Shown piece by piece: positions 1 to 64,000 of a stretch of 64,000 nucleotides of DNA. Origin of the DNA: Scenedesmus sp. PABB004 (lineage: Eukaryota); contig JABVCE010000012.1 of assembly GCA_014905635.1 (NCBI GenBank), forward strand, positions 248,001-312,000, read 5' to 3'. The translations under genes were made by a program, and so were the position numbers. The notes beneath the pieces were generated by a model. That model had not been told where the DNA came from. It saw nothing but the letters and a program-made list of their open reading frames with translations, and ran no database searches. Position 1 is the stretch's first letter. The number at the start of each line of letters is the position of its first letter.

Positions 1-714
1 ACATCGCGCAGGCTCAGCCTCTTGCCCCGCGCCCACTCCAGCACGGTGAGGTGGCCGGCGCGCGCTGCTGTGCAGCACACAAACCGCAGGTCCAGCCCCT
101 CGCCGCGCGCCCACTCCAGCACGGCGAGCTGGCCGTGCCCCGCTGCTGCGGAGCACACGTCACTGTCTATCTCGCAGCCGGCACCGCGCAGCCAGGCCAG
201 CCCCGGCACGTCGCCGCACGCCGCGCGCGCCCCGGCCAGCCGCCGCTGCTGCTCCTGCTGCCCCCACCGGTCACCTTGCACCGCCCGCCAGGCCTCCTGC
301 ACCGCCGCCAGCGACAGCTCGGGGCAACGCAGCGAGACGCGCCTGGCGCCGCGGAAGCGCTCGTGCGCCGCCTTGCAGACCTGCCTGGCGGTCCACGCCT
401 GCAGGGCCGGAGGCAGGAAGCTCAGGACGTGGAGCACGAGGGGCTCGGACAGCTCTGGCGGGCTGCGGGTGACACGGGGCGTGCGCGCAGGGCGGCGGTG
501 AGGGCGCGGCGCCTGCTGCAGCTGGCTGTGACTCGCTGCGCAGCGCCCGCCTGGCCAGGCAGCGCCGCCCAGGGGGGAGGGCGGGCGTGAGCAGCAGCAG
601 CGCCCACCTCGGCGCCGCCTCGTCGCCGCCGGATGCCTCGCACGCCGCCGCCAGCGCAACCGCCCGCGCGCGCGTGGTCGGCCCGGCGCGCCGCTTGCCC
701 GCCGGCGAAGACAT
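1..714 (-). CDS. F-box/ankyrin-repeat cassette gene, copy 1 (3' end runs off the window)
   Basis: Exon 1 714..608 (MSSPAGKRRAGPTTRAR...EAAP), phase-2 GT-AG intron 607..463, exon 2 from 462 reading SPPELSEPLVLHVLSFLPPALQAWTARQVCKAAHERF (F-box-like) then AAxxGQLAVLEWAR ankyrin-type repeats. Confidence 0.8.
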
Positions 715-1365
715 GGCGGGTTCTGGGGGCCTGCGTGCCAGAAGGGAACAGGCTGCGGCGCCGGCGGCGGGCGCGAGCGCGCGGGCGGCGTGAGCGCAGC
801 AGCAGCAGCGCGCGGCGCCCGCCCCCCCCCCCCCCAGCGCGGCGGCACGGCGGCGGGCCTGCCAGCGGCGCCCGGGGCGCGCAGGCCCGGCGGGTCACGC
901 CACACGCCCGCCCACCGCGCACCGCCGGCGCCCCCGCCGCGCACAGCAGCGGGCGCTGCGCAGCGCGGCCCGCCCGCCGCTGTTGCCTCCTCCCCGCCCG
1001 CCCGCGCGCGGCTCGCCTGGCGGTGCGCTGGGCGGGTCAGTCCGGCCGTCAGGCGCCCCCAGGTCCGCGCCCCGCCTTGCCGCGTGGGCGCCGCGTTCGA
1101 ACGCTGGGCGGCGGCAGCGGCGCAGTGCGTGCGGGAGCTGCGGGCCGCGGCCGGCGCTCGTGTGCGTGCGTGTGCGGCAGGGAGGCGCTGAGGGCGGCGG
1201 CTGGGCGGAGGGGCGGCGCGCGCGGGGGGCCTCCTCGGCGGCACGGCGTGGGCAGCCGGCCGGGCGGCGCCCTGGGCCCTGGGCCCTGCACCGCGCCGCC
1301 CGCGTGTTGCCGCTGCCGGGCGCGGGCGACGTGCCGCCCTCGTGCCGCCGCCCGCGGTCTGCGTT
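715..1365 (-). repeat. Conserved upstream non-coding module of the cassette, copy 1
   Basis: Reverse complement carries the shared blocks GCGGTGCAGGGCCCAGGG, CCCTCAGCGCCTCCCTGCC, CGCCAGGCGAGCCGCGCG and CTGCTGCGCTCACGCCGCC. Confidence 0.85.
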
Positions 1366-1398
1366 TTGTTGCGCGCGAGCGAGCGACAGCATGTCACC

Positions 1399-3045
1399 TC
1401 ACGCCTCGGCCGTGGCGTTGGCCGCCAGCACCTCGTCCAGGTGCGGCTGCCCCATCGCCCCCGCGCCGCCCGGCGGCCGCAGCCCGCGCAGGCGGCGGCG
1501 CAGCTCGTCGAGCGCGGGCGCCGGGAGCGCGCCGCCGGCGTCGCGCGCGCGCGCCCAGGTGCGCAGCGGGATGCGGAACTGCTGCGGCTCGGCGTTGGGG
1601 AAGTACACGTGGAAGGCGTTGGGGTTGAGCAGCGCCGCGGAGAGGCTGAACGCAGAGTTGCTCATCACCAGCACGTCCGCGGTCGCCATCTGCTGCCAGC
1701 TCCACGCGAGGTCGGCGCTCGGCAGCACCACGGGCGCCGCGAGCGCCGCCCCGAGCGCCGCGAGCTCCGCCGCGCCCTCGGCGCTGCCCGGGGCCTCGGT
1801 GTAGACCTCCACGCTGAACACACAGCCCGCCTCGTCCAGCTCCTGGGCAAGACGGCGGTGGCGGCAGGGCGGGGCGGTGCGCAGGGCGGCCCGCGGCCGC
1901 GCCCTCCCGCCCGTCCGGCTGGCCGATGCTGGCCCCCTGCTGTTGACCGCAGTTTGACCGACCGCCCGCGCGGCGCCCCCGCCGCCCCCCACGGGGCGGC
2001 CCAGCTCGGCTCCCGCCCACCTGCATGACGGACCGGACGACGTTGACGTAGTAAGACGGCGGCAGCAGCCGCTTCGCCCAGCGCGGCGACGCCGCGACGT
2101 CGCCGCGCCGCAGGTGCACGGCGACGCGCAGCCCGTGCAGCAGCCACGGCCGGCCGAGCTCCGGCGGCGCGAGGCTGTCGGGGCGGCGGCACACGAGCTT
2201 GGACTGCGGGCGCGGCGCGGGCGCGGGGTGAGCCGCGGCGTGCCGCGGGGTGCGCGGCGCGGCGGGCGCCCCCGCGCGATGCGTGCGTGCGCGCGCGCAC
2301 GTCGGGCGCGGTCGGGCGGAGCTGCTCCGGCGCGAGGAGCATGTCAGGGAAGCGGTGCACGATGCTGGTGGCAAACTCGGTGGAGATGAGCAGCGGCGTG
2401 CGCGCCGCCGCCGCGCCGGTGACGAGATCGACGAGCGTGAACCAGCCGAGCTTGGGCACGTGGCGGCGCTCCCACGCCGCGACGGCGCCCTCGGTCAGGT
2501 CCGAGGGCAGCGCCAGCAGGCGGCGCAGCTTGCCGAGCAGGCGCGCCTCGGGCGCGGCGGCGTCAAACGCGCAGTCGGCGCTGCGGAAGTGGACCTGCCC
2601 CCCGACGTGCCCCACGCACGTGAGCGGGCGGTGCACGTGGCGCAGGCCGAGCGCGCGCGCGACGGCGTAAATCTCCAGCATGCGCAGCGCCTGCGCGCCC
2701 ACGCCGTCGCGCAGCTCGTGCGCGTACACGAGCGCCACGTTCTGCTGCACCCAGGGGTCGGCGAACAGCGGCAGCTTGGGCCAGCCCAGCGGCGCCGCCG
2801 CCGGCTCCAGCGCGGCACCGCCGCTTTCGCCGCCGCCGGGCGGGCTGCCGCCGGCCGCTGCCGCTGCGTTGGCGACCGTGCCCGGCAGCTGCTCCTGCGG
2901 CGTGTGTGCGCGTGGGCAGGCTCCCAGCGGGGGGACGCCCCGCGCCGCGCAGAGCGGCAGAGCCTGCCAGCCCGCGCACCTGCGCTGCTGCTTGGCCAAG
3001 CGCCGCCGCCAGCAGGCAGCCCAGCACCACTCTCGCTGCGCGCAT
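1399..3045 (-). CDS. Putative secretory-pathway glycosyltransferase, GT11/alpha-1,2-fucosyltransferase-like (about 4 exons)
   Basis: Signal peptide MRAARVVLGCLLAAALGQAAAQ; motifs DGVGAQ (GxGNQ-like), VAVHLRRGD and MATADVLVMSNSAFS resemble the three fucosyltransferase-superfamily motifs. Confidence 0.6.
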
Positions 3046-3323
3046 GCGGCTGAGTGCGCACTTTCTTAGTCGTTGTCGCGGCATCCCGGCAGCTGGCGGG
3101 CAGCGCACGAGCGGCGGGAGCAGGCCGAGCGCTGCGCCGCTGCGTGTCAGGCGGGCGGCGCGCCTGGAGGCTCGCTGAGCTGTGGAAAGGCGCAAGTGAC
3201 ACGCGATCGGTTACTGCCAGGCCTGCGCGGAGCTCGCGGGGCTGCCAGCGCGCCGGGGCGAGCTGCTGTTGTCGTCGTCAGTTACGGAGCTAGCCGCTCT
3301 CGCCTCACCGCCCGTGCTCGGGG

Positions 3324-5105
3324 TCAGGCAAAATCAAACACCACCACCTCGCCGTCGTCGCCCGCCGCCGCGAGGCGCGCCGGCGGGAGCGGCTCAAGCG
3401 CGCGCACCGCGGCGCGGCCCGCGCGCAGCGTGTGCAGCGCCGCGCCGGCGGCGACGTCGATCACGACCACGCTGCCGTCGCCGCAGCCCGCCAGCGCGAG
3501 GCCGCCGACCGCGGCGAGGGCGTAGGGAAAGTCGGGCAGCGGCACGTGCGCGCGCGCCGCGTAGCCGGCGGCGGGGTCAAGCACTGCGAGCGAGCAGTCG
3601 GCGCCGGCGCTCACGACGGGGCCGCCCGTGGCGTCGGGGTCTGCGGCGGTGCGGCGCGCGAGTGTGGGTCAGCGGGAGAGCGCCGACGCAGCCAGCGGGC
3701 GCGGTGCGCGGCGCGGCGCGCGCACACCCGCGGCGATGGCGCCGACCGCGCCCCTGCCGCTCGCGCCCGCGTGCGCGGGCGCCGTCGCCGCGGCCGCGCC
3801 GCCGCCGCAGCGCGCGTCCCACGCGCGCACGCAGCCGTCCTGGCCGCCGCTGAGCAGCAGCGGCCCGTGCGCGCCCGCGGCGCCGCCGCTGGGGGCCAGG
3901 CGAGCGCGGTCACGTGGCCCGCGTGCGCCGCGGCGGCGCACCAGCTCGGCGCGCAGGCGGCCGCGTCCCACGCGATCAGACCGCCGCCGCGGTCCCCCGA
4001 CGCGAGCGCGCCGCCGCCCGGCGCCGCGGCGAGCTCGAGCACCGGCGCGCCGTGGCCGCGCAGCACGGCGGCCGCGCCGCGCGGTGGCCGCGCGCCGCCG
4101 ACGTCCCACAGCGCGACCGTCTTGTCGTAGCTGCACGACGCCGCGAGCTGGGCGGCGCCGCGCGGCGGCGCCGCCGCCGCGCCGCCCGGCTGCTCCAGGC
4201 CGCGCGGCGGCGGCGCGAGGCAGGCGACCTTTGCCACCGGGCCGGCGTGCGCGCCGCGCAGCTCGCTGCCGGCCGCGCCCGCCGCGGGCCAGAGCCACAG
4301 CCGCCCGTCCATGCCGCCCGAGAGCAGGCGCCCGCCCGGCAGCGCGCACGCGCACGTCACCCACCTGCGCGCGTGCGAGCGCCGGGCGCGGCCGGGCAGC
4401 GTCGGCGTCGGCCGCAGCGGGGGTGCTGGCCCCGTCGTGCGCATCCCCCCCCCCAGCTCACTCGCTGTGGCCGGCAGTCTTGGAGTAGAGCGTGCGCCGC
4501 CGCGTTGTGCTCTGCGCGTCCACGCCGTACAGGGCGTGGTCCGCGCCGCCCACCACGACCTCGCACCCGCCGTCGCGCCGCCAGAGCGCCGCGGAGCAGA
4601 GCAGCGGGCGCTCGCTGAGCCGCACGCGCGCGCCCGCCGCGTCGGCCGGCCCGCCGCGCCAGCCCGGCGCCAGGCGCTGCAGCTGCAGCTGTGGGGCCGG
4701 CTGCGCCGGCGCCAGCGGCTGCTCCTGCGCGAGCTGCTGCTGCCGCCGCTGCTGCTGCTGCGGCGGCGGCGGCGCGGCCGCCTTGCTGCGCGCGGCGGCG
4801 GGCGCGCCGCCCGCGCGCAGGCGCCCCGCCGCCGCGGCCGCGGGCGCGCGCTCGGGGCTCTGAGGGCTCTGAGGGCTGCCACCGCCGCCGGCGCTGAGCG
4901 ACGCAAAGGCCTGCTCGAAGCGCACCAGATAGGCATCGTTGGCCGCGTGCGACGCCGCCGCCGAGAGCGCGGCCCGCTGCTGCTGCGGCCGCGCCTGCTG
5001 CTGCTCCTGCTGCTCCGGCCCCCGCTGTGGCGGTGGCGGCGCCGCCGCGCGGCGGCCCTCCTTGAGGCGCACGAGCGCAGCGGCGCGCGGCGCGCCGTCG
5101 CCCAT
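3324..5105 (-). CDS. WD40-repeat protein with an apparent 1-bp frameshift near 3893
   Basis: Repeats GHSEWVT..LLSGGMDGRLWLW, ASCSYDKTVALWD, GHGAPVL..ASGDRGGGLIAWD, LLSGGQDGCVRAWD; ends GDDGEVVVFDFA-stop. Confidence 0.8.
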
Positions 5106-5718
5106 CGCCGCGCGCTGCTGCTGCTGTTCTCGCGCGCGCGCGCGCGCTGCGTGTGGCGGCGGCGACGCCGGCGGCGGCGGTGGCGGCGGCGGCGGCGCCT
5201 GTGCGGCTGGCCGCGCCGCGGGCGGGAAGACGCGTCGCGAGGGCGCAGCGGCGAGGGCGCGGCAGCGGTCGGTGCGCAGCGCGCGCGGGGGCTGGTTGGC
5301 ACTCTTCGTGCGCCGACGCTCCCACACGACTGATCACGCGGCCAAGCGACAGCACGCACGACAGGGAGCCACCCACGCACCGGAGAGCCTCGCCCCCGCG
5401 CTCAGCACACGAACGCCCGCCCACACGAACCGAGGTGACTGTTCGGGGCCCGAAGGTGGCGCTGCCGTGGTCCCGGTCGCCGCACGCGCCCCTGGCAGTG
5501 CGGGGGCGAGGCATCTCGATCAGCAGCACACGCCCGGCCCCCGCTCCTCCCGGCGCTGGCTGCCGCCCTGACGCAAGCCTCCTCCACGCCGCGCCCTGCG
5601 CTCCCGGCCTCCGCAGGCGGACGCACAGCTCCGGCGCTGAGCGCGCGGCGGAGCGCGGCGGCAGCAGCGACAGCAGCGGGGCGCCGCAGCGCGGCGCGGC
5701 GCGGGCGCGGCGCGCGCG

Positions 5719-6443
5719 ATGGCCGCCACGGGCAAGCTGGCGGCGTTCTGGAACCACCCCGCAGGCCCCAAGACCAGTGAGAACGGGCTGCTGCCGCTGG
5801 CCGCCCGACCGCGCGGCACGCGCGCCCGCCGCGCAGCGCGCGCCCGCCGCCGAGCGCGTCCGTCCTCCCCCGGCCGCAGTCCACTTCTGGGCGCCCGCGT
5901 TCAAGTGGGGCATCACCTTTGCCAACATCGCCGACATGCAGCGCCCCGCGGAGAAGATCTCGACGCCGCAGCAGTGCGGTGCGGCACCCGCCGCCGCGCC
6001 TGCCTGCCTGCCTCCTGCCGCGCCGCGCCGGCCTCATCAACCCGCCTCGCCCCGGCGCCGCGCCGCGCCGCAGCGGTGACGCTGACGGGGCTGATCTGGA
6101 CGCGCTACAGCACCCAGATCCGGCCGGTCAACTACAACCTGATGACGGTCAACGCCTTCATGGCGGTCACGGGGCTCTACCAGCTCAGCAGGAAGTTCAA
6201 GTGCGCGCGTGTTGATGCATTTTTTTGTGTTTGTGTTTGTGTGTGCGGCGGGCGCGGAGGGCGGCCGAGGGGGGGGAGGCGGGACAGCAGGGCTGGCAAA
6301 CGGGGCGGACGCAGGCGCGCCCCTGGCTGGGGGCGGCGAGGGCGCAACTGAGCTGAGCGCGCCTGCCGCCGCTGCCGCCGCTGCCGCCGCTGCCGCGCCT
6401 GCCGCCGCGCGCCAGGCACGAGATGGCCAAGAAAGAGGCGTGA
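5719..6443 (+). CDS. MPC2: Mitochondrial pyruvate carrier (MPC2-like), 4 exons
   Basis: FWNHPAGPKT / HFWAPAFKWG..IADMQRPAEKIS / TGLIWTRYSTQIRP.NYNLM.VN; last exon HEMAKKEA-TGA. Confidence 0.9.
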
Positions 6444-6996
6444 GGCGCGGGCGCGGGCGCGGGCGCGGCGCCGCGGCCGGCGGCACGCGGCGGCGGCGCG
6501 GCGCGATTCCGGCGCGGCGCGATTGCGGCCGCTGGTTCGCGCGCGCGGTGCCCGGCGACCCCACTCAGCACTCGGCACTGCTGGCGCGCGCGCGTGTACA
6601 TTACTTGGCAGCGGCATTTGCGCGCCCGCGCATTGGCCGGTCGCTGCGAGGCGACGCTCCGGGCGCGGCGCGGGTCGCGGGCGTGGCACGGGCGGGCGGG
6701 GTGACTCTTGGGCGGGCTTGATCCTCGGGAGGCCCCGGTTGCACGCAGCAGCACTGCACTGCACCCGCGGGCAAGCCGCAGCGCGGCGGCGGTGCGTGAA
6801 ACGGATGCTGCCGCCCCGGCCTCGCTCAAACGCCTCGCTCACGTCTGCACCCCGCCCGCGCGCCGTGCAGCGCCGGCGCCCCCGTCGAGCGCGCGCGGCC
6901 GCTCTTGCGGCACCCGTCCTGGCTGGCCAGAGCGCAGGGGGCATGCGCTCCCGTGCGCCGCGCGCGGCTCGCAAAGAGATCCCCCACCGCCCCGCC

Positions 6997-11303
<4,307 letters not shown>

Positions 11304-12098
11304 GCTGCGCCGGCCGCCGCCGGGCGCGAGGCGGTCGCGGGGGGCCGCCGACGCGGTGACGGCGGGCGCGGGGGCGCGGCGCGGCTGCGGCGGCGGCGGC
11401 GGCGCGGGGCGCGGCGGTGAGCTGCGAGCGGCGACCGCCGCTGCTGCTGCTGCTGTTCTCGGCCACGTGTGCGCCGACGCGGCGCGCTGCGCGTCCGCCG
11501 GGCCCCGCCGCTGCCTGGCACGGGATAAGGCGCAGCTGACGCCCGGCGCACGGGCCGGTTGTGCCCTGCCAGGCTGCAGCGGCCGCGGCGCGCTGGGCGG
11601 CCATCACGCTGCGCCGCGCCGCCGCCGCTGGCCTCCTGCGCGCCCTGCCGCAGCACACCTGCGTCGACGCCGAGCGGACGGGTCGGGCCAGGCGCCAGAC
11701 GCTGGGAGAGCTGCCGCGCACGAAGCTGGAGGCCGCGGAGCGCCCCTGTGCTGCAGCCCTGGAGGCGAGGCCGCGCATTCTCAGCGCGTGCACGCGCTGG
11801 GTGGGCGGTCCCGGTGGTGGAGTGCGCGTCGGGCGGTCGGCGGCGCGCGATCGCGGTGCAAGGTGCTCGCCAGAGCAGATTTTTCCGCGGCCTGCGCTTC
11901 AACAGCCTCTTCTTTGCCCTCGCCCCGCCATCGGCGCCCCCGCCCCGCCAGTCCGCTCACGTCTGCCTCCTGCACCGCGCTAGCATCGCCAGGCGCAGCT
12001 GCGCACGCCCGGCGGCAGCAGCACCGCCGCAGCCGCTGCTCGCGCCGCCGCCGGCCGCCAGCCGCGCACCAGCCCGGGGCTGGGGCCGGGCCCTCGCC

Positions 12099-15000
12099 AT
12101 GCTGCCGCCGGCCGCGCGGGATGCGGCCGCCAAGAGCCGCGCCGCGGCCGCGGCGGCGGTCGCGGCGGCGGGCGCAGCGCCGGGGCAGCGGGACCGCGCG
12201 ATCCAGCAGGCCGTGCTCGCGGCGCAGCAGGCGCGCGACGCAGCCGCCGCCGCCGCCGCCGCGCCGCCGCCGGCGCCAGCCGCCGGCGCGGGCGCCGGCG
12301 ACGGCGGCGGCGAGCAGCAGCCGGGCGGCGAGCCGCCCGCGGCGGCGGGCGCCGCCGACGGCGCCGCCGCCGCTGCGTCGGCGCCCGCGCCGGCCGCGCC
12401 TGCGGGCACGTACGAGCCGCCCGAGTGGTCGGGCGTCGCCGACGGGTGCGGCGGCGCCGCCGCCTGCTCGCGCTGCCTGCTTGCGCCCCGCGCGCCGCCC
12501 CGGCGCCTGCTCCCCGCGACCCGCGCGCCCTCACCCCGCCGCAGCGCGCCGTTTGGTGTCGAGGTGCTGAAGTCTGGCGTCCTGGTCGAGGCGCGGCTGC
12601 TGGAGGGGCAGCCCTTCTACACGTTTGGCCGCAACCCCGCCGCTGACTTCCTGCTCGAACACCCCTCGGCCAGCCGGCTGCACGCGGTGCTGCAGTTCAA
12701 GTCCGGCACCCAGGCGCGGCGGCGGCAGCAGGGGCCGCGGCGGCCGGCGCGGGCGCGCCCGCAGGCGGCGGTGGCGGCCGCGGCCAGCAGTGCCGCGGCG
12801 CCCGCCCAGCGGCGCCGCGCCGCTGCCTGCGCAGGAGGCGTACCTGTATGACTGCGGCTCCACGCATGGCACGTTTCTGAACAAGAACCGGCTGCGTCAC
12901 GGCGTGCACGCGCCCATCCGGTGCGGCCGCCGCGGCCCAGCCGCACCGGCGCAGCTAGCAGCGAGGCGGGGCTGTGGGCGCGCAGGCTGAACCACGCCGC
13001 GCCGCGCCGCGCCGCGCCGCGCGCAGGGTCGGCGACCAGGTGCGCTTCGGCCAGAGCAGCCGCACGTACGTGCTCACGGGCCCGCAGGAGCTGCTGCCCG
13101 CGGAGGGGCTCAGCAAGGTGCAGCTCAAGCAGCTCGCGATGCTCGAGGCGGCGCAGGTGTGCGCCGCCGCGCCGCCGCGCCGCCGCGCCGCCGCGCCGCC
13201 GTGCCGCGCCACGCTGCGCCGCGCACTGACCGCATTGGACCGCGCCGCGCCGCATTTGACCGCGCCGCGCCGCGTTTTATCACCGTGCCGCAGCGGCGCA
13301 AGGACGCGGACGAGGCCAAGGCGCGCGCGCAGATGGAGGCGGCCATTGCGCGCTCGGCCGGCGACGGCGCGACGTGGGGCATGGACCTCGGCGACGACGG
13401 CGACGGCGCCGGCGGCGGCTCGGGCGCTGCCGCGGTCAACTGGCGCAGCTACGTCGAGCGCAACAGCCTGACCGACCGGCAGACCAAGCTGCTGGACAAG
13501 ATCCGGTGCGCCCGCCCGCCCGCCGGCGCCGGCTGCGGCACCCGCGCCCGCTGGTCCCCCACCCGCCCACTCTCCTCACCTCAACCGTCCACCCTCACCA
13601 CCCCGCCCACCGCGCCTGCCCGCCTCGCCCCGCCCAGCAAGCGCGAGTACAAGGTCAAAAACCTGGAGGCCGAGTGCGCCAAGATCGCGGCCAAGGAGCG
13701 CAACGAGGGCGGGCTCACGCAGGGCCAGGCGTCGACCATGGTGCGGCCGCGGCCCAGGGAGCGGTCGAGGGGCCGAGCCGCGCGCCGTGCTGCGCGCGCC
13801 GCGCCGCGCCGCTCGACGCCTCGACCGCCCCTGGGCCTCCAAACCGCTGTGGACCCCGCCGCGCAGGTGCGCAACGAGCGCGCGCTCGAGGCGCTGCGGG
13901 AGGAGCTGGAGGAGCTGGAGGAGCAGCTGACAGAGTGCATCCAGGACAGCATCGACGGCAAGAAGGTGCGCCGCCCGCTCCGCCCGGTCCGCCGTGTCCG
14001 CCCGGAGGCGGCGGCGGCGGCGGCGGCGGCGATCACCGCCCGCCCGCCGCGGCGCCGCCGCTGCCACGAGCGCTGCCCGCCCCGCCCCGCGCAACCCTCA
14101 ACCCTGCGCGGCGCGCGCAGGCGGCGCGGGACGCCAAGGAGGGCAAGGACGCGGCGGAGGCGAAGAAGCGCAAGCGCGGCGCCGACTCGGACGAGGAGTA
14201 CGCTGGTGGGCGCGGCCGCGGCGCCTTGGCGGCGGCGGCGGCGGCGCCGCGGCGGGGCGGGGCTGCGGGGCTGCGGGGCCGCGGCGTGCTCACCCGCTGC
14301 CGCGCTGCTCACTCGCCGCCGCGCCCCCGCCAGGCGGCAGCGACAGCGGCGACGAGTTTTACGACCGCACCGCCGCGGCCGGCCCCAAGCGCGGCGCGGG
14401 CGCCAAGGCCAAGGCCGGCGCTGCGGCGGCCAAGGGCGGCGACGCCGGCGGCGGCGGCGCGGTGGAGTCGGCGCAGTCGCTCTATGCCAAGCGGTGGGTG
14501 CATGGTGGGCAGGGCGCGCCGGCGCAGGCGCCGGCGCGGGCGTGGGGGCGCGCGCCTCGCGCGCGCAAAAAGCCGCGGCGGCGCGCCGCGCGCACGCAGG
14601 GAGGCGCTGCAGGAGGAGGCGGCGCGGCTGGAGGCGGCCGTCGCGGCCGAGCAGGCGCAGCTGGCCGCGCAGGCCGCGGCGCCGGGCGGCGGCGGCGGCG
14701 CGCCTGCCGCGCCCGGCGCGGGCGGCGGCGCGGGCGGCGCCGGCGCGGCCGATGGCGGCAGCGAGGCGGGGGTGGACAGTCTGGATGCCTTCATGAGTGA
14801 CGTGCAGACCAACCTGGAGCGGGACAAGGTGAGCTCCGCCGCGCCGAGCAGCCCTGCCGCGCCCGTGCCGGCGGCGCCCGTGTCGGCGGCTCGCGCGCAG
14901 CGGGCGCGCTGCTCGGCACCCGTTGACCGCCGGCCGCTGGCCGCCCGCCGGCCGCAGCTCGGCACGCTGCGGCGCGAGCTCGAGGGGCTGCAGGTGCAGC

Positions 15001-15978
15001 TCGCGCGCACTGACCGCCTCATCCGCATCGCCGACCCGGAGGGCTGGCTCAAGCCCGGGGCCGGCGGCGCCGGCGGCGGCGCGGCGGCGGCGGCCGCCGC
15101 CGCCGCGGCCAAGGCGGCGGCCAAGGCGGCGCTCGAGGCGGACCGGCAGCGCCGCGCCGCCGCGGTGGTCGCGCAGCGCGCGGGCTGGGCGGCTGCGCAG
15201 GTGCGCGCCACGGCGCCGGGCGGCGGCCGGCGGGGCGTCGACCGCCGCGCGCGCGCTGGCGGCGGGGCCGGGGGCGGGCGGGCGCCGCGCGGCACGGCGC
15301 CGACGCCGACGCCGGCCGGCCGCCCCTGCCGCCGCCGCGCAGGCCGCGCAGGAGCTTGCCCCCGAGGAGGAGGAGGAGGAGGAGGACAACGACGGCGGGC
15401 GGCAGCAGCCGGCGGAGCAGCAGCAGCCGCGGCAGGACGAGCAGCCGCAGGAGCAGCAGCAGCCGGCACCGCAGGAGCAGCCGCCGGGCGTGGCGGAGCA
15501 GGGCGGCGCCGCCAAGCCGTCGCCCCTAGTCATCCGAGCCAAGGGCGCGCTGCCGGCGCAGCCGGCCAAGGCCAAGCCCGCGGCGGCGGGCGCGGCGGGC
15601 GCGCCGGCGGGCGCGCCGGCGGGCGCCAAGGCCTCGGCGGACGCGGCGGCGGCGCAGCTGATGCGCGAGTTTGCGCAGCCCGCGCCGGGTGGCGCGAAGC
15701 GCGCCATCAAGGGCCCCGCCATGCCGCCGCCGGCGGCCAAGGCGGCCAAGGCGGCCGCCGGCGGCAGCAACGTGCACGCCGCCGCCGCGGCGCGGGTGGC
15801 GGCGAGCATCGCGATCCTCACCAGCCACGCCGCGCCTCTGGGCGGCGACGGCGGCGAGGGCGGCGGCGAGGCTGGGGCCGGGCAGGAGGCCGACGGCGGC
15901 AGCGCGTCGACGTGGCTGCCGCCGGCGGCGCAGGACGGCAGCGGCCGCACGAGCTTGAACGCCAAGTACGGCTACTAG
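12099..15978 (+). CDS. SLC4A1AP: Kanadaptin-like FHA-domain protein, multi-exon
   Basis: YEPPEWSG; FHA motifs FGRNP..LEHPSASRLHAVLQF and YLYDCGSTHGTFLNK; VRFGQSSRTY; TWGM; DEFYDRT; characteristic C-terminus WLPPAAQDGSGRTSLNAKYGY. Confidence 0.9.
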
Positions 15979-16033
15979 CTAGCTAGCTAGTAACCGCAAC
16001 GAGCGAGAGGCCGGCGATGGCGCGCCGCGAGCG

Positions 16034-16608
16034 CGGCGGTGCAGGGCCCAGGGCGCAGGCGCCGCCCGGCCGGCTGCCCACGCCGCCGCCGAGGAGCCCT
16101 CCCCGCGCGCGCCGCCCACAGCCGCCGCCCTCAGCGCCTCCCTGCCACACGCACACACACATGCGCCGGCCGCGGCCCACACACAGCTCCCGCACGCACG
16201 CGCCGCCGCCGCCCAGCGCCCGCCCCCGCCCGCGGCGCGCCCCTGGCCAGGCGGGGCGACGCGCGTCGGGCGCCTGACGGCCGTACCGGTCCGCCCACCC
16301 CAGCGCCAGGCGAGCCGCGCGCGCGGGCAGGCGGGGAGGGCAGCAGCGGCGGGCGGGCCGCGCTGCGCGGCGCCAGCTGCGGGCGGCGGGGGCTGCGGCG
16401 GTGCGCGGCGGGTGGGCGTGTCGCGTGGGCCGCCGGTACTGAGCGCCCCGGGCGTCGCTGGCAGGCCCGACGACGCGCCGCCGCGCCGCGGGGCGGGGGC
16501 GGGCGCCGCGCGCTGCTGCTGCTGCGCTCACGCCGCCCGCGCACTCGTGCCCGCTGCCGGCGCGCTGCCTGCTGCTCCCTGCTGGCCCGCAGGCGCCCAG
16601 TCGACGCC
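16034..16608 (+). repeat. Conserved upstream non-coding module, copy 2 (includes a predicted 5'UTR intron 16310..16592)
   Basis: Same blocks as the other copies; donor-like CCAG|GCGAGC, branch-like CTCAC, acceptor CCCGCAG just before the ATG. Confidence 0.85.
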
Positions 16609-17853
16609 ATGTCTGCGCCGGCGGGCAAGCGGCGCGCCGGGCCGACCACGCGCGCACGGGCGGCTGCAGCACCGGCGGCGGGCGAGGCGCCTGGCGGCGC
16701 AGAGCCGGCGCCGAGGTGGGCGCGCTGCTGATGCTGGTGCCCCCTGGGTGGCGCTGCCTGGCCACGCTGCGCAGTAAGCCTCAGCTGGCTGCAGCAGGCG
16801 CCGCGCGCCGCCTCACCGTCGCACCCGCGCGCCCGCCCGCCCCGCCCACGTCGCCAGCAGCCCGCCCATGCTCTCTGCGCCGGCGGCCCGGTGGCGCGCC
16901 GGGCCGACCACGCGCGCGCGGGCGGCGGTCATCAGGAGGTGGGCGCAGCGCTGCTGTGGACCCCTGGCTGCCTCGCTAGATGGGTGCTGAGCACTCAGCC
17001 ACCGCAGCGGGCGCCGCCTGTCGCCTGACGCCCCGGCGCCGCTGCCCGCTCGCCCCGCCGCAGCCTGCTGCCAGACCTGCCCGAGCCGCTCGTGCTCCAC
17101 ATCCTGAGCCTCTGGCCGCCGTCCCTGCGGGCGTGGTGCGCCAAGCTGGTCTGCAAGGCGGCGCGCGAGCGCTTCCGCGGCGCCAGGCGCGTCTCGCTGT
17201 GCTGCCCCGAGCTGCCGCTGGCGGCGGTGCAGGAGGCGTGGGGGGCGATGCAGGGTGATCGGTGGCAGCAGATGGGGCTGGCCGAGGCGCGCGCGGCGTG
17301 CGGCGACGTGGCGGGCCTGGTCTGGCTGCGCGGCGCGGGCTGCGACGTGCATATGATGCATCGCGCGTGCATGGAAGCAGCGCACTTCGGCCAGATCGCC
17401 GTGCTGGAGTGGGCGCACGGCGAGGGGGTGGACCTGCGGGGGGACGTGTGCCAAGTAGCAGCCGACAACGGGCAGCTGGGTGTGCTGCGCTGGGCGCGCG
17501 CGCAGACGCCGCCGCTGCCGTGGGGCCACGTGTGCTTCAGGGCTTCGCGGCGCGGCGACCTGGAGATGGTGCGCTGGGCGCGCAGCCAGGACGAGCCCGC
17601 GCCGTGGAGCGAGCACGTGTGCGGGACGGCGGCTATGCACGGGCACCTGGAGGCGCTGTGCTGGCTGCGCGCCAACGGCTGCCCGTGGGAGCGCGACTGG
17701 TGCGAGCGCGCGGCAGCACACAAGGGCCACGAGGCCGTGGCCGCGTGGGTCAGGGCGCAGCCGAGTGAGGTGCCAGGAGCAGTTGGCATGAGTGTTTCGG
17801 GAGCGGTTGGCAAGGACAGCGCGCACCTCAGCTCGGTCGTGGATCTGGATTAG
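16609..17853 (+). CDS. F-box/ankyrin-repeat cassette gene, copy 2 (duplicated first exon, extended C-terminus)
   Basis: Exons 16609..16715, 16861..16938, 17064..17853; LPDLPEPLVLHILSLWPP..AKLVCKAARERF; AAMHGHLEALCWLRANGCPW. Confidence 0.8.
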
Positions 17854-17965
17854 GGCGAGGCAAGGCAGGCGTGGCTGGGTGCATGCGCGGGGCGCGGTCT
17901 GCGGCATGGTGCGCGCGCGCGTGGGTGAGCAAGTTGACGCTGGCAGCGGCGCCCGGGCGGGGCGG

Positions 17966-18666
17966 CGCGCGCTGGCAACCAGCGTGACCGCGTGCGGCGC
18001 GCGCGTCGAGCGGGCCGCACGCACGCCCTGCCGCCGCCGGGGACTGGCGTTTGCCGCCCTGCGCTGCGCCACGCCGCGCCCGCCCGGCAGCAGCGCCACG
18101 CGGGCGGCGGTGCAGGGCCCAGGGCACAGGCGCTGCCCGGCCGGCTGCCCGCGCCGCCGCCGCCGAGGAGGCCCCCCGCGCGCGCCACCCCGCCGCCCAC
18201 ACCCGCCGCCCTCAGCGCCTCTCTGCCGCACACGCACGAACACAAGCGCCGGCCGCGCGGCCCACAGCTCCCGCACGCACCGCGCCGCCGCCGCACAGCG
18301 CCCGCCCGCTCGCCCGCGGCGCGCCCCTGGCCAGGCGGGGCGACGCGCGTCGGGCGCCTGACGGCCGGGCCGGTCCGCCCAGCGCACCGCAAGGCGAGCC
18401 GCGCGCGCGGGCGGGCGGGGAGGCAGCGGCGGGCGGCAGCGCTGCGCGGCGTCCGCTGCGGGCGGCGGGGGCACCGGCGGTGCGCGGTGGCGGGCGTGTG
18501 GCGTGGGCCGCCGGGCTTGCGTGCCTCGGGTGCCGCCGGCAGGCCCACCGCCGCGCCGCCGGGCCCGCGCCGGGGCGGGCGCGCGCTGCTGCTGCTGCGC
18601 TCACGCCGCCCGCCCGTTGCCGGCGCCTGCTGCTCTCTGGTGGCCTGTAGGCCCCCAGCACCCGCC
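17966..18666 (+). repeat. Conserved upstream non-coding module, copy 3
   Basis: Starts with GCGCGCTGGCAACC; shared blocks from about 18100. Confidence 0.85.
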
Positions 18667-19631
18667 ATGTCTGCTGCGCCGGCGGGCACGCGGCGCGCCG
18701 GGCCGACCACGCGTGCGCGGGCGGCCGCAGCGGCGGGCGAGGCGCCCGGCGGCGACGAGGCGGCGCCGAGGTGGGCGCGCAGCTGCTGCCACTGCTGGCG
18801 CCCCTGGATGTGACTGCCTGGCCAGGCGGGCGCTGAGCACTGAGCTGCAGCCAGCGCGCACCGTGCGCCGCCTCACCGCTGCACCCGCTCGCCCCGCCGC
18901 GCCGCCAGCAGCCCGCTGCCAGAGCTGGCCGAGTCCCTCGTGCTCCACGTCCTGAGCTTCCTGCCGCCGGCCCTGCAGGCGTGGGCCGCCAGGCTGGTCT
19001 GCAAGGCGGCGCGCGAGCGCTTCTGCGGTGCCACAGACGTCTCGCTGCGCTGCCCCGAGCTGCCGCTGGCGGCAGTGCAGGAGGCGTGGAGGGCGGTGCA
19101 GGGTGACGGGTGGCAGCAGCGGCGGCTGGCCAACGCGCGCGGGGCGTGCGGCGACGTGGCGGGGCTGGCCTGGCTGCGCGCCGCCGGCTGCAACATGGGC
19201 AGCGATGTGGGGTGCACAGCAGCATTTCGCGGCCAGCTCGCCGTGCTGGAGTGGGCGCGCGACAAGGGGCTGGACCTGGACGGCGTGTGCTGGGCAGCAG
19301 CCAACGGCGGGCAGATCGCCATGCTGCGCTGGGCGCGCGCGCAGTCGCCGCCGCTGCCCTGGGGGCCGACTGGGTGTGCTCTGAAGCTGCGGCGCACGGC
19401 GACCTAGAGATGCTGCGCTGGGTGCGCGGCCAGGCGGAGCCCGCGCCGTGGAGCGAGCACCTGTGCGGGACGGCGGCTCTGGACGGGCAGCTGGAGGCGC
19501 TGCGCTGGCTGCGCGCCAACGGCTGCCCGTGGCGGCGCGCTTCATGTGAGCAGCTGGCGGCTGGGCGTGGCCACGAGGCCGTGCTCGCGTGGATCCGGGC
19601 GCAGCCCGCGGCGCCGGACGACGGCGCTTAG
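18667..19631 (+). CDS. F-box/ankyrin-repeat cassette gene, copy 3 (1-bp frameshift in a G run near 19363; possible sequencing error)
   Basis: Exon 1 18667..18770, exon 2 from 18912 (SPLPELAESLVLHVLSFLPP); ankyrin repeats continue in a shifted frame (DWVCSEAAAHGDLEMLRW..GQLEALRWLRANGCPW). Confidence 0.75.
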
Positions 19632-19741
19632 CAGCAGCCCGTGTGAGCAGCCGCCCGCAGTGAGGAAACCAGCAAGTTTGACGCGCCGCCGCTGCCCGCG
19701 CACGAGTCGCGGTCCGCCGCCCGCGGGCAGCCCTTGCGTGG

Positions 19742-20592
19742 TCAGCCGCACAGCTCCGCCGACTGCTCCGCTGGCTGCTCTGCTAACGACGACGACGACG
19801 ACTGCTGCTGCTGCTGCTGCTGCTGCTCGTACACCAGCAGGACATGCGCGCCGGCTGCCAGCTGCGCCTGCAGCCACGCCCTCAGCCGCGCCGCGCCGCC
19901 GTCCGCCGCGTCGCACGGCGCCGCCACAAAGCTGGTCGGCGCTGGCAGCCGGCTGTCCAGGTTCCACCTGCGGCGGCCGCGGCGGCGGGACGGCCAGCTC
20001 GCCGTCGGGCCCCCCGCGCGCGCTGCCGCGGGCCCGCGCTGAGGCAGTGGCCTGCCGCCTCACCACTCGCCGCTGACGCGCTTGACGGCCAGCCAGTGGC
20101 AGCCGCCGGTCAGCCGCGCCAGCAGGCCCTGCCCCGGCACGTTGACGATGACGCCGGTCAGGCGCTGCTGCTGCTGAGACTGCTGCGACTGCTGCTGCGA
20201 CTGCTGTTGATCCACCCCCGGCGGCTGCTCCCCCGGCCGCTGGCCCGCCGCCCCCCGCTCCTGCTGGAGGTCGACGCCCGACAGCGCTGCGTCGCGCGCG
20301 TCGTGCCAGCGCACCTCCTGGGTGGGTGCGGAGGCGGCGCGCCGTCGCGCCGCGGCGCGCCGCCGCCGGCAGCTGCGGGTCGCCGCAGCGCCGCGGGCCG
20401 CCTCACCAGGCCCTGCTGCTCGAGCGCAGCAGCCAGAAGGTTGGCGTCCCAGTTGCCCAGCAGCCACGTGCGCGCCGCGCCCAGGCGGTCGCTGAGCGCG
20501 TTGAGCGCCGCCGCGTCAAACGCCGGCCGCTGCAGCAGGTTGTTCAGCGCGTGCAGCGCGCACTGCTGGCGGCGCTGGCGCTCGTGGTACAT
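19742..20592 (-). CDS. Josephin-domain deubiquitinase (JOSD type), 3 exons
   Basis: YHERQRRQQCALHALNNLLQ, GNWDANLL..AL, HWLAVKRV.GEW|WNLDSRL, giving the Cys-His-Asp triad. Confidence 0.88.
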
Positions 20593-20922
20593 CGTGTGGG
20601 GGGCCGGAGAATGCGGGAGCGCCGGCGCCGCGGGTGCGTGACGAGCAGCAGCGCCGCGTTTCTTTCAGCGTGCGCCGCCATGACACCCTCCTCCCGAGCT
20701 GCGATCGGCGCGCCGCGGTGGACGCGCCACACCGGCGCCAGCCGACCGGCGGCGCGCCACCGGCCGGGGCGCCGCACACGCCGCGCCACGCGCGCGCGAC
20801 CGGCGCCGCTGCCTCGAGGCAGCGGCCGCGGAGCTCCGCGGCCACACGCGCGCCGCCGCGCGCCAGCCGCCCGGGCGCGGCGCAGGGGCCGCTCCTGTGT
20901 GACCGCGCTGTGACCGCGCGCC

Positions 20923-23900
20923 ATGTCGGCCCCGCTGCACGCGGCGCTCGTGGGCGAGATGGAGCTCACGAGCGACGGCGGCGACGAGGTGCGCGCCGCA
21001 GCGCTCACCCGCCGCCCCCCGGCGCCTGGCGCGGCGCGGCGTTGCGCACGGGGCGGCGTAGTAGCCTGCCGTGCCGGCGCCGCGCTGCAGCGGCGGCGCG
21101 CCGTGCGGGCGTGGCCTCGCCGCCGCTGCCGCCCGCCGCGGCCGGCTGAGCGCCACCCGGCCCGCCGCCCGCCCTGTGCCTCCCGCTGCCCGTCACGCGT
21201 GCATCGCCAGTACGTGCCCGGGCCGCGCGACGCGGCCGCCGGCAGCGGCAGCGGCAGCGAGCTGGGCGGTAGCAGCAGCAGCGACGACGACGACGGCGAG
21301 GGCGTGGACGCGCTGGAGGTGGACGCGGAGCAGCTGCTGCGCGACGCGGGCGACTCGGGCAGCGACGGCGGCGAGGAGGACGAGGAGGACGAGGAGGAGG
21401 AGGAGGAGGCGGCGGCGCAGGAGGAGGACGAGGCGCCGCTCAGCCGCGCGCGCCTGCTGCGCCTGCTGTTTGGCGCCGCGCGCCGCAGCTCGCAGGACCA
21501 CGGCCGGCTCTTCCAGCGCCTGACGGGGCGCGTCGAGCCGCTGCGGGGGCCCCTCGCGGCGCAGCTCAATGCCAACACCTCGGCGCGCGACGTGGGGCAG
21601 GCCGGCCCCATCTGGGTGCGGAGAGGGGCCCGCGCCCGCGCCGCTCGCCCGCGGGGCGTGCCGCGCCGCGCCGCGCGCGCCGCGCCGCGCCGCACGCGCC
21701 GCGCGCGCCTGACGCGCCGTGCTGCCGCCGCGCCGCCGCGCTGCGCGCAGGCGTGCCTCGACACCGGCTTTGACAGCAGCCTGGCGCCGACGCATAGCAC
21801 GGAGCGGCAGCGCCAGCTGCTGCACGAGCAGCAGGCGCCCAGCCTGCGCGCGCTCAAGCGCCAGCGCACCGCCGCGGCGCAGGCGCGGGCGCGGGCGGGC
21901 GAGGCGCCGCGCGACGGCGACGCCGCGCCCGACCAGCAGCCGGCGGCGCCCGGCGGCGCGCTCACGCGCGCCGCGGCGCGCCGCGCGGCCGAGGCAGCGG
22001 CCGGCGGCGGCGGCGGCGGCGGCTCCGGCGCTGGCGCCGGTGGGGTCGGCGGCGCGCCCGCGCCCGCACCCGCCGGCGGCGGCTCCGGGGCCGGCGCCGG
22101 CGAGGCGGGCGGCGCGGCGACCGGGTTCACCCTGGTGAACACCGCCCAGATGCTCATCAAGCGCGAGGTCTCGCTCGGCCGCAACGTGGGCTTCAGCCGC
22201 GCGCAGCAGCGCCACCTCGCGTGCCACCGCGCGTTCCCGCTGCACCCCCACAAGGTGCGCTGGGCGCGCGCGCGGCGCGCGCGCTGCCGATGTCGTGCGC
22301 TGCCGCGCCCGCCCACACCGCGCGACGCACCACGCCGGCCGCGCCCGCCGCCGCGCGCCGCCAGGTGCGGGACAGCATGCCCAGCAGGGCCTACCTGGGG
22401 CAGTACTCGGACGGCGGCGACTTCTTCGTGGCCGCGTTCCAGGCGCGCGCGGGCTCGGCGGGGCGCCCAGGGCCTGGCGTGGCACCCAGGGTCCAGCAGG
22501 GCGCGGCGCGACGCCGGTGGCTCGGGGACCGGGGCCGCGCGGCGCTGTTAGCTGCTCTGCCTGAAACGCTGCCCGCCGCCGCCGGCGTGGCGCCGTGCTG
22601 CGTATGCGCCGCGTGCGCCGCGCAGGACCGGCGCGTGCGCCTGTACGACACGGCGGCGGGGTGGCGCCTGCGCAAGGACGTGACGACGCGCATGACGCGG
22701 TGGACCATCACCGACTCCTGCCTCTCGCCAGACAACCGACTGCTGGTGCGGCGGGCGCTGGGGTTTAGGGGTAGAACGGGGGGGGGGGGTCGCGCCCTCC
22801 GCCGCCGGAGCGCGCCGCGCGGCGCCTGTTGCTCCTCTCCCTCCGCCATACATGCCGCACGCACACCCCCCACACACTCGCTCCTCTCCCTCTCTGCCGC
22901 TCTCTCTTCCCCCCCTTTCCCCCCTCTTCCCCCCTCCCTCGTTCACCCGCCCGCCAGGTCTACGCGAGCATCAGCCCCGTCGCGTTTGTCGTCAACGTCG
23001 GCTCCTCCTGGGACGTCGTCGAGAGCGCGGCCAACATCACGGAGCTCCACGAGCCCCTCGCCGTCGACGGCTCCGCGGCGCCGCCCGGCGCCGGGGCCGG
23101 GGGCGGCGCGGAGCTGGGCGGCGGGCGTGACTTTGGCATCTGGTCCATTGCCTGGAGCCCCCAGGGGGGGCAGATCATCGCCGGTGTGCCGCGCCGCACC
23201 CCGCGCCCTCTGCTGCCGCCCCGCCGCGCCCGGCGCCGCCGCGCCCCTCGGGGCCGGCTCGCGCGCGGCGCACTCACACACAGCACACAAAGTCATGCCC
23301 ACACCCCGCGCGCCGCCGCCGCCGCCGCTGCCCAGGCACCAACGACCGCGCCGTGTATGTGTATGACGTGGAGAGCAAGGCCTGCCTCGCGCGCCTCACC
23401 GGTGCGCCGCGACGCAGCGCCGGTGCCGCGCTGCGCCCCGTCGCCGCGCCCCGCCCTGCCCGCCCGGCGCCCGGCGCCGCACATCGCCACGCCGCCGCCG
23501 CCGCCGCCGCCGCCGCCTGCCATGCCACGTGCCACTGCCAGGGCACGGGGACGACGTGAACGCCGTGGCCTACCTCGGCGGCGGCAGCCCGCACCTGCTG
23601 GTCAGCGGGAGCGACGACGAGATGGTGCGCCTGTGGGACGTGCGCGTGCGGTCCGCGTCCGGCCGCAACGTGCGCAAGCCGCAGGGCGTGCTCGTCGGTG
23701 AGCGGCGGCGCGCGCCCCGGGGCGGGGGGCCGGGGAGGGGGGGACGCGCCGGCTGCGCTCCGCGCCTCCGCGTCGTGCCGCGTCGCCGCCGCCGCGCCGC
23801 CGGCCGGCCGCTCGCGCCCCGACCGCGGCCCTGCCGCCGTGCGCCCGCCAAACCCCTGCCAGGCCACGTCGGGGGCGTGACGCACGTGTGCGCGCGCGGC

Positions 23901-24941
23901 GACGGCGTGCACGTGCTCTCCAACTCCAAGGACCAGACTGCGCGCCTCTGGGACGTGCGCGCCGCGCTCAGCGCGGCCGCCGCCGCCGACGCCGCGCGCG
24001 AGCGCCCGCCGCTTGAGCGGTGGGACTATCGGTGGGAGGAGAACCCGGGTGCGCGGGGCGCGGGCGGACGCTGCCGCAGCTGCCGCGCCTGCTGCGCGTG
24101 GGGCGGCGCGCCGCGCGCGCGCGGCTGCGTCCCCCGCCCGCCGACCCTCGCGCCGCCGCCGCCTGCTGTTCGCCCGCCGCCCGCCGCCGCTGCTGGTTGG
24201 CCGCAGCGTCTGGCTACAACGTGCGGCACCCGCGGGACGTCAGCCTCATGGCCTACAGGTGAGGGGCTGAGGGTTTAGGGGTATAGGAGGGGGTTTTAAA
24301 CCCTGACCCAGGTGACAATCAGGGGGGGCATCGACCGGGCGCTAGTGCAGGGCGTGGCGCTGCAGCCGCGGTGGGACGCGGTGGGGCGTGGTGCCAGAGA
24401 GCGTCGGCGAGCACGGCCGGGCGGTTGCGGCCCGCGCCGCGCTGACCCGCGCGGCGCCGCGCGCGCAGGGGCCACGGCGTGCTGCAGACGCTGGTGCGGG
24501 CCTACTTCAGCCCCGCGCACACCACGGGGCAACGCTACGTCTACGCCGGCAGCGCCGACGGCACCGTGCGCGCGTGGGACATCGTCAGCGGGCAGCAGGT
24601 GCGCGGCGGCGTCGGCTGCCGGCTGCCGGCTGCCGCGCGGCGCTCGCGCCGCCGCCGCCGGCTCGGCGCGCCCGGCTGCGCGCCGCCGCGCCCGCGCCGC
24701 CGACCGCGCCGCGCCGCCCGCCGTGCACGTGCGCCGCCGCGCCGCCGCGCCGCCGTCCGCGGGGTTGAAGGTCGCCGCGTTTGAGTATCACCGCGCGCTC
24801 GTGCGCGACGTGAGCTGGCACCCGTACGAGGCCGAGCTGACCAGCGTCAGCTGGGACGGCCGCGTCGTGAGCTGGGGCGTCGAGCCGCCCGCGGGCGGGC
24901 CGCTGCAGGCGGTGCGGGGCGACGTGGGTCGCTACTACTAG
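20923..24941 (+). CDS. DCAF11: DCAF11/WDR23 (plant LEC14B-like) WD40 protein, multi-exon
   Basis: SRAYLGQYSDGGDFFVAAFQ, WTITDSCLSPD, FGIWSIAWS, GHGDDVNAV, GHVGGVTH..RGDG..LSNSKDQTARLWDVR, WDYRW, GHGVLQTLVRAYFSP..TGQRYVY, VRDVSWHP. Confidence 0.9.
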
Positions 24942-25189
24942 CGGCGGCGGGGCCGCGGCGGCGCAGGCGCGGCAGGCGTTGCGTGAAGGGCGGGCGTTCC
25001 GGCAGCGGGCAGGAGGCAGGCGTGCGGCGTGCGCGCGCGCCCGACTGTACATTAGCAGCAGCAGCAGCAGCAGCGCGCGAGGATCGGAGGGCTTGATGCG
25101 GGCGGCGCGTGCGGCGGGCAGCACGGGGCGCGGCGGCGCGAAGGCGCGCGTCTTCGCCACGCGGACGGCGTGTGAGTTGTGGCAACCGG

Positions 25190-25800
25190 CAGACCGCGCA
25201 CGGCGCACGGCTGGGCCCGCCCGGCAGCGCTGGCAACACGCGGGCGGCGGTGCAGCGGCCAGGGCCCAGGCGCCGCCCGGCCGGCTGCCCGCGCCGCCGC
25301 CGAGGAGGCCCCCCGCGCGCGCCGCCCCGCCGCCCACAGCCGCCGCCCTCAGCGCCTCCCTGCCATACACACACGAGCGCCGGCCGCGGCCCACAGCTCG
25401 CCCACGCACACGTGCTGCCGCCGCCCAGCGCCCGCCCCCGCCCGCGGCGCGCCCCTGGCCAGGCGGGGCGCGGGCGCCTGACGGCCGGTCCATCCAGCGC
25501 AGCGCCAGGCGAGCCGCGCGCGCGGGCAGGCGGGGAGGGCAGCGGCGGCGGGCCGCGCTGCGCAGCGCCCGCTGCGGGCGGCGGGGGCACTGGCGGTGCG
25601 CGGCGGGCGGGCTTGTGGCGTGAGCCGCCGGGCCTGCGCGCCCTGGGCGCCGCTGGCAGGCCCGTTCCCGCGCCGCCGCATCCGGGGGCGGCGGCGGGCG
25701 CCGCGCCCTGCCGCTGCTGCGCTCACGCCGCCCCCGCGCTCACGCCCGCTGCTGGCGCCGCCTGCTGCTCCCTGCTGGCCCGCAGGCCCCAGGTGGCGTC
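25190..25800 (+). repeat. Conserved upstream non-coding module, copy 4
   Basis: GGCAACCGGC, then shared blocks including CCCCTGGCCAGGCGGGGCG. Confidence 0.85.
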
Positions 25801-26836
25801 ATGTCTGCGCCGGCGGGCAAGCGGCGCGGTGGGCCGACCACGCGCGCGCGGGCGGCCGCAGCGGCTGGCGAGGCACCCGGCGGCAACGAGGCAGCTCCGA
25901 GGTGGGCGCGCAGCCGCTGCTGTTGCCCGCCTGACTGGTGCCGCTGGCCAGGCGGGGGCTGCGCAGCGAGTCACAGCCAGCTGCAGCAGGCGCCGCGCGC
26001 CGCCTCACCGCCGCCCCGCGCCGCCCTGCCCAGCCCACGTCGCCAGCAGCCCGCTGCCAGAGCTGCCCGAGTCCCTCGTGCTCCACGCCCTGAGCTTCCT
26101 GCCGCCGGCCCTGTAGGCGTGGCGTGCCAAGCTGGTCTGCAAGGCGGCGCACGAGCGCTTCCGCGGCGCCACGGTCATCTCAGCGGACTGCCCCGAGCTG
26201 CCGCTGGCGGCGGTGCAGGAGGCGTGGCGGGCGGTGCAGGGTGATGGGTTGAAGCAGCTGTGCAAGCTCGCCACGGCACGCGCGGCGTGCGGCGACGTGG
26301 CGGGGCTGGCCTGGCTGCACGGCGCCGGCTGCGCCATGGACTGGGGCGTGGGCCGGGAAGCAGCACGCGCCGGCCAGATCGCCGTGCTGGAGTGGGCGCG
26401 CGACCAGGGGCTGTGCCTGCACTTTGTGTGCGAGGCAGCAGCCAAGGGCGGGCAGCGGGCGGTGCTGCGCTGGGCGCGCGCGCAGACGCCGCCGGTGCCG
26501 TGGGGTGACTGATGGTGTGGCGTGTTCTACCTGGCTGCACGACGCGGTGACCTGGAGATGCTGCGCTGGGCGCGCGCCCAGGCTGAGCCCGCGCCGTGGA
26601 GCGAGCACGTGTGGACGGCGGTTCTGGACGGGCAGCTGGAGCGCTGCGCTGGCTGCGCGCCAACGGCTGCCCGTGGGAGCGCGACTGGTGCGAGTCTGCG
26701 GCGGCAGACAACGGCCACGAGGCCATGACCGCGTGGATCCGGGCACAGCCCGCGGCGCCGGACGGCTGGGACTCGGACGAGGACGAGCAGGAGGAGGGGG
26801 AGGGGGACGACGAGGGTGGGCTGCACGGCGCTTTAG
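25801..26836 (+). pseudogene. F-box/ankyrin-repeat cassette gene, copy 4, pseudogenised
   Basis: Exon 1 25801..25901, exon 2 from 26050; CAG>TAG at 26114, TGA near 26510, frameshift near 26640; acidic tail DSDEDEQEEGEGDDE. Confidence 0.8.
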
Positions 26837-26980
26837 TGTTGTGCTGTCACAGAAGCCAGCGCGACTGCTGGCTTTGCGGTGCTGTGGTGGCGTGCGTGGC
26901 GGCGCGCTGCGTGCGGCGGGGCCATGGCGGCGGCGGTGCAGGCTCTTCAGCGCGCGCGTGTGCTGTCGAGGAGTGGGTGG

Positions 26981-27127
26981 CGCGCGCTGGCAACCGGCTG
27001 ACCGCGCGCCGCACGATCGGAGGCCCATGCGCGCTCGCTGCCGGGCACGCGCAGCACGGCCGCCGGCGCAGAGGCCCTCAGGACCCACGCCACGCGCGCA
27101 CGAGCGCCGGCCGCGGCCAATGGCTCC
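26981..27127 (+). repeat. Degenerate 5' fragment of the cassette module
   Basis: GCGCGCTGGCAACCGGCTGACCGCG and GCCCTCAG..GCACGAGCGCCGGCCGCGGCC match the module start. Confidence 0.6.
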
Positions 27128-27981
27128 ACACGGCGGGTGCCGCGGCCGTGTGGTGCGGCGGGTGCCGCCGCGGCGCGCGAAAGCCCTCGCCGCGCCCCAG
27201 GCCGCAGGCGGGGCGTGGTTCTGCGGGCGTCTCACTGGCCGCTGTGCGTCCCGCGCTGCGCGCCAGTCGCCGCGGCCGCGGGCTGGGCGCGCGGCGCGCG
27301 CGAGTTCGCCATCGCAAACGACCGCTGCCCAGAGCTCGCGTTCCGCCCGCGCCGTCTGCGCGCGCGGTGGTGAGTGCCCAGTGAGTTTTTGAACACTACC
27401 GGCCGTCCGAAGCGGCCGTGCGGGCGCCAGATAAGACGTTTCGGGATGTGCCAGGTTGACGCGACTGCGACTGTGCGACCCGCTGCTTGTGGCTCTCGCA
27501 TCCCCGCCGCCGCGCACGCTCCCACACTCTCCCTGCCTGGATTAGGGCCGGCCAACCCGTCCGCTGCGCGCGGAGAGCAGCGCCCGCTGCACGCCGGCCG
27601 CACCCCGCCTCCCCTCCTCCGCGGCGCACACGGTGCGGCCCGCGCGACGGCGCCAGCGCGCTCCTCAGGCCATCCCCTGCTCCTCCCGGCCTGCGGGGGC
27701 CGGCTCGGCGCTAGGGCGCGGCGCGCGCGGCGCGCGCGAGGTTGACGCGACGCGCGGAAAAAGCCGGCCCGCCGCTGCCTCTCGAGGGCACCGCGCCGGC
27801 GCGTCGGCGCCAGAGCGCCGCCGCAGCCGTCCGGGGCGGGCCGGGCGGCGCAGGCGGGCGGCGGCACCGGCCGGCCGCCGCTGCCGGCCGAAGCTGTCTC
27901 GGCGGCTGGCTGGCTGACGTTGCCCGCCGCCCGCCCCCGGCCTCCGCGCGCCGCAGCCCCCTGCCTCCCCCGCCGTACACC

Positions 27982-37668
<9,687 letters not shown>

Positions 37669-38430
37669 GCGCTGAGCTCGAGCGCGCGCGGCCCCGCGCG
37701 TGCCGCCTGGCGCCGGCGCCGGCGCCGGGCCGGCGGGCGGCGCGGACGCCGTCCGACCGGGAGCGCGCCGAGGCCGGCGCCCGGCGGCGCGTGCGCTGCG
37801 TGCTGGCGGCGCGCGCCTTGGAGCGCTTGGCCCCCATCAGAATGAACGGACGAACGACTGTTCGGACCGGCAGTCTCTCTGCCGCGGCAACCCCACAAAT
37901 AATTCCTCGCGCCCGTGCGGCGGCGCAGTGCCGACTTCATCAAGCGTGCCAACGCACTGCCCACAGCCCACGCCACCACTGGTGGTGTGCGGCGCCCACG
38001 GTATTGTGTGAGCCATGGGTTGTTCTATGGGGGGCGTCGAAATGATGGGGTGTCGTGGGGATGAATCATTCCCACCCTCCGTGCCTGTGGGGTCTGGCTG
38101 CACATGGGTGTCCGCACCGCCCACGGTACCGCTTATTGCGCGCATGCGGCCTCGTGTTCTCTTTGCTCCCGACTGCCGACTATCTGAGTGCGTCTCCTTG
38201 TGTGTGCGCACACGTTGCACCGGCGGCCGCCCGCTCGTGCCCTGTCCAGCCCGGACCACCACGCTTGTCCGTCCGTCTCAGCCACAGGCTGCGCGCGTTT
38301 GACCAGGGAACTTTCTGCACACGCAAGACAATGCACGCATGCGGGGCAGCCCTCCCCTGGGAGGGCTGTTGTGTGGGCACAACGCACGGGTTCGCTTCCT
38401 TCCTTGGGGGCGCGTTTTTCAATTGCCACG

Positions 38431-38716
38431 GGGAGTGCAGCCGAGCTGATCGGCCGACGGGGCTTTGACCATGATGAATGCATGCTTGCGGGCGACCCGC
38501 GTGCCCGCGCCTCAGCACTGTGCGCTGACTGGGGGGTAGGCAGCCGACGGCTGCCGAAGCTGGTCGGCTGCCGAAGCTGGTCGGCTGGGAGTGCAGCCTG
38601 TGGGAAGTGCAGCCGAGCTGATCGGCTGACGGGATGCAGCTGGGCTGACCAGGTGCTTTGACCAGATGATGAACGTATGCTTGCGGGCGACCGCGTGCCC
38701 GCGACTCAGCACTGTG
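38431..38716. repeat. Imperfect direct repeat (38431-38522 and 38602-38716) flanking a 17-bp tandem repeat, in a lower-GC island
   Basis: GTGCAGCCGAGCTGATCGGC..GCTTTGACCA(G)ATGATGAA..ATGCTTGCGGGCGACC..GCGTGCCCGCG..TCAGCACTGTG occurs twice; GGCTGCCGAAGCTGGTC twice in between. Confidence 0.85.
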
Positions 38717-38806
38717 GCGAAGGGATGCAACAGTTGTTTCTGGGATCGACGCCGCGGCGTGCGCGGCAGTGGGCGCGGGGTGCGTGGCGCGCGTCGCTGC
38801 GGCGCG

Positions 38807-39398
38807 CGCGCGCTGGCAACCGGCTGGCTGCGCAAGCGACGGCAGCAACTGGCGCGCGCGCACGCGCGCGCGCACGTGCGCACGCTCGCCGCCGTGGGCG
38901 GCGCAGTGCATGCACCTGGGCCCTGCGCAGGGCCCAGGGCGCAGGCGCCGCCCGGCCGGCTGCCCGCGCCGCCGCCGAGCAGGCCTCCCCGCGGCACCCC
39001 GCCGCCCACAGTCGCCGCCCTCAGCGCCTCCCTGCCACACGCACGCACGAGCGCCGGCCGCGGCCCACAGCTCCCCCACGCACACGCGCCGCCGCCGCTG
39101 CCCAGCGCCCACCCCACGCCCGCGGCGCGCCCCTGGCCAGGCGGGGCGCGGACCCGCGGGCGCCTGGTGACTAGGCCGTGCCGCCCAGTGCAGCGCCAGG
39201 CGAGCCGTGCGCGCGGGCAGGCAGTGAGGGGAGCGGCGGCGGCGGGCGGGCGGCGCTGCGCGGCACCCGCTGCGGGCGGCGGGGGCACCAGCGGTGCGCG
39301 GCGGGCGGGCGTGTGGCGTGGAACGCCGTGCCTGCGCGCCCCGAGCGTCGCTGGCAGGCTCGCCGCCGCGCCGCCGCGCCGTGGGGCGGGGCGCCGCA

Positions 39399-39456
<58 letters not shown>

Positions 39457-39542
39457 ACTGCGCTCACGCCGCCCGCGCGCTCACGCCAGCTGCCGCGGCG
39501 CTTGCTGCTCCCTGCCCGGCCCGCAGGCCCCCAGCACTCGCC
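38807..39542 (+). repeat. Conserved upstream non-coding module, copy 5 (CTG run expanded at 39401-39456)
   Basis: GCGCGCTGGCAACCGG, then shared blocks. Confidence 0.85.
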
Positions 39543-40494
39543 ATGTCCTCTGCGCCGGCGGGCAAGCGGCGTGCCGGGCCGACCACGCGCGCGCAGGCGG
39601 CCGCAGCGGCGGGCGAGCTGCAGCTCGCCGCCCAGCAGCTGCTGGGCGGCGCGGAGGCGGCGCCGAGGTGGGAACGCTGCTGCTGCTACTGCTGGCTGGC
39701 CATATGGGCGATGAGCAGCGAGTCACAGCCAGCTCCAGCACGCGCCGCCTCACCGCCGCACCCGCGCGCCCGCCCCGCCGCGCCGCCCCGCCAGCAGCCC
39801 GCTGCCGGAGCTGTCCATGCCCCTCGTGCTCCACGTCCTGAGCTTCCTGCCGCTGGCCCTGCAGGCGTGGACTGCCAGGCTGGTCTGCAAGGCGGCGCGC
39901 GAGCGCTTCCACGGCGCCACGGCCGTCTCGCTGCGCTGCCCCGAGCTGCCGCTGACGGCGGTGCAGGAGGCGTGGCGGGCGGTGCAGGGTGGCGGGTGGG
40001 AGCGGCGCTGGCTGGTCAGGGCGCGCGTGGCGTGTGGCGACGTGGCGGGGCTGGCCTGGCTGCGCGGCGCCGGCTGCGACCTGCAGCACGTGGTCGACGA
40101 AGCAGTACATCACGGCCAGGTCGCTGTGCTGGAGTGGGCGCGCGACGAGGGGCTGGACCTGCGGGACGTGTGCTACTTTGCAGCCGCAGCCGGGCAGCTG
40201 GGCGTGCTGCGCTGGGCGCGCGCGCAGACGCCGCCGCTGACATGGGACGAACACGTGTGCGCCTGGGCTGCGTGGCGCGGCGACGTGGAGATGCTGCGCT
40301 GGGCGCGCACCCAAGCCGAGCCCGCGCGGTGGGCCGAGAGCGTGTGCGAGGCGGCGGCTCTGCATGGGCACCTGGAGGCGCTGCGCTGGCTGCGCGCCAA
40401 CGGCTGCCCGTGGCAGCGCGCCACGTGCGAGCGCGTTGCGGCGCTCGAGGGCCACGAGGCTGTGGTCGCATGGATCCGCGAGCAGCCCGAGTGA
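39543..40494 (+). CDS. F-box/ankyrin-repeat cassette gene, copy 5 (intact)
   Basis: Exon 1 39543..39667, phase-2 intron, exon 2 39798..40494: LPELSMPLVLHVLSFLP..RLVCKAARERF..AALHGHLEALRWLRANGCPW..QPE-stop. Confidence 0.85.
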
Positions 40495-40572
40495 GTTTGG
40501 GGCGGGAGAGGGGTTGAACCTCCTGCCGCGCCAGCACTTGCAGCGACCGCGGCGACGCGCGCCGCCGCCGGC

Positions 40573-43500
40573 TCACGCGCCGAGGCCGTTCAGAGCCAGC
40601 CACGCCGCGATGCTCGGCGGCCGGCCCATGAGGCGCGCGAACACCTCGCCCGGCGCGACCGAGCCGCCCAGGCTCAGCACGGTGCCGCGGTAGCGCCGCC
40701 CGAGCGCCGCGAGCGCGGCGGGGTCGCGCGCGGCCGCCGCAAACGCGCCGTGGATGTCGGCGCTCATCACGTCCGCCCTGCGCGCGGTGCGGCGCCTCGG
40801 GGCTCAGCGGCGCCGGCAGCTCTCCTGCCCGCCGGCGGCGCGCAGCGCGCCGCGGCCGGCTACCTGGCCGGCTGAGGCAGGCTGCGGCCGGCCGGCCGGC
40901 CCTGACCCAACCCTGCAGGTCCCGCGCGCGCACCAGTAGTAGCTGTAATAGCCCGCCTCATACCCAAAGTAAAAGAGGTGTTTGAACTGATTCAGCCAGC
41001 GGTCGCCGCTCCACGGCGCGAGCGGCTGCCGGCGCGCGTGCGCAGCGCAGCGTGCCGGGCGGGCGTGGGCGCGGCCGCGCGCGCGCGCGCACGCAGGCCC
41101 CCGGCGGCGCAGGCCTTGGCGCGGCGGCCCGCGCTCCGCGCCGCACCACGGTCTGGCTGAAGGTCTGCAGGTACACCTCGGCCGGCGTCGGCCCGCCCGG
41201 CGCGCCCGGCTCGTACGTCGTGTGCAGGCGCAGGTCGGTGAGCACGCGGGCCATCTGGCTCGCAAAGAGCGTGCCTGGGCGCCGCGGCGGCAGCGGCGGG
41301 CGCGGGCCGTCAGCCCTGACTGTGTGAGCGCCCCTCGCCCCTTCCTCACCAGGCACCTGCCTCGAGCCCCTCAGCCTCCCCAGCTGTGGGCCCCCGCCTC
41401 ACCCTTGCGGTAGCGCTGGAGCGCCGCGACCTGGTCAAACGTGCCGTCCGGCGGCGGCGCGCCGCTGTCGACGTGGCGCGCGAGGCCCGCAAACGTGGTG
41501 GCGTCAAAGACGAACTTCTCCTGCGCCATGCTCGGCAGCTCCACCGCGTCGAGCTCGATGTTGCTGCAGGGGGCGGGCGAGGTGGCCGGGGCGGGGGCGG
41601 GTCGGTCAGGTGATCAATCAGATCAGGCGGGCGGGTGGGCGGAGCGGTCAGGTCGCAAGGAGCGGCGCGGCGGCGCGGCGGCGGCAGAGCAGCACGTGCG
41701 GCAGGGCCGGACGTGGGCCGGCGGCGGCGCGCGGGCACGGGCGCGGGGCGAGGCCCCGCACCGGATGCCGGCGGTGAGCCCGAGGCGCGCCGTGGTGAGC
41801 ATGTCCTGCAGCGCGTGGCCGGCCTCATGGAAGAGGGTCTCGACGTCGCGCAGCGTCAGGAGGCTCGGCCGCCCGCCCGCCGGTGGCGCCTGGTTGCACA
41901 CAATCGCCACGCTCGGCAGCCACCCCGGCGCGGACGCCAGCCAGTCGGCCTGCGCGCGCGCGAGGCCGGGCGCGAGCGGCGCGCCCGCGGCCGCGGCCGC
42001 GCCCGCGCCCGCCGCGGCCGCCGCGGCCGCCGCGGCGGCGGGGCTCGGCCCGCGCCAGAAGCGCGCGCGCGGGAGCAGGCCCTGCTCCCACGCGCCGCTG
42101 CCCTTCTGCCCCGGCCGGGCGTAGAGGTCGGCATAGAGGTACGCGATGGGGTCGCCTGGCGCCGACGCGTCGGCCACGCCGTACGCCACGACGTCGGGGT
42201 GCCACACGGGCGGCTGCGGGTCCAAGCGGCTGATGACGACGCCATACGTGCGCGCGATGAGCTGCGGGTGAATGCAGGTGCGGGCGCGTGCAGGTGTGAG
42301 CGCGGAGGGTGTGACGCCGGCCCGCCGCCCAGCAGGCACCCGGCCAGGTCGAAGTCTGGCAGCGCCACCGCCGCTGCGCAGCTCACGTCAAAGAGGCCCG
42401 CCAGCACGCTGTCCTGGCCGAGGTAGGTCTGGAGGTCCTCCTGGCGCAGGTTGAAGCGGGCCTCAGACTGGCGCTCCGCCCAGAACGGCACGTCCCACCA
42501 CTCGAGCGACAGGCCGGGGTCGCCGCTCGCGTTGCGCGCAAACGCCACGAGCTCTGCGGTGGCGGCGGCGGCGGCAGCGCGCTGGGCGCTCGCTGCGCAA
42601 GCGCGGTCCGGGAAGGCCAGGGCGCGGCGCAGCTGCGTGCGCCGTCGCCGAACCCTCGTGCTCGCGCTCCGCCGCGGGGCGTGCGGCGACGACCATCTGC
42701 TCCATCAGGTTGGTCGCCTCGGCCATACTCGCCATCTGGCGGCGCAGCGGCGGCACAGCGTCGTTAGGTCGGCGGCCGGCGCCGGCGGGGCCCGGCCCCC
42801 TCGTGCAGCCCCCCCCCCCCCCACACACACACACGCAGCCCCCGCACAGCGGCCCCGCCGCGGCGGCGCCTCACGCGCGTGGTCGCCTTGAAGTCGCCCC
42901 AGCTGTCATACCCGAGCAGCCCAGCCAGGCGGCGGCGCAGGGAGAGAATCTCGTCGATGGTGGCCGTGTTGTCGAAGCGCCCCGACGCGGCCGTGGTCTT
43001 GTCGGCCTGCGCGGCGCGCGTTGAGCTCGCCCGCTGCCGCGGCGGCGGCGCGCCGCCGACCCGCGGGCCGCGCCGCGTTGCGGCCCCTCCTGCCCTCCCC
43101 GCCGGCCGGCACCTTGAACAGGGCCTCCCGCAGGCTGCGGTCGGTGGCGGAGGTCATCACGCTGGTGTAGATGCTCGGGTCCAGGCTGAGCAGCCACGGC
43201 CCCGCGCCCGCCGCGCCCGCCGCGCCGCCGCCGCCGCCGCCCACGCCGCCGTGGCCCGCCGCGGCCGCGGCCGCCGCGGCGGCGTCGCGCGTCGCCGCGG
43301 GCAGGCCGGCGAGGCGGGCGGGGTCGGTGACGAGCAGCTGGAACGCCTGCGGGCCGCGGGGCCGCCGGCGAAACAACAGCGGGGCAGGGTCTAGCACGCC
43401 GGCGGCGTGCGCTGGCTCGCCAGGCTCGGCCGCCGCGCGCGCGCACGCCCAGCCGGCCGTCGAGCCCGCGGCGGGGGCGAGCGGCGGCGGCTCTGCGCGC

Positions 43501-44227
43501 GCACCGCCTTGGCGTCGAGGACGTTGTTGTTGAAGGTGTTTTGCAGCGCCTGCAGCTGCCCGCTGAGGCCGTTGAACGTATCGCGCTCCTCGCCGGCGAG
43601 CCCGACGCCCGCGTTGCGCATCTCCTGCAGCGTCCGCGCCACCAGGCGCGCCTCGTCCGCGGCGAGCCCCGGCGCGCGCTGCAGCGCGGCCAGCGCGGCA
43701 AAGACCGGCGCGCTCTGCCCGAGCCGCAGGTCAAACTCGACCTGCAGCGGCGTGACCGCCTCGACCGCGGCGCGCAGCGCGTCGCTGCTCATGACGCCGC
43801 TGAGGTGGCTGACCGCGCCCGACACGGCGTCGTAGCGCAGCCGGATCTGCGTGAGCGGCGCCATCACGCGCTCAAACGTCAGCCCCCCGCCGCCGGCCGA
43901 CAGCGCGCCCGCGAGGTCGGCCTCCAGCAGCTCCAGGCTCGCTGTCTCCTCGGCGATGACCTGGCGCAGCGCGGGCTCGACATGCTCCGCCCGGATCGCG
44001 TCCCAGGGAAGGAACTGGCGCTGTCCGTCGAGCAGCGGGTTGGCCGCGGCCGCGCCGGCCGCTGGCGCGCTCGCGACGCCCACGGCGGCGGCGGCGCGGG
44101 TCGGAGGAGGCGCGGCGGCGCCCGCCGAGCTGCGCGCCGCGCGCGCGCGCAGGACGTCCGGCTCGGGCGCGCCGTCGGGCGCGGCCGTGATGCCTGCGGT
44201 GCGCGGCGGGCAGCGGCGGGCGGCCAT
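40573..44227 (-). CDS. Oligopeptidase A (peptidase M3A), multi-exon; start uncertain
   Basis: NPLL..LPWDAIRAEHVEPA, WDVPFWAERQ, WHPDV, YADLYARPGQKGSGAW, LFHEAGHALQ (HExxH), DAVELPS, FKHLF..GYEAGYYSY.W. Confidence 0.9.
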
Positions 44228-44688
44228 TCGGGTGCCGACGGGTTCTCCGGCATCTCACCGAACTGCCGCCGAGCCCGTCAGGGCCAGCGGGCGCGCAGGC
44301 CGGCGCCGGCCTGCTTCCCGCCATCGGGAATGCGCACCCGCGAGTGCGAGCGCCAGAAGCAGCGACGCCGCGACCACCAGATTTGTACGCATCCTGCGCA
44401 TCTCTGGGCGGCGCGGGGGGCCGCGCGCGGACGGGCGGGGGGCGCGGAGCGCGGCTGCGTCCGCGGCGAGCGCGCGGGCCGGCAGGGCCGATGCCGTCGA
44501 GCGCGGGCGACCGCTCGACGAGACAGTCGCGTTTACAGCTCGACGACGCGCCCGCAGCTGCGGGCGCAGCACCTGCACGGAAGAGAGACGGGCGCGGCGC
44601 CGGCCGCGCCGCCGGCAGCAGCTGCTGCCGGCGGCAGCTGCTGCCGGCGCGCCGCCCGCCGCCCTCCCGCTCGCGCGCCGGCGACGCC

Positions 44689-46058
44689 TCACGTCAGCCC
44701 GAACGCCGCCTTGGTGCGCGCCTCCACGCGCGCCCGCGCCGCCTCGCGCCGCGCCTGCGCCTCGGCCTCCGCCGGGTCGACCGGCTTGCGGCCCTTGCCC
44801 GCCGGCGCGTCGTCGCGCTTGCGCTGCGCCGCGGCGCCGGCGGCGCGGCGTGAGCGCCAGCGCGCCCGCTCCCGCAGCCGCGCCGCGTGCGCCGCGCCGC
44901 ACCTTTGCCGCCGCCGCCGCTGCGCCAGCGTCCGCCGCGCCGACGCCCTTGGCGCCGCCGATGCGCCCCGCGACGGGCATCTGGTGCCCGCCCACGGCGC
45001 TCTGCGGGTGCGCCGGCAGCGCGACGACCTTCTTCACCACCCGCGCCGCCGCGCCGCCGCCGCCGCCGCCGCCGGCAACCGCTGCTGCCGCGCTGGCGCC
45101 GCCGCCGCCGGCGGCCGCGCCGCCGGCCGGCGGCGGCGCCCACGGCGGCGCGGGGCCGCCGCTGTGCGGCGCGACGCCCCACATCGCCGCGGAGGGCAGG
45201 CCGGCGGGGCTCTGCGTCCACGCGACCGGCTCGCCGCCGTAATAGTAGGCGGTCTTGGTGTCGTAGTACCACCTGGTTTTTTAGGGGTTGGGGCCGAGCC
45301 GCGGCGGGGCGCGGCGGGGCGCAGCGGGGCGCAGCAGGCGGGCGCGTCGGGCGGGCGCGTGTCGCAGACGTGGCGGGCGCGCGGCGCGGCAGCAGGCGCC
45401 GCGCGCCGCCGCAGCAGGCCGCGGGCTGCGGGCGCGCCTGTGCTTTGCGTTGTAATAGAGTTGGCTGCCCGCGTTCCACTCCCAGCTGCCCGCCGCGGCC
45501 GCGGCGGCCGCCTGGTCGGCGGCGTACTGCTTCGCCGCCGCGGCCTCGATGCCCTCGAACGCCTCGGCCGCCGCGTCGGCCTCCTTCTTGTCCGCGTCGG
45601 CGCGCTTCGACATCGCCCGGATCTCTGTGGACCGCGGGGGCCGGGGGCGGTGGGCGCGGTCCTGCGTCGCTACGGCGCCGGCGGCAGCCGCCGGCCGGCC
45701 CCACGGCGCCGGCGCCACAGCGCGGCGCGGCGCGCGGGCCCCCGCCAGGCCCCGGGCCGGCCCGTGTGGCCGCGCGCGGGCGCCACGCACTGCGCTGCAG
45801 GTTTTCCTGGTGCTTCGCGCCGCGCTCGTGGTTGAGCTTGGCCGCGTTGGTGTCGTTCATCCAGCACCGGCACAGCTCGCACCAGTGCATCGCGTGCGAC
45901 TTCCAGTACTGCGGCGGCGACGCGGCACAGAGGGGCGGCAGGCGGCGGGCGGCCGGCGGGCGCTGCGTCGCGCGCGGCCCGGGCGGCGCGCTCGGCGCGG
46001 CTGCCCGCGGCCCTGGGCGGCGCCCGGCCATCCCCAGCCCCCCCCGCACCTCCGTCAT
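44689..46058 (-). CDS. ZOP1: U1/matrin-type zinc finger + OCRE-domain protein (ZOP1-like)
   Basis: MTE|YWKS..HWCELCRCWM..NHERGAKHQEN; OCRE WEWNAGSQLYYN..WYYDTKTAYYYGG; C-terminal REAARARVEAR..FGL. Confidence 0.82.
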
Positions 46059-46628
46059 GGCCGGTCCCCGCGCGCTGCGACGGCCCGGCCGGGCGCGGCA
46101 GGGGGGAGCGGGCGCCGCCGCTGCTGCTGTCGCGCGTGCGGCGTGGCGGCTGCTACTGCTGGTGGGCCACCGGCGGCGCTGCTGGACCGGCTTTGTGTGG
46201 GCAGGCTGCTCCGGCGGTCGGGCGTGTGTGCTGGGGGCGAAGGCTGGGCGGCGTGCTGCGTTGCGGCCGAGCAGCAGCAGCAGCGCCGAGGAGGCTGCGC
46301 GAATGGGATGTGGTGTAAATGACCGGGCCTGAGAGATGCGCGCTGGCTCAAGTCGGCGGGCTCGCGCGGGGCACAAGTGGATGCACCGCGAAGCGATTGC
46401 TCTGCCTCCTGCCGCTCCGCGCCCACGCGCCGCCACGCCGCCCGCACACCGCCCGCGCCCCGCTCCACTCCGCGCGATCAAGCAGGTGCGCGCACGCCCT
46501 CAGTCGCTGCAGCGGCCAAGGGCGCTGCTGCGGTGCCTGCTGTCCCCAGCGCGCGCCCGCTGAGGCCTGCGCCCCGCCCGCAGGCGTCCCACCCCGCCGC
46601 CCTCGAAGCCTCCCCCCGCACACGCAGC

Positions 46629-47437
46629 ATGGCGGCCCGCAGGTGCGGCGCGCGGCCGACGGTTAAGGCGCGCAGCGAGCGCCCCGGCCCGCGATTGGCG
46701 GTCCGGCGAACGGTGGACACCGCCGGGCCGGCGCTGGGCGCTGCGGGGCGGGCCGGCGGCGTCCGGCGCGCCGGGGGCGGGCCATCATCACGCCCGGTGG
46801 CCCCCCGGCCGCTCCCGGCGTGCAGCAGCGAGCCCGGCGCCGGCCCAGGCGCCGGCGGGCCGGGCGGGGGAGATATGGGCCATGAGCCTGGCGTTGTTGT
46901 GCGACCGTCGCCGACGCCGCCGCCGCTGCGCGCGCCCGCCGCCGCAGGTACTGGCTGCTGCTCGCCGTGGCGGCCCTGCTCGTGGCGGCGCCCCTGGCGC
47001 GCTGCCAAGACGAGGACGACGAGCCGGAGGTCTTCGTCGACGCGGCGGAGGAGGCCGCGCCGGAGCCAGCAGCCGCCGCGGGCGCCGCCGGCTACGAGCA
47101 GTACAAGGAGCTCGCGACCGAATACCTCAACAAGGGCGTCGAGCTCGGCAAGGGTGCGGCCTCACGGACGGCGGCTGCCAGCGGCGGTCGCCAGCAGCGG
47201 CTGGGCCGCGCGGCGCTCGCCGTCGGGGGCCCGCGTCGTGCGCTCCGCCCCCAACCCATCGCCCCGCTGACCGCCGCCGCGCCCGGACCCGGGCCTGCGC
47301 CCCGCGCGCCGCGCCGCGCAGTGTACGCCGCGCAGGCGCAGGAGCTCGCGACCGAGTACCTCGGCACGGCGCAGGAGTACGTGGCGACCACGCTCGACAA
47401 GCTTGGCATCAAGACGGGCAAGAAGACCGAGCTCTGA
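46629..47437 (+). CDS. Small predicted ER-lumenal protein (signal peptide, C-terminal KTEL), 3 exons
   Basis: ATGGCGGCCCGCAG|GT spliced to YWLLLAVAALLVAAPLARC; internal ELATEYL repeat; ends GKKTEL-TGA. Confidence 0.65.
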
Positions 47438-48140
47438 GCGCTGAGCGCTGAACCTTGAGCGCCGAGCGCCGAGCGCAGCACGGCCGCTGCAGCCGCGGCG
47501 CCGCGCCCGCGGCGCGCGGCGCGCGGGCGGGGCGCGCGGCTCACTGCGACGTGAGCGGCCGGAGCCCCGCGCCGCGCGCTGGCTGCGGGGCGGGCGCGGG
47601 GCGGGGCGGCGCGCGCGGCCGCGGGCCGGCCGGGCGGCGCGGGCGCGGGCGGGCGGCGGGTCAGCGCAGGGCGCGGGCGGCCGCTGCGCGGCGCCGCGCG
47701 GCGCCGCTGCCGGCGCGGCCCCGCCCTTGGCGGCAGCTGGCGGGTTTGGTGGGCGGGGCGGGAGCAGTCGGGCGGACCGCAGTGACTTGCAGTTGCGCGC
47801 TCGACACCCTCCGGCTTGCGGCGCCACGCTCGCGGGTAACGCACGCAAGCGATGCCGCGGCGGTCGGCTGGTTTCCGGACCGTTTTCTCCCGCGCGGCCA
47901 CGACGCAGCGTCCGGACGGACGGCAGCGGCGCGTTTGCTCGCGGCGGTGACGGGCGGCGGCAGCGAGCCCGCGCCCGCCCTCCGCACGCGCGCCAGTCTG
48001 CACTCGCGGTCCCGCGCTCGAACAGGCCCGGCAGGTTGGCCGCCGCCGGTTCGCCGGCCGATCAGCACGCGAGTGCCTTGCCGCCCTCGCCTGGGCGGCA
48101 CTCTCCGCGCGGCGCCTCCGCGCCCGAGCGGTATCACGGC

Positions 48141-50210
48141 ATGGCGCGCGCCAGGTGCGCCCCGGCGTGGGTCCAGCCGCGCGCGCCGGTGCGCGCCGCG
48201 CCGCCGACCGGCGCTGCTGCTGCCGCCGCCCGCGCAGGCTCGCGCTTGGCCTGCTCGCCTGCTGCTGCCTCGCCCTGGCGGCCGCGCAGGACGGCGAAGG
48301 CGAGGACCCGCTGGAGGGCCTGGTCCCGCCCATGGGCGGCGGCGGCCCGGGCGGCATGATGGGCGGCGGCGATCCGCAGAAGGCCAAAGCGGTCGTGTCG
48401 GGTGCGCGCGAGGCCGCCGCGTCCGCCGCCGCCGCCGCCGCCGCCACCACCATCAGCAGCAGCAGGGGCCTCCCGCGCCCGCCGCCCACGCCCGCCCGCC
48501 CACGCCCACGCCCGGCCGCCCGCCAGACCTTCCCTTCATCCGCTGCGCCGCGTGCGAGGCGTTTGTGAAGCAGGCGGGCCGCATGGTCAAGGCACTGCGC
48601 GCAGAGCTCAAGCCCGGCGCGAGCGTGCGTGGCGGCGCGCGGCGCGGCGCGGCGCGGCGCGTCATGCGGCCGCGCGGGGCTGCGCGCGGGCAGCAAACGG
48701 CCCCGCAGCCGGGGGCGGCGTGCCGCCGACGGCTCGCACGCACGCATACGCGCGCTCCAACCATCACCCGCGCCCCTTCGCCCACCATCCGCGCCCATTC
48801 CGACGCTCCACTGCGCCGCCGCCGCCGCCGCGCTGCCGCTCTTGCCGCTCCGCCGCCGCCGCCTCCGCCGTCTGCAGCTCGACGAGGAGCGCATCATCGA
48901 CGGCCTGGAGACGATGTGCGACCCGGGCAAGCCCGCGGGGCAGTGGATCACACACTACGACATCGTGGAGGCCGGCGACGCGCTGCGCCTCGTCGACAAG
49001 GGACTGGTGCGGCCGCGGCGGCCGCGGCGGTCGCGGCGGCGGCCGCGGCGGCGGCGGGAGGGAGGAGGCCGGGGGCAGCAGCGCGGCGGCGGCGGAGGCG
49101 GCGGCGCAGGGGAAGGAGCGCGGCGCGCCGCGCTCACCTGCGTGCCGTGTCTGTCGCCGCCGCTGCGCGCGCAGCCGAGCGTGTGCAACAGCGAGTGCGC
49201 GACGCTCGCGCGCGCGTGCGCGGGCGTGGCGGAGGCGCTGGACCTCATAGACCTCAGCGAGGCGCTCTACGCGGGCGCCTCCCGCGCGGCGCTCACGCAG
49301 CTCGCCTGCTACGACGCCAGCGCCGCGTGCCGCACCAAGCCGCCGCCCGTGCCCAAGGTGCGCGCGCGCGCGCGCCGCGCGCCGCGCACGTGCGCGCTCC
49401 GCGTGCCGTGCGCCCGCGGCTGCCGCGCGGCGCCGACGCCACGCGCGCCGCGCGCGCGCCAGGGCCGCGCGCCCGGGCCGGCGCACGAGCCGATGAGCGC
49501 GGACGAGATGACGCGGGAGGCGCTGATGGCGGCGCTGAAAAAGTCGGGGCTCGGGGGCGAGATGTACAAGCGGGACGAGGTGGTGGAGAAGCTCAAGGGC
49601 CTGCAGGCGCGGCGCGGGGCGCGGGGCGGCGCGGGGCGGTGCGGCGCGGCGCGGGGCGGCGCGGGGGCGCGGGGCGCGGGCGCGGGGCAGGGCAGGGTTG
49701 CTGGCGGCGCAGGGGCAGAGCGGGGCGGGGCAGGGCGGGGCGGGCGCCCGCGCCTCGCCGACCGAGGCCCGCCCTGCCGCCGCCGCCGCCGCCGCCGCTG
49801 CTGTGCGCACGCAGGAGCGCGCGGACGGCGGTGAGTTTCCCGAGGTCGCGCTGCAGGAGGCGGGCGCGGGTGGCGACGACGCCGGCGCGCCCGCGGAGCG
49901 CGCCGCCGAGCCGGCGCCCGTGCGCGTCGCGCGGCCGGCGCCGCGCGACGACGGCGTGCTGCGCGACAGCGTGACGGGCGAGCCGCTCACGGCGGAGCAG
50001 CTGGGCCAGCTCAACGACCTGCTGCTGCAGGCCAAGGCCACGGTGACGGGCGCGATTGACCGCGTCGCGTCGTGGATCCCCGGCGGCTTTGCGCTGCGCG
50101 ACCGGCTGTACGCCAAGGCCGCGCAGTGGGTCGCGGCGCTCAACGCGGCCGACGAGGAGCACTCGCACGCGGCCGCGGGCGGCGCGCGCGCGGTCGCGGG
50201 CGAGCTGTGA
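48141..50210 (+). CDS. SES1: Saposin-like ER chaperone similar to Arabidopsis SES1, multi-exon
   Basis: Signal peptide; DLPFIRCAACE, IIDGLETMC..WI..DIVEAGD.L.LV, CNSECATLARAC, ACRTKPPPVPK.R.PG; ends AGEL. Confidence 0.72.
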
Positions 50211-50462
50211 GCGAGCGAGCGGGGCGCGCGACACGGGGGAAGGGGAGGGGGGCTGACTGTGACGTCACGCAGTCCGCGCAGGTGCGCTGCATGGGCGGTC
50301 GAGTTTTTCCGTTGCCAGCGCACGCGCCGCCCTCGCCCCTCGCCCCTCGCCCCGTCTCGCCAGCAACATCACTCGGAGCTTGCTGTCTCCCAGTCCGAGC
50401 TGGAGTCGTCATCCTCCCCACATCCCCCCGTCCCCCTCCCCTCCCCGTCCCCCTCGTCCGAG

Positions 50463-51392
50463 TCAGAGCCTGTCCTCCGGCACCGCGGGCTGCGCCCGGA
50501 TCCACGCGACCACGGCCTCGTGGCCGTTGTGTGCTGCGCAGACCTCGCAGTTGCTGCGCCACCACGGGCAGCCGCCGGCACGCAGCCAGCGCAGCACCTC
50601 CAGCTGCCCGGCCGCAGCCGCCGTCTCGCACGTGAGCTCGTCCAGCGGCATGGGCTCGGCCTGGGCGCGCGCCCAGCGCAGCATCTCCAGGTCGCCGCGC
50701 CGCGCAGCATTGTGGCACTCAGCGCCGCCCCAGGGCAGCGGCGGCGCCTGCGCGCGCGCCCAACGCAGCACCGCGAGCTGCCCGCCCACGGCTGCTGCGT
50801 TGCACACGCCCCCCAGGTCCAGCCCCTCGTCGCGCGCCCACTCCAGCACGGCGAGCTGGCCGTGCTCCGCTGCTGCCCAGCCCACGCTGCCCATGGCGCA
50901 GCCGGCGCCGTGCAGCCAGGCCAGCCCCGCCATGTCACCGCACGCCACGCGCGCGCTGGCCAGCTGCCGCTGCTTCATCCCATCACCCTGCACCGCCCGC
51001 CACGCCTCCTGCACCGCCGCCAGCGGCAGCTCGGGGCAGCGCAGCGAGACGGCCGTGGCGCCGTGGAAGCGCTCGCGCGCCGCCTTGCAGACCAGCCTGG
51101 CAGTCCACGCCTGCAGGGCCGGCGGCAGGAAGCTCAGGACGTGGAGCACGAGGGGCTCGGGCAGGTCCCGCCACAGGCTGCTGGCGGTGGCGCGCGCGGG
51201 GCAGGGCGGGCGGGCGGTGAGGCGGCGCGCGGCGCGTGCTGGCTGCAGTTCGGCGCTCAGCGCCCGCCTGGCCAGGCAGCACCAGCAGCAGCCCGCCCAC
51301 CTCGCCTCCACGTCCTCGCCGCTGGCCGCCTCGCCCACCGCCGCTGCCGTGGTCGGCCCGGCGCGCCGCGCGCCCGCCGGCGCAGCAGACAT
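50463..51392 (-). CDS. F-box/ankyrin-repeat cassette gene, copy 6 (intact)
   Basis: Exon 1 51392..51301, exon 2 51177..50463: LWRDLPEPLVLHVLSFLPP..RLVCKAARERF..GQLEVLRWLRAGGCPW. Confidence 0.85.
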   Translation of the reverse strand: MSAAPAGARRAGPTTAAAVGEAASGEDVEARWAGCCWCCLARRALSAELQPARAARRLTARPPCPARATASSLWRDLPEPLVLHVLSFLPPALQAWTARLVCKAARERFHGATAVSLRCPELPLAAVQEAWRAVQGDGMKQRQLASARVACGDMAGLAWLHGAGCAMGSVGWAAAEHGQLAVLEWARDEGLDLGGVCNAAAVGGQLAVLRWARAQAPPLPWGGAECHNAARRGDLEMLRWARAQAEPMPLDELTCETAAAAGQLEVLRWLRAGGCPWWRSNCEVCAAHNGHEAVVAWIRAQPAVPEDRL

Positions 51393-52120
51393 GGCACGGC
51401 CTGGGTGCCTGAGTGGCAGCAGGGAGCAGCGGGCGGGGCACCGGCGACGTGCGGGTGAGCGTGCGGGCGGCGTGAGCGCAGCAGCAGCAGCAGGCACCTC
51501 AAAGAGTGAGTGCTCGCTCGCCCGGCGCCCCCCACCCCGGGGCGGCGGCGCGCGGCGGGCCTGCCAGCGGGCCCGGGGCGCGCAGTCCCGGCCGCCCACG
51601 CAACACGCCCGCCCGCCGCGCACCGCCGCAGCCCGCACCGCCCGCAGCGGCGCCTCCCAGCGCAGACCGCCCGCTGCCGCTGCCTCCCCGCCCGCCCGCG
51701 CGCGCGGCTCGCCTGGCGCTGGGAGGAACGGCCCCGCCGTCACGCGCCCGACGCGCGTCGCCCCGCCTGGCTAGGGGCACGCCGCGGGTGGGGGCGGGCG
51801 CTGGGCGGCGGCGCGGCGCGGTGCGTGCGGGAGCTGTGGGCGCCGGCCGGCGCTCGTGTGCGTGTGTGGCGGGGGGTGGGGGGGGGGGGCTGTGTGCGGC
51901 GGCTGTGGGCGGCGGGCAGCGCGCGCCGGAGGCCTCCTCGGCAGCGGCGCGGGCAGCCGGCCGGGCGGCGCCTGGGCCCTGCACCGCCGCCCGCCCGCCG
52001 ACGCCGTGTGGGCGGCGACGCGCTGCCGCCGCCAGCGCCCGGTGGGCACGGCGAGCTGTCCGCCTCCGCCGCTGGGCCCTGCACGGCGGTCACAGCGCGA
52101 CACCGATCGGCCGGTTGCCC
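51393..52120 (-). repeat. Conserved upstream non-coding module, copy 6
   Basis: Reverse complement shows GGCAACCGG and the shared blocks. Confidence 0.8.
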
Positions 52121-52239
52121 ACACCTGCCGGCCGCAAGCTTGACGCACCGCACACGCGCACTCCCACCAAGGTGCCAGCCCGTCAGCGCTCGTTCCAGTG
52201 CCGTGCCGCGACACACCGCGGCCTCCACGCGGCGCGGAG

Positions 52240-52601
52240 CTAGCTGGCCTTGGGCCCGCACCTCGGCAGCGGCAGCAGCAGGTTGGTGCGCGCCACATAG
52301 TCCTGATACTCCTGCGCGCGCGGCAGTGGTCGGTGGCGGCGCGTGAGGGCCGAGGCCGAGGCGCTGCACGGCGCAAACGGGCAGGCGCGCTGCGCGGCGC
52401 CGCCAGCCAGCGCCGCGCCCCCAGCCCCGCGCCGCGCCGCGCCGCGCGCCTGCGTGGTGCCCCAGCGCTGCTGCGCCTGCTTCTCCTGCAGCGGCACGCC
52501 GCTGACGAAGCGCAGCAGCAGCATCACGAACAGCGGGCTCGCGACGCTCGCGAGCTGCGGCCCGGACAGGCCGCCTGAGGCAAACACAAACATGCCCCAC
52601 C

Positions 52602-52648
<47 letters not shown>

Positions 52649-53707
52649 TGCGGGCGGGTGCCGCCGAGTCGGCGCGTGTGCCACAGCTCCACGCTCAGCC
52701 CTCGGCCCCTCAAACCCAAAACCCTGAACCCTGGAAAATGTCCAACCCCAGGGCAAAAAGCCCCACCAGACGAGCATCTCGCCGCAGTAGTTTGGGTAGC
52801 GCGAGAGGGACCAGAGCCCGCTGTCGATGAACTTGCCGCGGTTGGCGGGGTCCTGCGCGCGGCGTGGCCGCGGGCGGGAGCGGGCACGGAGGTCGGCGGC
52901 CGCGGCGGCGGCGAGGCGAGGCCCCCCCCCCCAGGCCAGGCCAGCCCAGCCTCCCCAGCCCAGCCCAGGGGCGCGCCTGCTTGAAGGCAAACTTCTGCCC
53001 GTCCGCCGTGGCCTCCAGCACCAGGCCGGCCGCATACACCGCGCCGCCGACCACGTCGCTCCACAGCAGGCGCGACGGGCCGCCGGCCGTGGTCGTGTTG
53101 AGCAGCAGGACGGGCAGCAGCGTGGTGTACACCCACACCGCCTGCGCGCGCCCGCGCCGGCGGCGGCGGCTGCGTGTGTGCTCGCGCGCTTGGGCGCGCC
53201 GCCGCTGTCGCTGCCGCACATGCCCACCCCCAAAACCATCACACCCAGCAACACCCACACCCAGACCCACACCCACAGCTCGCACACACGCAACACACAG
53301 CACACAGCACGCACAGCGCACACACAGCCCCCCGGCACGCGCCTGCATGGTCCAGTAGACCCAGAAGGTGAGCGGCTTGTGCTTGGCCTCGTCGAAGCGC
53401 GAGTCGTGCCCCGTGCGCAGCACACGCAGCACGAGGAAGCCGCCCAGGCGCAGCGCCCACGCGGCGACAAACACGGTCGCCACGATCTGCGGCGGGGGCG
53501 CGGCGGGGCGGGGTGGGGAGCGCGGGCGGGCGGGTGGGCAGCGCGGCGGGGCAGGGGCGGCGCGGGGGCGGTGTGGTGCGGGGCGCGGCGCGGCGAGGGG
53601 CGCGCCGCGCCTTGCGCGCGTGCTGCGACTGCGCCGTCAGCAGGGAGCCGACCGCCAGCGCGGCGAAGCTGCCCGTGCCGAGCAAGTCGTAAAACTTCTC
53701 CGTCTGT

Positions 53708-53738
<31 letters not shown>

Positions 53739-54248
53739 CGCGGCGGCGGCGTCGGGGCGGCAGCAGCGTGCGCCGGGCGGCGCCCGGCAGCGCTGCTGGC
53801 AGCGCCGCCAACGTCAGCGCGCATGCGCCGACCTTGAGCAGCGCCGAGACCGCCCAGCCGCCCCACTGGATCGCGACGTCGATGATGAGCCAGGAGAGCA
53901 TGCCCCACTGCTTGAACGTGACCTGGTCGATGACCGACGCGGACGCAAAGCTCGCCGCCGCCGCCGGCCGCGCGCCGCCGAGCAGCGTCGCCGCGAGCAG
54001 CGACCCCGCGCGCGCCGGCGCCCTGCGGGGCGGGGCGGAGCGCGGAGCGCGTGGGCGACGGGCGAGGAGAGGGGCGCCGGGCACGCCGCGGCGGCGGCGG
54101 CGCGCGGCGCGCGCCTGAACGTGCGCAGCAGCGACGCGCCGCTGCCCCCGCCGCCCGCGGCGCCAGAGAGGCTGCGGCGCGCTGACACGCTCCCACCGGC
54201 CGCGACACGCATCTGGCTCGCCAGCCGGGCCAGGGCGCGCAGGGGCAT
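52240..54248 (-). CDS. DUF1295 / steroid 5-alpha-reductase-like membrane protein, multi-exon
   Basis: [18 protein letters not shown]....[52 protein letters not shown]. Confidence 0.88.
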
Positions 54249-54586
54249 GCTGCCGGGCGGCGGCGACGAGGAGCTGCGGTCGCGGTCACGCGGGTGTGGG
54301 AGGCGACGGACGTCCGCCTGCTGGCGGAGCGTCGGACGGCGCTGAGCTCGGGATGAGGTCAGCGGAGGGCCAGGGAGCTGTGCGTTTGTGCGGCCCGCTT
54401 GCCGGCGGCGAGGGGTTCGCCGCAGCGGCGCCGCACCGCACGCGTTGCCAAGCTGCCCCGCTCAGTCTCACGCCCCGGACCACTCACGCGCGCCGCCGAG
54501 CGCAGTTTCGCCGTCAGCACGCGCGACAGCAGCTGCGGCGGCGCTGACCGGCACGTGAGAGCGCCCCGCGTGCGGCGATGGCCGCC

Positions 54587-56459
54587 ATGGACGACGAATT
54601 CGACTACGGCGACGAGCCGGTGAGGCCGCGCGCCGCTGCCGTCGATGCTCGCGCGCAGCAGCGCACGCCGCTGCTGACCCCGCTTCGCGAACGGCGCGCC
54701 CAGCGCGGCGCCGGGGGCGAGCAGGAGCGGCTGCGCCACATGGGCAGCATGCGCCGGGCCGCGGTGGCGGTGCAGAACCAGCCGCACGACGAGGTGGGGC
54801 GCCGCGCGCTGGGCGCCTGGGCGCGCCACGCGTGCCCTGGCACGGCCGGCGCGCACCACGCGCGATCACCCCCCCCCTCACGCCCCTCGCCCCGGCCGCA
54901 GGAGGTGGCGCTGAGCGAGTCTGAGAGCTGCGCGAGCCCCGACGACTGCTCGCCCTCCAGCCGCGGTGCGCCCGCGCGCCACGCCCCGCCGCAGCGCGCG
55001 CGCCGCCCGCCAGCAACCCCGCCCGCGCGCGCCGCAGGCGCGGCGTCGCATCCAGAGGCGTCGGCGGACTCGCTCGGCGCCGGCGCGCCCTCGCCACCGC
55101 CGCCGCAGCATGCCTGGGGCGCGGCGCCCGCCGCAGCGGCGGCGCAGCAGCCGCCGGAGCAGCAGCGGCTGGACGGTGGCAGAGGTGTGGGTGTCCCGGC
55201 TGCGGCGCAGCAACGGCCGCCAGCTGCAGCGCGGCCCCGCTGACGCGCTGCTCCCCCCGCTCCCCCCTCCCCCCGCCAGGCCTGCTGTACGACTCGCAGG
55301 ATTATGCCGGCCTGGTTGTGCCGGACGACGTGCGGGTGCGCGCGCCGCGGCTAGCCGCCGCATGAGCCGCGCCCGCGGCCGGCGCGCCGCTGCCGGCCCC
55401 CGCGCCACCATCACCCGCTGCGCCGCCACCTGTCGCCGCCGCACACGCGCACGCGCGCAGGCGCTGTTTGGGCTCATCGCGTCGTGCGCGCCGCCAGTGA
55501 TCGAGCTGGGCGCGCCGCTGCGGCCGTTCATCCCCGACTACATCCCCGCCCTGGGCGGGCCGGACGAGTTTGTCAAGGTCCCCCGCCCCGACGGCCGCGC
55601 CGACGGCCTCGGCACGCGGGTGCGCACGGCGGCGGCGGCGGCGGCGCGGCGGCACGGGGCGGCGGCGAGGAGCTTTGCATGTGCGCGAGCGCGTCCGCCG
55701 CCAGCGCTGAGGTGGCCGCCGGCGCCGCCGCCGCGCACGCATGCGCGCAGGTGCTCGACGAGCCCGCGGCGGCGCAGAGTGACGCGGGCCTGCTGGCGCT
55801 GCAGCTGCGCGCGCTGGGCAAGGAGGCGCCGGGCGGCGGCGGCGCGCCGCAGGTCGTCGTGTGCATCCCGCACGGCGCGCCCGACGCGCGCGCGCGGCTG
55901 GGCGCGTGGGTGTCCAGCGTCGCCGCGCTGCACAAGGCGCGCCCCGCGGCGGCGGTGGCGTACAGCCGGCCCATGCCCGACGTCGAGGCGCTGATGCAGG
56001 TGGGGGACGCGCGCGCGAAGGCAGGGGCGGTTCGAGGGCCCTGCAGGCGCCTGGCTGTGGCCTGCTGCTCAACCCCCGCCCACCGCAGGAGTGGCCGCCG
56101 GAGCTCGAGGCGGCGCTGCGCGGCAGCCGCCTGCCGACCGCCGACCTGGTGGGCCGCGGCGCGGCGGCGCGGCGCCCGAGGCGGGCAGGCCTGCGGTCGC
56201 CCTGGCCCGGCTCACGCGCGGCCGCCGCCGCCGCCGCGCGAAGGAGCTGGACCTGCTGTCGTTCGCCAAGCTGGTCTGTGCGCTGCTGGACGTGCCGGTG
56301 CACGGCGACGGCGGCGTGGTGGAGAGCCTGCACCTGCTGCTCACGCTGCACGCCGCGTTCCGGGCCAACCCCTTCTTCCGCGGCGCGCTCGACGACGCCG
56401 CGTGGCCGGGCGGGCCCCTCCTCGCCGGCGACGCGCGCGCGGGCCTGGCCAGCCGCTGA
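54587..56459 (+). CDS. IFT46: Intraflagellar transport protein 46, multi-exon
   Basis: NQPHDE, LRPFIPDYIPALG..DEFVKVPRPDG..DGLG..VLDEPAA.QSD, YSRPMPDVEALMQEWPPE, LLDVPV..VESLHLL.TL. Confidence 0.9.
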
Positions 56460-57094
56460 GAGATGTCGCAGCGGCCGAGCCAGCTGATGGCACATCTCTC
56501 AGCCAGCTCGGCCGCGAGCGGCTGGGCGCGGCGCGGCTGCGCGGCACCGCGCGCGCTCGCAGCTGCGGGTAGGCCGCGCGGCGGCGGCGGCGGCGGGCGG
56601 GCGGCGGGCGTCGGTGGCCCGTCTCACCGCGTGGCGCGTGTCGGGGGCCGCGCGCCGGGACGAACCGCGCGCGATCGGGGCCGACTGACGCGCGAACTGA
56701 GGCAGCAGTGACGGTGCCCTGCCGCGACGAGTGAGCGCGCGCCCCGCTCCCCACACGCAGGCCGCTGTGCGCACACACAGCGCTGCCGGTGCGCGCGAGG
56801 AGCAGCAGGGACGCGGCGCAGACGCTTCGCACACCCGCACTCAAGCGCCATGCAGCCGCCGCGCGGGGCCGCCTGAGATCAGCATGCACGGCGGTCGCAT
56901 GGCCAGCGAGTCCAACGCAGCGCTGCGGGGCACGTCCTGCGCGAAAAAGAAGGGCGCGCTCGCGAGCCGAGTCCTGCGCTGGGGTGAGCGGCTGCGCCCC
57001 AGCGGGCGTCACCAGCCTGTGGCAGGCCGGCACACCGTTCCACCGGGCCGCCCGCGGCGCCTGGCGGGCGCCCGGCTCGGCGGTCGGGCGCGGC

Positions 57095-60000
57095 ATGCGC
57101 GCTCCGCCGGCCCGCGGCGCGTGCACGGGCGCCGTGGCGCCCCGCAGCGCGCGCGTGCGCGTGGCGGGGCCCGTGATCGGCGCGCAGCCGGCGCCCCCGG
57201 CCGCGCCGGCGGCTCCTCGCGACGCGGCAGGCGCGCGGAGCCATCGCGTGCGCTGCGCCGGCCGCGCTCACGGCCCGCGCGCCGCCGGCGCCCGCAGGCG
57301 CGGCCTCCCTGCGCGCGTCCGCGCCGGAAACGACCGACGCGCCCGCGGCCGGCCCTGCGACGGCGCCGGACGGCTCGGCGCGGGTGCAGGTGACCATCCT
57401 GCTCGAGCGCCGCGTGGCGTTTGGCGAGAGCCTGGCCGTCGTGGGCAGCGGCGGGCCGCTCGGCGCGTGGTCGCCCGCGGGCGGCCTGCGCCTGACCTGG
57501 GGCGAGGGCGATGTCTGGCGCGGGCAGGTGGCGCTGGCGCCGGGCGTGCACGAGTTCAAGGTGCGCCTCGCCCGGGGCGCGGGCGGCGCGCCGCACGGCG
57601 TGATGGCGGGGCGGCTGCGGCGGCCCGCAACGCCGCGACGGCGTCGGCGGGCGCGGCCGCGGGAGCGGCAGCAGCAGCTGCGCGGCGCCGACGGCCGACA
57701 CGCTGGCCGCCGCCGCCGCAGTGCGTGACCGTCAGGCCCGACGGCGGCGCTGAGTGGGAGGGCGGCGACAACCGAGTGATCCAGGCGCGCCGCGGCGGCG
57801 GCGGGGGCGGCGCGCGCTGCGCTGCGCGCCGCCAGCCTGGCGGCTCGCTCGCGGGGCCTCCCCGGCGCCCCCTCCCCCCCGTTCCGCCGCCCTTGGCCGA
57901 CGCCGGCGCCGCGCGCCGCGCGCCGCGCAGGTCCCGGACGACAACGCCTGCGCCGGCCTGGAGGCGCGCTGCGCGTGGGCCGACACGCGCGGCACCGCGG
58001 TGACGGCGCTCGCCGCCCGCGCGAGCAGCAGCTGCGGCAGCGCCGGCGACGAGCCGGCCCCGCTGACGAGCCCGCGCGCGCTGGACGCTGCGGCCAAGGC
58101 GGCGGCGGTCGCGGTCGCGGCCGCGGGCGTGGCGGAGGAGGACGCCGACGGCGGCGCGCCGGCGGCGCGCGGCGGCGCCAGCCTCATCGCGCACGGCTCG
58201 TACGGCGCGCTCGGCGCGGCCGTCGCCGCCGCGGGCAGCAGCGACGACAGCGCGAGCCTGCCGTCGAGCGCCGCCGCCGCCGACAGCGGCAGCGTGAGCA
58301 GCGGCGGCAGCGAGCCGCCGCTCACGCCGCGCGGCGGCGAGGGCGCCGCGGCGCCGCCGAGCGGCTCGTCGTCGTCGTGCGACGCGGGCAGCGGCAGCAC
58401 CTGCGACGACATGGACGAAGCAGCGGCGGCGGCGGCGGCGGCGGCAGCGGCAGGGCCGGAGCTGCTCGCCGCGCTGCGCAGCCCCGCGGGTCGGCCACCG
58501 CTGCTGCCGGTGCCGCCGACGCCGTTCGCGCAGCTCGGCCGCGCGCCCGGCGCGGGCGTGACGTCGCCGGGCGGCGCGAGCGTCGCGAGCAGCGGCGCGC
58601 TGCCCGGCGCGCCGAGCAGCAGCGCGCCGTCGTGCGCGTGCAGCAGCATCAGCATGGAGCTCTCGGCCGACGCGCTCGCGGAGGCCGACGGCAGCGGGCT
58701 GTTGGGCAGCGAGGACGGCCTGGCCGCGGCCGCCGCTGCCGCGGCGGCGCGCCCGCCGCGCGGCAACGCCGACGCGGCGCAGGCCGCCGCCGTCGCGGGC
58801 GGCCGCCTCGGCGCGGCGGCGCCGTTTGATCAGCTGATGGCGGCGGAGCCGGCAGCGGCGCACGGCGACGCGGCGGCCGCCGCGGCCGCCGCTGCTGCAG
58901 AGGCGGTGCGCGTGCGCCGCGCGCTCGACCGCAGCGCCTTCCTCGGCGGCCCGCGCCGCGGCGGTGGCGCGCCGGGCGACGACGTGCTGTCCGCGGCGGG
59001 CGAGCTCTGCGCGCTGGACGAGGACGGGCTGCTGGCCGGGCCGCTGCTGCCGCGCGAGGACACCCTGCCGCCCGCGGGGCTGCTGCGCTTTGCGACCGCG
59101 GCGCGCGATGAGGCCAACGCCTACGCCGACGCCGACGCCGGCGACGACGCCGCGGGCTGGGCCGACCAGGCGGCGGCCGTCGCGGGCGCGGGCGAGCCCG
59201 CAGCCGCCGGCGCCGGCGACACGCCGGGCAGCGGGTTCTGCCGCGACCAGCTGCCGCGGCTCGGGCTCACCGTGACGGTGCCGACGGCCGCCGACAAGGC
59301 GGCCGCCGAGGCGGCCGCGATGCGTGCGGCGGCCGCCGAGGTGCGCGGCGCTCCGGAGCTGCCGGGCGGCGAGGTGCCGGTCGCGCGCGAGGGCCTGCGG
59401 CTCATCGCCGCGGCGCACCTCATCCCGCACGTCGACAAGGTGCGCGCGCGCGCGTGTGCGTGCGTGCATGTGTGTGCTTGGGAGGGGGTCTGCCGCTGTG
59501 CGCGTGCGCCCGCCCCGCGCCGCCGCCGCCGCCGCGCGCCCGCCCGCTCGCCCACCCCGCGCCCCCACCACGCACACCCGGTCGCCCACGACGCCGCCCG
59601 CCTGCCGCCCCTCCCCCGTCCCTAACCCCGAACCGCCAGGTGTCGAGCGGGGGCGAGGACGCCTACTTCATCTCCCCCGCCGGGCACGGCGCGCTGGGCG
59701 TGAGCGACGGCGTGAGCGCGTGGGCCGAGGACGGCATCGACCCGGGGGACTACTCCCGCACCCTCGCCCAGCATTGCGCGGAGGGCTACGAGGCCCGCGT
59801 CGTGACCGCGGCGCGCGCCGCCGCGGCGGGAAGCTACGCGGCCAAGTTTGACGCGCGCGGTGTGCTGCGCTACGCGCAGCAGGCGACGGTCAAGCCCGGC
59901 AGCGCGACGGTCGTGCTCGCCGCGCTGCAGCCGGGCGGGCGGCTGCACGTGGCCAACCTCGGCGACTGCGGCGTCAAGGTGCGGCGGCGGCGCGGCCCTG

Positions 60001-61286
60001 CGGCCGCGTGGGCGCGGCGCCTTCCCCTCCCTCTCTGCTGCTGCCTAGCTCTCTCCCGCACTCACGCGCGTGTGCGCCCCGTCGGCCTGCCGAATCGGTG
60101 CGCGCAGGTCGTGCGCGACTGGCGCGTGCTGCACGCGACGGCGCCGCAGCAGCACGACTTCAACCTCCCCTATCAGCTCAGCCACCCGCGCCTCTTCCCA
60201 GACACGGACACCGCAGACAGTGCAGACAGGTTTGTGCGCCGCGCCGAGCGCGGGACGCGCGGGACGCGCGGCGGCTGCGTGCGGTTGGGCGCGCCGTGGC
60301 CGCGGGCGGGCCGCGCCGCCGCAGCAGCTCAGCCGCCGCCGCCGCCGCGCCGCGGTCGCAGGTACGTGTGGGACGTGCAGGAGGGCGACATCGTCGTCGC
60401 CGCGAGCGACGGCCTGTACGACAACCTGTGGGACGACGAGCTGCTGGCGCTGCTGCAGCAGGGCCTGCTCGGCGCGGCGCCGCTGGGCGGCGGCGCGCTG
60501 CCGGGCGCCACCGACAAGAAGCTCGGCCGCGGCCGCGGCCGCGCGGGGCTCACGCGCTCCGCGAGCGCCACGTCGGCGCTGCCTGGCGCCGGCGACGGCG
60601 CGGCGCCCGGCGGCGCCGGCGGCGCGATGCAGCGCAGCCGCAGCACGAGCCAGATCGGCGCGTGGGGCGCGAAGCAGCTGCGCGCGTGGGGCGGGCGCGG
60701 CAAGGCGCGCGCGTCGGCGTCAGACCTGGAGGGCCTCGCCGAGGAGGGCAGCGGCGACGCCGCGGCCGCGGGCGGCGCCGGCTCCGGGCTCTCCGCGGCG
60801 GCGGCGGCCGCCGCGGCCGCGGGCGGCGGCGTGCGCGCGCGCACGTCGCCGGCCGACGCGCTCCACGCCGACGTGTCGCGCGCGGCGGAGCTGCTCGCGG
60901 CCGCCGCGGCGGCGCACGCGGCGGACAAGGAGTTCAAGTCGCCCTGGAGCGTCGCCGCGGGCAAGGCGTACGGCCTGCTCGCGCGCCTGTTTGCCAAGGG
61001 CGGCAAGATGGATGACATCACCGTCGTGGTCGCGGTGGTGCAGGACGCAGGCAAGGCCGCGGCGCTCGCGGCCGGCGGCGCGGGCGGCGCGGCGGCGGTG
61101 GCGGCGTCGCCGGCGGCGGCGGCGCCCCGCAAGCGCGGCAGCCCCGCCGGCGGCAGCCCGCCCGGCGGCACGTGCGACGAGAGCAGCAGTATCGGCGAGG
61201 CGAGCTGCAGCGGCAGCAGCGAGCCGCTGCCGGAGCCCGCGCCGGCGCGCTGGGGCAGCGGCGGCGACGACAGCGCCGGCAGCTAG
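57095..61286 (+). CDS. CBM20 starch-binding domain fused to a PTC7-type PP2C phosphatase, with a probable plastid transit peptide
   Basis: CBM20 FGESLAVVGS..LGAW..LTWGEGDVW..EFK..WEGGDNR; PP2C IPHVDK..GGEDAYF, GVSDGVSAW, GSAT, ANLGDCG, QQHDFNLPYQL, SDGLYDN, GGKMDDITVVV. Confidence 0.8.
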
Positions 61287-62169
61287 CGCCGGCGGCGTGC
61301 GGCGCGCGGCGCCGTGCGCCCCGCGCGGGGCGGGCGCCGGCGCCGCGGCGGCGCAGTCATACTACCGCCTGGGTGGTTTGAAGGGGGCCCTGAACCCCAC
61401 CTTCCTTGTCCTTGCTTGCGCCATGCTTGACGGCTGCAGCGGCGCCCGGCGGCGGCAGCCGTGGCCGGCGCGCGCGCGCGCCCGCGAGCGAGCATGTGCC
61501 TCGGGAGCGGCGCGTGTGGCACGCGCGCGCCACGCGTGTGGGTGGGCGGGCGGGGCGGCCGCGTGTAGCTAGCTAGCCAGCGCCAGTGGCCGCCCGCCTG
61601 CGCGTGCGTTGCGTTGCCCGCCTGCGTTTTGTGCGGTGGTGGTGGTGGCGGCATGGCATGGTGGGCGGGGCGCGGGAGCGGGCCTCTGGCCGCCGCCACG
61701 CGACGACAACGGGGAACACGGGGGGAGGACCCCGGGGCCGGTCCCAACGCACTTGCGCCTGTGGGGCGAACCGACGCGCGTGTGTGCACAGCCAACGCAA
61801 CGGCACGCGCGCCACGCGAGCGGCGTGCCGCCGCCGGCTGACGATCGCCGGCGGGGCGCCGCGAATAACCGCCGCGGCCACCGGCGCAGCAGCAGTTTGT
61901 GCATCAGAGCAGACACCACACCAGACGCGCGTGTGTTTGTATGTTGACCGTTGCTGCTGCCCGCTCTCTCCACGCCCTCGCGAGTTGCCCCCCGCGCGAT
62001 GGGAGCACCACCCTGACCCAACGACACAACCCCGACCCAACGCACGTGGGCGGCGGGGCAGCAGTAGGAGCCTAGGCGTGCCTGCGTGCTGCCGAGGCGC
62101 TGCGCGGCTTTGTTGCGTGTGACGCGCGGAGATCGCGACGCCCCCCCCCCCTGACCGCATGCGCGCGTG

Positions 62170-62837
62170 CCGCCGGGCGCTGGCGGTGGCAGCGCGTCGC
62201 CCAGCGCGCCGCCCGGCCGCTGCGCCACGCGGGCGGCGCGGTGCAGGGCCCAGGGCGCAGGCGCCGCCCGGCCGGCTGCCCGCGCCGCCGCCGAGGAGGC
62301 CCCCGCGCGCCGCCCCGCCACCCACAGCCGCCTCCCTCAGCGCCTCCCTGCCGCACACGCACACGCGCACGCGCCGGCCGCGCCCCTCACAGCGCCCGCA
62401 CGCGCCGCGCCACTGTTCGAATCGCAGCCTGCCCCCACCCGCGCCGCGCCCCTGGCCAGGCGGGGCGAGGACCTGCGGGCGCCTGGTGACTAGGCCGTGC
62501 CGCCCAGCGCAGCGCCAGGCGAGCCGCGCGCGCGGGCAGGCGGGGAGGGCAGCGGCGGGCGGGCGCGCCGCGCTGCGCGACGCTTGCTGCGGGCGGCGGG
62601 GGCACCGGCACGGCGCGGCGGGCGGGCGTGTGGCGTGGGCCGCCGGGACTGCGCGCCTCGGGCGTCGCTGGCAGGCCCGCCGCCGCGCCGCCGCGCCGGG
62701 GGCGGGGGGGGGGGGGGGCGGCGGGCGCCGCGCGCTGCTGCTGCTGCTGCTGCGCTCACGCCGCCCGCGCTCGCCCCCGCTGCTGCCGGTGCCCCGCCCG
62801 CTGCTCCCTGGTCGACCGCAGGCTGTCAGGTGGCACC
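62170..62837 (+). repeat. Conserved upstream non-coding module, copy 7
   Basis: Shared blocks; GGGCGCCTGGTGACTAGGCCGTGCC variant shared with copy 5. Confidence 0.85.
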
Positions 62838-63782
62838 ATGTCTGCTGCGCTGGCGGGCAAGCGGCACGCCAGGCCGACGACGAGCGTGCTGGCAGCGGCT
62901 GCAGCTGCGGCGGGCGAGGCGCCTGGTGGCGCGGAGGCGGCGCCGAGGTGGGCGCGCTGCTGCTGCTGGTGCCCCCTGGCTGGTGCTGCCTGGAACGGCA
63001 CGCGCTGCCCTCCAGGCACCACCGCCCACAGCAGGCGCCGCCTGACGGCTTGCCGCCTGCCCCGCGCGCCCCGTCCTGCGCCGCCAGCAGCCCGTGAGCG
63101 GAGCTGTCCGACCCCCTCGTGCTCCACGTCCTGAGCTTCTGGTCGCTGGCCCTGCGGGCATGGACCGCCAGGCTGGTCTGCAAGGCGGCGCGCGAGCGCT
63201 TCCGCGGCGCCAGGCGCGTCTCGCTGCGCTGCCCGGAGCTGCCGCTGGCGGCGGTGCAGGAGGCGTGGCGGGTGGTGCCGGGTGACAAGGGGGGGAGAGG
63301 TGGCCAGCGCGCGCGCGGCGTGCGGCGACGTGGCGGGGCTGGCCTGGCTGTGCAGCGCCGGCTGCGACATGGATGACAGTGTGGGCTGGGCAGCAGCGGA
63401 GCACGGCCAGCTTGCCGTGCTGGAGTGGGCGCGCGGCGAGGGGCTGGACCCGGGGGGCGTGTGCAGCGGAGCAGCCGCGGGCGGGCAGTGGGCGGTGCTG
63501 CGCTGGGCGCGCGCGCAGACGCCGCCGGCGCCCTGGGGCAAGTACGTGTCCTCCTGGGCTGCGCTGCACGGCGACCTGGAGATGCTGCGCTGGGGTCGCG
63601 CCCAGGTGGAGCCCGCGCCGTGGGACGGCGAAGCGTGTAGGGTGGCGGCTCTGTCTGGGCAGCTTGAGGTGCTGCGCTGGCTGCGCGCCAACGGCTGCCC
63701 GTGGCAGCGCGCCGAGTGCGAGCGCTTGGCGGACCGGCGCCACGCGGCCGTGGTCGCGTGGATCCAGGCGCAGCCCGAGTGA
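62838..63782 (+). pseudogene. F-box/ankyrin-repeat cassette gene, copy 7, probably pseudogenised
   Basis: Exon 1 62838..62947; exon 2 from 63091 has an in-frame TGA at 63095 (TGG in copy 6) and a frameshift in the G run near 63290; ends QPE-TGA. Confidence 0.75.
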
Positions 63783-64000
63783 GCTGTCGGGAGCAGCCTG
63801 CGTGAGCTCACTCGAGTGTGTCGGGAGGGCTGGCAAGCAGCGCGCGCCGGCCAGCTTGCCGTGCTGGAGCGGGCGCGCGGCGAGGGACGTTGACATGCGC
63901 GGCGTGTGTGCGTTCGGTGGGCAACTGTCGGCGCAGGCAGGCGCGAGTGGCGCACGGTCACGTGGTCAACGGCCGCCGATGAGTTTTTAGGAGGGGGGAC

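Follow-up and report, generated by a model that had tools for sequence, protein, structure and literature searches.

The window, by which we mean the whole 64-kb stretch of Scenedesmus sp. PABB004 DNA analyzed here, contains seven copies (c1 to c7) of a unit of approximately 1.6 kb. The copies were recovered by blastn with c5 and its flanks as the query, and each fell within about 110 nt of the coordinates at which a first-pass annotation had placed seven dispersed cassettes. Pairwise identity is 75 to 84% for every pair. The copies and one associated fragment are as follows.

c1, 1 to 1338 (core, 1 to 1297), minus strand: clipped by the window start; leader approximately 717 to 1296, ATG at 714, donor at 607, exon 2 from 462 downward.
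c2, 16019 to 17827 (core, 16034 to 17769), plus strand: ATG at 16609, donor at 16716, open exon 2 frame 17038 to 17766.
c3, 18033 to 19622 (core, 18106 to 19614), plus strand: adjoins c2; ATG at 18667, donor at 18771, exon 2 from 18912.
c4, 25195 to 26806 (core, 25246 to 26758), plus strand: pseudogene; ATG at 25801.
c5, 38869 to 40495 (core, 38919 to 40495), plus strand: intact; leader 38919 to 39542, exon 1 39543 to 39667, intron 39668 to 39797, exon 2 39798 to 40494.
c6, 50426 to 52050 (core, 50480 to 51988), minus strand: intact; leader 51393 to 51988, exon 1 51301 to 51392, intron 51178 to 51300, exon 2 50463 to 51177.
c7, 62166 to 63848 (core, 62236 to 63783), plus strand: decayed; ATG at 62838.
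Lone ankyrin-repeat fragment, 63827 to 63911, plus strand: downstream of c7; 84% identical to 63383 to 63463.

Copies occur in both orientations, interspersed among unrelated genes that are conserved and of single-copy housekeeping type, at one copy per one to four genes. The neighbors are MPC, Xaa-Pro aminopeptidase, an FHA gene, WD40 genes, a VWA/DUF11 gene, thimet oligopeptidase (HT031_003995; exons 99 to 100% identical), zf-U1, DUF1295, IFT46, and CBM20. A search for RNA genes found none. Copies c1 and c2 begin approximately 35 to 60 nt past the stop codon of a co-oriented upstream gene and c6 approximately 190 nt past it, while the c5 stop codon is approximately 80 nt from that of the convergent oligopeptidase gene. 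For all seven copies, the strand is that of the gene on the 5' side (approximately six independent cases, P about 0.016), a pattern largely to be expected if survival of copies were limited to tail-to-tail gaps.

Alignment identified in each copy the anatomy that had been described for the cassette, namely, a leader of approximately 600 bp and a short first exon, followed by a phase-2 intron, which we find to be of the GT-AG type, and by the exon with the ankyrin repeats. The noncoding leader is 555 to 624 nt long, the ATG is aligned across copies, and the donor is GAG/GTGGG in all seven. The acceptor is CAGCAG in six copies and CGCAG in c1. Exon 1, which encodes MS..AGKRRAGPTTRAR-like peptides, varies from 92 to 125 nt and is always 2 mod 3; therefore, the intron is in phase 2. 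The units are not uniformly complete. Within the window, an intact two-exon gene is present at c5 and c6 only; the visible part of c1 is also intact, with an open frame. An extra exon-1-like piece is inserted in c2 at 16843 to 16942, leaving exon 2 open, and c3 has one frameshift at approximately 19335 to 19395. Decay is more extensive in c4, with two in-frame stops and frameshifts, and in c7, where the acceptor is followed by a stop and a frameshift separates the F-box/linker part from the ankyrin part. A CTG run is present inside the c5 leader, at approximately 39391 to 39455.

The encoded protein had been read as an F-box followed by about five ankyrin repeats. Profile searches bore out the ankyrin part, with Ank_4 Pfam matches of 26 to 35 bits against a cutoff of 22.7 (35.2 bits for c5), a PDB profile match at an E value of 3.5e-24, and a Foldseek probability of 1.0 to ankyrin-repeat proteins. 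The AlphaFold model of the c6 protein (HT031_003998) has a pLDDT of 89. Modeling of the N-terminal part gave low confidence (pLDDT, 47 to 63). The F-box fell under the Pfam gathering cutoffs in every member tested (best, 21.8 versus 24.3), and c5 had no Pfam F-box match whatever. What stood was a weak but consistent signal: F-box or F-box-like matches fell on the same residues in six of the eight family members tried, and seven of eight matches of an N-terminal profile against the PDB were F-box proteins. With its N-terminal F-box-like motif, conserved linker, and approximately five ankyrin repeats, the gene product is probably a substrate receptor of an SCF ubiquitin ligase, for which a function through SKP1 would be predicted.

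Stop-free reading frames are uninformative about selection, because 39% of neutral simulations stay open. The density of insertions and deletions is 0.63 per 100 alignment columns in exon 2 versus 2.2 to 2.9 in the noncoding parts, and the share of indels that are multiples of three is 100% in exon 1 and 67% in exon 2, whereas the leader has 21% and the intron 38%. Frameshifting indels are approximately 8 times as frequent in the leader as in exon 2, from which we conclude that the open reading frame has been maintained by selection. Across 31 units, entropy is approximately zero in the F-box/linker part, with periodic peaks around the AA motif of each ankyrin repeat. Estimates of dN/dS were 0.8 to 2.2, and values near or above 1 across the whole exon are compatible with relaxed constraint too. 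These copies belong to a host gene family under selection and not to a decaying repeat.

In a MAFFT alignment of the seven copies with 400-nt flanks, mean pairwise identity was 0.85 for the leader, 0.84 for exon 1, 0.78 for the intron, and 0.82 for exon 2, and it fell to 0.43 in the 5' and 3' flanks, which is background at 79% GC. The flanks have nothing in common past approximately 75 nt. That the intron and approximately 600 nt of upstream DNA are kept, with identity matching that of the exons, supports copying of the cassette as DNA, as had been proposed; functional constraint is an alternative cause of a leader conserved as strongly as the exons. The unit ends are not sharp. They are ragged by 0 to 75 nt on the 5' side, and on the 3' side there are two types, with c2, c5, and c7 terminating directly after ..AQP and c3, c4, and c6 extending into an acidic tail. 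Raggedness at both ends would be expected if an unspliced transcript had been retroposed, with the unit being the transcript, its ends set by differing start and poly(A) sites, and its expression coming from read-through of the upstream gene. The position of all seven copies, co-oriented and close behind that gene, fits this account, as does a leader with a single ATG in 4,093 nt, although the depletion is not significant (P = 0.12). We nevertheless consider retroposition very improbable: the intron is kept in seven of seven copies, no poly(A) or A-rich tail was found at them, similarity does not extend past the stop codon, leaving hardly any 3' untranslated region in the unit, and no reverse transcriptase was found in the window. 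Regional confinement of the family would also be unexpected for an RNA intermediate.

That confinement is evident from the annotation. All 27 PABB004 proteins scanned match the family HMM, yielding 36 units. On the host contig (1,235,393 bp; 1.24 Mb), there are at least 31 units in 22 annotated proteins, and c4, c5, and c7 add three, giving at least 34 units across roughly 85 gene models (locus tags 003954 to 004038). These counts are lower bounds, and they rest on an annotation with many chimeric models in which family units are mostly misfused to adjoining genes. Copy c1 is the C-terminal part of a fused protein (P0132), c2 is part of "SLC4A1AP" (P0130), and HT031_003998 combines c6, at 100% identity, with the DUF1295 gene; seven annotated proteins contain two to four units each. 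Among the matches listed, 31 of the 33 close or related units that annotation could place are on one contig. Contigs other than this one hold two close units (P0004 and P0138), which are nested inside the radiation. Restriction to this locus had been named as an outcome that would speak against a mobile cassette. The family extends beyond the window, yet it is regional, lying overwhelmingly on one contig.

Trees of the family are star-like. In the DNA tree of the seven copies, none of four inner branches was supported and end branches were 0.10 to 0.19 long; in the protein tree of 35 units, none of 32 inner branches was starred, and the window copies were interspersed with other units. Tandem partners are often not sisters (c2/c3 and HT031_004026 u1/u2), and c2 and c3, though adjacent, are no nearer each other than to distant copies. 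This topology points to a burst of amplification. It is less easily reconciled with an old tandem F-box/ankyrin array later split by inversions or rearrangements, in which interspersion would be secondary. Tandem pairs and runs, such as c2-c3 and the multiunit proteins, and the regional range of the family are what such an array would leave. However, the housekeeping genes each occupy their own gap between copies, flanking similarity is lost so close to the units, noncoding parts are approximately 85% identical, and the tree is not nested by distance. We disfavor this history as improbable.

Gene-carrying nonautonomous DNA elements include Pack-MULEs, gene-capturing Helitrons, and Cryptons. 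MULEs need TIRs, while Helitrons and Cryptons lack TIRs and have absent or minimal TSDs. Like these elements, the cassette is a host-like gene copied as DNA with its intron into multiple dispersed copies on both strands. It differs in showing no TIRs, as MULEs would require, and no 5'-TC/CTRR-3' ends, sharp termini, or autonomous partner; its gene, moreover, is whole, with its own upstream DNA, and under selection. The first-pass annotation had seen no transposase, TIR, LTR, or TSD, and we likewise detected none at the copies or in window ORFs. Neither single copies nor consensus ends showed a TIR or terminal direct repeat (259 and 298 of 500 shuffles reached the observed score), no LTR was found at the copies, and their ends, inspected by eye, lacked 5'-TC and CTRR-3'. 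Same-copy TSD candidates of 6 to 9 nt were not in excess of a cross-copy control (6 to 11 nt), a comparison with low power at 10 to 19% divergence. Aligning the flanks, which had been suggested as a way to define the termini, returned only the ragged ends described above. Among the 264 window ORFs of at least 170 amino acids, there was no Pfam match to a transposase, reverse transcriptase, or integrase at an E value of ≤1e-4 and no autonomous partner. DNA-level spread and burst-like trees fit the apparent mobility reported earlier, and ragged ends and one-contig confinement weigh against it; true mobility is at most putative.

Systems that move DNA without TIRs or TSDs include rolling-circle/Helitron-like and tyrosine-recombinase/Crypton-like machinery. 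It is possible, if doubtful, that the cassette is a nonautonomous element with a captured host gene, moved in trans by such machinery, which would strongly favor linked sites. A near-constant unit in seven dispersed copies between unrelated genes, the star-like phylogeny, the nonsister tandem partners, and the two off-contig units all fit this idea. So do c2, which resembles a 5'-truncated unit joined to a partial one, and the lone repeat fragment near c7. Beyond the missing hallmarks, variable ends, and selection on the gene, it is countered by a genome in which repeats reportedly make up only 1.31% (PMC12571836).

The first-pass annotation had linked the protein to giant viruses, and that link proved weak. 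Among the matches listed, algae supply the nearest relatives (Raphidocelis, Chloropicon, Chrysophaeum, and Tribonema), and one Pandoravirus salinus ankyrin protein appears at an E value of 1.7e-36. Pandoraviruses and other giant viruses are described as having F-box and ankyrin multigene families (PMC5995976). Their proteins and those of Chloropicon, Raphidocelis, and Balamuthia share the ankyrin flavor ..GHL.VL.WAR....CPW.. with the cassette and, in some cases, the F-box-plus-ankyrin architecture; a Pfam F-box is recorded for the relatives P0049, P0105, P0164, and P0171. Identity is only 35 to 53%, and the cassette genes of the window are spliced and nuclear, set in host-like DNA with no viral context found. 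An integrated viral remnant, a virus-derived family, or an assembly artifact is disfavored as highly unlikely. The abundance of this ankyrin flavor in Pandoravirus and metagenomic proteins and a long-read assembly of 78.5% GC could be cited in favor. However, GC is uniform across the window (74 to 83%), the neighbors are spliced cellular genes, no viral hallmark domain was found among the 264 ORFs, and a viral-contig scan of low sensitivity returned no relative. The copies differ by approximately 20% and therefore are not collapsed or duplicated reads.

Closer parallels exist in host genomes. Lineage-specific F-box families of plants and nematodes are described as evolving by "genomic drift" or birth and death, with positive selection in the substrate-binding domain (PMC3030570, PMC8120010). 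As far as those accounts go, the cassette resembles them in its F-box-type N terminus with variable binding repeats, clustered recent paralogs, pseudogenes, and a conserved F-box side versus a fast-evolving binding side. It differs in having an ankyrin binding domain, an F-box that is subthreshold in Pfam, common unit ends, approximately 600 nt of upstream DNA, a star phylogeny, and copies interspersed every one to four genes rather than in simple tandem arrays. Plant genome surveys also recognize a class of "proximal" duplicates, paralogs lying a few genes apart. The cassette likewise comprises DNA-copied paralogs a few genes apart in one region, but proximal duplicates are usually pairs, in contrast to at least 34 copies of a constant unit with a burst-like tree.

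We lean toward the view that a whole gene cassette was amplified in one short regional burst by DNA copying, followed by birth and death under selection. The unit would be a complete gene, with approximately 600 nt of upstream DNA, putatively promoter and 5' untranslated region, preceding the two exons. Copies may have been inserted into nearby short intergenic spaces 3' of ordinary genes, at times beside an existing copy, with a few units escaping to other contigs, and would then have diverged independently by 10 to 19% per lineage. Selection would have preserved the frame, the repeat framework, and the F-box/linker part, with diversification at those ankyrin-repeat positions that are predicted to take part in binding. 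Some copies would have died, as in the plant and nematode families. The process may have been copy-and-paste over short distances, acting on a segment with only rough limits that lost some sequence from its ends before being joined. Host break repair or template-switch copying from a nearby paralog could well be responsible, and mobilization in trans by a recombinase or transposase is a somewhat less probable candidate. Repeated repair-type duplications should not have end points that agree to within approximately 75 nt, and a unit so nearly constant speaks for an element or intermediate with defined limits. The close units P0004 and P0138, being on other contigs, run counter to purely local copying and indicate that the range is not strictly local.

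Seven copies of a cassette of about 1.6 kb were present in the window, each consisting of a non-coding leader and a two-exon gene. We located them by blastn of one copy and its flanks against the window and numbered them along the forward strand.

Cassette copies in the window, as delimited by blastn.
c1: 1-1297, minus strand, cut by the window start
c2: 16034-17769, plus strand
c3: 18106-19614, plus strand
c4: 25246-26758, plus strand
c5: 38919-40495, plus strand
c6: 50480-51988, minus strand
c7: 62236-63783, plus strand

These are the places that the first-pass annotation had proposed from the sequence alone, with coordinates correct to ~110 nt. Every pair of copies was 75-84% identical. In an alignment that included 400-nt flanks, mean pairwise identity was 0.85 for the leader, 0.84 for exon 1, 0.78 for the intron, and 0.82 for exon 2. 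On both sides of the copies, flank identity was 0.43, the chance level at the composition of the window (G+C of 74-83% throughout). Because identity is high inside the unit and at chance level outside it, the repeat is real and sharply delimited.

The leader, which precedes the ATG of exon 1, is 555-624 nt long across copies. Exon 1 opens with this ATG, followed by MS..AGKRRAGPTTRAR-like residues, and its length is always 2 mod 3, so the intron lies in phase 2. The splice donor is GAG/GTGGG in all seven copies, the acceptor is CAGCAG in six of the seven, and exon 2 spans about 230 codons. At the 5' end the unit is ragged: pairwise similarity extends 0-75 nt upstream of a common GTGCAGGGCCCAGGGC, farthest in c3, c6, and c7 and least in c2 and c5. 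The 3' end takes two forms. Copies c2, c5, and c7 stop directly after ..AQP, while c3, c4, and c6 run into an acidic tail that is also found in two paralogues among the public protein matches (P0004 and P0005). The GTGAG overlapping the stop codon of c2, c5, and c7 could serve as a splice donor to a further exon; a search for a downstream acidic-tail exon in c5 and c2 found none. We rejected the leader as coding sequence, since it had no Pfam match on either strand and only 21% of its indels were multiples of three. It contains one ATG in 4,093 nt, a depletion of upstream ATGs that was not significant against simulation (P = 0.12). A run of (CTG)n in the c5 leader (39391-39455; about 20 units) is much shorter in the other copies and represents a microsatellite expansion within the leader.

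Two further motifs were seen near the copies. A partial second 5' start motif (GTGCAGGGCCCAGCGG) at 52069-52084 on the minus strand, about 100 nt upstream of c6, hints that a small stretch was duplicated locally at the junction. A short motif, GCGCGCTGGCAACC(G/A)GC..GACCGCG, occurs 100-230 nt outside several copies, either upstream or downstream (17969-17980, 26984-26995, 38810-38821, and 50310-50321 on the minus strand, with a variant at 25227). It lies near four copies, and the window holds eight matches with at most one mismatch against 3.3 expected, a number reached in 1 of 100 shuffles.

The ankyrin repeats of the encoded protein were confirmed by profile and by fold. Scores against Pfam Ank_4 (PF13637; cut-off, 22.7 bits) were 35.2 bits for c5 (in frame), 31.0 for c6, 26.4 for c2, and 24.1 for c7, all above the cut-off. 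A family profile matched designed ankyrin proteins in the PDB at an E value of 3.5e-24, along with espin, FEM1, and ankyrin-1. An AlphaFold2 model of c6 exon 2 (mean pLDDT, 89.3; repeats, 95-98) showed paired helices from residues 82 to 228 in a helix-turn-helix solenoid, and the top Foldseek matches of this model were all ankyrin-repeat proteins (probability, 1.00; TM up to 0.55). The cassette product therefore belongs to the ankyrin repeat proteins.

The F-box proposed in the first-pass annotation fell short by the Pfam rule, and weaker evidence spoke for it consistently. The best scores, both from c6, were 21.8 for F-box-like (PF12937; cut-off, 24.3) and 17.3 for F-box (PF00646; cut-off, 20.5). 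Other scores were lower still (P0004, 18.4; P0003, 17.7; P0005, 16.9; c1, 13.9; c3, 13.0), and neither profile matched c5 or c2. The weak matches fell on the same residues in six of eight family members tried, with an alignment covering only positions 1-30 of the 47 in the profile, and LPEPLVLHVLSFLPPAL was nearly invariant across 31 units. When a profile of the N-terminal 95 residues was compared with the PDB, seven of its eight matches were F-box proteins aligned at their F-box; these matches were weak (E = 0.025-1.1), with FBXO2 at 0.025 and MAX2, FBXO42, and FBXL3 at 0.2-1.1. The c6 model placed three helices in this region (7-15, 19-29, and 31-36) with a pLDDT of only 65-73; folded alone, the domain had a pLDDT of 69, with 47-63 for the helices. 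On these sequence comparisons we call the cassette protein F-box-like, and its probable role is that of an SCF substrate receptor.

The best protein matches to the cassette were hypothetical proteins of Scenedesmus sp. PABB004 itself, and the nearest relatives beyond this strain were algal. The architecture of F-box plus ankyrin repeats also occurs in Chloropicon, Raphidocelis, Balamuthia, and many metagenomic proteins. The first-pass annotation had pointed to giant viruses, and the ankyrin repeat type is indeed common to the cassette and a Pandoravirus salinus protein. This link proved weak. A single-protein query of low sensitivity found no relative on viral contigs, and a Pfam scan of the 264 stop-to-stop ORFs of at least 170 aa in the window found no viral hallmark domains, the matches being confined to cellular families and the cassette. 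With no viral hallmark genes in the window and a G+C content of 74-83% throughout, we consider integrated giant-virus DNA a disfavored explanation. The cassette genes are a lineage-specific F-box-type receptor family, known in kind; what is unusual is the element-like mode of expansion.

That expansion exceeds the window. The window's thimet oligopeptidase exons match locus tag HT031_003995, on a 1,235,393-bp contig, at 99-100% identity. A hidden Markov model of exon 2 built from the window matched all 27 PABB004 proteins collected, which hold at least 36 units. At least 31 of these units, in at least 22 proteins, lie on the window's contig, with visible locus tags running from 003954 to 004038. 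We did not find c4, c5, and c7 annotated among the public proteins collected; adding them brings the contig to at least 34 units. Among the matches listed, only two close units were located elsewhere: P0004 is on a contig of 434 kb and P0138 on one of 796 kb. Three more distant units were located on two further contigs. All of these counts are lower bounds that rest on error-prone annotation. PMC12571836 describes the assembly as 39.8 Mb with 7,092 gene models, 78.5% G+C, and 1.31% repeats; at its mean of Mb per model, the 85 models of the cluster would span about 0.5 Mb.

The cassette has a practical cost in that it has corrupted public annotation. Of the 27 gene models examined, at least 18 merge a housekeeping gene with a cassette copy or with several, and the fused models bypass real stop codons by means of called introns. 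Joined models mapped to the window are as follows.

Public gene models in the window that join separate genes.
HT031_003995: 40576-45908, minus strand, thimet oligopeptidase joined to a zf-U1 gene
HT031_003998: 50466-54248, minus strand, DUF1295 gene joined to c6 (100% identity)
'SLC4A1AP': 12099-19404, plus strand, FHA gene joined to c2 and c3
P0132: 3-5105, minus strand, WD40 gene and further exons joined to c1

Such fusions may partly account for the low gene count of PABB004 (7,092 in PMC12571836).

The relationships among copies were those of a star. In a DNA tree of the seven copies, none of the four inner branches was supported, and the end branches measured 0.10-0.19 substitutions per site. 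Copies c2 and c3 are adjacent, yet the distance between them was no smaller than that to distant copies. A sensitive blastn of the c2-c3 spacer and the other flanks returned only the 58-70% background matches found everywhere at this G+C content, so there is no shared spacer. A protein tree of 35 units likewise lacked any strongly supported inner branch. In that tree, the window copies were intermixed with units from elsewhere on the contig, two off-contig units were nested inside, and a few tandem partners were sisters (as in the fbiC model) while others were not. This pattern marks a burst from a single source rather than stepwise tandem duplication.

The copies differ in their state of preservation. 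Copies c5 and c6 are intact. The frame of c1 remains open as far as the window extends and, in the fused public model P0132, over the entire unit. Exon 2 of c2 is open, but a second exon-1-like piece has been inserted, so that the copy resembles a fusion of one partial unit with another that is cut off at its 5' side shortly before the ATG. Copy c3 carries a single frameshift, possibly an assembly error. Two in-frame stops and frameshifts interrupt c4, and c7 has one stop and one frameshift. Average dN/dS among c1, c2, c5, and c6 was 0.8-2.2, and we gave stop-free frames no weight as a sign of selection, since 39% of neutral simulations stayed open. Exon 2 had 0.63 indel events per 100 columns, 67% of them multiples of three, compared with 2.2-2.9 events per 100 columns in leader and intron, where only 21-38% were multiples of three. 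Frameshifting indels are thus depleted about eightfold in the exon. It is this indel pattern that decides that the gene is alive. Across 31 units, LPEPLVLHVLSFLPPALQAW..LVCKAARERF....SLRCPELPLAAVQEAW was almost invariant, and the high-entropy positions were periodic, falling around the AA motif and loop of each ankyrin repeat. From these alignments, purifying selection probably acts on the adaptor side and on the framework of the repeats, while the binding surface appears to be diversifying.

Placement relative to neighboring genes was regular. From the left, the order is c1, WD40, mitochondrial pyruvate carrier, Xaa-Pro aminopeptidase, an FHA gene, c2, c3, an unnamed gene, WD40, and c4, followed by a giant VWA and DUF11 gene, c5, thimet oligopeptidase, zf-U1, an unnamed gene, and c6, and then by DUF1295, IFT46, CBM20, an unnamed gene, and c7. 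According to a strand track based on third-position GC periodicity, together with mapped public models, each of the seven copies shares its strand with the gene on its 5' side, and the 3' neighbor is convergent in three of the four cases known. Spacing can be tight: c2 starts ~35 nt past the stop of the FHA gene, c1 and c6 start ~60 nt and ~190 nt past the stops of their neighbors, and the c5 stop lies ~80 nt from that of the convergent oligopeptidase gene. The arrangement is most simply read as copies persisting only 3' of genes, where they disrupt no promoter. A copy in a tail-to-tail gap is co-oriented with the 5'-side gene whichever way it points.

The first-pass annotation had interpreted the cassette as a mobile unit that spreads as DNA, an interpretation that is partly supported. 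Copying through DNA stands, since the copies retain the intron and upstream DNA. We rejected a retrocopy or processed gene, given that all seven copies have the intron, share 555-624 nt of upstream DNA, and lack an A-rich tail; neither LTRs nor poly(A) tails were found on the copies. The reading as a mobile element is only a possible one, given ragged ends, regional confinement, and the lack of any hallmark. As that annotation had also reported, the window shows no transposase, TIR, LTR, or TSD. The Pfam scan of the 264 ORFs found no transposase, reverse transcriptase, integrase, or Rep/helicase domains. The longest inverted match was 7-9 nt per copy, and the consensus ends scored 16.0 against a shuffle mean of 15.8. 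Candidate TSDs measured 6-9 nt within the same copy versus 6-11 nt across copies, a comparison with low power at this divergence. A cut-and-paste DNA transposon, including MITE and Pack-type elements, is thus disfavored for want of a TIR/TSD signal and of a transposase in the window. Helitrons have 5'-TC and CTRR-3' ends and a 3' hairpin and insert between A and T; as judged by eye from the alignment, the units start ..GGCGGTGCAGGGCCC and finish ..GCGCAGCCCG in G+C-rich flanks, and the window has no Rep/helicase ORF, so this class is also disfavored.

The unit is near-constant and its range is mostly local. Ragged ends, regional confinement, a repeat-poor genome, and missing hallmarks disfavor a classical transposon, and we lean tentatively, at somewhat under an even chance, toward copying from nearby paralogues by short-range repair or template switching. 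Random repair should not reuse end points within 75 nt, however, which favors a defined segment or intermediate; mobilization in trans by an unrecognized recombinase or a rolling-circle type system is accordingly a serious, if doubtful, contender. An old broken-up array, retroposition of unspliced transcripts, viral origin, and artefact together share the small probability that is left. A bolder proposal, which we consider rather unlikely, is a new kind of gene-carrying mobile unit. A whole promoter-plus-gene module for a fast-evolving ubiquitin-ligase adaptor would be cut out or copied as a defined segment of DNA and would insert again with nibbled ends, lacking TIRs and TSDs and usually landing no more than a few hundred kb away, moved by an unrecognized recombinase or through circular DNA intermediates. 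If true, this would be a 'locally hopping' defense-type gene that places new variants of the receptor behind ordinary genes.

Families of F-box receptors are classic examples of fast, arms-race-type evolution, and to our knowledge the making of new family copies is rarely visible. In PABB004, the copying unit is still readable as promoter-side DNA, intron, and gene, and the burst is young enough for dating. This small genome is poor in repeats (1.31% repeats and 78.5% G+C in PMC12571836), yet the 1.6 kb unit stands behind dozens of ordinary genes over roughly half a megabase. The locus is suited to asking whether such a family grows by dedicated mobilizing machinery or by repair-based copying, and what the diversifying ankyrin surfaces recognize; viral proteins are an obvious guess.

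Some features of the window concern the neighbors themselves. No Rfam families or tRNAs were found in it. The VWA/DUF11 gene is very large (27715-37000, plus strand), with a VWA domain followed by many DUF11 repeats, and is unusual in a green alga because DUF11 is known mainly from prokaryotic surface proteins. It contains a tandem array with an 8-nt period at about 30100-30450. Long microsatellites of the GA/GT dinucleotide type occur at 9400-9630 and 7438-7562 in the region of the Xaa-Pro aminopeptidase gene, where they presumably sit in introns.

Follow-up and report, generated by a model that had tools for sequence, protein, structure and literature searches.

The window analysed here, a 64,000-nucleotide stretch of about 80% GC from a green alga, carries seven copies of a 1.6-kb unit (blastn) whose products join an F-box-like motif to short ankyrin repeats, and nonsynonymous change along one stripe of these repeats was several-fold faster than change in introns, in duplicated upstream DNA and at adjacent synonymous positions. 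Diversifying selection on the ankyrin surface, which a first-pass annotation of this DNA had put forward, is supported by the codon alignments. The reading we favour, and hold to be somewhat probable, is that of a diverse repertoire of SCF substrate receptors: a clustered birth-and-death family of ankyrin F-box-like proteins with the stripe as binding groove. Each copy would bind a different partner in this groove, the F-box-like motif would dock the protein on SKP1/cullin, and the diversity of the repertoire would be maintained by selection, with foreign proteins as one candidate target class. New copies would arise by local duplication of the 1.6-kb unit and its placement between ordinary genes, short conversion tracts would carry pieces between copies, and some copies would decay.

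Each unit consists of ~650 bp of non-coding upstream DNA, an exon 1 of 92-125 nt, a GT..AG intron (seven of seven window copies) and an exon 2 encoding the F-box-like motif followed by six short (26-29 aa) ankyrin repeats (Table 1). The blastn matches ended at 17769 in copy B, 19608 in copy C, 40495 in copy E and 50486 in copy F, and those of copies A, D and G had the extents given in Table 1. A tblastn search across the window returned the same seven places and none further. Three copies (B, E, F) are intact, three (C, D, G) are disrupted and one (A) is cut by the window edge. Exon 1 lengths of 107, 107, 104, 101, 125, 92 and 110 nt are every one 2 mod 3, and all ten gap runs in exon 1 are multiples of three, as compared with 28% of those in the upstream DNA. 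Given this low proportion and no three-base periodicity (65/64/57 variable sites), a coding role for the 650-bp upstream block was rejected. The proteins measure ~260-300 aa. Their N-terminal exon is short and basic, and the repeats, spaced at 78 and 87 nt (26 and 29 aa), usually number six but in some members five or seven.

With respect to individual copies, the visible part of copy A has no lesion; its complete protein corresponds to the C-terminus of P0035 and has seven repeats. This copy carries EIDSDVCSAAAGHG and is located at the window start, outside the range 17330..63760 which the first-pass annotation had given for the family. The intron of copy B contains a partial duplicate of exon 1. 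Copy C is open to 19631 except for a single 1-nt frameshift within five consecutive G at ~19361-19365; this frameshift could be an assembly error. Copy D is a pseudogene with a TAG in the F-box (26114-26116), a 9-nt insertion with TGA, and deletions of 3 nt and, near 26640, of 1 nt. Copy G is disrupted by a TGA at 63095-63097 and by a frameshift within seven consecutive G at ~63289-63295. Copy F adjoins a DUF1295 gene, and the two are fused in the public gene model P0034.

Table 1. Positions in the window of the seven unit copies and of features of copy E.
Feature	Position	Strand	State	Exon 1	Intron	Exon 2
Copy A	1..1297	-	cut by window start	714..608	607..463	462..1
Copy B	16041..17853	+	intact	16609-16715	16716-17063	17064-17853
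Copy C	18112..19631	+		18667-18770	18771-18911	from 18912
Copy D	25195..26752	+	pseudogene	25801-25901	25902-26049	from 26050
Copy E	38919..40494	+	intact, reference	39543-39667	39668-39797	39798-40494
Copy E, upstream non-coding DNA	38919-39542	+
Copy E, F-box-like motif	start 39799	+
Copy E, helix pairs R1-R6	40012-40065, 40090-40143, 40168-40221, 40255-40308, 40342-40395, 40426-40479	+
Copy E, selected ankyrin codons (M8, posterior >=0.95), starts, first eight	40087, 40096, 40099, 40108, 40165, 40174, 40177, 40186	+
Copy E, selected ankyrin codons (M8, posterior >=0.95), starts, last seven	40264, 40363, 40423, 40432, 40435, 40444, 40447	+
Copy E, selected linker codon (16th site, M8)	39922	+
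Copy F	50463..51981	-	intact	51392..51301	51300..51178	51177..50463
Copy G	62235..63783	+	disrupted	62838-62947	62948-63090	from 63091

The ankyrin part was recognized by several comparisons. Pfam Ank_4 scored above its cut-off in 25 of the 27 aligned members (copy E 35.5, copy B 28.1 and copy F 27.4 bits; cut-off 22.7), and the family profile matched a DARPin chain with an E of 2e-30. An AF2 model had an overall pLDDT of 85.8, with the repeats above 90 and six helix pairs, and its best Foldseek matches were DARPins, Espin, EHMT1 and ankyrin. The canonical 33-residue repeat, its TPLH motif and the beta-hairpin finger are absent; in the HMM alignment VCxx replaces TPLH and a gap of ~6 residues falls at the hairpin. 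The repeats are a short variant of the ankyrin fold.

Variation in these repeats is concentrated in a regular stripe, at registers -10, -9, -6, -5, -2 and -1 counted from the G of AAxxG. Along it the sequence switches between variable and invariant codons every 2-4 codons, and the same i, i+1, i+4, i+5 spacing recurs in all six repeats. The 30 highest-entropy positions in an alignment of 47 family rows included 27 from the stripe, which makes up 36 of the 231 positions (hypergeometric 3e-24). The stripe corresponds to the solvent-facing side of helix 1, the inner helix, together with its N-cap; from secondary structure, helical periodicity and the DARPin alignment it is predicted to lie on the concave face. 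The motifs and the seven variable segments quoted in the first-pass annotation were all found in the sequence. Its claim that the segment after AGC varies between copies held, but not that it differs in every copy, as copies F and G have identical helix residues, VGWAAAEHG. In the source annotation ~35 copies show the same stripe pattern, nearly all of them on one contig of a chlorophyte genome for which PMC12571836 gives 39.8 Mb and 7,092 genes. Each of the 16 complete rows has a unique surface signature, and these rows differ on average at 17 of 24 surface positions versus 8.5 of 54 scaffold positions.

The first-pass annotation had likened the variable positions to those randomised in DARPins, which we take to be positions 2, 3, 5, 13 and 14. 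The two have their fold in common, as well as a scaffold that stays constant beneath a helix-1 face that varies, and the likeness held at positions 13 and 14, with which registers -2 and -1 of the algal repeat (the 'rr' of CaaAArrG) align; selected sites made up 5 of the 12 equivalent positions and 10 of the 155 remaining ankyrin columns (Fisher 0.0016). It failed at positions 2, 3 and 5, which have no algal counterpart because the family is without some six hairpin residues. The algal repeats further differ from DARPins in measuring 26-29 rather than 33 aa, in the missing TPLH, and in additional variable positions, equivalent to canonical H9 and L10 and to two residues that precede the helix.

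For comparison with neutral yardsticks we used the x-positions, defined as the four helix registers of the stripe (24 codons). At codon positions 1 and 2 of these codons the mean pairwise p was 0.514 (0.433-0.587), whereas it was 0.150 in upstream DNA (bootstrap 0.134-0.166; 676 columns), 0.218 in the intron and 0.131 at third positions of the interleaved scaffold codons. Adjacent non-coding DNA is thus better conserved than the variable codons, as had been proposed. The scaffold is likewise near-invariant as had been described, pN being 0.094 at its registers versus 0.51 at the helix-1 x-positions. NG86 dN/dS was 2.2 at x-positions and 0.65 at scaffold positions.

Codon site models were fitted with our own code to the seven window copies, with NEB rather than BEB posteriors. 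The 2dlnL was 111 for M1a versus M2a, 126 for M7 versus M8, the model pair which the first-pass annotation had suggested, and 110 for M8a versus M8. Eight robustness runs with ankyrin columns, which included intact copies only, gap-free columns, F61 frequencies and an alternative topology, gave 2dlnL of 46.6-133.7 for M1a versus M2a, and significance was retained in every subset tried. Ankyrin columns alone gave 101, while exon 1, F-box and linker together gave 6.2 (p 0.044). Under M8 there were 16 sites with a posterior of at least 0.95, of which 15 were in the ankyrin part and all 15 of these within the stripe. Half of the 24 x-positions (12) were selected, but only 3 of the 143 remaining ankyrin columns (Fisher 1.5e-9). 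The selected sites were placed on helix 1 or its N-cap, and none was on helix 2, which agrees with the earlier placement of the variable sites at the predicted binding surface.

The N-terminal motif LPELPEPLVLHVLSFLPP..LVCKAARERF could be aligned residue for residue with the F-boxes of FBXO2 and MAX2, and six of the seven PDB matches of the N-terminal profile (E<=10) were F-box proteins, aligned on their F-box, with E-values of 0.017 for FBXO2, 0.12 for MAX2 and 0.39 for FBXO42. At E<=0.01, Pfam F-box-like matched 9 of the 27 members, the best at 3e-5, and left 18 without such a match; copy F, at 21.7 bits, fell short of the curated cut-off of 24.3, and neither copy E nor copy B had a match at E<=0.01. 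The AF2 model places three helices in this part (residues 7-15, 19-29 and 31-36) at a pLDDT of only 58-67, and Ala stands where the canonical Trp would follow VCK. The constant F-box of the first-pass annotation is therefore borne out as to constancy, with an entropy of 0.52 bits, like that of the ankyrin scaffold, and the low 2dlnL of this region; as to identity, the F-box itself was detected only weakly in profile and model. A separate C-terminal domain is present, the six ankyrin repeats following the motif and a linker of ~35 residues.

It is on these grounds that selection could be real and the SCF role absent, the N-terminus being a degenerate F-box-like helix bundle and the surface one for regulation, scaffolding or self-recognition. 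The sub-threshold Pfam scores, the missing Trp and the low model confidence favour this alternative, but the FBXO2 and MAX2 alignment, the predominance of F-box proteins among PDB matches, the three modelled helices and the scaffold-like conservation argue against it, as do the Pfam F-box domains that distant relatives with a like repeat type also have. We consider it unlikely.

The selection signal might instead be a mutational or recombinational artefact, in which hypermutation, short-tract conversion or multi-nucleotide changes are misread as positive selection. M1a with gamma codon-rate variation (lnL -3256.8) fitted better than plain M2a (-3268.4), and therefore much of the raw signal is rate heterogeneity which one codon cannot divide into dN and dS. 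In the same direction, pS was also higher at x-codons than at scaffold codons (0.31 versus 0.14). A PHI-type recombination test was not significant (p 0.11-0.70), but a run-length test showed that copies share short tracts, 49-95 bp long (global p 0.002-0.03), and homoplasy was high, with 53-57% of informative site pairs incompatible; recombination of this kind can inflate site-model tests. Nevertheless, M2a with gamma was still preferred over M1a with gamma (2dlnL 28.6, p 6e-7), with an omega of 16 at 8.9% of sites. The i, i+1, i+4, i+5 pattern tracks the protein helix and no DNA feature, and the scaffold third positions interleaved with it diverge little. The tree is star-like, its internal branches making up 7% of its length, so that topology errors are of little weight; the alternative topology gave a 2dlnL of 134. 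An artefact of this type is, in our judgement, very unlikely.

Similarly little credence is given to a selfish or conflict element, whereby the unit would spread by itself or its genes would serve in toxin-antidote systems, in drive or as incompatibility factors. The copies do stand singly and in both orientations amid unrelated ordinary genes (WD40, MPC, Xaa-Pro peptidase, thimet oligopeptidase, DUF1295, IFT46), the unit borders are sharp and enclose the 650 bp of upstream DNA, the copies are concentrated on one contig, and there is a precedent in some young nematode F-box genes (PMC11573670). However, no terminal inverted repeats were found at the unit borders, where there were GC-rich chance matches only, and no transposase or reverse-transcriptase Pfam match occurred among the 118 long ORFs scanned; the intron is kept in the copies, so that they did not arise by retroposition. 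Such an element would be compatible with the SCF receptor repertoire and does not exclude it. Neutral drift, with the variable residues as unconstrained surface positions in a family of mostly decaying pseudogenes, is scarcely credible: stops or frameshifts in three of seven copies and an overall M0 omega of 0.57-0.67 would suit it, but unconstrained sites should diverge at the non-coding p of ~0.15-0.22 and not at the level observed, M8 was preferred over an omega fixed at 1 (M8a), the intact copies B, E and F alone gave a 2dlnL of 49.4 (M1a versus M2a), and in the disrupted copies alone 54% of sites had an omega of ~0, so that these were constrained for most of their history.

Returning to the SCF receptor repertoire, the closest known systems occur in nematodes and plants, as the expanded FTH/FBA F-box and MATH-BTB adaptor families (Thomas 2006, quoted in PMC8120010). 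These embody the same idea of a fast-evolving SCF repertoire, with purifying selection on the N-terminal F-box, a positively selected C-terminal binding domain, clustered paralogues and many pseudogenes. In the algal family omega exceeded 1 in the ankyrin part (15 of the 16 selected sites) and the F-box was conserved. It differs in that the binding module is a short ankyrin solenoid and not FTH, FBA or MATH, in copies that lie scattered among ordinary genes and do not form plain tandem arrays, and in its chlorophyte host. On this reading the algal family would be a new variant within the known fast-evolving F-box adaptor families.

An F-box is joined to ankyrin repeats in matches from Balamuthia, Capsaspora and Pandoravirus, and the 'GCPW' short repeat is common to many protist, algal and Pandoravirus proteins at 30-48% identity. 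Poxvirus ANK/PRANC proteins combine F-box and ankyrin in the reverse domain order. Among bacteria, AnkB of the intracellular Legionella is described in PMC5506055 as an F-box and ankyrin protein. In contrast to the algal family, most of these are either single genes or effectors that take over the host SCF. Literature searches found no report of site-level diversifying selection on clustered F-box-ankyrin paralogues of this type.

As to function, the degradation of viral or transposon proteins, or a part in genetic conflict, both raised in the first-pass annotation, is speculation. The fuller version, in which the ~35 copies would form a germline library of ankyrin binders on a ubiquitin-ligase handle that tags foreign (viral or transposon) or rival-allele proteins for degradation, we regard as tentative and rather unlikely. 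If true, it would represent an innate-immunity or genetic-conflict system undescribed for green algae, its repertoire packed in one chromosomal region of a very compact genome. In nematodes and plants, fast-evolving F-box adaptor families are regarded as instruments of an arms race, with targets that are mostly obscure. In the algal case the contact stripe of a small, rigid ankyrin solenoid may be read directly from sequence, and with only ~35 copies in a 7,092-gene alga the hunt for targets should be unusually tractable. The family would also be a natural counterpart of DARPin libraries, indicating which positions evolution randomises on a shortened ankyrin scaffold.

The window contains seven copies (A-G) of a roughly 1.6-kb unit. 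They belong to a clustered family of paralogues that conserves its ankyrin scaffold and its F-box-like part, while a helical stripe across the repeats is unique in every complete copy and evolves faster than non-coding DNA. Units were 77-80% identical to copy E by blastn (query 38001-42000 against the window; coordinates are tabulated below), in sequence with a GC content of 74-83% in all 2-kb bins. No further family locus was found in the window by tblastn with four related database proteins. The gene model was derived from a MAFFT alignment of the units. The ATG was conserved across units, the donor GAG/GTGGG was invariant, the acceptor was CAGCAG/CC, exon 1 measured 107, 107, 104, 101, 125, 92 and 110 nt (2 mod 3 in every copy), and introns (GT..AG) were 123-348 nt long. 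The spliced product, MSAPAGKRRAGPTTRARAA...GEAPGG.EAAPS joined to PLPELPEPLVLHVLSFLPPAL..., uses the same splice as the database gene models of the family. All ten gap runs of exon 1 were multiples of three. Upstream of the ATG (676 columns) 28% of gap runs were multiples of three and variable sites (65/64/57) were without 3-base periodicity, so this block is non-coding.

Locations of family units, their internal features and neighbouring genes in the window
Feature	Position	Strand	Basis or remark
Copy A	1297..1	-	truncated by window start
Copy B	16041..17769	+	blastn
Copy C	18112..19608	+	blastn
Copy D	25195..26752	+	blastn
Copy E	38919..40495	+	blastn reference copy
Copy F	51981..50486	-	blastn
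Copy G	62235..63783	+	blastn
Copy B intron	16716-17063
Copy E upstream block	38919-39542
Copy E (CTG)n microsatellite	39398-39463		about 60 nt
Copy E exon 1 (holds the basic stretch)	39543-39667
Exon 2 end, copy B	17760-17780
Exon 2 end, copy E	40480-40500
Exon 2 end, copy G	63770-63790
WD40	3614-5401	-	Pfam
Mitochondrial pyruvate carrier	5066-6076		Pfam
Xaa-Pro peptidase	8115-11133	-	Pfam
WD40	23367-24275		Pfam
VWA + DUF11-repeat gene	27715-36423	+	Pfam; large, at least 6 DUF11 repeats
Thimet oligopeptidase	43394-44254	-	Pfam
DUF1295	51743-54358	-	Pfam
IFT46	54915-56569		Pfam

About 650 bp of this upstream DNA precede every ATG as part of the duplicated unit, and the block may represent promoter/5'UTR or just passenger DNA. 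Its 5' border was sharp to within about 40 bp, and homology stopped directly after the ankyrin domain, leaving C-terminal tails and 3' flanks unrelated between copies; outside the unit borders copies were unalignable (p ~0.51). Copy E is the only one whose upstream block has the microsatellite; other copies have shorter runs. The copy B intron contains a partial exon 1 duplicate with its own GAGGTGGG donor, spliced in as an extra exon by the public gene model P0032. A basic stretch of exon 1, GKRRAGPTTRAR, was conserved in all copies and could be a localisation signal or degron. Copies B, E and G terminate with CCGAGTGAG, a sequence that includes GTGAG and so resembles a splice donor. An acidic tail (DDG.., DSDEDE..) follows instead in copies C, D and F and in several database copies, and the family may have a second intron or alternative C-termini. 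Scanning 118 long window ORFs against Pfam placed ordinary genes between family copies and detected no transposase or reverse transcriptase; no terminal inverted repeats were found at unit ends. The VWA + DUF11 gene lies where GC skew is strongly negative (-0.09 to -0.14 over 28-38 kb).

Reading was open throughout in copies B, E and F, and in copy A over the portion inside the window. Copy C has a single 1-nt frameshift within a run of five G, copy G has a TGA as the third codon of exon 2 and shifts frame at a seven-G run, and the lesions of copy D are a 1-nt deletion, a TAG within the F-box and a TGA-bearing in-frame insertion. The homopolymer frameshifts in C and G could be assembly errors. 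Copies of the family are born and decay. Among the database gene models of Scenedesmus sp. PABB004, protein search showed many in which a family copy is fused to a neighbouring gene: P0032 contains copies B and C, P0034 contains copy F, and the complete copy A forms the end of P0035. Partners among P0027-P0053 include histone deacetylase-like protein, aspartyl aminopeptidase, beta-glucosidase, fbiC, FZR2 and chorismate mutase. Every copy retains its own ATG and conserved upstream block, so these fusions probably come from gene predictions that read through DNA which, at 80% GC, has few stop codons. An HMM of the window copies identified 32 copies in 23 models of this fused type, 4 of them window copies; with D, E and G added the family totals about 35, a figure in which a few loci may be counted more than once through overlapping models. 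With the exception of two models, all were on one contig of 1,235,393 bp.

Pfam Ank_4 scored over cut-off in three of three window copies tested and in 25 of 27 aligned family members. The AlphaFold2 model of copy E exon 2 (27-row alignment; mean pLDDT 85.8, >90 across the repeats) contained six helix pairs, with (V)CxxAAxx as helix 1 and LxxLxW.R as helix 2; its best PDB matches by Foldseek were DARPins, Espin, EHMT1 and ankyrin, and the family profile matched a DARPin chain (E 2e-30). At 26-29 aa (spaced 78 and 87 nt apart), repeats were short, lacking about six hairpin residues and the TPLH motif relative to DARPins in the HMM alignment. Repeat number varied, with an extra repeat in copy A (seven, at the P0035 C-terminus) and in copies of P0027, P0028, P0029 and P0037, and one or more missing from those in P0004, P0031 and P0081. 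The N-terminal motif was weakly F-box-like by Pfam (copy F 21.7 bits, below the cut-off of 24.3; E<=0.01 in 9 of 27 members) and formed three helices in the AlphaFold2 model (pLDDT 58-67). Searched with a profile built from residues 1-69 in five of the window copies, the PDB gave seven sequences at E<=10; six were F-box proteins, and the profile aligned exactly on the F-boxes of FBXO2 (E 0.017), MAX2 (about 0.12) and FBXO42 (0.39).

The motifs and all seven variable strings quoted in the first-pass annotation were present in the window sequence, although one string, EIDSDVCSAAAGHG, belongs to copy A, outside the range assigned to them. Indexing repeats on the G of AAxxG, registers -6, -5, -2 and -1 held on average 5.2, 3.5, 4.0 and 3.0 distinct residues over the seven copies, versus 1.0-2.3 at the remaining registers from -8 to +9. 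Together with -10 and -9 these registers form the stripe, which held 27 of the 30 highest-entropy positions among 231 (47 aligned rows; hypergeometric 3e-24). In the same rows, mean entropy was 2.49 bits at the four helix registers, 0.78 elsewhere in the ankyrin part and 0.52 in the F-box. The 24-residue signature of the helix registers was unique in 16 of 16 rows with complete repeats, which differed on average at 17 of 24 signature positions versus 8.5 of 54 scaffold positions. The variable helix registers follow the spacing i, i+1, i+4, i+5, which describes one helix side, with the conserved V, C, A and A on the other. In the HMM alignment, registers -2 and -1 correspond to the randomised DARPin positions 13 and 14, and registers -6 and -5 to canonical H9 and L10. 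From ankyrin architecture, the stripe would be expected to line the concave groove.

Selection was assessed with our own codon site models (GY-type, F3x4, every branch length optimised; 7 copies, 284 codons). M0 gave an omega of 0.57. M2a (lnL -3268.4) exceeded M1a (-3323.9) by 2dlnL 111, the positive class (omega 16) taking in 8.8% of sites; M7 vs M8 gave 126 and M8a vs M8 gave 110, in support of the diversifying selection proposed in the first-pass annotation. The M1a-M2a statistic was 97 for the six full-length copies at gap-free columns, 88 with A and D left out, 49 for intact B, E and F only, 83 for the intact copies with partial A, 47 for disrupted C, D and G only, 99 with F61 frequencies, 134 with the topology from upstream DNA, 101 for ankyrin columns only, and 6.2 (p 0.044) for exon 1, F-box and linker only. 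Against the simple reading, a null with gamma variation on the whole codon rate (M1a+G, lnL -3256.8) fitted better than plain M2a; M2a+G (-3242.5) nevertheless improved on that null (2dlnL 28.6, p 6e-7; three starts each), its positive class again at omega 16 and taking in 8.9% of sites. NEB posteriors under M8 reached >=0.95 at 16 sites, one in the linker and 15 in the ankyrin part, all 15 on the stripe: 12 of the 24 helix-register codons were selected versus 3 of 143 other ankyrin columns (Fisher 1.5e-9), those three at -10 or -9. When the 15 were placed on the model's DSSP assignment, ten fell inside helix 1 and five no more than one residue from either end of it, while helix 2 held none.

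Mean pairwise p-distances (bootstrap intervals in brackets) agreed with the earlier impression that non-coding DNA is better conserved than the variable codons: 0.150 (0.134-0.166) upstream and 0.218 (0.184-0.251) in the intron, compared with 0.514 (0.433-0.587) at positions 1+2 of the 24 helix-register codons. Scaffold codons gave 0.131 at third positions and 0.094 at positions 1+2. Nei-Gojobori dN/dS was 2.2 at the helix registers, or 2.6 when B, E and F alone are compared, and scaffold positions gave 0.65; the method overstates omega here because GC3 is 0.91. In F-box and linker codons third positions (p 0.088) were more conserved than positions 1+2 (0.148), probably an effect of this extreme GC3 and a few variable linker residues. 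Coding and upstream-DNA trees were star-like, internal branches making up about 7% of total length. A PHI-type test for recombination was not significant (p 0.11-0.70); 53-57% of informative site pairs were incompatible. Short conversion events do occur, since a run-length test (469 polymorphic sites, six copies) detected shared tracts between B and D (95 bp, upstream, global p 0.004), E and F (87 bp, F-box and linker, 0.002), D and E (49 bp, intron, 0.03) and F and G (30 bp, repeat-2 helix, pair p 0.002, global 0.18). Such events may shift variable cassettes among copies and are a caveat on the likelihood-ratio tests.

Full-text literature searches on F-box/ankyrin selection in algae and on the organism name returned no description of this family. 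The terms 'ankyrin' and 'F-box' are both absent from PMC12571836, a table of which gives the genome as 39.8 Mb, 78.5% GC and 7,092 genes. The F-box and ankyrin architecture itself is already known: protist and Pandoravirus proteins were among the protein-search matches, and Legionella AnkB is so described in PMC5506055. On our reading the stripe would act as a binding surface, the F-box-like motif would dock on SKP1, and the family would comprise SCF substrate receptors of differing specificity. Nematode and plant adaptor families, as outlined in PMC8120010, which cites Thomas 2006, are clustered paralogues showing the same pattern of a conserved F-box and a positively selected binding domain. 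The algal family thus represents a variant on this known pattern of selected adaptors, and we consider the case solid.
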